Shown here piece after piece: positions 1-64,000 of a stretch of 64,000 nucleotides of DNA (position 1 is its first letter; each line of letters opens with the position of its first letter). A program made the position numbers and the translations under genes. The stretch comes from Macrostomum lignano (taxonomy: Eukaryota), in NCBI GenBank assembly GCA_002269645.1, contig NIVC01001457.1, positions 124,001-188,000 of the forward strand, in the 5' to 3' direction. The notes beneath the pieces are model-generated. The model was given only the letters and a program-made list of their open reading frames with translations. It ran no database searches and was not told where the DNA came from.

Positions 1-78
1 CACCCGGCCGTCGGCGTCGCCGTCATCATTGCCGGTGGCTCGACGCACGAATCTGTAGCTGCGCTTGGTTCCGGCCAT
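1..78 (-). CDS. Probable 5' coding end of a gene continuing beyond the left edge
   Basis: ATG at 78-76 opens a GC-rich frame MAGTKRSYRFVRRATGNDDGDADGRV that is open to base 1. Too short to identify. Confidence 0.4.
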   Translation of the reverse strand, partial: MAGTKRSYRFVRRATGNDDGDADGRV

Positions 79-1457
79 GGATCCCGGCAGCGGTGCAGGG
101 GATTTGGGAGATTCTGTAGACTTATAGAATCCTTGGAATCTTTACTAGAATTTTTCTTGTGTCTCTTCTGTATGGACTCAAAGTTGAGCTTCGCGTGAAA
201 TGGGAGGGGTGGCTTCTACCTGCCTGTCTACCTGCTTGCCTGTCTGCCTCTTTCTGGATCGCACAAAATTTATTTTTGCACAATCGCGTGGGCTGGAGAG
301 AGAGAGAGCAATGGTGGCAGAGGGCTGAGAAGGGAGAGACAGAGTACATCAACTCAAAAAGAGTGTACGCTGCAGAGCACAGAATTGAGTCTTTAACTGC
401 GAGGTCGTCGCTCTTCTAAGCTGAGCCAATTTCAAATCCAAGCAGAGTCATAATTTTCTCTCCTTTTGTTGCCACAGAAATCTTGGATAGAGAAAGTAAA
501 CGAGAATATGGCGGCCCAAATTCCATATATTTACAGCACACTTTGCTGACTACTGCATCCAGCAGTAGCATCAACCGTTATAACAGTGAAAATACAGACC
601 ATTTTTGAAAACCGCGTTCTTTCCAGCGAAAAGATTTGACTTTCCATGAAAGAACAATAAAATTGCGAAATAGTTCCCATTTGATCAATTGTCGGAGTGC
701 ATTGAAATGATATTCATTTGTATACTTCAGTATATTTATTATCATTAATAGGAAAAATAAAATAAAAATACTGCACAATATCCCCTGGATAGCTATAGTT
801 AAATAAATTTCTAGTAGCTACTCATTATAATTTCCGAATGAAGAAAAACAATGTTATAAATAGACTAACTTTGTTGTGATCAGATAATTAGCTAGAATCA
901 TATTGTTTAAAAGTGTTTTACAGCAGATAGTAGGGTACGTTCGAGTCCGCTTATATTCTGGCTTTTAAATTTTTCAGTAGATAACTCATTTCAGTAAAAC
1001 AAATTTAAATAATACAATCGTATTAAATATCGTATAAAATTGTATGTAATATTTGTGATTAATCCTTTATTGTTAATCGGGACTAATTTAAAATATAAAT
1101 TAATAATATATTATTTTGTCGGCTTCAGTCGAATCCATGTACTTCAAGTTTTTGTATTTTGAAATTTGTAGCGTCGGTTGTAGTGACTTTGATTTATTCT
1201 TTTCATATTGCTATTCTCATTCGTCTGATTTATATACTAGTTTGTTTTACTGACTGTTTTGTTTTACTGAAACTGAAACTGAATTGTTTTACTGACGTAC
1301 TCTATATATACATGCACTGAATAAGAGTAATAAAATCTTATAATAAGCCAGTATTCAAGCTTAAAAATCCGAACTGTTATCATATAGATTGGCCCGAACC
1401 CATGCACACACACTACTATAGCTACATTGGTCAGTAGCATGCATGTACATGCAAGCT

Positions 1458-2027
1458 TCAATCAATCTCTGCTGTTTCTGGCAACTTTGCAACTGCTAAT
1501 TGAGGCGCATGAGCGCTGCTTTGATGCACTTGCACTTTTGTGACCTGCATCTCAGAGCTACTACGAACGGCTGATTTTGATGTAGATGATGATGCTGGAA
1601 CGCCAACAGTTTTCACTGCAGGCTGAGGCGGCGGGAACCGCCTGGAGTAGCGCACAGACGGATTTCGAGACAGAGGCGGCTGCGACAGTCGCTGCTGATC
1701 GATTTGCCTGGCCAGCAGTTCGTCCATCGCGGCCGCTGCTGATGTCGACGAACAGTCGGAACTCGGCGAGTGCATCTCGTCCGCGGCACTTCGGCTGTCG
1801 GCTTGGATGTTGAACTGACGACGGCTGGACGGCGAAAACCGAAAGCTGGATGTCCGGGACAGAGCTAACAGGGTTGGCTTCTCTGCTGGAGTGCTTTGCA
1901 GAAGCAGCATTTCGGCCTGCTGTTGCAGACTCTGCTTAAGTTGTTGTTGCTTCATCAGTTGCTGCTTTTGTTCTTCATCGTCCGACAGGAAGCTGGCATT
2001 GTCGTAGTAGCAGCCATGCACGGTCAT
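1458..2027 (-). CDS. Ser/Gln-rich low-complexity hypothetical protein
   Basis: Part of the 201-aa ORF 1458-2063. First ATG is at 2027 (MTVHGCYY); the frame stays open upstream to 2138, so an upstream exon is possible. GC-rich block in AT-rich flanks. Confidence 0.6.
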   Translation of the reverse strand: MTVHGCYYDNASFLSDDEEQKQQLMKQQQLKQSLQQQAEMLLLQSTPAEKPTLLALSRTSSFRFSPSSRRQFNIQADSRSAADEMHSPSSDCSSTSAAAAMDELLARQIDQQRLSQPPLSRNPSVRYSRRFPPPQPAVKTVGVPASSSTSKSAVRSSSEMQVTKVQVHQSSAHAPQLAVAKLPETAEID

Positions 2028-2429
2028 GCTCCGACGCTCCGGTCTGTCAGACTTCTTTTGCAACTTGTTGCCTGCTTTTTGGGGCGAAGGTATTTGGGGG
2101 GAACGAGAAAATTTTGCTCCGACCTTGTAGCAGCTGTATCAACAGAATTTGCAGCCAATGGCAATTGCCTAGAAAAGCATGAGTCACCCCTGAAGCGCAG
2201 CCTTGGTTGGAAACAGATTTCTGGGATCCACGCACGTGCACGTTCGTTTTCTAGGAAAAAACTGCCTTTTTAGGAAAATCCCTCAGAACGCACGGGTTTT
2301 ATGTGAGAACAGCTGCGGATTATGAAATAGCAAATTTTTCTGCTCCTATATGGACTGACTCAGTTTGCTTCTGCCGGTTCTCTGGCTGCTTGGCAATGCA
2401 TGTAACTAAGATCTCGCCCCCTCGCTCTT

Positions 2430-2443
2430 GTAACCATGGCAAC
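2430..2443. promoter_or_regulatory. RFX X-box motif
   Basis: GTAACCATGGCAAC fits the GTHNYY-AT-RRNAAC consensus, about 400 bp upstream of the ATG at 2027. Confidence 0.55.
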
Positions 2444-3406
2444 TACGCGGCTGTCAGCAAAGGGATTTAGGGGGTCGACAATGAGCAGGAACGTGAGCAG
2501 GAATTTGCCCAATACATGCAGACAAAGTCAATAACGGCGATCCCTACAAAATTTACGATTATTGCAGTAAAAAATAAACGGCTTGATTGGAGTGGAGTTA
2601 CGAGTATATGATCGTGAAGTAGAAGGCAGTCAACAACTGCTTGTTTTTTTCAATTTTAGGTGCAGCAGCTATTTTCCTGTCCCGTGAATTTCATAAATTT
2701 TTTAACCTGACAAAGTACTTGGCAGTATGTTGCTAGAGTTATCGGTTAACAACAAAAATTAATCAGGGGTCATTATTGTAAAGGATGTGAGTTAACTGAT
2801 TAATCTGGGGCACAATTTACTGGCAGATAACAGTTTTGACCATAGACAGTTCGTTCTATCAACTAATTTTCGTGCTTTCTCTACCGCTCAACTATAGCTG
2901 GCATTGAAACGGGTCGATCTATACACCAGACCATTAGTTCAATAGTCATGCTACAAATATTTCTAAAAAAGAACTCACGCATTAAAGACGCCCAATGCTA
3001 AGCTAGTAGTCGACTAGCTTGTATTCTTGGTCGTGACATTTTCAAACACATTCAAAATTTCGCATGAAAGCGTAATTCTTAGCTGCTAAGAGAATCAGCT
3101 ATAGACCCTTTACGCAGCAGACTAATAGGGACAGAGGTGGGCCCAGCAACTCAAGATTACTACTGAGCTATCTAGAGACAGATCTTCGGTACTCTGCACT
3201 CCGAACGCGAGTACTCGTAAAGCTCTTTGCGTTGTTGAGTAAGCAAAGCTTGTACACAATTATACTGTGCACAGGTTGCGCGAGTGCGCTGTATATTGGC
3301 TATTGTACAATCGTTTCAAGCTGTACGAGTTAACAGAAACCAGATTGAGAAATGTGAAGTAAATTCAATGTCGACTAGCTAATGACTAGTTAGAACAATC
3401 TTGGAG

Positions 3407-3843
3407 TCTGGCCCAGCAACTGACACTCTGGGAGGCAAGCCCAGCAACTGAGGATCTGGGAGGCTGGCCCAGCAACTGAGGATCTGGGAGGCTGGCTCAG
3501 CAACTGGGGATCTGGGAGGCTGGCCCAGCAACTGAGGATCTGGGAGGCTGGCCCAGCAACTGAGGATCTGAGAGGCTGGCTCAGCAACTGGGGATCTGGG
3601 AGGCTGGCCCAGCAACTGAGGATCTGGGAGGCTGGCCCAGAAACTGAGGATCTGGGAGGCTGGCCCAGCAACTGAGGATCTGGGAGGCTGGCCCAGCAAC
3701 TGAGGATCTGGGAGGCTGGCCTAGCAACTGAGGATCTGGGAGGCTGGCCCAGCAACTGAGGATCTGGGAGGCTGGCTCAGCAACTGAGGATCTGGGAGGC
3801 CGGCGGTCCAGCAACTGAGGATCTGGGAGGCTGGCCCAGCATC
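3407..3843. repeat. 28-bp minisatellite
   Basis: About 15 tandem copies of GGCCCAGCAACTGAGGATCTGGGAGGCT. Confidence 0.95.
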
Positions 3844-4559
3844 TGATTCTGAGCATTTGAGAATCGTAACTCAGTATGAAGAAAATGTGAAGTCTCTCTC
3901 ATTTAGTATCAATACATAGGTTAAGAAAAAACAGCCTCAAAGTATGAAGCCAAACGTATTGAGGGCACCCGCGCTTGTATTTTTTTCTCGTAAAAATGAA
4001 AAAGGCGATTTTTAAGGCGCAAAAATGGCAAACGAGAATAGCAGGCGGCTACAACTATAGACATATTTCTTGTTTAGAAAAACTACTTGCAGTAGGCTAA
4101 TCGAATATTCAACATATTCTAATATTTAGGGTAGATACAAGTCGGTTAAGCATCGAAATTTGTTAGATCAAATGGTTTGAAAAGTTTTCGAAAATACGGA
4201 ACTCCAGAGATCCTCCAATTAGGTAAAATTTCTTTGCAAAAGAAAAACTACGAGCATCTACCCTAGCAACTGTAACAAAAACGAACGAAATAGGAGCCGA
4301 ACTGGGAATCTCGAAAGTAGGCGTCATAATCTTCATAAAATGGTAGAAATTGCTCTAAATCACAGAGATATTTTGGTACACAATGGGACGAATTAAGGCT
4401 TTGCAGGTTAGAGTAGAGGTTAGATAAATAAAAGATTTTTGTTAATTTGACACTCTCAGCAATAGAAGGAATACAGTGAAGAACGAAATAAGTATGTCCT
4501 GTTTGTGTAAATATAAAATCGCTAACATAAAGTGGCATTGTAACTTACTTTTCACTTAG

Positions 4560-5660
4560 TCAGTCAGTCAATCAATGAGCATATCAATCAATCCAATAAC
4601 ACGCTGATCAATCAATCAATCAATTAATTAATCAATCAGCTGATCAATCAATCAATCATTTGATCAATCAACCAATTAGCTGATCAATCAATCAATCATT
4701 AAGTCAATCAAACAATAAGCTGATCAATCAATCAATCAATCAATCAGCTGATTAATCACTCAATCAATTAGCTGATCAATCAATCAATCAGCTGATCAAT
4801 CACTCAATCAATCAGCTGATCAATCAATCAATCAGCTGATCAATCACTCAATCAATCAGCTGATCAATCAATCAATCAGCTGATCAATCACTCAATCAAT
4901 CAGCTGATCAATCAATCAATCAATCAATCACTCAATCACTCAATCAATCAGCTGATCAATCACTCAATCAATCAGCTGATCAATCAATCAATCAATCAAT
5001 CAATCACTCAATCACTCAATCAATCAGCTGATCAATCAATCAATCAGCTGATCAATCAATCAATCAGCTGATCAATCACTCAATCAATCAGCTGATCAAT
5101 CACTCAATCAATCAGCTGATCAATCACTCAATCAATCAGCTGATCAATCAATCAATAAGCTGATCAATCACTCAATCAATCAGCTGATCAATCACTCAAT
5201 CAATCAGCTGATCAATCACTCAATCAATCAGCTGATCAATCAATCAATCAATCAATCAATCACTCAATCAATCAGCTGATCAATCACTCAATCAGCTGAT
5301 CAATCACTCAATCAATCAGCTGATCAATCAATCAATAAGCTGATCAATCACTCAATCAATCAGCTGATCAATCAATCAATCAGCTGATCAATCACTCAAT
5401 CAATCAGCTGATCAATCAATCAATCAATCAGCTGATCAATCACTCAATAAATCAGCTGATCAATCACTCAATCAGCTGATCAATCAATCAATCAATCAGC
5501 TGATCAATCAATCAATCAGCTGATCAATCAATCAATCAGCTGATCAATCACTCAATAAATCAGCTGATCAATCAATCAGCCAATCAATCAGGCAGCAAAC
5601 TAAGCAGTCAACAAATCCATCAACCAGCAAATCAATCATTAGATTATCCAACCGATCAAT
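4560..5660. repeat. (ATCA)n compound microsatellite with GCTG interruptions
   Basis: About 1.1 kb of TCAA/ATCA units with recurrent CAGCTGATCAATCA. Confidence 0.95.
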
Positions 5661-5667
5661 CAAAAAA

Positions 5668-5982
5668 TCAGTCGTCATCATCATCCGGCACAAAGATGTC
5701 GTTCTCCTCCAGGAAGGCGGCGCCCTCGCGGCTCATGCCAGCGCCCAGCAGCAGCGAGGGCACAAGCAGCAGCAGAGCCTTGACCATGCCGAGCGGAGTC
5801 TGCAGCGGCTTGTCGTGCAGCGCCCCGGTGTCTCGGTAGGCCCCGCCAGAGCCGTCGTAGCAGCGAACAGGTGGAGGCGGCGGCGGCGATGCCGCAGAGG
5901 CGCGCGGCGCCCGACGCGCAGACGAGGCGGCCAGCACGGAGAAGCCGCGCCTGACTACTGACACCAGTAGAGTGGGGCGCAT
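5668..5982 (-). CDS. SMDT1: Essential MCU regulator, mitochondrial (EMRE), 104 aa, single exon
   Basis: ATG at 5982. Arg/Ser/Ala-rich presequence-like N-terminus, one TM helix (GMVKALLLLVPSLLLGAGMS) and the EMRE-type acidic tail AAFLEENDIFVPDDDDD. Confidence 0.93.
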   Translation of the reverse strand: MRPTLLVSVVRRGFSVLAASSARRAPRASAASPPPPPPVRCYDGSGGAYRDTGALHDKPLQTPLGMVKALLLLVPSLLLGAGMSREGAAFLEENDIFVPDDDDD

Positions 5983-6244
5983 CTGGTACAAAGTCTGTAC
6001 GAAAATTTAAGCTAAAAAGCCCAGTCGAAAAGAATCGCTTTCTGTTGTTGAGTTTTAAGAGCGCTGAAAATTGATGATTGAGAAATCTTTTGTCAAGGTT
6101 AAACACGAGTTTAAATACAGCCCATAACTGTAAAAGCTAAGCTGCTAGAATTTATTACAAATAATTATTACAAGTGTAGATCTTTATAATTCTAAACAAT
6201 ACTACTTACCAGATCTAAATATATTATCATTGAACTTGATAATA

Positions 6245-6388
6245 TAGCAGCAGCAGTAGCGGCAGTAGTAGTAATAGTAGTAGCAGTAGCAGTAATATCT
6301 GTTGTAGTAGTAGTAGTAGTAGCAGTTAGTAGTAGTAGTATAGTAAAAGTAGTAGCAGTAGTAGTAGTAGCAGTAGCAGTAGCAGTAA

Positions 6389-6432
<44 letters not shown>

Positions 6433-6433
6433 A

Positions 6434-6472
<39 letters not shown>

Positions 6473-6604
6473 CAGTAGTAGCAGTAGTAGTAGTAGTAGT
6501 AGTACCAGTAGTAGTAGTATTAATAGTAGTAGTATTAGTAGTAGCAGTATTAGTAGTATTATAGCAGTAGTAGTAGTAGCAGTAGTAGTAGTTGTAGTAG
6601 TAGC

Positions 6605-6638
<34 letters not shown>

Positions 6639-6801
6639 ATAGTAATAGTAGTAGTAGTACCAGTAGTAGTAGTATTAATAGTAGTAGTATTAGTAGTAGC
6701 AGTATTAGTAGTAGTAGTAGTAGTAGTAGTAGTAATAGTAATAGTAGTAGTAGTACCAGTAGTAGTAGTATTAATAGTAGTAGTATTAGTAGTAGCAGTA
6801 T

Positions 6802-6872
<71 letters not shown>

Positions 6873-6972
6873 CCAGTAGTAGTAGTATTAATAGTAGTAG
6901 TATTAGTAGTAGCAGTATTAGTAGTATTATAGCAGTAGTAGTAGTAGCAGTAGTAGTAGTTGTAGTAGTAGC

Positions 6973-7012
<40 letters not shown>

Positions 7013-7079
7013 ATAGTAATAGTAGTAGTAGTACCAGTAGTAGTAGTATTAATAGTAGTAGTATTAGTAGTAGCAGTAT

Positions 7080-7117
<38 letters not shown>

Positions 7118-7184
7118 ATAGTAATAGTAGTAGTAGTACCAGTAGTAGTAGTATTAATAGTAGTAGTATTAGTAGTAGCAGTAT

Positions 7185-7243
<59 letters not shown>

Positions 7244-7385
7244 ATAGTAATAGTAGTAGTAGTACCAGTAGTAGTAGTATTAATAGTAGTAGTATTAGTA
7301 GTAGCAGTATTAGTAGTAGTAGTAGTAGTAGTAATAGTAGTAGTAGCAGTAGTAGTAGTAGTATCATATTATTAGCAGCAGCAGC
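6245..7385. repeat. (TAG)n microsatellite
   Basis: About 1.1 kb of TAG/AGT with CAG, TAA and GTACC variants. Confidence 0.95.
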
Positions 7386-8399
7386 AATACCACATCATCC
7401 CACAATAATAATAGTATTTACAAAGTAAAAGTGACTACCAAGAAGCCAGCCGAGTCTACTGAGCATTAATCTCTACAGTCACCAATTACCAAGTACTTCA
7501 CTCAAGTCTAAATGCATTGTAACAGCCATTTCAGTGCTTAGAAAACTGAGCGACACCAATAGCCAACAGTAATTATTACGCAAGGAGAGATGGGGGCGCC
7601 CGACAGTCGCGACAACAACAATAAAGATTTGAAAAAAATATGACCGGGAGGAAGATTGAGGCTAAACTGCGATGGAGAAGGGGGCGGAGACTGAGAGATC
7701 GCTGGGGGGGGGGGAAATGGGGAAGTGCCAAATTAATGATGGTAGCAAAATAGAGCGAGGAGAGATGAAAAAGATGAGGCAGGAAAGTCAACAACAATAG
7801 AAGCTGGGCGCGCACCCATCTAGTAGATCGTAAATCTATTACCAGATGATTTATACTATATTGAGTATTGAGCGGCTGGCATAGCAGTGCTGAATGGATG
7901 GGTGTAGGGTGGGGGGAGTGCGGGTTACCCAAAACTGTTTCACAAAAATGCACGCGCAGCATCACGCAACTGCCTAAGGATATAAGTACTATAGCAATAA
8001 AATGAGATTATTATTAGCTTAATAATAGGGCACAGTAAGGATATCAAGCACAGACTATAGATGCTATAAACTGTTACTGAACTCTTGAAACGGTCAATCA
8101 AAAGAGAAGTCCTTTTTTCCAGATTAGCCGGACAATATCTGAGTTGAATGAAAGGAAGCGAGCTGTCAGTCAGCCAGTCATAAAGAGCTCTCAGACTATT
8201 ACTGTACGCCCAGTCTAATGAGAACGCTATTGATACTTCTCATTTAAAATGGCAATTTTAAAGTCATAAAAAACTATTTAGCAAATGAGGGGTTTTTGTT
8301 GTTCAGAAAATACTAAAAATTACACAAAATAATAAGATTCTACTAGGTAAATATTATTTTGGTCTTTATTATTCGGTGTAAAAAATTTAGACTTTACTA

Positions 8400-8875
8400 A
8401 AAAACTTCAGGGAGAGGATGGCGGAGTCTATTGAAGACTTCAGGGAGAGGGTAGTGGAGTCTAGTGAAGACTTCAGGGAGAGGGTAGTGGAGTCTAGTGA
8501 AGACTTCAGGGAGAGGGTAGTGGGGTCTAGTGAAGACTTCAGGGACAGGGTAGGGGGTTCAGTGAAGACTTCAGGGACAGGGTAGGGGGTTCAGTGAAGA
8601 CTTCAGGGAGAGGGTAGAGGGTTCAGTGAAGACTTCAGAGAGAGGGTAGGGGGTTCAGTGAAGACTTCAGGGACACGGTAGGGGGTTCAGTGAAGACTTC
8701 AGGGACACGGTAGGGGGTTCAGTGAAGACTTCAGGGACAGGGTAGGGGGTTCAGTGAAGACTTCAGGGAGAGGGTAGGGGGGTTCAGTGAAGACTTCAGG
8801 GAGAGGGTAGGGGGGTTCAGTGAAGACTTCAGAGAGAGGGTAGCGGAGTTCACTTAAGACTTCAGGGAGAAGGTA
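8400..8875. repeat. 32-33-bp G-rich minisatellite
   Basis: Tandem GAAGACTTCAGGGAGAGGGTAGGGGGTTCAGT variants. Confidence 0.9.
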
Positions 8876-9177
8876 AAAAATTGCTAATCTACCTGGAATC
8901 TACCTGGAAAGAACAAATTAACCTACACTTGTTGACCAGTCGAACGCCAAAAAGAATAAGGCAAAGATCATGGAGTGACAGTACAGTCATTACAGGTTTT
9001 TTATTTCATTATTATAACAATTATTTAACTAAATAAGTTGACATCAAAACGCCAACAAAACAGCAATTGCTTTCCTGCGCTCAACAGCTACACGTCAGCT
9101 TATCCTGTCAGTCATCGTTCACTGCACACTGAAACCATTGGCAGATAATAGGGGATAATTAATTATCCCACAATCTT

Positions 9178-9255
9178 TCACTTGCTCCTTTCGCGCATCT
9201 TCCTGCGTTTGCGCTTCAGTCTGCGCATTCGCTTTTTCCTCCACTTGGCGCGCAT
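9178..9255 (-). CDS. RPL41: Ribosomal protein eL41 (L41), copy 1
   Basis: Manual translation gives MRAKWRKKRMRRLKRKRRKMRERSK*. AATAAA on the minus strand at 9000-9005. Confidence 0.95.
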   Translation of the reverse strand: MRAKWRKKRMRRLKRKRRKMRERSK

Positions 9256-12200
9256 CTCCTCTTAGATTGTGCTGTAGTCTTTTTTACAAGTAGTGCTTCT
9301 CGCAACAGAACTGGAACAAAATTGTCAAGGATGTAGTTGGACTGTTGTATGAAACGAAACTTATAGACAAATTTTTTCTATGGTCATACGGTTGCTAAAA
9401 GAGTGGACACTTTTGACTGTTGCTGAGTCTATCTATAGTGTTAACGAGAATTTCTACTATAAGTTAAACTGAGTTTAGGCCTAGTAACTTAAACCATCAA
9501 TTAAGCTAGTACTCGAACTATTATTTAGCAATTTATTAACTGTCTAGTTCGTGAAGACTTCTGTTTTACTCATAATGGGCAGAGAGGGGTAAGATTTAAG
9601 CAGAAAAGCTCACGGGGGACTGTCAAAGCATCAAAGAGTCAATGAGACTGCGTTTCTGAGTTTCGTATTACAGAGTCAAGTTTTAACGCTAAGAAAAAGA
9701 ATAGAAATTGCAGCGTTTGATGAAGAAGCGAGGATTATAAGACGAAACCCGTTCTATCTGAAGGCTTTTTAGACATTTTTGAAGCACCATTTTCTCTAAC
9801 GAAGGTAATCATTACCAGCGCGAAAATCACGAGAAGTTCGCCACTAAGGATGACTACTAAATACACTCGTAACTCGCAAATTAAGTTCGAGCGTCAAGTG
9901 ATCAGAGATAGTGACACGATATGACGCAAGTAGCATTGTCTACTACTCAGGGATTCCCAGGCAAAATAGCCTAAAACTGCCGACATGCTTGCATTATACT
10001 TAAAGAAAGCTCAACTCAAAGCTTTTCAAATTTATCTATCAACGAAATTTAATCGTGCAATCAGGATCCTAGCAGAATCCTGCTTTCATCGTATCTCAAT
10101 AGGCACTGAACAGCCGAGTGGAGACCTTGAGTCCCCTTTTAAAAAACTGATTTCGTCCGCCAGTTCAAACTTCCGGTTCTTCTATCGTAGCGAAACAAAA
10201 TTTAGAGGAACGACGACACACGACGAAAGAACATGCGTTTGAATAGACCTCTCTTAATTAAGTAGCCATCCTCTGAAGAGCGCCGGGGCTAAACAATCCG
10301 TGCTCAATAGACCAGGTGGGCGCTTGCACGAAGTGCTTATTAAACCGGCTTCGATACAACGTTCAAAAATTGTTCAAGAGGAAGCTCTCACGAGGTTAGG
10401 CAGGCAGCATGCAAAAGCTAAAGGCAGCCAATTTTCTAGAAGGTTGGTGGAAACACTCCATGCGATGCACACACGCAACTGGGCCAGTTACTGGCACAAC
10501 AGTTCTTTTTGTTTCAAGAAAATTTTTAGGAAGTCCAGTTGAATTGAAAACCAGAAGAGCATTCGTTAAAAGAGGGAAACCAGAAACTTGGCACACCGTA
10601 ATCTGTGGTGAGAATCTGGAGCAGAGAATTAAAAAAAAACGGTTACTTGAATTTTATGGCATTTGATATCGACATGCAAGGATCAATGCCCAATAGTGAG
10701 AATGGTTTTAAACAGTTATCAATTCATCACACGCAATGTTGAAAGCAAAACAGGGACATGTTCCATCCCGATCCGGTTGCTTTTCAGCCAGCAAAGTGGA
10801 GCGCAAACACAAGCGACTAGTTCAAGCGGTGGGTGCGGAAATTAAAAAAAATGAAGACCCACCCCTGAACAGCTGAAAGCAGTTCTGTACCAACCTTGTC
10901 AAGTAGAGTAGCGGGATTAAACAAATACGACCACCCTGCAGATTGGAAAGTCATTTAAAAAAAACGCAGCAAGCACTTCAGCCGGAATGAAACCGCTTAA
11001 TCATGCTGTCCTACTGTGATATAGGCAATCGAATTTATCTGCTATTCAGCTTGGACACGAAACCGGAACACGACTTATGGTCGAGATTGCATACGAGGCA
11101 AGCAAACTTCATGATTGATGATGACATTGCGTTTTGTCATTTTATCATTAGCAAAAGAGGAAAAGTTGGTGAAAATCTGGTGCCGCACTCTCTAACGGCA
11201 CTCTATCGATTATAATGAAGAGTAAAGCGAGTTAAACAGCAAAACAATAGAAGCTTGGTTAGCGAGTCTTCCCTTTTTCACTATTATTAGACCAATCTAA
11301 AAGAGGAACCAAGGTGCGGTGTAAAGGGCAATTAATTTTCTGCTTACTCTGTTTACTTTATCTGTAGAAAAGTGCCAACCAGCATTCTCAGTGCCTGTGC
11401 GGCCAGCTTCCCCAGAAATTGCGCGGCGCAGAGGTAGGTAAGGGTAAGGTAAGCATAGATAGAGCAGAATCTAAATCTCTGGCAGTGGTAGTCGAAAAAA
11501 CTAAGGGAAAGAGAAAATTTGAGAGTACTCTTAACTTTGCGACTGAAAGATTTGCTCTATCTATCCCACTCGCTGGTTCTCTCTCCGGCGGCACGTTTGG
11601 ACTGGCTTTGTGGCTGACAGGAGAACTGAACAGCTCTGATTGGAGGGCAGTGATAGTATAAGGCATAGTTCGCCCGCCTCAAGTTTGAAACAATTTTGAG
11701 GCCAAGGTTAGTACGATAGCGACTTTAGTATTCATTAATACACATTGAATATTGCAATATCAGAAGGAAGGAAAACAATCTTTTCAAACTCGTACAAGGA
11801 ATTCGTCCACGGAATAAATTGCAGAGAATTTTCGTAAGTAGTACAACTATCTTCTGAGTCTTTAGCTAGGTTGTAAATTATCAAGTTTCAGATAAAGAAC
11901 TAGAGGAAAATAGAAACAACTACACTACGAATGCCTATCTAGCTCGTACTTCAATAAGCGGTACTGAGACATAACATGGCTTAACTAGTACAAGATAGAT
12001 TGGAGAAAGAAGCTCGTTAAGGCCTAGCCTTAAGCAGACAAGTGGAATTAAGCTGACAAATTGCATTGCCACAAAAGCATTATAGGATATTAGACTAAAA
12101 AAACTGATTTGTTTAGAGAAACAGTTCATAAATCGAGTCCCATCGGGATGGCGATAAAACTCAGAGAAAATGAATTTGTGCCTAAAGAAGGGGCAAAATT

Positions 12201-12836
12201 ATGTGTGGAGCTAAACCATTCTAAAAAATGATACAAGTTATGAAGCCCCTTCATAACTTCAGCCCATTCGATGCGCAATTAATTATCATCAAGCAGCTAA
12301 AGCTATAACAAAAAAATCAACAAAAAATCGAATCATACCAATAAAATTGCTGTGGCATATTTTAAGTAGCAAGAGTATAATACTAAAGGGTATGAAACAG
12401 TAGTAAAACATTCTTTTTTTTAAGTTCAGCAATTGCACGCCTAACCATCCTAATCTTAACCTACACTCTCATTGAACCCCGCAGCGACAGGATTCAAGTG
12501 AACAACAAATACAACTCTGAAAGCCGGGCAGTGATAGGACAAAAAAAATTGCTTGAAAGCAGCCACTCGGCATATTCCCACAGTCGAGCAAACGACCAAA
12601 CCAAGCACTGAACGGTGCTGTTACACCAGCGGTACAGTTTCTGCCTCGTCTCAATGCCACTATAGTCACTCGCATAAGCAATCCCAGAGTTGTATGCACT
12701 GCAATGCCTTCAGCAACAATTTTAGACTAATATATACGCGATCAAGTGCGCGAGAAAGCTACTGTTTGCTTAGTAAACAAGTCTAGAATACGATCCAGCT
12801 GAGACTTTGCGCTTCTGACAAAAGAAACAAAGAAAC

Positions 12837-13964
12837 ATGACGCGACTCGATGCACAGATTGCTACACTGTCACTGCTATTGCAACTCCTGTTGCCACTTG
12901 GCGTACTATCTGCAAGCAGCCTGCGGCCTAGTCCAGATGCTCAATGCATTTGCAACTTTACTCAGATGGATTCCGAACTCAAGGAGCTATACAGACCTGG
13001 ACGGAACCACGCCGAGATGGTATTCAGCTTTGTGCACACATTAATATCATTGAACTTCAAGCTAACTGTTTATTTAAACGACTTCCGCGGCTGCATCAGA
13101 TTCTGGCTAGATAGGACCGGCCAGTGCGAAGAGGAATGCTCATGCAGTCGGGGCTTAGTCTGTTGCAGAGACAGCAGCCTCAACACCCTGGAGAGCAGCG
13201 CTCTGACATTGAAAGGTCAAGTGAAAAGTTCTTTCACAGCCTATTCGCACATTAAATTCCTTAACGATTATCAGAGCTCAACGTTTGATATAGTCAATGT
13301 TTTCTCTAGCGCCTTCTTTGAGTTTATTAATCTGCTCAAAGAGGACAATAGCAGAGCGCAGAGTGAAAGGCAACACTATCTAGCATTCTACAAGCGATTA
13401 GGCCAGAGTAAACCGCTGGAAACGATATTTGCGCAGACGATGCCAGTGCAGAACAGCAGCCAATCGATCGTACTTCGAATAGCCGAGCATTATCACTGCG
13501 ACACAACAAAAGTTTTGCCATTCTATCTAAACGTCTACGGCGTTGTGCTGCAGTACCTATTCATGAGTGAACTGCACAACGAGCTGATGCAATCATCGAG
13601 TTCAGGTCAAAAGAAAATCGCCTACTTTAGTGAGGAGCAACAAGTGTGGAAGAACTATTTAAGATTAGCTGACAACATGACCAAGCACATTATATTCTGC
13701 AGCACAAAGGAGATACGCGCTATAAGATCGCAAGAGATTAAGGAGAAAGACATGGCAATGCGCAATGCGGCAATAGTATTCAGCAGCTTTCTGATTATTC
13801 TGATAATCATCATAGCCCTGATTGCGGTATTCGCTTGCAAGACCAACAGGCAATTGACTACAGCACCCGTGACTATCAGAGATGAACCAGTTACATCGTC
13901 TGACGAATTCGAAAACCGCGACCTTCTATACAAGCGATACTACGAGTCAGATGAAACTGTTTAA
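12837..13964 (+). CDS. Orphan single-pass type I membrane protein, 375 aa, intronless
   Basis: Signal peptide (IATLSLLLQLLLPLGVLSA), Cys-containing ectodomain, TM segment AAIVFSSFLIILIIIIALIAVFAC, and a short Tyr-containing tail ending YYESDETV. Confidence 0.85.
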   Translation: MTRLDAQIATLSLLLQLLLPLGVLSASSLRPSPDAQCICNFTQMDSELKELYRPGRNHAEMVFSFVHTLISLNFKLTVYLNDFRGCIRFWLDRTGQCEEECSCSRGLVCCRDSSLNTLESSALTLKGQVKSSFTAYSHIKFLNDYQSSTFDIVNVFSSAFFEFINLLKEDNSRAQSERQHYLAFYKRLGQSKPLETIFAQTMPVQNSSQSIVLRIAEHYHCDTTKVLPFYLNVYGVVLQYLFMSELHNELMQSSSSGQKKIAYFSEEQQVWKNYLRLADNMTKHIIFCSTKEIRAIRSQEIKEKDMAMRNAAIVFSSFLIILIIIIALIAVFACKTNRQLTTAPVTIRDEPVTSSDEFENRDLLYKRYYESDETV

Positions 13965-14658
13965 ACTATATATCCATATTTCTAATTATAAAAACGCACC
14001 CCATTCCTATTATGCATACTGTGTAATCTTCATTTGCACAATACTGTTTGCTGCACTCATTTGTAAACTAATTTACTGAGCAAAAACTTATTCATTATTT
14101 TTTGCTTAACGCGTTAAAACTTTGCGTGTATTTTACAAAAATTCGATACTCATATCAAAATTAACGAAACAATGTACTACAGATACGAAATTGAAAGTAT
14201 TGAAATATAAATAAACTCGTTTCTACTCGTATTATGAAACTCTTTCGCTAACTCAGCATCTTGTAAACAAATTTTGGACTTAAAGGCTACCTAAAATTGA
14301 TTTAGGGACTAAAAGTGAAATGTTCGACTAAATTTCTATTTTCATTGATTTTCGAAATAGCAGTTTTGCTTAACTATTACTAACACTAGCATAATGAAAT
14401 AGGGCAAATAAAAAAGCGAAGAACAACTAAAAACGAAATTTCTCAAATTTAATCAATCACTTTATTATATACAATTTGATGTTAAACAAGGTCAGACAGC
14501 AGGTGCACAAGTAGTCACACATGCCGCTGGAATTGGCAGTACACTGTCGGCAATATAATCAGCAGTCTACATGAATTGTGAATCAATTCAAGCCATTAGT
14601 ATTGGCGCCTGTCAAGCACCAAGGAGACACCAGCCTGCAAAAAGTAGCCTGCCAAAAA

Positions 14659-14736
14659 CTACTTGCTCCTTTCTCTCATCTTCCTGCGCTTGCGTTTTAG
14701 TCTGCGCATTCGCTTTTTACGCCACTTGGCACGCAT
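14659..14736 (-). CDS. RPL41: Ribosomal protein eL41 (L41), copy 2
   Basis: Encodes the same 25-aa peptide with a TAG stop. AATAAA on the minus strand at 14461-14466. Confidence 0.95.
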   Translation of the reverse strand: MRAKWRKKRMRRLKRKRRKMRERSK

Positions 14737-15176
14737 GGCGCATGAATGGCAAGCATCAACAAGGTAAAACTTTTGTGCATACATTCACCTTGAAAATACT
14801 TCGATTGCACTAAAACCTTCGATACAATAAATCACTCTTCATTCAGTACTTAAAGTAGACTAAAAAACACTTAGCAAAAATAAGCATTATTTCGAACTAT
14901 TAAATGAATCAGACTAGATCTTTATATATCACTTCTCTCTATCTGATTTCATTCCATAACCCTGCTTTCTTTTTGTGACTCAGTTCTTTTGCATTAGCTT
15001 TTTCTACAAATCTATATAGGTCTATATAGAAACAAATGGCACTAAAACCAAGATCCCACAGTTACAATACTCACAAAGTGCTAAAAATAGATGCTCTAAA
15101 TAGAGGCATTATTTACGCTTCATTGCACCCAATACTTCTAGCTGCTTATGGCAAATTCTCAAGAACTGAAGACTGA

Positions 15177-15440
15177 GTACAATGTGCACTGATCAAATTT
15201 CTGACCCCAGAAGGCTTAAAACCTGCTGAAATCCAAATTTGCATAGCTGGTATATATACTGGGATTGCCCCTTCATATTCCACTATCAAGCATTAAGCAC
15301 AAATCATTGAGATCCTACACTAGCTGGATCTATAGGGCAAACTTATGGATTTACCACCATGATCCCAAGTCAAAGAAAGAGTTGAAACAGTGGCTACTAG
15401 TTGGTGTACCTGCACCAACTAAAACTATGTTTCAAACAAA
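15177..15440 (+). mobile_element. Degenerate, internally deleted mariner transposase relic
   Basis: LIKFLTPEGLKPAEIQ...APSYSTIKH resembles the mariner N-terminal HTH. WIYHHDPKSKKELKQW resembles the WxxxYDPExKxQSxxW segment after the first catalytic Asp. Contains stops and frameshifts. Confidence 0.75.
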
Positions 15441-16689
15441 AATAACTCCAATCCTAACATTAGGTTTAACCATAACAGATAAGGTTATAAAAGATATAAA
15501 TTCTATTGTTAAGCTTATCAAAGGTACTTAAACAGAAAAATATTTCTATAAAATTCAGTTAATATTATATAATCAAAATTGTAAGAAAATTTATAGTTTT
15601 TTTAATTTTAGATATAGGACTTAGAATTCCTAGACTTTATTATACTTAGCTAAGATTTAAACTATGCTATTTTTCCTTTTCTCATGCTAGATTGCACCAG
15701 ACTATGCTAATACTGCCAAGGGTCAATTCACACTAGACATCTTATATCTAAAGCTGAGTGGATTGATCGATTAACTGGCCGGGTTTAAGGCGTATCTCCT
15801 CCTAAATGGCTGGCAACTCAAATGTGGGACTTATAAATATATAAATGCAGAATTTTCCTACACAACAAATAGGCTATTTTAATGTTAAAATTTTCAAAAT
15901 TAATTCTGTTAAAAAAGCAGAAAACTGTTTTCTTAACCTTCTTTGGCCACTTTTTCTGCTCTGAACTGAAAAGTTGCATCAATTTTGAGTGATTGCGCCA
16001 CAACTTTTTCCTATCTCAGCAGTGTATTTTCTTTCCAGTGGGGGGATGGGGCGTTCTAAGTGGCTGTGTGTGTACACTTGGACCCTTGCTAACTGGCGGG
16101 CAGTGAAATTCAATGCATAAACTTGCGAGCTTCTCACTGTAGCAGGCAGTGAATATACACTAAAAAATGCAATGCTTTAAACTGGGAAATTTCAAACGCA
16201 AACTGTTCTTCAAGTTTAGAACTTTGAGAGAAAAGACTTATATTGCTGGAAAGATCTTTCAATGCTGATATAAGTTGTTTGCTTTAAGTATGAAAACTAA
16301 AAGCACAGCATTCAAAAAATGATTTCCATACTTTTAACTTTCTGCAAAGATTGTACTCATTTTTGCAAGATGCAATAGATAAATTTGGGGCTTCAACTTC
16401 TAACTGCCGCTGCGTATTGGAGGGTTGATTTAGATTGCGCAATCATTTTGTTAACTTTAACTGAGACTGATACTGACTGACAGAAAAATTGATTTCGCAA
16501 TTAATTGGTTCATTTTTTTATTATCGGCGCCTTTCAACAGGCAGCATTGTGTAGCTCTAACCCTGACCTTAACCCTAACCACTGAATCCTTTTCTTTGCA
16601 TTATATTTAAGCCAGACAATTAGAATGCGTTTTTAATACACTCCAATTTAACAGAGTCTGTTGATTAAATTGATGGATTTTTGTTTGAA

Positions 16690-16960
16690 GAAGATAATAT
16701 TGATAGATATTTGTTTAATAGAGTGAATTTTGATGAATATTAGTTTCACAGAGAGGATTTTGATGGAATTAAGTTTTACTGAGAGGATTTTGATGGAGTT
16801 CTGTTTGACAGAGGGAATTTTGATGGATTTCTATTTCACAGAAAGGATTTTGATGAATATCTCTTTGACTGAGAGAGTTTTTATAAATAAAAATCTGTTT
16901 GAAAGAAAGGATTTTGATGGATTTCTATTTCATGGAGAGGAATTTGATGGATTTTAGAGA
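16690..16960. repeat. Degenerate ~30-bp tandem repeat
   Basis: Recurrent GAGGATTTTGATGGA...TTTCACAGA units. Confidence 0.7.
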
Positions 16961-17481
16961 GGACTTGGATGATGGGATTCAGGTCATAGGATTCAGCTGA
17001 TGGATTCCGGTGATGGGAGTTCTTCTCCTTTTTCCTACAACAGAGGAGTTGGCCTCATTGTCTATAATAATAGCTATTAGCTGTAATAGTCCTTAGTTTT
17101 CTTAAAATTCTTAAAATGCTTAGTTAGATCTTGGCCAAATATATTTCTTATAATAATAATAATAATAATAGTATATTAGACAAAATTTCTATTTTAGTCA
17201 ATTAGCTATAGGAGTGCTAGTTGCCATCTTAATGTTTTCTAGGTTAGGGTATTCAAACATGGTCTAAATGATTAACAAAATGCTAGAATACCTTACACTA
17301 TGCATATTATATGGCAATTGAGCTGTATGTATGTTAACATTAATAACTATATATATTTTTCATTTGCACACTATTCATGCTGAGGTTTTAAAATGGATGC
17401 TGGAAAATTTAAGTTATATTATATGGGCTATCTTCTAAAGTATAAGGCAATAAGTATACACAATTAATACTATATACCCTA

Positions 17482-17841
17482 AGGGGGCCATAGCCCAGCG
17501 GTAGCGCAGCTGCTCTGGTGTGCCAGCGATCCAGGCTCGATTCCAAGTGCAGTCATATTAATTTGGGGCTGAATTGGAATCTTGGCTTGGCTCTGCTTGT
17601 GCAATTAACGGCCTTGAGAGCCAACCCCCCAAGGCGCAGTGAAGTGTACATGCCTAACGATAAAATAAAGTCAGGGCTGCTGTATACTCCTATGTGAGTG
17701 TGTGCCTATGTACATATCCGCACGCTTGTATGCCTGCTCAGGGGAGTTGGCGGAATGGGCAGTAATGCCTCTCGCCGGTTGTGTGCCTATGTCACTTAAA
17801 GTGTGCCAGGGTGCATACAACCCCCCTGCCTCTAATAAAAA
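17482..17841 (+). mobile_element. tRNA-derived SINE with 16-bp target-site duplication
   Basis: A box TAGCCCAGCGG (17491), B box GGCTCGATTCC (17534), A-rich tail. AATACTATATACCCTA is duplicated at 17466-17481 and 17842-17857. Confidence 0.85.
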
Positions 17842-20164
17842 AATACTATATACCCTAGACCCTATTTCTTCTTTTTATGCCTTTTCTTATTCCAAACCTA
17901 GGCTTACTATTTAAGCAATACTATTAAAAGTAGAAAATTTATACATGTAAAGATTTGTTTAAATGTTTTATTACATGCTTAAAATACATAGAAAGCTTTA
18001 AATTTATGCTTAAAAATTAACTTTTGTAATCTTTTTCTTGCTTTACAATAACTTTTCTAGCGTGATTCTATTAGGCACACACTAGGTATACATGCACACT
18101 TATTTTTGGTACCCAATGCACGCCCGAATTTTTGGGCATATACTACATGATCTAGAATATGGGCTGCAATTACAAATATTGACAGCTTACTGTTTGCTGT
18201 TAAATACCATTGGCTGGCTATTATGAGTATTGTTATGATTCTATGCAATGATAATAATGCATTTTCACTATAAACAATTATTTAACTTATAAAATTCATA
18301 TATAAAATAATTGCATTATATTTTTGTAGACAAAAGAATGGCAGAAAAACTAATAGCAGACTGAATAGATAGAATGACCATCAACTACATTGACAATGAC
18401 TAAATTACCAAAAAGGGTCAAACTTGATTGGTTGGTATATGATATAATATTTTAAATTTAATCTAAATATAATTTAGAAAATTTTATTTTTCCATTATTT
18501 TCTAAAATTTTGTTTGGCAAGGCAGGCAAGCTAGGCCCTACTCTTCTTGAAAATTTATTATATCTAATAATAGAAAAATATCTAATATTCCTCTTTTTAT
18601 TATCTAGATAAAATTGATTTAGGCTAGGTAAAAGCTAAACCAAAAAAGGAACAAATATTTGAAATAGGCTCTTACTTGGAATTGAATTGACCAAATATTT
18701 ACATTGAATTGGAATTGGAAGTTTGACAATCTAAATACTAGGAATAATTGCTTTGAGGTAGGCCTATGAGTTTTTTTAGATATTCATTTGGGATATTTTG
18801 ATTATTTATTTATAAGCAAACATGAAAAACATGAAAAGAAAAAAACAAATAGGCCTAGGCTTATAAACTGAAAGAAAAGAAAAATATAGGCCTACTCAGC
18901 AATATAGGGCCTATTTAAGTTTCCACTCCAAAGCCAGCCAGTGGACAATGGTGAAATGATGAATTATATTCATTAATTGAATAGGCCCCAGTGAATAATT
19001 TATTTATTAATACTTAAATCATTATAATCAAATATTATTCATTAAAAATAGGCCTAGCCTACACTAATATCAGTTTATTTTTCTTCATATAAGCTTGATT
19101 TGATTGCAAAATCAGGCTATACAACACTGGGTTTTTTGGGCCATAGAGTTTTTTGGCCCGTTGAAAATCTCATTGGCAACTGGATTTTGAGCCCCAAAGG
19201 CCAGCTTGCAACTGGATTTCCATCCAACCTTAGAAAAAACCCAGATACAATACAACATGAGCCCGCTGGCATGTAGGCCTAGGAATTGCATCACTTGGGG
19301 CTAAGATCTGAGGGAAGTTGACCACTGCTTTTGGAGTGGAAACTTTAACATGTTGCTGACTCTACTTTTTCATGTCAATCTTCACTTTGTCTTTTAAAAC
19401 CAGCAAGAATAAATATATAATGCATATACTTGTCCGACGCTCTGATTTTAGATCGCGCAGGTTTTCACAGAGCAAGAGTATGTGCATTTAAACTTGCACA
19501 AAAAATCGTTTATTGGACTTAATAAATAAACAAAAACTAGAGACTTTTAGACTCATGTCAGCCTGCAGTAAACTAGGAGCTTATCATCCTTTATGTCGAA
19601 ATCAGAAAATTACTAAAATTTAAAATTTATAACGTTAAGCGTTCAAAATATTGTCGATGTATCACTTCTTTTTTTCCAAGTTATAGATCGTCGTCGACTA
19701 ATACTAAAAATGAGTTGTCTGTATGTATAAGATAGATTTCAGAAAAAACGGCTCGACCGATTTTCTTCAAACTAGCACCATTCGATCAGAAATTTTCCTG
19801 GGACGATACATGCATATTGGCTAAGAAATTGCTCAATTTTAAAGGGATTAAATATTCGAAAAACATGCTTTTTTGCAAAGGTCAAGCAAACTTTTCGACT
19901 TGAAATGCATTGTAAGGATGCTAGAGAAAAACCTGACTGACTGAATTTCAATTCTGATAACGATTGCATCACAACAAGTTGAAAACAGTGCCGAAGAAAT
20001 GCACACATTTTTTAATTTAAATTGCGTAACCAATATTGCTAACTTGAATTGAGACTGATACTGGCTGACTGAGAATTATAGATTATGTCAAAACTTTTTA
20101 CTCTAACTGACTTGCTGTGAGTATTGAATTATAACGGCCAGAATTCATGTTATCCATTTGAAAA

Positions 20165-20235
20165 GAGATTAGCCTAGCTGCGAACAGCCTGGACTGCCAA
20201 TTGTAGCGACCACGGTTCGAATCTACGAGTAGTAG
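20165..20235 (+). mobile_element. Degenerate tRNA-like/SINE head relic
   Basis: A-box-like TAGCCTAGCTG (20170) and B-box-like GGTTCGAATCT (20214) at tRNA spacing; no convincing cloverleaf. Confidence 0.35.
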
Positions 20236-20284
20236 TGCAAAATGATTTTTTTATTAAAAAACCTTAAAAAACACAAAATGCTAA

Positions 20285-21865
20285 ACATAAAAGAAGCGCA
20301 ATGTCAAACATAAAAGTGGCATCATGTCAAACATAAAATTGGCACCATGTCAAACATAAAAGAGCCACCATGCCAAACATAAAGAGCCACCATGTCGAAC
20401 ATAGAAGAGACACCATGTCAACCATTAAAGTGCCACCATGTCAAACATATATGTGACTCCATTTCAAACATAACAGAGCCACCATGGCGAACATTAAAGA
20501 GTCACCATATCAAACATTAAAGTGCCACTATGTCAAACATATATTGTAGAGTGTTCTACCTCCCGTTAAAAAAGGTTAAAAGAAGATAATCGTATAATGC
20601 TACTATAAGTAAGTAAGTACACGCATGTGTGCCTAAGCTTTGAATGAATCACGCTACCAGGAAAAGATGTTACCAAAATGATACGCCATGAGCCATTTTC
20701 CCCTTTTAGCGCAACAAGTGGTTGGTAATGATGCTATTTTGGATCAAAAAGTTGCCTATAAATACAAGCGGTCCGAAGCGGACCAGGAGCAAACTCCCGA
20801 CGAGAGGAGAAGCTCCGAAGAGGAAGCCTTAGGAGGACTTCCTGATCAACCAAGTCAATTGAGACCCGGTCGAGTCGTTGCGGTAAGCCTTCCTTATTTG
20901 CGCCCGTTGTGTTAGAGACGTCTCGCTCAAGTCTATTGAGACTTGAGTCTATTTGAGTCTGTTGAGACTCTTGAGTCTGTTTAGACTCCATTGGTTGCAG
21001 TCTCCAGAAGGACTGCCCCTGATAGATCTTAGGAGACTATCAGTGGTTTCCGGAGCCATACCTAGAGTGCATAGAGGCACTGCTAGAAGAAGGAGGCTTA
21101 ATTCAGACCGCAGTTTGGCGCAGGGATCCCATTGTTAATTCGGAAGCTTCCCATTGGTCCGAGCGACAGAATCCGGCCGGAACTATTTGAAGAAGAAAGA
21201 AGAATCGGACCCGATCTACAAACGAAAGTCAGAAGTGACTGTACGAGAGCAACTGAAAACAATCGAGAGCTACTCCGAGAGATCTCCAAAGGACTCAAGG
21301 TAATTGAATACCTTCTGTTGACTTACTGGGTTGCCTAGCTACTGAGCTAGAAGTGATTGTTCCTTGATTATCGAAAGTCGGGTAATAAGGAACACATCAA
21401 TATGTGACCTCCATGTCAAACATAAAAGAGCCACCATGGCGAACATTAAAGAGCCACCATGTCAAACAATTCTGAGCCACCATTTCAAACGTAAAAGGGC
21501 CACCTTGGCAAACATAGTAGAGCCACCATGTCAAACATTAAAGAGCTACCATGTCAAACATAGAAGAGCCACCATGTCAAACGTTAAAGAGCCACCATGC
21601 CAAACAGAAAAGAGCCACCATGCCAAACAGAAAAGAGCCACTATGTCGAACATAAAAGAGCCACCATGTGAAACATATATGTGACTCCATGTCAAACATA
21701 AGAGGGCCAACATTGCGAACATTAAAGAGCCATTTCGTCAAACATATACGTGACTCCGTGTCAAACATTAAAGAGCCACCACGTCGAACATAAAATAGCA
21801 CCATGTCGAATATAAATGTGCCACCATTTCAGATATAAAAGAGCCACCATGTCAAACATAAAAGA
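20285..21865. repeat. ~23-bp minisatellite split by an insertion
   Basis: AAAGAGCCACCATGTCAAACATA variants at 20285-20544 and 21400-21865. Confidence 0.85.
20545..21399. mobile_element. Probable solo LTR (855 bp)
   Basis: TG...CA ends, ATAT duplicated at 20541-20544 and 21400-21403; interrupts a minisatellite unit. Confidence 0.65.
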
Positions 21866-22654
21866 ATCACCATATCACCATATATTTATTATGTACATAA
21901 GCATTAATAAATGGAACTCACTCAAAGCAGCAAGCAAGAATAAGATGCCGTACGACCTCATGCATAGGAGACTTACTGCCCGGTCCTTTAGAATCTGGTC
22001 CTAAATGAATAGAACAACGAATAATACAGAGGTAGAAGTAGAAAAGTCCTCTCTGTATCTGACTTTGCCGTGCGCTCTTTTTCTCTTTATCGGCAAAGTC
22101 TTCGAGTTGGACAGCTAAAAGATGTTCTGCATGTGCATACAGATATTCGTAGCCGGTCATCAAAATCAACCGCAAAGACGCAGACCTACATGGATACGTA
22201 GCTGCATACTTACCATATTTTGAGACCTGCATATAGTTTCCCTGTTTTGGGAATATCTAATGCGATCGATCCTGTTCAGGCCGAGAATGCCTGCTCATAC
22301 TGTTCGGGTGCAAGTGGCGTGAAGATACAGCCTACTGGTTTGCTCATCACACAATTAAGTCTTTAGCATCTCTGAGTGTCTCTGCATCAATGCGATTAAA
22401 CGCTACAAGCTCACTGAAGTGTACAAGAAACAGATGGCAAAACTCGCTCGCTTCGGTTTGACTCTTCTAGGACTGAACTGAGTCTGAGGCGACGAGGCGT
22501 GGAAAGCTCTGCTGATCAGCCAGTTTAGTTATTTGCCTCTGTCGCTGCTTGCTTAAATGTGGTTGCTTAGCAATAACAAGTCAGCGTAGTAGAGGGAAGA
22601 GGCTTTGGAGACCAATGATGAATAGGAAGAGTCGCGCTAAAAATTTTCGCATTC

Positions 22655-22661
22655 TATAAAT
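22655..22661 (+). promoter_or_regulatory. TATA box of gene A
   Basis: TATAAAT 73 bp upstream of the ATG at 22728; conserved in the duplicate at 37244-37250. Confidence 0.55.
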
Positions 22662-22727
22662 ATGTCGGTTAAAGGAGTTCAGCTGTTTATCGACTGCCAG
22701 TGGTCTACTTGAGCATCAGAAGCTGCA

Positions 22728-25700
22728 ATGACACTGCTGGATTTGCGATCGCAGCTGCACCTGCTTCTGTTCCAGCTGCTCTTTAGTAAGTCTGCCTTGG
22801 AATTGGATCAAGATTTTCTTTATTCAAGCTAACTAATTTCGAAGAAATTTACTACTAGCGCTACAGGAAGAAACTTTGAAAGGACCAATATAAACACTTT
22901 TCAGTCACTGAACGATAGTTCTTTGGTCTTCAAGATATCGCTCGAAATTTCTACGCGTAGCTAATATCCTCAGTTAGACATGTAGCAAGATTTCTAATGT
23001 AGCATGCGGTTCAGACAATGAGAAGATAGCTCAGTCAATTTACAATCATCATCAAATTTTCTTCAAAATAGACTGGGCACTCAAGGTGAATCGATCGCTC
23101 GCATTTCAGCACTAACATTCGCTGAAGAGCTCGGCGCCATCAAAACGTCACACAGTTTCAACAGCTATTCTCTAAGGAATAACGGTTCTGTGATCGTGAG
23201 CCAGCACCTCAGCAGCAAGTTGATCAACACGAGCGTTCGATCCGACGCTGACTGCGTGCTGACGTGCCAGGAGAACTCCTGCACCGCCGCCATCGTCAAG
23301 GACGTCCCAACGGGTGGCTGCAAGTGCCAGGTGCTCGTCACCGACCCTTCGATGGGGCGGAGTCAGAGTCCGGAGAGCTTCATTGCCAGAGCGTTCCAGG
23401 CTGATGACGGCGTGAGAATCTGGACAGCTGAGAACTTTGAGAATCTAACGACGCCTAGGAAAATCGATTTCGCAATGACTTTTATTGGTGAGTTTGGCGC
23501 ATTGCGCAACTTAAGGAATAGAAAGCATGTGGAAATAAGCCTGACTTAATTGAGGCAGAACGGGACACCTAATTAACTTGTTTCTTGAAAAATTAAAACA
23601 CAATAATACGAACGTACTGATGGCATCACTTATTTGAAATCCAATTTCTAAGTACAATAGCTACTAAAACATTTCAGCCGCAGGCTCGGGGAGACTCGGC
23701 TCTGTTCAGTTTGTGGCAATAAACGACAGCGGCTGCTACCGAATCGCAGCTTACGGTGCCAGAGGCGGTCTCAACACAAGGTACACTCACCAAAAACCGG
23801 GCAAGGGTGCCTCAACTGCGGGTAACTTTTTTTCTGACCGCCGGCACTCGACTGGCCCTTGTGGTGGGTAAGGCTGGCGAGAGCTCGTCGGGACAGTACG
23901 ACGGGGCTGGCGGCGGCGGAGGCAGCTTCGTGTACACTTCCGACAAGGACCAGCAGCTGCTCATTGCAGCCGGGGGAGGCGGCGGCTCTACGTACAGAAA
24001 TGATGGCAAGTACCGATAGACATGTATAGTTGTCTGTGTTCTGCACACTGATGTACTACTACATACATTCCCATTATTTTGTCGTTAGGCACCATCGTGG
24101 GTTGCGCGAAGGGGCTTTAGCACGAAAAGGCTTTAGCACCAAGGGGCTTTAGCACCAAGGGGCTTTAGCACCAAGGGGCTTTAGCACCAAGGGGCTTTAG
24201 CACCAAGGGGCTTTAGCACCAAGGGGCTTTAGCACCAAGGGGCTTTAGCACCAAGGGGCTTTAGCACCAAGGGCTTTAGCACCAAGGGGCTTTAGCACCA
24301 AGGGGCTTTAGCACCAAGGGGCTTTAGCACCAAGGGGCTTTAGCACCAAGGGGCTTTAGCACCAAGGGGCTTTAGCACCAAGGGGCTTTAGCACCAAGGG
24401 GCTTTAGCACCAAGGGGCTTTAGCACCAAGGGGCTTTAGCACCAAGGGGCTTTAGCACCAAGGGGCTTTAGCACCAAGGGGCTTTAGCACCAAGGGGCTT
24501 TAGCACCAAGGGGCGCCAGCACCAAGGGGCTTTAGCACCAAGGGGCTTTAGCACCAAGGGGCTTTAGCACCAAGGGGCTTTAGCACCAAGGGGCTTTAGC
24601 ACCAAGGGGCTTTAGCACCAAAAGGCTTTAGCGCCAAGGGGCTTTAGCACCAAAAGGCTTTAGCGCCAAGGGGCTTTAGCACCAAGGGGCTTTAGCACCA
24701 AGGGGCTTTAGCACCAAGGGGCTTTAGCACCAAGGGGCTTTAGCACCAAGGGGCTTTAGCACCAAGGGGCTTTAGCACCAAGGGGCTTTAGCACCAAGGG
24801 GCTTTAGCACCAAGGGGCTTTAGCACCAAGGGGCTTTAGCACCAAGGGGCTTTAGCACCAAGGGGCTTTAGCACCAAGGGGCTTTAGCACCAAGGGGCTT
24901 TAGCACCAAGGGGCTTTAGCACCAAGGGGCTTTAGCACCAAGGGGCTTTAGCACCAAGGGGCTTTAGCACCAAGGGGCTTTAGCACCAAGGGGCTTTAGC
25001 ACCAAGGGGCTTTAGCACCAAGGGGCTTTAGCACCAAGGGGCTTTAGCACCAAGGGGCTTTAGCACCAAGGGGCTTTAGCACCAAGGGGCTTTAGCACCA
25101 AGGGGCTTTAGCACCAAGGGGCTTTAGCACCAAGGGGCGCCAGCACCAAGGGGCGCCAGCACCAAGGGGCGCCAGCACCAAGGGGCGCCAGCACCAAGGG
25201 GCGCCAGCACCAAGGGGCGCCAGCACCAAGGGGCGCCAGCACCAAGGGGCTTTAGCACCAAGGGGCTTTAGCACCAAGGGGCTTTAGCACCAAGGGGCTT
25301 TAGCACCAAGGGGCGCCAGCACCAAGGGGCTTTAGCACCAAGGGGCTTTAGCACCAAGGGGCTTTAGCACCAAGGGGCGCCAGCACCAAGGGGCTTTAGC
25401 ACCAAGGGGCGCCAGCACCAAGGGGCGCCAGCACCAAGGGGCGCCAGCACCAAGGGGCTTTAGCACCAAGGGGCTTTAGCACCAAGGGGCTTTAGCACCA
25501 AGGGGCTTTAGCACCAAGGGGCTTTAGCACCAAGGGGCTTTAGCACCAAGGGGCTTTAGCACCAAGGGGCTTTAGCACCAAGGGGCTTTAGCACCAAGGG
25601 GCTTTAGCACCAAAAGGCTTTAGCGCCAAGGGGCTTTAGCACCAAAAGGCTTTAGCGCCAAGGGGCTTTAGCACCAAAAGGCTTTAGCACCAAGTAGCTT

Positions 25701-26320
25701 TAGAAATTTACCTTTAGCCAACACCAATGAGGCTTGATTCTCATGACTCTGCCTCATGCTCAAGTATCCCAGCCGCTAACAATGTAGTTAATTAATATTC
25801 ATTTTCTGAAGGTATCGACGGCTCCGCTCGGACAAGCGGTGCAAGGGACACTTCAATGTCAACCAGCTATTCGGGATTCGGAGGCTCGAACGGCAGTCCA
25901 GGTACTGTAGCGACCTACTATTCGAGCTACCACTGCAAAGGCGGAGCTGGAGCCGGCTGGCTCGGGGACGCTGTCCTGAGTACGCGTTACAGATCGTGCG
26001 ACGGTCGGGGCGGGAAGAGCCGCGGAAGTGGCTGGTTGGGCGGAGACAGCAGCAGCGACGGCGACGGTGGCTTCGGAGGCGGCGGCGGAGGCGGCAGGGG
26101 ATACTCATACAGGTACTCGTACTCCTACTACCGCAGATATTACGGTTCGGCCGGAGGCGGCGGCGGCTACAGCGGAGGCGCGGCCGGTGCGAGCGGTAGC
26201 GGCGGCGGTGGTGGCGGCTCCGTCTGTTTCGGCGCTCAGTGCGTCACAATGGGAGGTGCGAACTCTTGGGCTGATGGACGAGTGCTGGTGAACGGGTATT
26301 TCTTGTCAGGGTGCAAATAA
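22728..26320 (+). CDS. Gene A: secreted PAN/apple-like + ALK/LTK-like glycine-rich-domain protein (~423 aa if one frameshift is corrected)
   Basis: Exons 22728-22785, 23110-23487, 23678-24005 and 25812-26320, all phase 1. Signal peptide MTLLDLRSQLHLLLFQLLFTLTFA; CVLTCQENSC PAN-like Cys pattern; GRD motifs YRIAAYGARGG, LVVGKAG, GGGGGSFV, LIAAGGGGG, GFGGGGGG, GGGGGYSGG, DGRVLV. One extra T in the run at 23827-23833. Intron 3 is GC-AG. Confidence 0.8.
24110..25700. repeat. 16-bp minisatellite in intron 3 of gene A
   Basis: About 100 copies of TTAGCACCAAGGGGCT with a GGGCGCCAGC variant. Confidence 0.95.
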
Positions 26321-27565
26321 GGCAGGTGAGCGGGCAGATGTAGAGTACGATGAGTTAGGATGTGTAAAGTGGGGTGAGAAAGGAGATGTAGAGTGGGAGG
26401 GCGAGTCTATATTTTTCAGTGATAGTGCTTGGGTGTTTGAAATTCTCAAATTTTGCAATGGCCTCGTAATTGCAGTCGTAACTACAGTAAAGCTACAGAT
26501 ACTTATCCTTGATAGTGAAGTAAGTAACTAAGAAACGAAGTACAATTTTTTATTCGTTTTTAAACATCTTTTCAGTCAATTTTTATTCATACTACTGGCT
26601 ACAAAATCTCAATTTTTAACTCTAGATTTTTAACCTCTTTAAAATCTGAATATTTTGCTTTACTAGCCTTATTAAAATCGCAAAAACAAACCACTTCAAA
26701 AGATTAGTGTCCAACCAAAGACAGCCACTTCAAGATGAAAGTGTCCACTTTAAGAAATGGGTGTCCAATACATACTTGAGCTGTCCACTTCAATTCAAAG
26801 GGTGTCTATGTTAGACATGGGTGTCCACTTTAAGACAGGGGTGTCCACTTTAAGACAGGGGTGTCCACTTTAAGACAGGGGTGTCCACTTTAAGACAGGG
26901 GTGTCCACTTAAAGACAGGGTTGTCCACTTGAAACTGGGGTCGCCTACGCCGCAGATTTCATCACAGCGACGCAATATTTACCGGATCGCTTTGCAGTAA
27001 TATTAATCATTTGTTATTTACTTTGCCCACACAAAGAGTGTCGCACTCGCCTATGACCTGTTAATCGACCTGTTCTACAAGCAGCCAACAGGTAAAACTC
27101 CTGTAGGCGCATGCGAGCTCAGGCGATTAACTGAAACTGCGGCTGCATCGCTCGACCACCTGCGGAGTGACTCGCATTTTTTTCCACTGAACTGTTGGTG
27201 GTTTTTTTGTGCGGGTCACCTGCGGTTGGGTTATATGTACTTTTATCCTTTCTGCACTGATACTTGCTTGGATTGAGTTTTTCGAGTTGTTACAACTGAT
27301 GCACTTTTCAATTCAATAAAACAGACAAGTGCATATCCGCTCACACTAACTTAGATTTTTCCGCGAAAGAACGACTATTGAATTAATTTAGACTGAATAC
27401 TTGCTTACATAATCTACATGTATGTTACTGGTGGAATCGGGACAGTGTGGGGGGCGCAGGTTAGGCCAAAGGCGCGGCAGACCTGTAACCCGTTACAGTT
27501 AAGTTGCAGGGTCTTTGCTAGTTGCAAGCTAGTTGCAAGTTGCTCCTTGTCTTCGGTGTCTGCGC

Positions 27566-27771
27566 TGTAGCCAGGGGATGTAGCCAGGGGATGTAGCCAG
27601 GGGATGTAGCCAGGGGATGTAGCCAGGGGATGTAGCCAGGGGATGTAGCCAGGGGATGTAGCCAGGGGATGTAGCCAGGGGATGTAGCCAGGGGATGTAG
27701 CCAGGGGATGTAGCCAGGGGATGTAGCCAGGGGATGTAGCCAGGGGATGTAGCCAGGGGATGTAGCCAGGG
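27566..27771. repeat. 13-bp minisatellite
   Basis: About 16 copies of TGTAGCCAGGGGA. Confidence 0.95.
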
Positions 27772-28230
27772 TGTTTACTTACTGCCGTCGTGATGGGTGA
27801 GCATCTGACAGCAGCTGGCGACCAGGATGTTCATTGATTTGTTGCTGCACTCTGCCGCTCCGAAAAGCTTCCGAACAAAGGCCTACGACGGCCGAACTCA
27901 TCAAATAATTGAGCTCAAAAGTGGACTCATTCATTAATTTGCCAAAGAGTTTAATTTCAATGCGGTGTTTCGAAGTACAGCTTTGCCAGGCAGACTTGAG
28001 GGAAGCAGTACAAGCTGACATTCCAACAAACAAGCAACAGGAACAAAATTACCCTGTAAGGATCTTTAGACCTCAAGCGGTCAGCTTCACCAAGACTATC
28101 TAAACAGGAAAAATGCCTTCTGCGAATCAATCAATTGTGAATACCAATTACAATTCGTTACGTCAGAGTCGACGGAGACGCGTTGCAAAATTGCTTATTG
28201 CCAAAATTTCAATTTTATGTCTTACTTACT

Positions 28231-30114
28231 TATGTCGTACCTGTCCATTTCGGCGACAGGTCAATTCGGCGACAACCATTTCGGCGACAATTCTTAAATA
28301 GGATTTTAAATGTATTCTTATCTCATAGCAACAAAAAGTTTCAGAACTTACACAAATTTACAACCTTTGTTTAAATGTTGTTAAAACTAATTATAGTGTA
28401 AAACTTTACATTAAACTTTAAAAGCTTTGTTAAAACTATGTTAAAATTTTTAATGTAAAACTTAATCAATGCGTCGACAGTATAAAACCTGGACACTGAT
28501 GGACATTTAGACACCAAAAGTACGGTAAAACGATTGAATTACAATAAGAAATTAATGTTTTAAGAAACGACGAGAAAAAAGCTTGTAGAGGACTTTAAAC
28601 GTTAGTCCATTCGAATTACAATTCGTGTACAATGTTTACTCTTCCACAGAGGCATTCATGCCACTGCATGCAAGCAGCAACGCCTCAACAGTTTTGGTGC
28701 CGGCTTCGTACTCCGCCCAGAGGCGAAAGAAGGCCTCCTGCCTCGCACGCACTGCTGGCCTCATTTCCCGAATGTTGGCACCCAGCTGACCGACCAATGC
28801 TGTGTCAATCTCGACCAAGAGGGCCTCTTCGTGCAGCAGCTTTAGAAGCTGGTAGAACTGCACGTGGGCCCTCATTGCACGGCGCTGCAGCTTATTGTGC
28901 CATCCCTCCGTGTCGTTGTTCGTTCTAATCGATAACCGGAAGACTGAGAGTTCATGCACTCGCCAGTTAGAGTTGCAGATCCACGTGCCCTGGACATATT
29001 TGCAGAGCCTGTTGAGCTCATCGTCTGTGACCGTGCTTCTGAGTGTGTAAAATGCGTTTGCGATTCGGTTACCTGGCAGAAAAGGCAACGCCATGAGCTT
29101 GCCAAGGACAAGTGAGTCCTTGCCTTTGGTCGACCCGCCACGAACAATTTCGAATTGCACTACTATTCCCGGTTCATGCTGCTGCAGTGGAGGGGTACTT
29201 GGACCGGGACAGCAATTTGCCGTTGCTGCTCTGGCCAATGTTCGTGCTGATGTTCGTCAGGCTGGTGCTGCTCGTGCTCGTCAGGCTGGTGCTGCTCAGG
29301 CTGGTGCTGCTCGTGCTCGTCAGGCTGGTGCTGCTCAGGCTGGTGCTGCTCGTGCTCGTCAGGCTGGTGCTGCTCAGGCTGGTGCTGCTCGTGCTAGTCA
29401 GGCTGGTGCTGCTGTGAGCACAAGTTGCACAGCCAGTCGAAGCCATCTAGCTTGTTTAGCTGGTAGTACTCTTCCTGAGTAATGCCACTGTTGCAAGTTC
29501 GATGCTGCCATCTGTGACATCCGTCACACTCCAGCCCTTGCTGCCTTTTTCGAACTCTGACATCGCACACAACACAACTAGACATGATTGGCTGACTGAG
29601 AAGTCAGCATGACACCAAGTGATTGCTTTTATAGCACCTCTTTCTCCCCATTCTTTCCCCATTTTGCAAGCTACAACGTGCTTCATGTTCTTGTGATCTC
29701 CGATTGAGCAATACATGTAAGCAACCGACTATGAACAGCTGCAAGGCTTGCTTTGAATTGTGCATGATGAACTTTGAGAGTAGCACATTGTAGCGCGCTC
29801 TCGTATTTGCGCCATTATTCCACTCTGCCACATACGCTCGTACTATACCAATCAGATTGGATTTGGTTAGACGAGAGAGATGGAGTGGGTGAACTGATAT
29901 TCACTTGGGCAGAGCATGATGTACATGATGTACATGTGCATGACATTTGTGTACGTGTGCAGACAAAGGGATAGTGAAAATATCAATCAGATAATATAAT
30001 AAGGCAAGTCTGAAACTTAGGCATTCAATTCCTAAGAGTGTCCTGTTTTTCTATGAGATAAGAAAACATATTCAAAATCCTATTTAAGAATTGTCGCCGA
30101 CTACTGACTACTGA
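28231..30114 (-). mobile_element. Internally deleted Mutator-like (MULE) transposon with PHD finger, nested in X1
   Basis: TIR TCGGCGACAATTCTTAAATAGGA (about 28281) matches its complement at 30078-30100. TTACTTACT at 28222-28230 and 30115-30123; the empty site is seen at about 42051. C4HC3 PHD finger at 29394-29585. MULE C-terminal motifs LMALPFLP, YVQGTWI and RTNNDTEGWHNKL at 28636-29100. Confidence 0.85.
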
Positions 30115-32214
30115 TTACTTACTACTGACAGCCCATAGAGTTCCATAGAGAATTTGAATTAACTCAAGAAGTTTTAGCCATAGACGATTCAATTTTGCAT
30201 GCTACGAGCGTATATGGAACGACGAACACGCATAGAAGGAGAAGGAGCCTTGCTCCGTCTTGGCGTTACGGTTGGCGTAATCCGAAAAAAATTACGGTTG
30301 GCAATTTTTTCGGAGTTCGGGTTGGTAGCTCGTTCATTTTGTCATCTAGAGAGGTGGCCAAATACAGCAAAGATTTAGGACTTTTTTGGACCACCTAGCG
30401 GCCGCTGTCACCAACTAAATGGGGACCCTATTGGAAACAGAGTAATTTTTATAGATGTCCTTAATTTATTCACCCTAACGTGGAGTTCCCAAAGAACCAT
30501 TGTGCATACGCTCGTAGCATAACAAAAACAAAACCTTCTTGTTCCTAAAAATTTTTGTTCTATATCTCTAGATACCCGTGTAAACTTTAACTTTTCCTCT
30601 TCGCTTTATCAAAACATTTTTTAATACTTGGCTTGGAGAATCGGCCAGCTTATGCTCTCAGTGCCAGCTCTCAAGCCTGCCTGTAAGCATGTGAATTGAA
30701 CGTGAGCACGAGGTTTTCTTGACGAAGCTTCAAGTATTCATGCAGGTGGTCACCCATCGCAACGGTTGGGGCAACTCTGGTGCCGGAACCATCCCGATGG
30801 CGGTCCAATTCAATAAACACTCTGGCTGCGCCCCCTGATGTCAGGCGTACAGCACAGACACCACAGGCTGCAGGCACTGCAATGGCCTGTAATGGCTTAC
30901 AGGTAGGGGTCACGGTCCCATGTTTCTTCGATTTTACTGTCCAAATCTAACTTGAGAAGTTATGCAGCCTCGATCCCATAGTTCTGTTAAGCATGTAGAG
31001 ATGCAGAGAATAGCAGAGAAATGCATCTCACATTCGCTTTAGTAGAAAGTTACTTCGCAAAAAAGTATCAAAGACAAGGACAACTTGATCAAAGATAGTG
31101 CAGTACGCAGATACGCGCTTGTCTGTTTTATTTAAATAAAAAGTGCATCAGTTGTAACAACTCGAAAAACTCAATCAAAGCGAAAGTCAGTGCAGAAAGG
31201 ATAAAAGTACATATAACCCAACCGCAGGTGACCCGCACAAAAAAACCAACGACAGTTCGGTGGAAAAAAATGCGAGTCACTCCGCAGGTGGTCGAGCGAT
31301 GCAGCCGCAGTTTCAGTTAATCGCCTGAGCTCGCATGCGCCTACAGGAGTTTTACCTGTTGGCTGCTTGCAGAACAGGTCGATTAACAGGTCATAGGCGA
31401 GTGCGACACTCTTTGTGTGGGCAAAGTAAATAACAAATAGTTAATATTACTGCAAAGCGATCCGGTAAATATTGCGTCGCTGTGATGAAATCTGTGGAAA
31501 GGCCCACCTCAGTTTCAAGTGGACAACCCTGTCTTAATGTGGACACCCCTATCTTAGAGTGGACACCCCTGTCTTTGAGTGGACACCCCTGTCTTTGAGT
31601 GGACACTCCTGTCTTTGAGTGGACACCCCTGTCTTTGAGTGGACACCCCTGTCTTTGAGTGGACACCCCTGTCTTTGAGTGGACACCCCTGTCTTTGAGT
31701 GGACACCCCTGTCTTTGAGTGGACACCCCTGTCTTTGAGTGGACACCCCTGTTTTTGAGTGGACACTTTTGTCTTTTAACAGACACTCCTGTCTTTGAGT
31801 GGACACTCCTGTCTTTTAATAGACACTCCTGTCTTTGAGTGGACACTCCTGTCTTTTAATAGACACTCCTCTCCCCTCCACCTCTTAAATGGTTTACAGT
31901 TTTAGAAATTCAAGTGAGGGTAGAAGGAAAAATACGTTTTAATTTTTAAGAGGTTGCAAAAAGTTTTGATGAAAAATAGCATATTTTTGATAGCATTTTG
32001 ATTTGTAATTGACAGAAAAATCATAGAGATACGATTTCTAGAAACTAAGAAAAAAGAGCACTATAGCAAAATGTGAGTATAGCAAGGAGATGAGATGATA
32101 TAGATGAGATGGTACCTTATCTGAGTATAGGTAAGTATCAATAAGATGGTAGTTTTGCAATTAATTACGTATGATTGCAGAGACAGGAAAGATTAATAGT
32201 TTTAAACACATCTA

Positions 32215-33390
32215 GACTGCTCACCCCACCCTACACTCTCTGCTCACCCCCACCCTACGCTCCCTGCTTACCCCCACCCTACGCCTACGCTCCCTGCTCA
32301 CCTTCACCCTACGCTCCCTGCTTACCCCCACCCTACGCCTACGCTCCCTGCTCACCTTCACCCTACGCTCCCTGCTTACCCCCACCCTACGCCTACGCTC
32401 CCTGCTCACCTTCACCCTACGCTCCCTGCTTACCCCCACCCTACGCCTACGCTCCCTGCTCACCTTCACCCTACGCTCCCTGCTTACCCTACCCTACAGC
32501 TCCCTGCTCACCCCACCCTACGCTCCCTGCTCACCCCCACCCTACGCTCCCTGCTTACCCCACCCTACAGCTCCCTGCTCACTTCATTTTACAGCTCCCT
32601 GCTCACTCTATTTTACAGCTCCCTGCTCACCCCAACCTACAGCTCCCTGCTCACCCCACCCTACAGCTCCCTGTTCACCCCAACCCTACAGCTCCCTGCT
32701 CACCCCACCCTACAGCTCCCTGCTCACCCCAACCCTACAGCTCCCTGCTCACCCCATTTTACAGCTCCCTGCTCACCCCAACCTACAGCTCCCTGCTCGA
32801 CCCACCCTACAGCTCCCTGCTCACCCCACCCTACAGCTCCCTGCTCACCCCAACCCTACAGCTCCCTGCTCACCCCAACCCTACAGCTCCCTGCTCACCC
32901 CAACCTACAGCTCCCTGCTCACCCCAACCTACAGCTCCCTGCTCACCCCAACCCTACAGCTCCCTGCTCACCCCAACCTACAGCTCCCTGCTCACCCCAA
33001 CCCTACAGCTCCCTGCTCACCCCAGCCTACAGCTCCCTGCTCACCCCAGCCTACAGCTCCCTGCTCACCCCACCCTACAGCTCCCTGCTCACCCCAGCCT
33101 ACAGCTCCCTGCTCACCCCAAACTACATCTCTTAACTCAACACCACTCTACACCCGATTCCTTCCCTATCCAACATATCGCTGCTCATCCTACTCTAGAT
33201 CTGCTTCCTCAACCTTTTCTAGATCTGTCTGGTCACCCTACTCTAGATCTGCCTGCTCAACCTACTCTAGATCTGCTTGCTCAACCTACTCTATATCTGC
33301 TTGCTCAACCTACTCTATATCTGCTTGCTCAACCTACTCTAGATCTGCCTGCTCACCCTACTCTAGATCTGCCTACTCTCCCTACTCTAT
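32215..33390. repeat. ~24-bp C-rich minisatellite downstream of gene B
   Basis: CTCACCCCACCCTACAGCTCCCTG units, grading into CCTACTCTAGATCTG variants. Confidence 0.9.
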
Positions 33391-33396
33391 CACGAG

Positions 33397-36300
33397 CTAA
33401 GTGCACAGTGAACTGTCAGCTCTTGTGATGAGAACTTTTCCGTTGGGTTCGGTGTTGCCGCCATCCTGGCCAGCAGGGTTCTTGCCGTCTGCGTAGCTGC
33501 CACCGCCGCCGCCTGCACCACCTGAGCTTTCGCCGACCCCGCCGCAGCCACCTGTGTAGCCACCACCACCGCCGCCTCCACCTTGGTCACCACTATTTTC
33601 GCTCCACCACCACCTCCACCACCGTAACCGCCAAAGCCACTAGATTCAGAATCGCCACCAGTCCAGCTTCCCGAAGCACTTCTTCCTGCAGAACCTCCTT
33701 GACCGCTGCCACCTGAGGCACCTATGGCACCAGAAACTCCATCAGAGTTCCAACCGGCTCCACCTCCGCCAGACCTTCTCGCTGTCGGACCGTCCCCTCC
33801 GCTTCCTTCGGTGGAGCCGCTGCAGGAGCCACCTGTGCCATCTGTGCCATCGCTTCCCGTTTTCGAGCTACTGCCATCGCCTCCGCCTCCTCCGCCACCG
33901 GCTACAAGAAGCAGCTGCTTTGGGTTATTATTTATGTAAACAAAGGTGCCGCCGCCTCCACCTCCGCCTCCTGAGCCATCATTGCCAGGCTTTCCAATAA
34001 CAATCGTCAGCGTCTCCGATAGGGTAAAGTAGGCCTCTTTAAAAGCACCTTTGCCACCTGATGAGCTTGAACCGGATTTGCCACCTTTTGCACCGAATGC
34101 GGAGATTCGGTAGCAGGCGCTTCCTGCAGGCGGTGTAAAGGTCGAAAGCGTTCCTGTTTGACTGGCTGCTGCAGAACCGCTTGCTTCTGAAATAATTATT
34201 GCGATATTTGAGCAGATACATCAAATATAAGTGCATAAAGTTCATTACTTAGATGCAGGCTTTAAATTATTAACAATTACCAGAATTTTGAACTATTAAT
34301 TGTTTACTCACCAGTAAAAACCACGGGAGCATTCGTTGTAGCTTTAGGAGTTGTAGTAGTAGTAGTCTGAGTCGTAGTAGTAGTAGTCGGAGTCGTAGTA
34401 GTGGTAGTAGTCGGAGTCGTAGTAGTGGTAGTCGGAGTCGTAGTAGTGGTAGTCGGAGTCGTAGTAGTGGTAGTCGGAGTCGTAGTAGTGGTAGTCGGAG
34501 TCGTAGTAGTGGTAGTCGGAGTCGTAGTAGTGGTAGTCGGAGTCGTAGTTGTAGTAGTAGTAGTCGGAGTCGTAGTAGTGGTAGTCGGAGTCGTAGTTGT
34601 AGTAGTAGTAGTCGGAGTCGTAGTAGTGGTAGTCGGAGTCGTAGTTGTAGTAGTAGTAGTCGGAGTCGTAGTAGTGGTAGTCGGAGTCGTAGTAGTAGTA
34701 GTAGTCGGAGTCGTAGTAGTGGTAGTCGGAGTCGTAGTAGTGGTAGTAGTCGGAGTCGTAGTAGTAGTAGTAGTCGGAGTCGTAGTAGTGGTAGTCGGAG
34801 TCGTAGTAGTAGTAGTAGTCGGAGTCGTAGTAGTGGTAGTCGGAGTCGTAGTAGTGGTAGTAGTCGGAGTCGTAGTAGTGGTAGTCGGAGTCGTAGTAGT
34901 ACTCAGAGTCGGAGTAGTGGTAGTCGGAGTAGTAGTAGTAGTACTCGAAGTCGCAGCAGTGGTAGCCGAAGTCGCAGCAGTGGTAGCCGAAGTCGCAGCA
35001 GTGGTAGCCGAAGTCGCAGCAGTGGTAGCCGAAGTCGCAGCAGTGGTAGCCGAAGTCGCAGCAGTGGTAGCCGAAGTCGCAGCAGTGGTAGCCGAAGTCG
35101 CAGCAGTGGTAGTCGGAGTCGTAGTAGTGGTAGTCGGAGTAGTAGTAGTAGTACTCGAAGTCGCAGCAGTGGTAGCCGAAGTCGCAGCAGTGGTAGCCGA
35201 AGTCGCAGCAGTGGTAGCCGAAGTCGCAGCAGTGGTAGTCGGAGTCGTAGTAGTGGTAGTCGGAGTCGTAGTAGTAGTAGTAGTCGGAGTCGCAGCAGTG
35301 GTAGTCGGAGTCGTAGTAGTGGTAGTCGGAGTAGTAGTAGTAGTACTCGAAGTCGCAGCAGTGGTAGCCGAAGTCGCAGCAGTGGTAGCCGAAGTCGCAG
35401 CAGTGGTAGCCGAAGTCGCAGCAGTGGTAGCCGAAGTCGCAGCAGTGGTAGCCGAAGTCGCAGCAGTGGTAGCCGAAGTCGCAGCAGTGGTAGCCGAAGT
35501 CGCAGCAGTGGTAGCCGAAGTCGCAGCAGTGGTAGCCGAAGTCGCAGCAGTGGTAGTCGGAGTCGTAGTAGTGGTAGTCGGAGTCGTAGTAGTAGTAGTC
35601 GGAGTCGTAGTAGTAGTAGTAGTCGGAGTCGCAGCAGTGGTAGTCGGAGTCGTAGTAGTGGTAGCCGAAGTCGCAGCAGTGGTAGTCGGAGTCGTAGTAG
35701 TGGTAGCCGAAGTCGCAGCAGTGGTAGCCGAAGTCGCAGCAGTGGTAGCCGAAGTCGCAGCAGTGGTAGCCGAAGTCGCAGCAGTGGTAGTCGGAGTCGT
35801 AGTAGTGGTAGTCGGAGTCGTAGTAGTAGTAGTCGGAGTCGTAGTAGTAGTAGTAGTCGGAGTCGCAGCAGTGGTAGCCGAAGTCGCAGCAGTGGTAGCC
35901 GAAGTCGCAGCAGTGGTAGTCGGAGTCGTAGTAGTGGTAGTCGGAGTCGTAGTAGTAGTAGTAGTCGGAGTCGCAGCAGTGGTAGTCGGAGTCGTAGTAG
36001 TGGTAGTCGGAGTAGTAGTAGTAGTACTCGAAGTCGCAGCAGTGTTAGCCGAAGTCGCAGCAGTGGTAGCCGAAGTCGCAGCAGTGGTAGCCGAAGTCGC
36101 AGCAGTGGTAGCCGAAGTCGCAGCAGTGGTAGCCGAAGTCGCAGCAGTGGTAGCCGAAGTCGCAGCAGTGGTAGCCGAAGTCGCAGCAGTGGTAGCCGAA
36201 GTCGCAGCAGTGGTAGCCGAAGTCGCAGCAGTGGTAGTCGGAGTCGTAGTGGTGGTAGTCGGAGTCGTAGTGGTGGTAGTCGGAGTCGTAGTAGTGGTAG

Positions 36301-36748
36301 TCGGAGTCGTAGTAGTAGTAGTAGTCAGAGTCGCAGCAGTGGTAGCCGAAGTCGCCGCAGTTGCAGTCGACGTTGCACCAGTTGTGGTCGGAGCTGCAGT
36401 GCTCACCGAAGCATTCTCACAATCTGCTCTGTGTCGCAACACCTGCGTGTAGCAGACCGGTCCGCTACTGAGCTGCCAATAAAGCAGCAGGTCGCAGCTG
36501 CTTCCAAGAATGCACGATCGGTTGCTTGGCCAGAACTCATAGACTGAGCACAGGGTCGTGTTGCTGGCGCACTCGACAGCGCACACTCGAGAATCGACAA
36601 CCCCGACGATTTTGCGCTGCTGTCCGCCAGCTGCAGTCGCAGTCGCGGCATTGTAGCACAGGTCCGGCCTCTTGTCGAAGACAAAAGATATGCCATCGGC
36701 TAATGCAATCAGGACTGCCAAAGTTATGACAGCGTCGTGTGCTGACAT
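33397..36748 (-). CDS. Gene B: secreted PAN/apple + long Thr-rich mucin stalk + ALK/LTK-like glycine-rich domain (~1075 aa if one frameshift is corrected)
   Basis: Exons 36748-34312 and 34186-33397, with a 125-bp GT-AG phase 1 intron. Signal MSAHDAVITLAVLIALADG; CAVECASNTTLCSVYEFWPSNRSCIL; about 690 aa of T/A/S/P repeats; CYRISAFGAKGG...IVIGKPG...LVAGGGGG. Exon 2 is 1 nt shorter than in gene C (T-run at 33596-33599). Confidence 0.85.
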
Positions 36749-37316
36749 TCTAGGATGCTGTCAGCTGTCTGGGTAGATTGGTGGACGCTTCTGTTAGGAG
36801 ACTGGAAGAGTTTAATAGCTAAGAAAGTTGCTCAAGCAATTGCAACTCTAAAAAAGACTCAAGCAGTCACACGAGTTTTTCCTTTACTTTAAATTCCTGT
36901 TGGCTGGGCTCTAGCGGACTCTCCATGGTGGCAGTTATCGCCATGGAAACCAGCTCAAGACAGTAGATGTCAGCTCCGGTTGAGCGAGAAACTTTTCCCA
37001 TGCCATGTCTTTAGCATCTCTGAGTGTCTCTGCATCAATGCGATTAAACGCTACAAGCTCACTGAAGTGTGTAAGAAACAAATGGCAAGACCCGCTCGCT
37101 TATCAGCCATAGATAAGTTTTTTGCTTCTGTCGCTGCTGGCTTTAATGTGGTTGCTTAGCAATAAGAACTCTGCGAAGCAAAGGGAAGAGTCTTGGGAGA
37201 CCAATGATGAATAGGAAGTGTCGCGATAGGAATCGTCGCATTCTATAAATGTGTCAGTTAAAGGAGCTTAGCTGTTTATCGACTGCCTGTGGTCTACTGG
37301 AGCATCAGAAACTGAA

Positions 37317-37374
37317 ATGACACGGCTGGTTTTGCGATCGCAGCTGCACCTGCTTCTGTTCCAGCTGCTCTTTG
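37317..37374 (+). pseudogene. Duplicate of the gene A signal-peptide exon (A')
   Basis: MTRLVLRSQLHLLLFQLLF followed by G|GTAAGT, within a copy of 22359-22990 at 37007-37542 that includes the TATA box. No close copy of the downstream A exons. Confidence 0.7.
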
Positions 37375-37799
37375 GTAAGTCTGCCTGGAAATGGAACAAA
37401 TTTTACTTTATCTTGTACATTAATACTCTTGATTCAAGCTAAATAATTTCGAAGTGTACTAGCGCTACAGAAACTTTGAAAGGGCCTTATAAACACTTTT
37501 CAGTCCCTGAGCCGTAATATCCTCAGTAAGACATGTAGCAAGATATGTTATGTTTAGTTCCGTTCCACGATATACACACCTTGCTAAGTTTAAACTTTTT
37601 CTTCGTGAATATCTCGCGTGTCTAATTGTATGTCATTGTGCTCTGTACGGCCGTTTTTAGTAGTCAAAAAACAAAAAACCAATTTAAAACAGAATAAAAA
37701 ACCTTTTAGACAACTTACTGAAACCTTAGTCTTTTCAGCAGCTAAGCTAAGCATTTAATGAATGAAAAATCGGGTGCCCATAGACTCAAACGAGCCCCC

Positions 37800-39590
37800 A
37801 ACTTTTTTCGCCATGATTTGGTTTGTTTCGCGTCCCGGTAGTTTAAGTTGTCCCTGCTCGCAGCCCTATAGGAGGTCTTGCGATATCTACTCCTGATAGG
37901 AGCCTCGCCCATGGTAAATAGGCTGCTCCAAAATTAAGCCTTTTCCGCAGACTTCGGGGTTTCCCGGCTCTCGGACCGCTTTCAGTAGCATTTCTGACAT
38001 TTTCCAATCTGTTTTCGCGCACTCTCGGGATTTGTCTGCTGGGGGTGGCTTGGGTGGACTCGGTCCTTGCACCGTCCCTGATTCCACAAGTTGGGTTGGC
38101 GGTGTCTTAGTCCATAGGCTTGGGTTAGTAGCGTCCAACCTTTCTGGCCACGACGTCAGGTCCCAAAATCTGGGCTGCTCGGGCTATATGCCCCTGATAG
38201 ACGTGCCCCCCTCAGCGGCAGAGCCCTTCCCTGGGCTGATCCGCGGGAGCCCCTAGGCTGCCCACCTTCGTTTAACAACAACAAAAGCAGGTTAGCAGTG
38301 GCTAGCCTTGCAATAGTAATTGAGCTTCGCAGTTAGGACCACCTAGAATTTCCTTTCCCTTGTAGAGATCTTCAAACACAGTAGCCTACTAAAAGTAGTA
38401 ACATAAAGTTATGAATACAAATTTAAAAATAGCTATGTGTCATACTCTATTTTTAGTAATACCAGTCATATCACGCAAACAGCGAGTGACTATGCTATTG
38501 TTCGAAAAAACCGGTTCTCGACATCTATTTTTAGAACTTCCAAATATGGTAAATGTTAACCTGAATGTAACCCAAGTCTCACCCTTTTCTATTCAAAAAC
38601 CCCACCAGTCAAATAATAAAATTCCTTTCGTGAACTCATCAAAAAAACCGGTTTTGAGCTCAAGGTCGACTCAAGGCCGAAAAATTGTGTATAAATACAA
38701 ACGCAAAATCCGAACTGAAATCTCAGACTCGGAGCAGCCTCCAAAGATCTTGGGCTTTGCAAGAGCAGCCAAACGAGGCTATATCTCTGAGGAAGAGAAA
38801 CACCAATTGGTAAGCTTTGTTCAAGTCTTCGTTATTTTGATTATTGAGAGCGATTGTTATTGCCGGCCGTTACTGTTCAGTCGATTTTATTGAGACTATT
38901 GAGTTTGAGGCCTCCCTTTCCTAAGGGATTGGATAGGATCTGCGGACCGATTCCGATACCCTTAGAGGATTTTTGATTTGATTGATTTTGGTTATCCTAG
39001 ATTAACCGATAGGAGCACACGACTCCGATTCCGTTAGTTCTAGAAGAAGACGCCCTTTCTGGAGGACCTCGTATTGTTATAGAAGTTGATTCTGCTACTA
39101 GAGCGCATTGTTGACATTGATTCCGGCACTCGAGAATATATTGAATTCTGCACTTGAAGAAATACTGCGACGTCGATTTAATTGCTACGTTCTCACTTTC
39201 GGCCGATTCTAGACTTCAAGAAGACCACCCCGGGAGGAACAGCTCTAAGGAGACGAGCTCTACAGACACGCGCGACAAAGAAGAGGAGCCCGCAACAGTA
39301 AGTGATCACTGATTTTGTTCCCAGGCTTAAGTGTCTGGAAGTGGGAGTTTTCGGGAGACTGATCACCTCCCGAATCAACTCTTCACCCTGATGGCGCCCA
39401 ATCTTGCCTCTTATGGCTTAGGCTCACCCTCCGGCCACTCCAATCAGCCTGTGAATCTTTGTGACGCAGCCAAAATTAGCTTTGTGCTACGAAAAGGAGG
39501 ATCCACGTGGCCCGTGTCTAGGACTCCTGGTGGACCCACCCTATTTACCCACTGCTGGGCGCCCCGTTTAACAACAACAGACAATGGTAA
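37800..39590. mobile_element. Possible retroelement remnant
   Basis: GC-rich unique block with the direct repeat CGTTTAACAACAACA (about 38267 and 39568) and PBS-like TGGCGCCCAA (about 39391). No recognisable RT or gag motifs. Confidence 0.3.
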
Positions 39591-40422
39591 CCCACTTAAA
39601 GGTAAAGGTGTCGACTTGAAGGCAGGGGTGTCCACTTAAAGACTGAAGTGTCCACTTAAAGACTGAAGTGTCCACTTAAAGACTGAAGTGTCCACTTAAA
39701 GACTGAAGTGTCCACTTAAAGACTGAAGTGTCCACTTGAAGACTGAAGTGTCCACTTAAAGACTGAAGTGTCCACTTAAAGACTGAAGTGTCCACTTAAA
39801 GACTGAAGTGTCCACTTGAAGACTGAAGTGTCCACTTAAAGACTGAAGTGTCCACTTAAAGACTGAAGTGTCCACTTAAAGACTGAAGTGTCCACTTAAA
39901 GACTGAAGTGTCCACTTAAAGACTGAAGTGTCCACTTAAAGACTGAAGTGTCCACTTAAAGACTGAAGTGTCCACTTAAAGACTGAAGTGTCCACTTAAA
40001 GACTGAAGTGTCCACTTAAAGACTGAAGTGTCCACTTAAAGACTGAAGTGTCCACTTAAAGACTGAAGTGTCCTCTTAAGGAAATGGGTGTCCAGGACAT
40101 GCTCCAACTGTCTACTGGCATGCGAGCTCAGGCGATTAACTGAAACGGTGGTCCCTGCGGAGTGACTCGCAATTTTTCCAGCAAACTGTCTTTGGTTTTT
40201 TGTGCGGGTCACCTGCGGTTGGGTTATATGTACTTTTATCCTTTCTGCTCTGACATTTTATAGACTTCGGTTTTCAAATTGCCATAATTGATGCACTTTT
40301 TAATTCAATAAAACAGACAAGCGCGTATCTGTGTACACCATCTTTGATAGTTTTTTGCGAAGTAACTTTCTACTAAAGCGAATGTGAGATGCATTTTTGT
40401 CTGTTATTGAATTCATTGAGAG

Positions 40423-40745
40423 CACGGGTCGGCAGAAGTTTTACCTCAAAGGCCAGATGCGAGTGGAAAGGAGAGGGAATAAGAGAAAGAAGAAGAGATG
40501 AGATATGGGATGAGAAAAAAGATAAGATAGGAGGAGAGAAGACGGAAGAGAGGATCGGGGAAGAAGAGAGGGGTAGAAAGGAGAGGAGAGGAGAGGGGAG
40601 AAGGGAGAGAAAAGAGGGAACTTGAAGAGACAAAAACCTTAAGCGGGCCGGATTGCCATTGTGAAGTTTCAAAGGACCCGAGGGCCGGATTGAGAGGCTT
40701 CTCGGGCCGCATGTGGCCCCGCAGGCCAGAGTTTGCCAACCCCTG
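40423..40745. mobile_element. hAT/Charlie-like MITE
   Basis: Left end CACGGGTCGGCAG; right end GGGCCGCATGTGGCCC...GTTTGCCAACCCCTG; purine-rich interior. No TSD seen. Confidence 0.6.
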
Positions 40746-40950
40746 ATTTCTTCCTCACTTGGCTGAGTTGTGCCCGTCTATAGGTCAATGCTAGGCCAAA
40801 GAAATGCTATATGCATATATAGTCATTGGGAGAACATAAAGAAACTTACGGTGAAGCAACACGAACATAGGGTAAATACTGCGTATATTTAATGCATGCA
40901 ATACATAATATCATATTTGGCGCGAAGCAGATCAGATCTTAGTAATCAAG

Positions 40951-41192
40951 CTGAATGTCACTCATTCAACTACTCACTCAAAGCTGATAGAGACCTTGTT
41001 ACTGTTGCCACACACCTCGATCCGCATCTTCTTTGCCGAGCCGCCCAGACCGACAGTGTGGTCTTCACTGCCAGTGCTAACCTGCGAATGGGCCGACGAC
41101 TCTGCTGCCGTTACGGAGCTCATGCTGACGGAAGTTGTGGCCACGGATTGCACTCCAGCGATGATTTCACTGTGGTGTTTTTGCTGAGTTAG
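40951..41192 (+). pseudogene. Degenerate PAN-like exon related to gene A exon 2
   Basis: HSFNYSLKADRDLVTVATHL versus HSFNSYSLRNNGSVIVSQHL in gene A; RPDRQCGLHCQ (shifted frame) versus RSDADCVLTCQ. A phase-1-compatible acceptor lies at 40949-40950. Confidence 0.4.
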
Positions 41193-44100
41193 CGAGATGC
41201 CAATGTACCGCTCAGTAGCGGAGCTTCTGTGACGGCTGTGACGTCCATACTTCCTTTAATTTGACACTAGTTCTGCCTGAAGATCATATCAAAAAAGTCT
41301 GTCCACACCACCCTCTGGGGACTCCCTCTCCTATTAATTCTGCATTTTGTAGGCGAATTTCACCCATAGACCAAGTTTGGAAGAAAACCATTCTTTCCGC
41401 TTCTGCGCCTCGGCCAAGGAACCAGCTCTCAACCGGGGAATTCGGGCCAGAGAAGAGAATAAACAGGAAGAACTTAAACAGGAAGAGCAGGGAAGAACCC
41501 GTTTCAGTTAAGTTGCAGGGTCTTGATAGTTGCTCCTTGACTTCGGTGTCTGCGCTGTAGCCAGGGGGCGTAGCTAGGGTGTTTACTTGGATGGGTTGTC
41601 ACAGCCGTTGTGATGGGTAAGCACCTGACCGGAGCTGGTGGCCAGGGTGTTCATTGAGTAGTTGCTGCACTCTGCGTTCCGAAAAGCTTCCGAACAAAGG
41701 CTTACGACGGCCGAACACATCAAATAATGGAACTCAGAAGTGGACTCATTTATTAATTTAACAGAGTTTCATTTCAAGACAGTGTTCCGAAGTACAGCTT
41801 TGCCAAAGAACCGACGAGCTTAAAAGGCAGACTTGAGGGAGGCAGAGCAAGCTGAAGATTCCAACAAACAAACAACAGGAACAAAGTACCTCAAGCAGTC
41901 AGAGGGCGTGTTCAGCTTCAACAAGACTATCTAAGCACGAAAGCCTTCTGAATCAATCAATTGTAAATACGAAGTACAATTTGTTACGTCAGAGTCGACC
42001 GAGACGCGTTGCGAAATTGCTTAATTATTGCCAAAATTTTAATTCTATGTCTTACTTACTACTGACAGTCCATAGAGTTCCATAGAGAATTAAATTAACT
42101 CAAGAAGTTAAGCCATAGACAATTCCATTTGGCATGCTATATGGAACGATGAACCAGCATAGAAGGAGCTTTGCAGACAACGAGACGCTTTCATTTTATT
42201 TCAGTTGATTGAGTTCAGCTAAAATGGCGCGAAAAAGAGCCGTCAACTTAAGCTCACAAAGTGGAGCCTGAGTAACTTATGTACACAAATGATACGTCAT
42301 TCTGCTCACAGTGCCATCAGAAATCTGGGTTTGTCAAAAAAGTGACAAAAATAGACTTGTCAACAATTTAGAGACTATTATGTCAACTTAAGCTCAAATG
42401 CAGAGTCTCTAATTATCCTTTTGCTTGTTCTCCCCTATCCCAAGTCCGATTTTCGTCGCTTATTTGCTCCACTTTATGAGCTCAAGTTGACAGGCACTTT
42501 CTGTACGTAATTGAAAGCGTATCGTCGCTGCCTTGCACCGTCCTGACTTTACGGTTTGCATGGCAGTTGCTTCGGAGTTCGGGCTGGTACATTCTGTCAT
42601 CCAGAGATGTGGCCAATTGCAATAAAGATTTAAGGACTTTTTAGACCACCTAGCGGCCGCCGTCACCAAAAAATGGACCCTAACCGAAACTGAGTAATTT
42701 TTTCGGATGGCCCAAATTTTTTCACCAAAACGTGACGATCCCAAAGAACCATTGTGCATACGCTCGTAGCACGACAAAAACTATACCATATTGTTCTTAA
42801 AAATTTTGTTCGATATTTCTAGATAGGCGTGTAAACTTTTCCTTTCTGCTTTATCAAAACTTTTTAATACTTGAAGTATCCTGTAGCCAGAGTTAGAATC
42901 GGCCAGCTTGCTCTCTGTGCCAGCTCTCAAGCCTTCCTGTAAGCACGTGAATAAGACGTGAGCACCATATTTTCTCACAGGCGGTTTTTTGCCGAAGTTC
43001 CAGGTATTCAGATGGTCACTCATCGCAACGGTTGCTGGTTTGTCGGAATGTCAGCTTGTTCTGCCTCCCTCAAGTCTGCCTGGTAAAAGCTTTACTTCGA
43101 TACACCGTCTTGAAATGAACCTCCGTTAAATTAATAAATGAGTCCATTTTTGAGCTCAATTATTTGATGAGTTCTGTTCGGCCGTCGTAGGCCTTTGTTC
43201 GGAAGCTTTTCGGAGCGCAGAGTGAAGCAACTAATCAATGAACACCCTGGTCGCCAGCTGCTGTCAGATGCTTACCCATCACAACTTCCGTGGCACCCCA
43301 TCCAAGTGCAAACCAAACACCGAAGCCAAGGAGCACCTTGCAACTAGCAAAGACTCTGCAAATTAACTGTAACGGGTTCGTTCCAGGTCTGCCGTGCCTT
43401 TGGCCTCAGCTGCGCCACCACACTGTCCTGATTTCACCAGTAAGATACATGTAGGCTCTAGGTAAGCAAGCATTCAGTCTAAATTAATTCAATAGCCGTA
43501 GAGCAGAGAAAGCGCAGTTCAATTTCGATTCAGTTAAAAGTTCCTTCGCAGAAAAATCTAAGTTAGTGTAAGTGGATATGCACTTGTCTGTTTTATTGAA
43601 TTGAAAAGTGCATCAGTTATAGCAATTTGAAAACCGAAGTCTAGAAAGTGTCAGTGCAGAAAGGATAAAAGTACATATAACCCACCCGCAGGTGACCCGC
43701 ACAAAAAAACCACCAACAGTTCAGTGGAAAAAAATGCGAGTCACTCCGCAGGTGGTCGAGCGGTGCAGCCGCAGTTTCAGTTAATCGTCTGTGCTTGCAT
43801 GCGCCTACAGGAGTTTCACCTGTTGGCTGCTTGTAGAACAGGTCGATCGGTGATGGACGAGTGCAGCACTCTTTGTGGGCGAATGAAATGACAAATAATA
43901 TTCCTAGCTAATAATATTAGCTAGTAAATAATAGTGAATATTAGTGGTGGAATCTGCGGCAGTGGCAATCTCAGTTTCAAGTGGACACCCCTGTCTTTAA
44001 GTGGACACCCCTGTCTTGAAGTGGACACCCGGCCCTTTCTTTAAGTGGACACCCAGGTCTTTAAGTGAGCACCCCAGTCTTTAAGTGGACACCCTGTATT

Positions 44101-44714
44101 CAAGAGGACACCCCTGTCTTAAAATGGATACCCTTGTCTTTAAGTGGACATCCTGTCTTTAATTGGACACCCCTGTCTTCAACTGGACATCCCTGTCTTT
44201 AACTGGACATCCCATCTTTAAGTGGACACCACTGTCTTCAAGTGGACACCCCTGTCTTCAACTGGACATCCCTATCTTTAAGTGGACACCACTGTCTTCA
44301 AGTGGACACTCCTGTCTTAAAATGGACACCCCTGTCTTGAAATGGACACCCCTTTCATCAAGTGGACACCCCTTTCTTTAAGTGGACACCCGTCTTTAAG
44401 TGGACACCCCAGTCCCCTCCACTCCTTAAGTGGTCTACAGTTTTAGCAATTAAGGTGAGGATAGAAGGAAAAAAATGTTTTGATTTTCAAGAGGCTGCAA
44501 AAAAATAACAGAAAAAAATGGCATACTTCGTATTTTTGACAGTAGAATGAATTTTAATTGACAGAATTAAAACTAAATTAAAATTAGAATTATTTGACAG
44601 AGCATAGGTAAATATCAAAGAAATTGTAGTTTTGCAATTTACTACGTAGGATTGCAGAGACAGCAAAAATTGATAGTTTTAAACACGCAAGCACTTCAAC
44701 TGACACACATAGAC

Positions 44715-45350
44715 TGCTCACCCCCACCCTACAGCTCCCTGCTCACCCCACACTACAGCTCCCTGCTCACCCCACACTACAGCTCCCTGCTCATCCCACC
44801 CTACAGCTCCCTGCTCACCCCACACTACAGCTCCCTGCTCACCCCACACTACAGCTCCCTGCTCACCCCACACTACAGCTCCCTGCTCACCCCACACTAC
44901 AGCTCCCTGCTCACCCCACACTACAGCTCCCTGCTCACCCCCACCCTACAGCTCCCTGCTCACCCCACCCTACAGCTCCCTGCTCACCCCACACTACAGC
45001 TCCCTGCTCACCCCACCCTACAGCTCCCTGCTCACCCCACCCTACGGCTCCCTGCTCACCCCACCCTACGGCTCCCTGCTCACCCCAAACTACATCTCCT
45101 AACTCAACACCACTCTACACCCGGTTCCAACATATCGCTGCTCATCCTACTCTAGATCTGCCTCCTCAACCTTTTCTAGATCTGTCTGGTCACCCTACCT
45201 TAGCTGTGCCTGCTCAACCTACTCTAGATCTGCATGCTCAACCTACTCTATATCTGCCTGCTCACCCTACTCTATATCTGCCTGCTCACCCTACTCTATA
45301 TCTGCCTGCTCACCCTACTCTATATCTGCATGCTCAACCTACTCTATCAC
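44715..45350. repeat. ~24-bp C-rich minisatellite downstream of gene C
   Basis: Same family as 32215-33390. Confidence 0.9.
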
Positions 45351-45353
45351 GAA

Positions 45354-46968
45354 CTAAGTGCACAGTGAACTGTCAGCTCTTGTGATGAGAACTTTTCCGT
45401 TTGATTCGGTGTTGCCGCCATCCTGGCCAGCAGGGTTCTTGCCAGCTGCGTAGCTGCCACCGCCGCCGCCGCCTGCAGCATTTGTTTTTGCACCGACGCC
45501 ACCGCAACCACCTGTGTAGCCACCACCACCGCCGCCTCCACCTTTATTAGCACCACTTGTCGCTCCACCGCCACCGCCACCACCGTAACCACCAAAGCCG
45601 ACGCTATTATGCCCAGAATTGCCACCTGTCCAGTGTCCTAAAGCACTTCTCCCTGCATAACCTCCTTTATCGTCTTCAGTTGCGGCACCAGCATCACCAG
45701 GAGAGTTCCAACCGGCTCCACCTGCGCCAGACCTTGCCGCTGGCGGACCGGCCCCTCCGCTTCCTTCGGTTGAGCCGCTGCAGGAGCCACCTGGGCCATC
45801 TGTGCCATCGCTTCCGGTATTCGAACTGCTGCCATCGCCTCCGCCTCCTCCGCCACCGGCCACAAGAAGCAGCTGCTTTGGGTTATTATTTATGTACACA
45901 AAGGTGCCGCCGCCTCCGCCTCCGCCTCCTCCGCCATCATTGCCAGGCTTTCCAATAACAATCGTCAGCGTCTCCGATAGGGTAAAGTAGGCCTCTTTAA
46001 AAGCACCTTTGCCACCTGATGCGCTTGAACCGGAATCGCCACCTTTTGCACCGAATGCGGAGATTCGGTAGCAGGCGTTTGCTTCAGGCGGTGTAAAGGT
46101 CGAAAGCGTTCCTGTTTGACTGGCTGCTGCAGAACCGCTTGCTTCTGAAAGAATTTTTGCGATATTCGAGCAGATACATTAAATATAAGTGCATAGAGTG
46201 CATTACTTAGATGCTGTCGTTAAGTAATAATCAGACATTTACATTATTAGTTGTCTACTCACCAGTAAAAGCCACGGGAGCATTCGTTGTAGTAGTAGTA
46301 GTAGTAGTGGTAGTCGGAGTCGTAGTAGTAGTAGTCGGAGTCGTAGTAGTGGTAGTCGGAGTCGTAGTAGTGGTAGTCGGAGTCGTAGTAGTAGTAGTCG
46401 GAGTCGTAGTAGTGGTGGTCGGAGTCGTAGTAGTGGTGGTCGGAGTCGTAGTAGTGGTAGTCGGAGTCGTAGTGGTGGTAGTCGGAGTCGTAGTAGTGGT
46501 GGTCGGAGTCGTAGTAGTAGTAGTCGTAGTCGTAGTAGTGGTAGTCAGCGTCGCCGCAGTGGTAGCCGGAGTCGCCGCAGTTGCAGTCGACGTTGCACCA
46601 GTTGTGGTCGGAGCTGCAGTGCTCAGCGAAGCATTCTCACAATCTGCCCTGTGTCGCAGCACCTGCGTGTAGCAGACCGGTCCGCTACTCAGCTGCCAAT
46701 AAAGCAGCAGGTCGCAGCTGCTTCCAAGAATGCACGATCGGTTGCTTGGCCAGAACTCATAGACTGAGCACAGAGTCGTGTTACTGGCGCACTCGACAGC
46801 GCACACTCGAGAATCGACAACCCCGACGATTTTGCGCTGCTGTCCGCCAGCTGCAGTCGCAGTCGCGGCATTGTAGCACAGGTCGGGCCTCTTGTCGAAG
46901 ACAAAAGATATGCCATCGGCAAATGCAATCAGGACTGCCAAAGTTATGACAACGTCGTGTACTGGCCT
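45354..46968 (-). CDS. Gene C: paralog of gene B with a short mucin stalk; start codon altered
   Basis: Exons 46968-46263 and 46144-45354 (118-bp intron), an uninterrupted 498-codon frame. The ATG of B is AGG here (46968-46966), with an in-frame TGA five codons upstream. Confidence 0.75.
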
Positions 46969-48384
46969 TCTAGGACGTTGTCAGTCGTTTAGGAATATTT
47001 GGTAGACGCTTCTGTTAGGAGACTGGAAGAGTTCAATAGCCAAGAAGTCGCTTGGAAATGAAGCAACTCAAGCAATTGCTGCTCTAAAAAAGACTCAAGC
47101 AGTCTTATGAGTTTTCTGTTACTTTAATTCCCGTTGGCTGCGCTCTAGCGGGCTCTCCGTGGTGGCAGTTATCGCCATGGAAACCAGCTCAAGACAGTAG
47201 ATGTCAGATGTCAGTAGAGCGAGAAACTTGTCCCATGCCGTGTGAGCGTTATAATTCTCGATGCAGTGGGCTTCATTGACAAAACGGAGCCCAACTAGTC
47301 TGGATGTCGCCAACTGGACAATGCCTCTTCAAACCCAATTGACAGAAGGCAGTCGCTGCAGCCACTGCATGATGTCTCTCCGCTGCATACCTGCTGCAAC
47401 CTGACGGTGGGATGCTTCAAGCTGCCTTTGAGTGAAAAATGATTTATTTTTACTCTGGAAGGATGGTTCTTATTGAGCATACTTGAGTATTGCTGTTGAG
47501 TAAGCTTAGTCCAGCCCAGAAACTGCCGTCAGCATTTACATGTAGATTTTCTGGACTGCTTTTAACTTGTTCCCTGCAAAACGAAGACTAGAAGAGTGTT
47601 ACAAGAGTGCCTGCTCAAAGCCTTCAATGTCATCGCCGCTTCTCTCTCAGTTCCAGTTGCAGAAGCAAATTCTGCGGTAGTAGAGCAGGGATTCTCTTGG
47701 CTACCAACTGCCTGAATTGTTTCCAGCTAAAATACTGGGAGCTTCCATTTACTTCATTAGCTGCCAGAAAGTTAACGGAAATTTCCGCATCTTTTGACTA
47801 GAAAGCAAAGCATCCAGCTAATTAACGGGTTTTTCAGTGACGTGGAGCATTTAATTATCTTTTACTTCTAGTAGCAAAAGTAGAATTACTATATATACAT
47901 GTACGAACGTGCCCGTTTACACCAGCCCGTTCACATCACTAAAACAACAATTTTGGCATCTCTTCTGCATTGTTTTGTGAAGCTCGATCATTTTAAATGC
48001 TATAGCATACACTTTGCCCGAGTTGGTTTTCCTGTTGGGCTTGTGTGCACAAAAATGGACTTATTTGAGGGTTGTCGAGTGCACGATTCACAGCCAATGA
48101 GGGCCAAGCCCTAAAGCACTGAGTGCAAATGTACATGTTTAACACAGTATTGCGCATATAGCGCGCTTGTACAGGTACAGCTGGTGCATGTGCTCAGCAG
48201 GAGGTCAGTGGATAGGCAGCTAGAATTGGTGGTACGATTTTGCCCGCGCCATCAAACCAGTTAATCTACTAAATTAGATCAGATCTGAAAAAACCAGTTA
48301 GCTTATAATATAGACTTCGCGGCCCACTAGCATAGTCCACTACTAATATGCATTGAAATGGACTATGTACAATATGCATACATG

Positions 48385-48630
48385 CAGTGGCGGATCTAGA
48401 GTTTCATTTGGGGGGGGCGGTCCAAGTTTTGGGCGCCAACACGAGTAAGGGGCGCCAATTTTTAAGCTAGGGGGCGCAAAAATGCGTGTAGGGGGCGAAA
48501 AATCAAGCTTAAGGCAAGGGGCGCAAACTTAATTAGGTTTTTTGGGGGGCGCAATATGTTCTGAAGCTATATTTTAAGGGGGTGGGGGGTGGGGCGGCGC
48601 CCCTACATACGCCCTACATGTACGCCCCTA
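48385..48630. mobile_element. hAT-type MITE
   Basis: CAGTGGCGGA ... TACGCCCCTA imperfect TIRs; 8-bp flanks CATACATG and CATACTTG match at 7 of 8 positions. Confidence 0.55.
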
Positions 48631-50069
48631 CATACTTGTACCTATAGAATAAAGACTTAAAGAGTACCGCATGCAATTCAAGCATTTTTATTACAATGTA
48701 CATGTGCATGTATTACAAAATACAAAAAAGTTCAGCCAATGACACTTGTGAGTATATTTACAACGTGTATGAACAAGTATGAACAAGACAACATGATGAA
48801 CATAAGTCAAAATACTCAACGATCACTGGTACATTGTATATTTTTAAAGGAAAAGAAATCATCATACTTCGGCCTTAAAAAAATTCTTTGGGTGTACGAG
48901 TATAATGTATTATAGCGTCATGAGTGCAGTAGAGTCAAGCTGGCTTACGCGTGCGTACGTTTGCGCGTCCAGTCTCTGCATGAGGCACACGGCCTTGCAG
49001 TGACGCTGATGCCTTTGTGAACTTACCGCGTATTTTAATTGTTTTCTAGCCGTGGCTGCGAGATGCTTCTTTCAATTGGGGCCATGCAATTAAAGAAAGT
49101 GAAAGATAATTGTGCAAAAATGAAGCTGCAGAGGCAGTCAAATATTCAAAAAAGTTAAATATTTATACGGCTTTATTTTTGGAAGATCCGAACCGATTCT
49201 GGTTCAAGGACCACTTTATATAGCACACACACTGTATATACAGTGTGGTCCTTGGTGAAAAGCCTAAAATAGCCTTTAGGTGATACTGTATGTGTAAATA
49301 TTACCAAAATAATTTAAAAACCCAAAGAAGCCTTTTAACTTACATTTATATTACCTTTAGCTTTGGCAATAAACCTGTTAGCAAAGATTAGGTTTAATTG
49401 TTAAAACATTTTGTTTTAATATGTAAACTAAAACAATTCAAACTTACAAATCCAGGAATGGACCGCGCCCTAGCTTAAGCTTAGCCATTGCAGAGTACGT
49501 AGGAACGTAGGGCTTGTTGGCATCATGCGATTGTACCGAGTGACCTGAATTCGCCAACTTTATAAGATAAGGCCGATCGCTTTTATAAGTAACAGGTAGC
49601 CTAGGAGGAGTTATCGAACATACACACATAGTACATATACACATACACACAAGTGACACAATCACATACAATACAAACAATGCTATGCCATGCCTAAACT
49701 TATATTTATATGTAATATTTATGTAGAATGCGTAGCAAATATAACGACCTAAAGTAAAATCTTTCTAAAAATCAAAGTCCCTATGTTTAAACTTCAAAGA
49801 TAAAGATTGAAATAACAATGAAAGAAAACGAACCCTGACATTTAGTTGAAAAGGAGTCAAGTATTGAGTAGGGCCTAACATTTTGTATCTATGACTTACC
49901 TTTGTAACAGGCATTCTTGAGCCTGAACCAAGAAATAGTCAAAATTGATTTATTTTAAAATTTGTGTATTTTAGAATCTAGGCCTATTTTGAATTATAAA
50001 TTTGTTTCATTCAGGTCTTCATTTTAAGGCCTAATTTTATTTATTATTAATATAGAGTACTTATGGGCA

Positions 50070-52435
50070 TCAGGCATGGTGGCCATGTCTATAATATTGG
50101 AGCTTATAGGCACAGCTAAAATCATCAATATAAAATGTGTGCTCTGTAGGGCTCTCTTATAATCAAATAGTGGCTTAGTGAATAGGCTTAAGACGATTGC
50201 CTTGAGATTGCGTGTAGCAAGGTTCATACATGCGCAACAGTCGGCCGAGTCGGCCGATCCGGCCGACCGATTTGGCGGCCAATCAAGGAAGTCGCAAAAA
50301 TGCCCACCCAAAAAATAACCTGAAGAGTAGTACTAAGTAGCTGACGAGGCATTTTAGCTTAATAAAACAGTCATAGTTACTCCTGCCGTTTACCCAAAGT
50401 TGCGTTAATTTTGCTTTCGGGTTTTTTTATATGTAAGTCGCATTTTTGGCCAAAAACTACGTCGCATTTTTTGTTAAAACTAAGTCGCACGGCTGACCAA
50501 ATTTTGGAGGTTGCACATGTATGGCAAGGTTTAAATCCCAAGTAGGCCTAGTCATGTTTTTATTTATTTGAATTTTTTTAGCAAACAGAAATTTTTGTCT
50601 TGAACTCTCTAAGTTTTTTAATTAAAATCAAATAATTAATTATTTAATTAAATTAAATTAATTTTTTTAATAAAAGAAGAGTAACACTAAATCTTAAAGT
50701 GCAGCAGATATATATCAAAAAATATTTCCTTTTCAGTAGCTAGGCCCTACATATATAATTGTAGCCACACTTAAAAATGATTTCATGTTACTCTTAAAAA
50801 TTAAATTAAATTAAATTAAAAAAAATAAAAAAACTATGAATTTTCAATTGATTGATCCTTTTATCTGATCAATGATTTATATACATGGCATAGTAGCTGT
50901 GCCTACTAGCTCCAATATTAGAGACATGGCTACCCATTGTGTCTCTAAATATGAACCCATTCAATATCAATGACATAGCTGCTATGTAAGTGTCATTGAC
51001 ACAGTGGCCATGTCTCTAATAGTGACTAGGTCTATACTTATAGACCCTATTGGAATAAGTGGTATTTTCGCGGACGGCGTCCGGCGCACTTTTTCTTTTT
51101 CCTCATAGTCATGGCACATGGCGCGCTACGCGCGCCATGCGCCATGACGCACAGCAGCTCACAGGTAAGATGCAAGGAGGACATCACGCGCTACATACAG
51201 CGCTGCTGAACAAGGATGAGAAGCATGCACAGGAGAAAGTCAGCAGCACGGTGGAAATTCAGCAAACTGTAAGTAAAACTTGTTTTTCTAATTTCTATAA
51301 CTTTGATAATATTGCTATGGGCTATAGTATAGCATATCTCCTATCATATGTATTGATTGCTGTGTCATCTAGAATATGCATGCAAGTTAATCGTAAAATT
51401 GGAAATTGTAGTTGAAAGATCGCAGCAGAAATGTTCTTTATTGCCTCATAAACATTATAACATAGTGCCAAATGCTAATTGCTCTTAATGTTCTCTTATA
51501 ACGCAGTTGCAAGAAATAAAAAAGTAAACTAAATTCTATTAAAAGTCTCAACAAATTTTCTGCTTTGTTTAATTATCTTTTTGATTGGTTGTGCGTACAT
51601 TTATTTATGCTGACATTTAAATGTGAAAATATTCTTCGAAACACCATGCTAAATAGTTATCAGATTTGATAACCCGACCCGAGCCAAAGTGCTACAACTA
51701 CTACTGAAAAAGTGTGTGGATAAGGCAAAGACAATTTTGTTTGTTCGTGAACTCTGTGTTGTTCATCACGGAGTTTCTTCATTTTGTATTAACCGATTAG
51801 CCAAATTGAAGTAAAGGGTTTCAGTGTTCGTAATTATTTTAAGTACTCACTGATGCAATTGCCACACTATTTACATTATTTATTTTTCTTTGAATAGACC
51901 AACAATGTAACTTTGTAAGTCAAAAGACGAGTAGACTAAGAATTAAGAAATAGATACAACTACAACAGAAGGGGGCAGAAGTACAGTACAGAACAGAGTG
52001 CAGTAAAACACAAGTGCGGTAAAACACACAACTTTCTCTCAATCTCTTTAAATCTCTCAAAAACGAGTGATGCATCATCAGAATGAACATGATAGAGACT
52101 GGAGTCATGCACAATATCACCTAAACCTAGAGTGCTATGGCACCCTAGGATTTGAAGATTTGAATGACACATCGTCCATACCACCTTAGGATTTGAAGAT
52201 TGTCATGACGCACCGTCCAGGCCACTTTATGATTGCCATGGCGCACTAGATGCACTGTCCACAGTGTCTGAAAACTTATTCCAATAGGGCTTATAGACAT
52301 GGTAGCCATGTCTATAATGCAAATACTTATAGACATGGCCGTGTCTATAAGTATGGACCCAGTCATTATTAGAGACATAGCCACCATGTCTATAAGTTTC
52401 TACATTATAGACATAGTTGCTATGTCTCTAAGTGT
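50070..52435. mobile_element. Adjacent foldback repeats sharing a palindromic AGACATGG...CCATGTCT motif
   Basis: Inverted pairs 50075-50118/50894-50934 and 51005-51060/52274-52385. Confidence 0.55.
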
Positions 52436-53999
52436 GGCATAATTAATAATAAAATTACTTATTTTCTCAATCTGACCTATATTTTATACTATAGTATCAT
52501 ATTATGAAAAAGAAGCTTATTTACAAAGACTACTAATGATGCTTTTATTATGTATTTATAAAATATAACTTTGCTATCCTTGTAAAAAGGTTAAAAGCCA
52601 ATGCTATCCAAGTCTAAGATCTTTGTATAAAATTGCTATATAATTAAAATAAAATGATACTAGAATAGCCTTTAGCAAGAAATATAATAAAAATACAATC
52701 CATTATCCACCTGTATCTTTAGTAATTGAATAAATATAAACCTTGATTTTTTTAGTAACTAAGCCAAAAGAGTGCTTAATTAGCAGCAAAGAAAAATCCA
52801 TAATCTAGATCATGCTGGGTGCATGCCTAAACAAAAATCAAATATTTACAAATGCACATCAAAAAAATTGAGTGCATTCCCATTTTCAAAACCATGTTGG
52901 TGTTGTGACAGTAAATGACATTTTTATATTTTAACAATAATGAATTTTAATTGCATAATGAACCCTCTTTGGCAGATAGTTTGATTGGTTTTTCTGCTTT
53001 TTTGGCAATAATATTTACTATAATAAATTGATATTACAAAGATTTGTTTAAATGATTTATTACAAGCTTAAAAAGAACTTTTTTCTTTTTCACATTAACT
53101 TTTCTATATAATTCTATAAAGTGCATACAAGGTGTACATGCAGACTATTTTCTTTGGAGTGATGCATGCCAACTGTGCATAAGTAGGCATAAGTAGGCAT
53201 AAGTATAGACACTATAGGCATAAGTAGGCATGCACTTAGGCATTATGAAATAAAGTGAAAACAATATAAAAATGAAAACTTCACTATAGGCCTACAGCTA
53301 TATAAAAATATAATAGGGTAACATGTTGTGCAACTTAAATTAAAAGAATTATAGTCTTTACTGCCCCAAATCAAATGCAATCACTGATTTTGTGACAAAA
53401 AAACAATTTTTTCCTATCTTTGTAGTGTATTTTTTCTAGGAAATTGTGGCTTCCAAAAATTGCACAATCTTTGAGTTTTACGTCTTGTTAGTCTAGAAGT
53501 CCTTGTATTAAACATTACATTTATACTTACTACTATACCATTAATACAAGTATAGAAATTTATAGAATCGTATAATATCATTATACCACTTTCTAAAAAT
53601 CTATACAAATAGATTAATATTGTTTTTATTATTATAATTTTTTAAAAAGTGCAATCTCATAATAGCTGATACACAGTATGTATATTTATAAGACATTTGA
53701 ATTAAAGGGAATGGGGAATGCATGCTTAATAAGATAAAATGACAATTTATATGGGTTTTTCCCATATAATCGTTTCCTTCTGCCAACAGTTCAAGAAGAC
53801 AACAAACAATGGACTCGGTAGTAACTTTCACTGTGTGATCTCTAGAGTCACATTCTCAAACTTTAGGCAAAGATCTTTCCTCTTCAATCAGTATATTTTA
53901 TAAGCTAACAGACTGTATGCGAGCAAAGAGGAATAGGGGAAGAAAGTGGAATGGGGAGGCCCAATAGGAGCCATTGGCCAGAGGAAATTCATCAAACAT

Positions 54000-54155
54000 G
54001 CGCAATCTTGGGATTCACCTGGCCATTTCTATTGGCAACACACACATGTAAGTTGCTATTGGCTGAGAGCAGTCACGTGATTACTATTCTGTCCAATAGT
54101 GACTTACATGTGTGTGTTGCCAATAAAAACGGCTGGGTGAATCCCAAGGTTGCGC
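54000..54155. other. 63-bp-stem inverted repeat (hairpin RNA or MITE)
   Basis: Arms 54000-54062 and 54093-54155 with a 30-nt loop. Manual pairing gives 56 Watson-Crick, 5 G-U and 2 mismatches on the + strand. Confidence 0.85.
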
Positions 54156-55529
54156 CCAAGCATGAAATTCATACATAATGCAAGGGTCGCATGGCTGGGT
54201 TTCTCGCTTGCTGATCATCAGGGCTATTTTTAGGCATGTAGATCTTGTGCATCTGGGGAGTTGCTACCAAGACTGGATGCTTATTCACGCATCATGCGCG
54301 TGTCGGCTGATTTCTCCCATCTTCTTGCTAATGGCGGTTTCATTTCACTTCAAAGACAGGGAAGGATAGGAGAATAAATTAATCTCTAAGAGTAGAATAG
54401 GGATAGAAAATAATCATAGATTCATAGAAATAAATTAGCATATGCAATGAAGAGTGGTTAGGAGGCACAACCAGAAGGCAGGGTAAAATAATAAAGATAA
54501 GATTTTGAGAGTTGGCCAATCAAAATAAAGTTTTTAAAAATAAAAATGAAAGTTGCTAAAATTAATGCTATTTATATTAATGCACTTATATTAAGTATTA
54601 CCAAAATGCAGTGCAAAATCAAGCAGCACACATGTAGGCTTTCCCACTAGATTAAATACTAATTTGTAAGCATAAAATGATCTATAGATAGTGGCCTCAT
54701 CAACAGGCCTCTAGGTAAAAGTGAAGGTCAGCTAAGAAATGTGATGGTAGCTCGTACAAGCTACTTGTGGTATATAATGGATCTTGCCATCAATATCTGG
54801 TTAAAGCCAGTCCTTAAAGTCTTTACTAGTCAGCAGAACCTATTGAATTGAATTCAAAATGAATCAATTTCAAGTACTTCTACACTTTCTAATGGTGATA
54901 AAGCATGACAATAGCTTTGGCAGTATCTAGAACAAAGCAGACTTATATATTGCTATTCATAGAATGCTCAATTAACAAAGCAGCAATGAAGAATAGCAAC
55001 AAAGGTTGCAGAATTCTCCTAATATCCTAGTTTAAGTAGTCACTTATTGGCAATAGTTTTAGTGGTAATAATATAAATAACTAACTATAGTACAACTTCA
55101 AATTCAAAAAACTTTTTTGCAGAAAAATTCTGATCTATTCATGGAGCACACAATGTATATGTAATATAGCAGTCTAAGTCTGAGTCTTAATACTAGTACT
55201 GCCAATACGTTTTGTTTTTTCATATATTCTATCAATAAAAGTAGCATATAACAAAATACCTTTGCAAATTGCAAATTTAAGATGACAACATCTAACTTTG
55301 TTGCCTTAGACCTTCAAAACTATATCCACTATACTAAAAATACCACTATGCTCAAACTCAAAATGAGTTGTTTGTCAGTAGGTAGGTAGGTATTCATGTA
55401 ATTCAGAAAAAATTATATTCTAAAAAACCTGCATATGGTGCTTAATTTTGCAGTTAAATTTGTCAATTCAGAATTGTGTGTCTCCTTGAAGACTTTATAA
55501 CGCACTGACACCTGTTTTTGCTTATCAAC

Positions 55530-55795
55530 TTTAAAGGTTTAGTTTGGCGCCTTTTGGTTCTGTTTAGTGTCTTTTATCGTCCAGTTTGGCGCCTTCTGGT
55601 TTAGTTTGGTGCCTTCTGGTTCAGTTTGGCGCCTTCTGGTTCAGTTTAGTTTCTTTAGGGTTCAGATTGGCGCCTTCTGGTTCATTTTGCGCCTTCTGGT
55701 CCAGTTTGGTGCCTTTTGCTTCTGTTTGGCGCCTTCTGGTTCAGTTTGGCGCCTTTTGGTTCTGTTTGGCGCCTTCTGGTTCAGTTTGGCAGCTC
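55530..55795. repeat. 20-bp minisatellite
   Basis: TTTGGCGCCTTCTGGTTCAG variants. Confidence 0.9.
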
Positions 55796-56880
55796 TAGAT
55801 TTCAGTTTTTTGTCTCAGTGGGGGCGTGTTTATTTGAAAAAATGAAATTACCCTGAGTTGTACGTCTTCAGAGCTGCTATAAAAATCGCCAGCTGATGTT
55901 CTACTTTGAAGTGTAAATAAGCATGAGCTGGTGTTTTACAAAGTAATAAAGTAGCTTAAGATTATATTAGTATCAATAACTTATTCTAATGTTTATGTCA
56001 TCGCTATTCTGACTTTTAGATAAGAATAGTAATTGCGCTATTAGCATCAATAAGTATTACATAAAAAAGATGCTTGAAAGATAAACGGAGTTCACACTGG
56101 GTTAGGCAGGTGGTGAGATGGTGCCTGTTTTCTTTACTTCACGGCGAGGGTACGTAGAATGAGAGCGCTTAACACTGCTATGTACACAAATTTCTCAAGC
56201 AGAAAATGTTCATTGTCTTAAATATATAATTGTACGCTTGCTCTGCTTTTTCAGCGAAGATTTCTTCTTTGCTTAAGGTATAGGCATAGGCAAGCACTGG
56301 GGTATAAAAACTGCCTAGTGAGCAGTATTGGACTCTTGCCCCATTATACTTTGCTCATTTTGCCTGCTCGCTAAAGCACTTGGCTCAAGGACTTGACTTT
56401 GACGCAGTTGATTCCTTCTATCGTTTTTTTGCGCTCTCTGCTTAGGCATCAAGTTACTCGTGCTTATAACTGACCCGGCGATCTGCTGCGGTGAGACATT
56501 TACATGGCTGTGGCCAATTGTATCCGACTGTTAGGCTCTTGCTGTAAGCAGAACGGACTGCAGCAATAATAAGCACCTTTTTCATAGGAGAGTTGAAGAA
56601 AAGAAATTCTTAACTGCTCAAGATTTGTGCTACCCCACCGCAAATTTCACATTCGATTTCTTTTCTTCCCGTGTTTCTTTTGCAGCACCTCGCTCGCCTA
56701 AAAACTGATTCTAGCTTCAATGCTCAGTTATTCTTGTTGCTAACCGCTGATTCTAGCCAAAGTTGACTCAGCCTGACTCGCTAGCCAACCACAACCCGCC
56801 GCTGGTTTGAGGCGGACGGTTTCGCAGGGCCTGTCGTTTCCTTGAATCATAGAAATACAAGGCAGAAAAAGGCTTGCCAC

Positions 56881-59800
56881 ATGGATTTGGAAGGTCGCAG
56901 AAGTTCTTACTCAATTGCCCGTGTACTAGAAGAAGTGCAGGAGCAGAAGACCAAAGAGCAACAATTGCAGAAACGACAATCCGGTTTGATTACCGAATCA
57001 GAGGTGCTTGAAGCTTCATCGAATTCTTCCGCTAGCGGCGCGCAGGAGGCGCCTGAGGAGGAGTTGCAGTTTAAGCCGGGATTTGTCAGTCAGCTGTTGG
57101 GCAAATTCGGTGGCCAGCAGCAGCAGCGGGCTGCTAGCAGTTCTAACAGCCCCGAGGTTGCTGCTGGTCTGAGGAAAGCGTCCTCCACGCAGAACCTGTC
57201 CGGGACTGCCACATTTGGCGGGGTTGTTCTGAGGCGTCAACCAGTTGCTAGTACTAATATTAGTAGTAGTACCAGTGCTACTGGTCCGGCCACGGTGGCT
57301 AGGCGTCGATCCCAGGACGTCAGCGGCAATGCTGCCAATGTCAATGGCAACGGTGGTAGTCACGTTTTTGCGTTCAGCGGTGGAAATTCTTCTCCGGCAT
57401 CCCCGGCGACTCAAGCGTCGTCGAGTCCTAGCGGTAGCAGCACTGCTAGCGGCAATCGTGTCTTTATAATTCCCAAAACCAGCGCTTCTCCCGTTGTCAG
57501 GCGTTGGCAACAACAACAGCAACAGCAGCAGGCGCCAGTTCAAAAACCAACTCCTCCTTCTGAGGCAATAAAACCATCGCCGTCTCCTACTGACAATTTG
57601 AAAACAAAAACGACCGAACAAATTAACGAAGTTCAACAAAAACCGGAAGTAACCACGGAAAGTCTTGTAACGATACCCAGCGATAGTGAAAGTTTGCCAA
57701 TTAAAAACTTGGTTCAATCTAAGCGTAGTATGTTTGAACAGCCGCAGCAGCAACAGTCTGTCGTGAGTCACGCTAAAACCAATGGCGGCGCTGGCTTGGG
57801 AACCACTGTTACTAAGGTATCGCTGAGTCCTCATAACCATCAGCACCAGCCTGTGATTGGGCGCAGCGGCTCTAATAATGCTACCAGACAGATTCTGCCA
57901 AGATCAGTTGAAATTGTCAAAGCGACTTCGCCAAAAATGCCGACTCAACAGTCTTCAAAGCCTTCCACGCCGCCCCAGCCGCAGCCGGCAAAGTCCGTAT
58001 TACCTTCTAAGCCGAGCGTGGTTCCGGCTCCCACTGTTGCCATGGTAACGAAACCAACAACAACAGTAACCACAACAACACCTGCAAACAAATCATCAAA
58101 CACTAAGAAAAGCGACTCAGACGGTTACGGTTTCGGATTGCCAGTGCCGCAACTGAAATCTTCTCTGCCATTTAACGGCGAAAATCTCAAACGAGTAGCT
58201 CTGAACGATCGAGCCGTGGTTGCCATGCGCAAAGCCGGCAAATCTTGGTTCTTCGGCACCGACGTTGCCGAAGCTCCCGAGGGCAGCATCGCCGTAAAAT
58301 TGACGCCCAACGATCGGCCATTCTCCCTGACCGAGGACGGCGACTCTTCCCACGCGGCTAATGACGTCGATGAATTGACGGAAGAACGGCGAGCTCAGAC
58401 CACGGTGTGGGATCATGTCAGAAATGCCGACTCGGGGAGGCAGCGCGTTGATCCGGGCTTGGCCGCTGAGGCTCGCCGTTTGATGGCGTCCGCTGCTAGC
58501 GACGAGGGCGAGGCTGGCGACGAACAAAAGGCGACGTCGATTGCTGCCAGGAGAAATAAGAAAATGGTGAGCAATTTGGGCCTTGAGGCTCCAAGGCTCT
58601 GGGATATTCGGAGAGGTTTTGGTGTCTATCATGAGGAGTACTTTAAGGATTACTTTATAGCCTGGGTGTTTTAAGGGGAAATCAAAGTAATCCTTTGACA
58701 CTAAACGGAGATTTGAAAACTCATTGAACACTTTCAAATCTTTTGATGCTTATAGGATAACGTGAATCCTTGGGCACTTAAAGGAATTCGGGAAATCCTT
58801 GGACACTTAAGGGGATTAGAGTAATCCTTGGGCACTTAGAGGAGATTAATTAATCCTTGGACACTTAAAGGGGATTAGAGTAATCCTTGGACACTTAAAG
58901 AGGATTAGAGTAATACTTGGACACTTAAAGAGGATTAGAGTAATCCTTGGACACTTAAAGAGGATTAGAGTAATCCTTGGACACTTAAAGAGGATTAGAG
59001 TAATACTTGGACACTTAAAGAGGATTAGAGTAATCCTTGGACACTTAAAGGGGATTAGAGTAATCCTTGGACACTTAAAGGGGATTAGAGTAATCCTTGG
59101 ACACTTAAAGGGGATTAGAGTAATCCTTGGACACCTAAAGAGGATTAGAGTAATCCTTGGACACTTAAAGAGGATTAGAGTAATCCTTGGACACTTAAAG
59201 GGGATTAGAGTAATCCTTGGACACTTAAAGGGGATTAGAGTAATCCTTGGACACCTAAAGAGGATTAGAGTAATCCTTGGACACTTAAAGGGGATTACAG
59301 TGAGCGCTTAGAGTAATCTTCAGAGTTTGAGAAGGATTAGACTAATCCTCAAGCAATTTTTAAGAGGTCATCCTTAGGCTCGGACACAGGTTTCTATTAA
59401 ATTTTCATTTTAAAACAATCAAACTCTCAGCTGTGCTTCAAACGAGACTCTGTGCTGGAGGAGACATTCGAATACCAGAGCGAGAAGAGCCTCATCGAGG
59501 AGCTGCGCATCACGCCGGACTACCCCACCGATCCGTTCGAACCGTCGGATTCGCCCAGCTCTCCCACCATCGACGAGGAAGAAGAATTCAATCCAACGGC
59601 AGCTTCGGCAGCGACTGATGAAGCCAAAAAGGATGCTGTTAAAGAGGCTGACGGAGACGCCAAAGTGGCTAACGGGACCGCTGGAGTCGGCCTGCGGCCT
59701 GCCGGGACTCGTGAGGCTCATTGATTACATGGGGTTGGAGAATATGATGAGTTTATCTGAGTGTGATGAGTTTATCTATGAGTATGATGGGTTTATCTAT

Positions 59801-60920
59801 GATAGTGTGATGAGTTTATCTATGATAGTGTGATGAGTTTATATATGATAGTGTGATGAGTTTATATATGATAGTGTGATGAGTTTATCTATGATAGTGT
59901 GATGAGCTTATCAATGAGGGTGTGGCGAGTTTGTCTATGAGAGTGATGAGTTTATCTATGATAGTGTGATGAGTTTATATATGATAGTGTGATGAGTTTA
60001 TATATGATAGTGTGATGAGTTTATCTATGATAGTGTGATGAGTTTATCAATGAGGGTGTGGCGAGTTTGTCTATGAGAGTGTGATGAGTTTATCTTCGAT
60101 AATGTGATGAGTTTATCTATGATAGTGTGAGGAGTTTATCTATGAGTGTGATGAGTTTATCTATGAATGTGATGAGTTTATATTTAATAGTGTGATGAGT
60201 TTGTCTATGAGAGTGTGATGAGTTTATATTTGATAGTGTGATGAGTTTATCTATGAGTGTGATGAGTTTATCTATGAATGTGATGAGTTTATCTTTGATA
60301 GTGTGATGAGTTTATCTTTGATAGTGTGATGAGTTTATCTTTGATAGTGTGATGAGTTTGTCTATGAGAGTGTGATGAGTTTATCTATGAGTGTGATGAG
60401 TTTATCTATGAGTGTGATGAGTTTGTCTATGATAGTGTGATGAGTTTATCTTTGATAGTGTGATGAGTTTATCTATGAGAGTGTGGCGAGTTTGTCTATG
60501 ATAGTGTGATGAGTTTATCTTTGATAGTGTGGTAAGTTTATCTATGAGTGTGATGCGTTTATCTGCACAAATCTGATGGGTTTACCTTTGAGTAGCTGGC
60601 AAAGGTATCGTTGCCTTGTGAGTTGGACTAGTAATTACCTAGCAAAATCGTTCACAATGTACTTTTTGATGAATCTCGGTCTTACTATTTTATTGTTTAA
60701 TCCACTCCTTGCCGTAGCAACCGCCCTGGCCAACTATAATCCGAAATTGGCTGACGAATTTGTTTGGGGAGCTCGCAACAGCGCCATCAGTGAGGACAAG
60801 AGCAGCCAAGAGCAGCCTTCCAGCTCCACTGCAGCTGTCGGCGACATTGTTGACGCCGGAGCCGTTGACGATCCCGACGCCCAATGGTCGGCATCTGCTA
60901 GCGCTGACTTGCTATTCTAA
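56881..60920 (+). CDS. Taperin/phostensin-like PP1-binding protein (~722 aa)
   Basis: Exons 56881-58566, 59431-59710 and 60718-60920 join in frame (phases 0 and 1). Splicing creates KKMLCFKRDSVLEETFEYQSEKSLIEEL, resembling the K-I-S-F...T(F/Y)xYPSExS segment of taperin/phostensin. LANYNPK and terminal DLLF resemble the taperin C-terminus. Long disordered N-terminus; upstream exons not excluded. Confidence 0.65.
58775..59300. repeat. 30-bp intronic minisatellite
   Basis: GGACACTTAAAGAGGATTAGAGTAATCCTT units. Confidence 0.95.
59745..60560. repeat. 21-23-bp intronic minisatellite
   Basis: GATAGTGTGATGAGTTTATCTAT variants. Confidence 0.95.
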
Positions 60921-61414
60921 TTATTCCCGTTAATAATGTGTTCAACATGGTTTTTTATATATCTTTATTTTTGAATTGGCGCCAAAACTAGCATGTGCGA
61001 ATAATACTACTTATTGTTAGGGCCGAATCAGTAGTAAAGATAAGATTGTATTCGAATTAATATTTTCTGCCAAACTATTATAAATAATTCCATTATCGTG
61101 TTTCTGTACCCAAAATCCATTACTATACAGAGAGAAAATTGGGCTGTTAGTTAAAATGTATTATTAAGCTGTCGTTTAAAACTACTTTAAGTAGGCAGTT
61201 TGTTTCCATGCGTTTTTTATTTTGTTCAACATTTTGGTCGAGCCTGCGGATTTCCTATTATTTATATCCTCGCATTCCGGACATTTAAGCTTCAGTATAA
61301 TTTTTTTCAATCTAAATTGGATGCCAAAACAGGTTCAGCAGCTGGTGTTGCAAAACTTCAGTTTAACAATCAGCCATTGTAAATATATAAAGTAATAAGT
61401 TTAATTAATCCCAT

Positions 61415-62615
61415 TTATGATAATTGAGTCCCGGATTTATGAATCCCAATTGTTAATTGAGTCCTGGATTTATGAATCCCAATTGTTAATTGAGTCCCGG
61501 ATTTATGAATCCCAATTGTTAATTGAGTCCTGGATTTATGAATCCCAATTGTTAATTGAGTCCCGGATTTATGAATCCCAATTGTTAATTGAGTCCTGGA
61601 TTTATGAATCCCATTTATGATAATTGATAATTGAATCCCGGATTTATAAATCCCATTTATGATAATTGAGTCCCGGATTTATAAATCCCATTTATGATAA
61701 TTGAAAATTGAATCCCGGATTTATGAATCCCATTTATGATAATTGAAAATTGAATCCCGGATTTATGAATCCCATTTATGATAATTGAAAATTGAATCCC
61801 GGATTTATGAATCCCATTTATGATAATTGAAAATTGAGTCCCGGATTTATGAATCCCATTTATGATAATTGATAATTGAGTCCCGGATTTATGAATCCCA
61901 TTTATGATAATTGAGTCCCGGATTTATGAATCCCATTTATGATAATTGATAATTGACTCCCGGATTTATGAATCCCATTCATGATAATTAAGTCCCGGAT
62001 TTAGGAGTCCCATTTATGATAATTGGGTCCCCCGGATTTATGAATCCCATTTATGATAATTGAGTGCCGGATTTATGAATCCCATTTTTGATAATTGAGT
62101 CCTGGATTTAGGAGTCCCATTTATGATAATTGGGTCCCCGATTTATGAATCCCATTTTTGATGATTAAGTCCCGGATTTATGAGTCCCATTTATGATAAT
62201 TGGGTCCCCCGATTTATGAATTCCAATTATGATAATTGAGTCCCGGATTTAGGAGTCCCATTTATGATAATTGAGTCCCGGATTTATGAATCCCATTTAT
62301 GATAATTGATAATTGAGTTCCGGATTTATGAATCTCATTTATGATAATTGAGTCCCGGATTTATGAATCCCATTTATGATAATTGATAATTGAGTTCCGG
62401 ATTTATGAATCTCATTTATGATAATTGAGTCCCGGATTTATGAATCCCATTTATGATAATTGATAATTGAGTTCCGGATTTATGAATCTCATTTATGATA
62501 ATTGAGTCCCGGATTTATGAATCCCATTTATGATAATTGATAATTGAGTTCCGGATTTATGAATCCCATTTATGATAATTGATAATTAAGCTCCTTATTT
62601 ATGAATTCCATTTCA
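61415..62615. repeat. 35-41-bp minisatellite
   Basis: TCCCGGATTTATGAATCCCATTTATGATAATTGAG variants. Confidence 0.95.
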
Positions 62616-63675
62616 ATAATGCTTCATCTATAGGTTATAATGCAGCTTATATAGTTTTTATTCCTATAATTCAGAGGTGCTAAACTTTCATAAGAGTGCT
62701 TCAATAAGTAGTATTTCTACAAACTGTCTGATATCTGTAATCTCAATTGTTTTTCTACTTAACCGCAGGCAAAAATGCATCCAGAAGAGCTGCTTTCACT
62801 GTAACTTGGCTAGTTTTAACCTTTTTGTAAAATGTCAAATTTCCAGCATATGTTTTTTTAATTTGGTGTTTCTAAATTTTCTATTTTGCTATCTAAACAT
62901 CAGCTCAATGCTACTCAATCAGCCAGCGGCTTCTCAACATTTCATTTATTAATGACAAATTTTAATAGAGTGAAACTAATTCAAGATAGATTGCAAACAG
63001 TAATTGTTTATTTCGTTTAAGATTGACAGTTCTGCAATCTTATCGATGCTGCAGTTGATTTAAAAGTAATTTTTAATCAATAATATCAGTTTTTTATTAT
63101 CATTTTTCTTTTCTATTCTCTGCAGCTTTTTATTCTAGTTGAATTTTTCTTTCATTTCGGCTGTTAGAGAAGATTGCAGGCGGTTCTATTTTATAATTTA
63201 CAGCATAAATGCTTGCGTATTGTGCTTTGTTTATTAAACTTTTTTGTTTATAAATTTCTAGATTATTTGTTGCCTACTCTGATTGCGCCAAGACAATATA
63301 TATATATATATCTTTTGTTTAAACCTAAATCTGTTCCAACTTCCTAACAAAAAAGATTATTTAAAACATGTAATTATGATTTTTTGTTCAATATCGGCGA
63401 ATGTACTTTTTGTTAAAAATTAATACATTAAAAGTTTATATTGGTTATTATCTGTGTGTTATTTATTTCGATTGAGTCGTAAGATTAGTATAGTTTACGA
63501 TTAGGTGGCTGCAAAGCTGAAAAATATAATAAATGACAAAGAAGCCTAACATAACCGACTTCCATCACAAGTTGTAAAAATTTCGATGATAAAAATCTAT
63601 ACTTTCTACTATCCACATAGATAAGTAGAGTAGTGACGATATTTACCTATTTTATTGAATAATTGCATGCCGCAG

Positions 63676-63843
63676 ATGGCTGCAGCCAGCGGGAAGAATC
63701 GGCTTTCGCAGCGTCAGCAGTCGGAATCCAAGTCGGCTTATCGAATTACAGTCACTGATCCCCAACTGCATCCCAGCAATTTTACCGCCTATAAAGTCAC
63801 CATGCACGTTGTGCCCGAGTCTATATTTCAAGAGGAATATCAG
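63676..63843 (+). CDS. First coding exon of a PX-domain protein (SNX15/RPS6KC1-like)
   Basis: MAAASGKNR...YRITVTDPQLHPSNFTAYKVT resembles YTV(T/S)(D/E)PxxHPxG(Y/F)TxYKVT of SNX15/RPS6KC1. Donor CAG|GTACGA at 63843/63844. An alternative ATG lies at 63667. Confidence 0.7.
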
Positions 63844-64000
63844 GTACGATTTGCGTTACCGTGACCAGAATCGCTAAAGAGTCGCTGCGACTCTTGTGGG
63901 TTTTTTAACGACTCAAACGACTGTAATTGCGACAGAGAGGTTTCTGCTAACTCAAGTAGACTAAATAGAGTTGTTATAAATGCGAAATGCGATTTCTGAT

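What the first reader, a model, noticed from the sequence alone, without database searches (positions are those of the whole stretch)
22728..46968. Cluster of secreted PAN-(mucin)-ALK/LTK-like glycine-rich-domain proteins with no receptor part
Seen: three genes (A, B, C) and a remnant share signal peptide + PAN/apple-like Cys module + GRD and stop without a TM or kinase domain. B and C insert a Thr-rich stalk between the modules; A does not. Known: in ALK/LTK the glycine-rich domain forms a polyglycine-II bundle in the ligand-binding region, and PAN modules mediate protein or glycan binding. Inferred: a possibly undescribed family of bifunctional secreted proteins (mucus, adhesive or defence components, or soluble ALK-ligand decoys). 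This is the best candidate for a novel system in this window.
Basis: partly seen in the sequence, partly recalled or inferred. Interest (0 to 1): 0.75.

Follow-up and report, generated by a model that had tools for sequence, protein, structure and literature searches.

The report
Secreted flatworm PAN–mucin–glycine-rich-domain gene cluster
Three neighbouring, unannotated genes of the flatworm Macrostomum lignano encode secreted proteins whose C-terminal domain is a kinase-less relative of the ALK/LTK ligand-binding domain; this large family is recorded in databases but never studied, and each copy here has one defect in its reading frame as assembled.

Summary
The window is Macrostomum lignano (Mlig_3_7, NIVC01001457.1:124001-188000). 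Three genes carrying a glycine-rich domain (GRD) are real. A lies on the + strand (four exons, 22728-26320). B (33397-36748) and C (45354-46968) lie on the - strand and are a tandem duplicate pair.

The GRD is a true homologue of the ALK/LTK TNF-like plus glycine-rich domain: profile against PDB E=3e-27, AlphaFold pLDDT 86, Foldseek TM 0.60-0.67. B and C carry a borderline but credible PAN/apple module and a 21-nt VNTR Thr/Pro mucin stalk (690 and 113 aa). A's N-terminal module shares only a Cys motif with PAN.

All three stop at the family's usual C-terminus. There is no TM segment and no kinase motif anywhere in the 64 kb. No fourth "remnant" exists.

As assembled, no copy is intact: A has a +1 frameshift in a T7 run, B a 1-bp deletion in the GRD, and C has AGG in place of the ATG. 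None is annotated.

The architecture is not new to databases. M. lignano PAA57358.1 is SP-PAN-GRD, corals have PAN_1+GRD proteins, and the GRD profile finds 14,626 protein clusters, mostly bacterial or phage. No member has been characterised. Most likely these are extracellular binding proteins, not receptors or ALK-ligand decoys.

The parts
22654..22664 (+). TATA-like box (CTATAAATATG) about 70 nt upstream of gene A's ATG
   Evidence: Sequence reading. Consensus match only.
22728..22785 (+). Gene A exon 1: ATG and the first 19 aa of the signal peptide (MTLLDLRSQLHLLLFQLLF). Donor A|GTAAGT, phase 1.
   Evidence: Joined to exon 2 it gives the h-region LHLLLFQLLFTLTFA|EE.
23110..23487 (+). Gene A exon 2: end of the signal peptide plus a flatworm-specific 4-Cys module (C-x3-C-x4-C-x12-C-x-L). 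Donor ATT G|GTGAGT, at the same position and phase as in B and C.
   Evidence: PAN not supported statistically. Homologous modules occur in M. lignano P0121, P0122 and P0133.
23678..24005 (+). Gene A exon 3: N-terminal third of the GRD. It holds the T7 run 23827-23833, whose extra T shifts the frame and gives a stop after 209 aa as assembled.
   Evidence: Profile hits fall in two frames.
24006..25811 (+). Gene A intron 3 (1806 nt) with a GC-AG boundary (G|GCAAGT ... TTTTCTGAAG|GT). It is almost filled by a 16-nt microsatellite of about 100 copies (24109-25703).
   Evidence: This model restores the conserved ...YRNDGIDGSART... alignment with homologues.
25812..26320 (+). Gene A exon 4: C-terminal two thirds of the GRD, with the stop codon at 26318-26320.
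   Evidence: The concatenated A GRD passes Pfam PF12810 (28.2 bits against a gathering score of 24.5).
36692..36748 (-). Gene B start codon and signal peptide (MSAHDAVITLAVLIALADG).
   Evidence: Kyte-Doolittle 2.36 over 19 aa.
36404..36691 (-). Gene B PAN/apple module.
   Evidence: PAN_1 21.4 bits, equal to the gathering score, E=2.2e-4. Profile hits factor XI apple, MIC4 and SML-2. The low-confidence model matches only PAN folds.
34334..36403 (-). Gene B mucin-like stalk: 690 aa with 66% Thr, 19% Ala, 8% Pro, 7% Ser, built from a 21-nt VNTR of about 94 copies.
34187..34311 (-). Gene B intron (125 nt, GT-AG, phase 1).
33397..34186 (-). Gene B exon 2: the whole GRD. A 1-bp deletion relative to C lies at 33598/33599 (GCGA-AAAT). 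In the homologous frame the stop is at 33397-33399. In the frame as assembled the stop is at 33390-33392.
46263..46968 (-). Gene C exon 1: signal-peptide homologue without an ATG (AGG at 46966-46968, in-frame TGA 15 nt upstream), PAN module (46624-46911) and a 113-aa Thr/Pro stalk (46285-46623).
46145..46262 (-). Gene C intron (118 nt, GT-AG, phase 1).
45354..46144 (-). Gene C exon 2: intact GRD (263 aa, 33% Gly), with the stop codon at 45354-45356.
   Evidence: AlphaFold pLDDT 85.9, pTM 0.87. Foldseek to LTK/ALK TM 0.60-0.67.
32217..33389 (.). 24-nt minisatellites immediately 3' of gene B's stop. The same arrays lie 3' of gene C at 44714-45347. They are part of the duplicated block, not coding.
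   Evidence: The 417-aa '+' ORF at 32175-33428 is a translation of this repeat.

Best explanation
The locus is a tandem array of three unannotated members of a Macrostomum gene family for secreted, non-receptor proteins. A is an old paralogue. B and C are a recent tandem duplicate pair, 83% identical in the GRD and about 89% identical in DNA.

Each protein is built as follows:
- a signal peptide;
- one small disulfide module, which is PAN/apple in B and C and a related-looking 4-Cys module in A;
- in B and C only, a VNTR Thr/Pro-rich stalk that is presumably O-glycosylated and differs greatly in length between the two;
- a stand-alone TNF-like plus polyglycine-II glycine-rich domain.

This GRD is homologous to the ligand-binding domain of ALK/LTK. 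It is closer still to the GRDs of coral, bacterial-surface and phage tail-fibre proteins.

Inferred mechanism: these are extracellular binding proteins. The PAN module attaches to a glycan or matrix partner. The mucin stalk acts as a stiff spacer. The rigid GRD presents variable loops as a recognition head, as it does at phage fibre tips and in ALK. The proteins would sit in mucus or on the surface, serving adhesion or microbe recognition. They are not receptors and not fragments of one.

Shown: the gene structures, the domains and the absence of TM and kinase parts. Inferred: secretion, glycosylation and the binding role. In this assembly each copy has one lesion, so whether this particular locus is functional is open.
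For: - Organism and locus.
- Gene models.
- GRD homology: Pfam PF12810 passes for A. Profile A3 hits ALK/LTK structures at E=3e-27 over 269 of 291 positions. The AlphaFold model has pLDDT 85.9. The top 19 Foldseek hits are ALK/LTK, TM 0.60-0.67. Phage proteins reach TM 0.71 and 32% identity.
- PAN module of B and C.
- Stalk.
- No TM segment and no kinase motifs in 64 kb.
- A and B converge on each other, and each gene stops at the C-terminus shared by the whole family, including transcript-based PAA57358.1 and the coral proteins.
- Coding constraint since the B/C duplication: the PAN module has 0 nonsynonymous against about 6 synonymous changes. Three of the four GRD indels are multiples of 3. 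The exons are more conserved than the intron (84%) and the upstream region (88%). Changes cluster in one loop region, residues 146-185, with dN/dS about 1.3.
- Binding role of this fold in phage Pam3 gp24 and in ALK: PMC9608196.
Against: - As assembled, none of the three has an intact ORF.
- No protein identical or close to A, B or C exists among 5.8 billion database proteins, although the annotation of this genome is transcript-based. Expression is therefore unproven.
- The overall GRD dN/dS between B and C is about 0.8, which also fits relaxed constraint.
- Signal peptides were judged by eye and by hydropathy only.
- No ligand, tissue or phenotype is known for any stand-alone GRD protein (PMC4859500).
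- The PAN structural model has low confidence (pLDDT 58).
Confidence: 0.55

Rival explanations
1. The three copies are decaying or silent pseudogenes: redundant paralogues in a neopolyploid, repeat-rich genome. Intact family members elsewhere, such as PAA57358.1, carry the function.
For: There is one disabling lesion per copy. A also has a GC rather than GT donor. Four substitutions cluster at C's lost start and all change the residue. None is annotated in a transcript-based annotation and none has a near-identical database protein. GRD dN/dS is about 0.8. The density of 1-bp indels is similar to that between homeologous non-coding DNA.
Against: The PAN module of B and C has no nonsynonymous change. 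Three of the four GRD indels are in frame, and the exons are more conserved than the intron and flanks. Both frameshifts lie in homopolymer runs of a PacBio-derived assembly, which was polished with Pilon, where near-identical homeologues hinder polishing. Long Thr-repeat genes are hard to assemble from RNA-seq.
Confidence: 0.35
2. They are bulk structural or material proteins of mucus, adhesive or egg-shell type. On this view the polyglycine-II lattice serves as a material, as in springtail antifreeze proteins, rather than as a specific recognition head.
For: The proteins have a very long mucin stalk, 28-35% Gly and a conserved penultimate C-terminal Cys that could cross-link molecules. PGII bundles have non-binding roles in other proteins (PMC12227593).
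Against: The domain is the complete TNF-like plus GRD fold used for recognition in ALK/LTK and in phage fibres. Substitutions between B and C concentrate in loops, not in the Gly lattice.
Confidence: 0.15
3. They are soluble decoys or modulators of the ligands of the worm's own ALK receptor.
For: They share a fold with the ALK/LTK ligand-binding domain.
Against: They are only 24-28% identical to ALK/LTK, against 32-46% to stand-alone GRDs of corals, bacteria and phages. The stand-alone family has 14,626 clusters, mostly in organisms without ALK. There are several divergent paralogues with different N-modules and linkers. No ALK or ligand gene lies in the window.
Confidence: 0.03
4. They are 5' parts of receptor genes whose TM and kinase exons lie further away, or they are bacterial or phage contamination.
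For: UniProt names some relatives 'receptor protein-tyrosine kinase' or 'Protein kinase domain-containing'. Many homologues are bacterial or phage.
Against: Those names are not borne out. P0133, named 'Protein kinase domain-containing', has no kinase domain in Pfam, and the same 'receptor protein-tyrosine kinase' name is attached to phage proteins. The stop codons fall at the family's conserved C-terminus. A and B are convergent, and B's start lies downstream of C. No kinase motif occurs in 64 kb. The genes have spliceosomal introns, signal peptides and a PAN module, and are flanked by M. lignano genes on a 286-kb contig.
Confidence: 0.03

Closest known systems
ALK/LTK extracellular TG domain (TNF-like plus glycine-rich, Pfam PF12810; PDB 7NX0, 7N00, 7LS0, 7LIR)
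   Same: The domain is homologous. Profile E=3e-27 covers almost the whole domain. It has the same fold, TM 0.60-0.67, and the same Gly-run motifs: GGGGGxF, AGGGGG, GAGW, GGFGGGGG, GGGGGYxGG, GGGGGS.
   Different: There is no EGF-like module, TM helix or kinase, and no MAM or LDLa domains. Identity is only 24-28%. The partners are an N-terminal PAN module and a mucin stalk. The ligand is unknown.
Stand-alone GRD proteins: M. lignano PAA57358.1 (A0A267E764, 'Apple domain-containing protein') and coral PAN_1+GRD proteins (Stylophora, Porites, Dendronephthya, Desmophyllum)
   Same: They share the signal peptide, PAN, GRD order and the same C-terminal end. PAA57358.1 has its GRD in a single exon, as B and C do, and is 45% identical to them.
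   Different: None of these has the Thr-rich VNTR stalk. The PAN sequence of B and C has no detectable relative in the protein database. All are uncharacterised.
Phage tail-fibre or adhesin tips with a TNF-like plus Gly-rich domain (cyanophage Pam3 gp24; polyglycine domain of Salmonella phage S16 gp38)
   Same: These are the best structural matches in the viral library (TM up to 0.71, 32% identity). The fold is used there as a distal receptor-recognition head (PMC9608196).
   Different: The phage proteins are trimeric fibre parts with helical shafts and chaperones. The proteins here belong to a eukaryotic secretory pathway and have PAN and mucin parts. Their oligomeric state is unknown.
PAN/apple modules (HGF N domain, factor XI/prekallikrein apple, Toxoplasma MIC4, Sarcocystis SML-2 lectin)
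   Same: The Cys spacing C-x3-C-x6-C-x11-C-x-L is shared. The Pfam PAN_1 hit sits at the gathering score. The profile hits factor XI apple at E=5e-7. All the top fold hits are PAN modules.
   Different: Sequence identity is very low, the structural model is poor (pLDDT 58), and the binding specificity is unknown. Gene A's module cannot be assigned to this family.
Secreted mucins with VNTR Pro/Thr/Ser domains
   Same: The stalk is 66-78% Thr with 8-11% Pro, built from 7-aa tandem repeats whose copy number differs strongly between B and C.
   Different: There are no von Willebrand D or cystine-knot polymerisation domains. The globular ends are PAN and GRD. Glycosylation was not tested.

Membership tests
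ALK_LTK_GRD (Pfam PF12810) domain family | Significant match to the family profile | tested here: met
   A's concatenated GRD scores 28.2 bits against a gathering score of 24.5. B and C give no direct Pfam hit, as do several clear relatives. However, a profile containing C hits ALK/LTK GRD chains at E=3e-27.
ALK_LTK_GRD (Pfam PF12810) domain family | TNF-like beta-sandwich carrying a glycine-rich (polyglycine-II) subdomain | tested here: met
   The AlphaFold model of C's GRD has pLDDT 85.9 and pTM 0.87, with beta strands at both ends and a long stretch that is neither helix nor strand in between. The top 21 PDB matches are all ALK/LTK/SCD-2 GRDs. PGII geometry itself was not measured.
ALK/LTK receptor tyrosine kinases | Transmembrane helix after the ectodomain | tested here: not met
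   The maximum 19-aa Kyte-Doolittle value after the signal peptide is 1.2 or less. The stop codon directly follows the last GRD strand.
ALK/LTK receptor tyrosine kinases | Cytoplasmic tyrosine kinase domain | tested here: not met
   No HRDxxxxN or DFG motif occurs in any of the six frames of the 64-kb window. Motifs split by introns could be missed.
ALK/LTK receptor tyrosine kinases | EGF-like module after the GRD, and MAM/LDLa modules before it | tested here: not met
   Pfam scans of all parts show only PAN_1 and PF12810.
PAN/apple module (Pfam PF00024), genes B and C | Profile match and conserved Cys pattern | tested here: met
   PAN_1 scores 21.4 bits, equal to the gathering score, E=2.2e-4, for the mature module, and 20.6-20.9 bits in longer fragments. 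The four core Cys are invariant in the alignment with coral PAN_1 modules. The profile hits factor XI apple at E=5e-7. This is a borderline pass.
PAN/apple module (Pfam PF00024), genes B and C | PAN fold (central helix packed on a beta sheet, disulfide-locked) | tested here: inconclusive
   The model has pLDDT 58.4. Even so, about 40 of the top Foldseek hits are PAN/apple/MANEC modules, E 0.02-0.5.
PAN/apple module, gene A | Profile match | tested here: not met
   There is no Pfam hit and no PAN structure in the PDB profile search. hhalign to the B-type PAN alignment gives probability 1.6%. Only the motif C-x3-C-x4-C-x12-C-x-L is shared.
Mucin-type PTS domain | Tandem repeats rich in Thr/Ser/Pro | tested here: met
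Mucin-type PTS domain | Dense O-glycosylation | not testable with these tools
   This needs biochemistry.
Secreted proteins | Cleavable N-terminal signal peptide | tested here: inconclusive
   Hydrophobic N-termini with small residues at -3 and -1 are present in A and B. No signal-peptide predictor was available. C lacks an initiator codon.

The most novel reading that the evidence does not exclude
Macrostomum, and independently corals, use kinase-less ALK-type glycine-rich domains as the variable recognition heads of a family of secreted PAN-anchored, mucin-stalked lectin-like proteins. This family would diversify by tandem duplication, VNTR length change and loop substitution. It would amount to an animal surface or mucus recognition system built on the same fold that phages use to recognise hosts, and a living example of the stand-alone module from which the ALK ectodomain was assembled.
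Probability: 0.15. Interest if true: 0.65.

Novelty: new variant of a known kind. Interest (0 to 1): 0.38.

Why it matters
The ALK/LTK glycine-rich domain has been studied only as part of a human oncogenic receptor. Its relatives number in the thousands (14,626 clusters), yet no animal stand-alone member has a known function. An experimentally tractable flatworm (RNAi, in situ hybridisation, transgenesis) with several such genes could give the first functional handle on the module. That includes an annotated intact paralogue and this tandem cluster with a mucin-stalk variant. It could also shed light on how the ALK ectodomain arose. For this particular locus the value is limited until the three reading-frame lesions and expression are checked.

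Tried and rejected
- Fourth copy or 'remnant'. tblastn and profile HMMs for the GRD, the PAN module and the A-type module against all six-frame ORF pieces with filters off found nothing. The Gly-rich hits at 32.2-32.6 kb are translations of a 24-nt minisatellite. The (ACT)n-like tract at 6240-7390 shifts frame repeatedly and is not coding.
- Kinase or TM exons: none found.
- Relatives of the B/C PAN module: the word-indexed search found none.
- PAN status of A's module: Pfam, PDB profile and hhalign were all negative.
- Rescue of C's missing start by the spliced leader. The M. lignano SL ends in ATG (PMC8629364). By my reading, joining it at the AG sites near the lost start gives out-of-frame or quickly terminated products.
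- Checking the lesions in homeologous contigs. NIVC01001194.1 is collinear at about 99% identity, but the fetchable flank ends about 1.1 kb before gene A, and NIVC01000591.1 diverges earlier.
- Using indel density between homeologues to judge assembly error: not discriminating.
- Literature on Macrostomum or stand-alone GRD function: nothing found. One fungal genome paper notes PF12810 proteins with 'no hint of a function'.

Full report
**Origin of the window**

The 375-aa ORF at 12837-13961 is, residue for residue, an NCBI protein of Macrostomum lignano. It lies on contig NIVC01001457.1 (286,212 bp) of assembly GCA_002269645.1 (Mlig_3_7). The window corresponds to positions 124001-188000 of that contig. 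Two homeologous or allelic copies of the neighbourhood exist on other contigs. Mlig_3_7 is a PacBio/Canu assembly polished with Pilon, and its annotation is transcript-based (PMC5730564).

**What is in the sequence**

tblastn and six-frame profile scans find exactly three regions encoding a glycine-rich domain (GRD), and no fourth copy.

Gene A lies on the + strand and has four exons:
- Exon 1, 22728-22785: the ATG and the start of the signal peptide.
- Exon 2, 23110-23487: the rest of the signal peptide (MTLLDLRSQLHLLLFQLLFTLTFA|EE) and a 4-Cys module.
- Exon 3, 23678-24005: the N-terminal part of the GRD.
- Exon 4, 25812-26320: the C-terminal part of the GRD and the stop codon.

Intron 3 is 1.8 kb, has a GC-AG boundary, and is filled by a 16-nt microsatellite of about 100 copies. 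A TATA-like box lies about 70 nt upstream of the ATG.

Genes B and C lie on the - strand and have two exons each, separated by a 118-125-nt phase-1 intron at the same position as A's second intron.
- B: exon 1 at 34312-36748, exon 2 at 33397-34186.
- C: exon 1 at 46263-46968, exon 2 at 45354-46144.

Exon 1 encodes the signal peptide (MSAHDAVITLAVLIALADG in B), a Cys-rich module and a Thr-rich stalk. Exon 2 encodes the whole GRD.

B and C belong to a tandem segmental duplication (31088-37008 against 43556-47243, about 89% DNA identity). The duplicated block includes the 24-nt minisatellites that follow both stop codons.

**The stalk**

The stalk is a 21-nt (7-aa) VNTR. B has about 94 copies, giving 690 aa with 66% Thr, 19% Ala, 8% Pro and 7% Ser. 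C has about 14 copies, giving 113 aa with 78% Thr and 11% Pro. A has no stalk.

**The glycine-rich domain**

- Pfam's PF12810 model passes its gathering score only for A (28.2 against 24.5 bits). It misses B and C. It also misses or under-scores obvious relatives.
- A profile of 38 family members with C's GRD as first sequence hits the solved ALK and LTK ligand-binding domains at E=3e-27 to 5e-25, over 269 of 291 positions. It hits the C. elegans SCD-2 GRD at 3e-18.
- An AlphaFold model of C's GRD is confident (pLDDT 85.9, pTM 0.87). It has beta strands at both ends and a long Gly-rich middle that is neither helix nor strand.
- Its best 21 PDB matches are all ALK/LTK/SCD-2 GRDs, with TM 0.60-0.67 and 24-28% identity to human ALK/LTK.
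- Against predicted viral structures the best matches are phage proteins (TM up to 0.71, 32% identity), many from cyanophages. Cyanophage Pam3 gp24 is known to use a TNF-like plus Gly-rich domain at the tail-fibre tip for host recognition, and that domain resembles the nematode ALK GRD (PMC9608196).
- The three GRDs have 28-35% Gly, five or six runs of four or more Gly, and even numbers of Cys.

**The N-terminal modules**

For B and C:
- The mature module scores PAN_1 at 21.4 bits, exactly the gathering score (E=2.2e-4). Longer fragments score 20.6-20.9 bits.
- Its four core Cys align with those of coral PAN_1 modules that score up to E=4e-9.
- The joint profile hits factor XI apple domains (E=5e-7), Toxoplasma MIC4 and the Sarcocystis lectin SML-2.
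- The structural model is poor (pLDDT 58). Nevertheless about 40 of its top Foldseek matches are PAN/apple/MANEC modules.

I accept PAN for B and C as a borderline pass.

For A, the module is shared with M. lignano proteins P0121, P0122 and P0133. It has no Pfam or PDB support as PAN, and its hhalign match to the B-type alignment is weak. Only the motif C-x3-C-x4-C-x12-C-x-L is shared.

**No receptor part**

- After the signal peptides there is no hydrophobic stretch.
- No kinase catalytic motif occurs in any frame of the 64 kb.
- A and B converge on each other, and C's 3' side runs into B's 5' end.
- All three stop a few residues after the last beta strand. That is where the coral, bacterial and M. 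lignano relatives end too. These include PAA57358.1, whose CDS comes from transcript evidence.
- UniProt names such as 'receptor protein-tyrosine kinase' (P0001) or 'Protein kinase domain-containing' (P0133) are not backed by a kinase domain. P0133 has none in Pfam, and the same label sits on phage proteins.

**Lesions**

As assembled, none of the three reading frames is intact.
- A has seven T at 23827-23833 where six would keep the frame. As it stands, translation stops after 209 aa.
- B lacks one base relative to C at 33598/33599 (GCGA-AAAT). The last ~70 residues of the GRD are therefore replaced by an out-of-frame tail of similar length.
- In C the codon homologous to B's ATG is AGG (46966-46968). 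An in-frame TGA lies 15 nt upstream, and there is no other in-frame ATG before the PAN module.

The M. lignano spliced leader ends in ATG (PMC8629364). By my reading, joining it at the nearby AG sites gives out-of-frame or terminated products.

No protein close to A, B or C exists in the 5.8-billion-protein collection. No gene is called at A's 5' end in the NCBI record.

Evidence pointing the other way:
- Between B and C the PAN module has no nonsynonymous but about six synonymous differences.
- Three of the four GRD indels are multiples of three.
- The exons are more conserved than the intron (84%) and the upstream region (88%).
- Substitutions cluster in one loop region (residues 146-185, dN/dS about 1.3), while the termini are conserved.

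Both frameshifts lie in homopolymers. Near-identical homeologues could have hindered polishing. The comparison of homeologous non-coding DNA shows 0.6-1.6 one-base homopolymer indels per kb among mostly substitutions, which does not decide the matter. I could not reach the homeologous copies of A, B and C.

**How common is this**

- The GRD profile finds 14,626 50%-identity cluster representatives at E<=1e-3. Of these, 2,176 reach E<=1e-30, including giant proteins with up to ten GRDs.
- Among listed relatives the GRD is joined to T9SS sorting tails, pilin and PEP-CTERM signals, PKD, fn3, EGF, C-type lectin and cadherin domains. In four anthozoan proteins it is joined to PAN.
- M. lignano itself has at least six database entries of the family. 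These include PAA57358.1 (A0A267E764, 'Apple domain-containing protein', 373 aa): signal peptide, PAN and GRD, no stalk, three exons with the GRD in one, and 45% identical to B and C.
- Another paralogue (P0001) has an acidic Asp/Tyr-rich linker in place of the Thr stalk.
- I found no paper on any of these proteins. A 2016 fungal genome paper states that PF12810 gives 'no hint of a function'.

**Interpretation**

The safest statement is structural. This is a tandem cluster of kinase-less, secretory GRD genes of a lineage-expanded family, and B and C are a mucin-stalked variant.

The functional proposal is inferred from three things: what PAN modules and this GRD fold do elsewhere, the mucin architecture, and the loop-focused divergence between B and C. 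On that basis I propose extracellular binding proteins in which PAN acts as an anchor, the stalk as a spacer and the GRD as a recognition head.

The decoy idea is unlikely because the domains are much closer to stand-alone GRDs than to ALK. The receptor-fragment and contamination ideas are contradicted by gene structure and context.

The main rival is that this locus is non-functional (about one chance in three). Reads and RNA-seq can settle that.

**Verdict**

This is a new variant (unannotated members carrying a mucin stalk) of a recorded but uncharacterised kind. Interest is moderate (0.38).

Noticed in passing
window 24109-25703: A 16-nt microsatellite (AAGGGGCTTTAGCACC, about 100 copies, 95% matches) fills most of gene A's third intron. 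That intron has a GC-AG boundary (donor G|GCAAGT at 24006).
   Followed up: partly
window 32217-33389 and 44714-45347: 24-nt minisatellites start within about 10 nt of the stop codons of B and C. Their translations give long spurious ORFs (for example 417 aa at 32175-33428, '+') and Gly-rich frames that mimic GRD hits.
   Followed up: yes
window 26741-26941, 31518-31856, 39592-40079, 43979-44414: A 20-nt satellite family (AGTGGACACCCCTGTCTTTG and variants) recurs four times around the cluster, in both orientations.
   Followed up: no
window 6240-7390: A long (ACT/ATT)n-like tract is 68-76% similar in DNA to the Thr-stalk VNTR of B and C. It reads as poly-Thr, poly-Leu or poly-Tyr depending on frame, with repeated frame changes, so it is not a mucin gene.
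   Followed up: yes
window 28636-29238 (-): A 200-aa ORF with no Pfam hit lies between genes A and B. From memory, its ...TNNDTEGWHNKL... stretch resembles MULE-type transposase fragments. This was not tested.
   Followed up: partly
window 12837-13964 (+): An annotated single-exon gene encodes a 375-aa protein with a signal peptide and a C-terminal TM segment and no known domain. It is present in three near-identical copies in the assembly (BOX15_Mlig025998g1 and g3, plus this one).
   Followed up: partly
P0001, P0133 and BFVD entries: UniProt names GRD-only flatworm and phage proteins 'receptor protein-tyrosine kinase' or 'Protein kinase domain-containing'. P0133 has no kinase domain in Pfam, so the names appear to be rule-based transfers from the GRD.
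   Followed up: partly
C-termini of A, B, C and M. lignano paralogues: The flatworm family members share a Cys at the start of the GRD (xCYRI) and a penultimate C-terminal Cys (..LCT*..GCK*..TCA*..KCN*). The coral and bacterial relatives lack both. This could be a clade-specific disulfide stapling the two ends, or an intermolecular link.
   Followed up: no
L004 (NIVC01001194.1) against window 9873-21621: A homeologous contig is collinear at 96.5-99% identity up to the end of the fetched flank, about 1.1 kb short of gene A. A second contig (NIVC01000591.1) loses collinearity after window position ~15.7 kb.
   Followed up: partly
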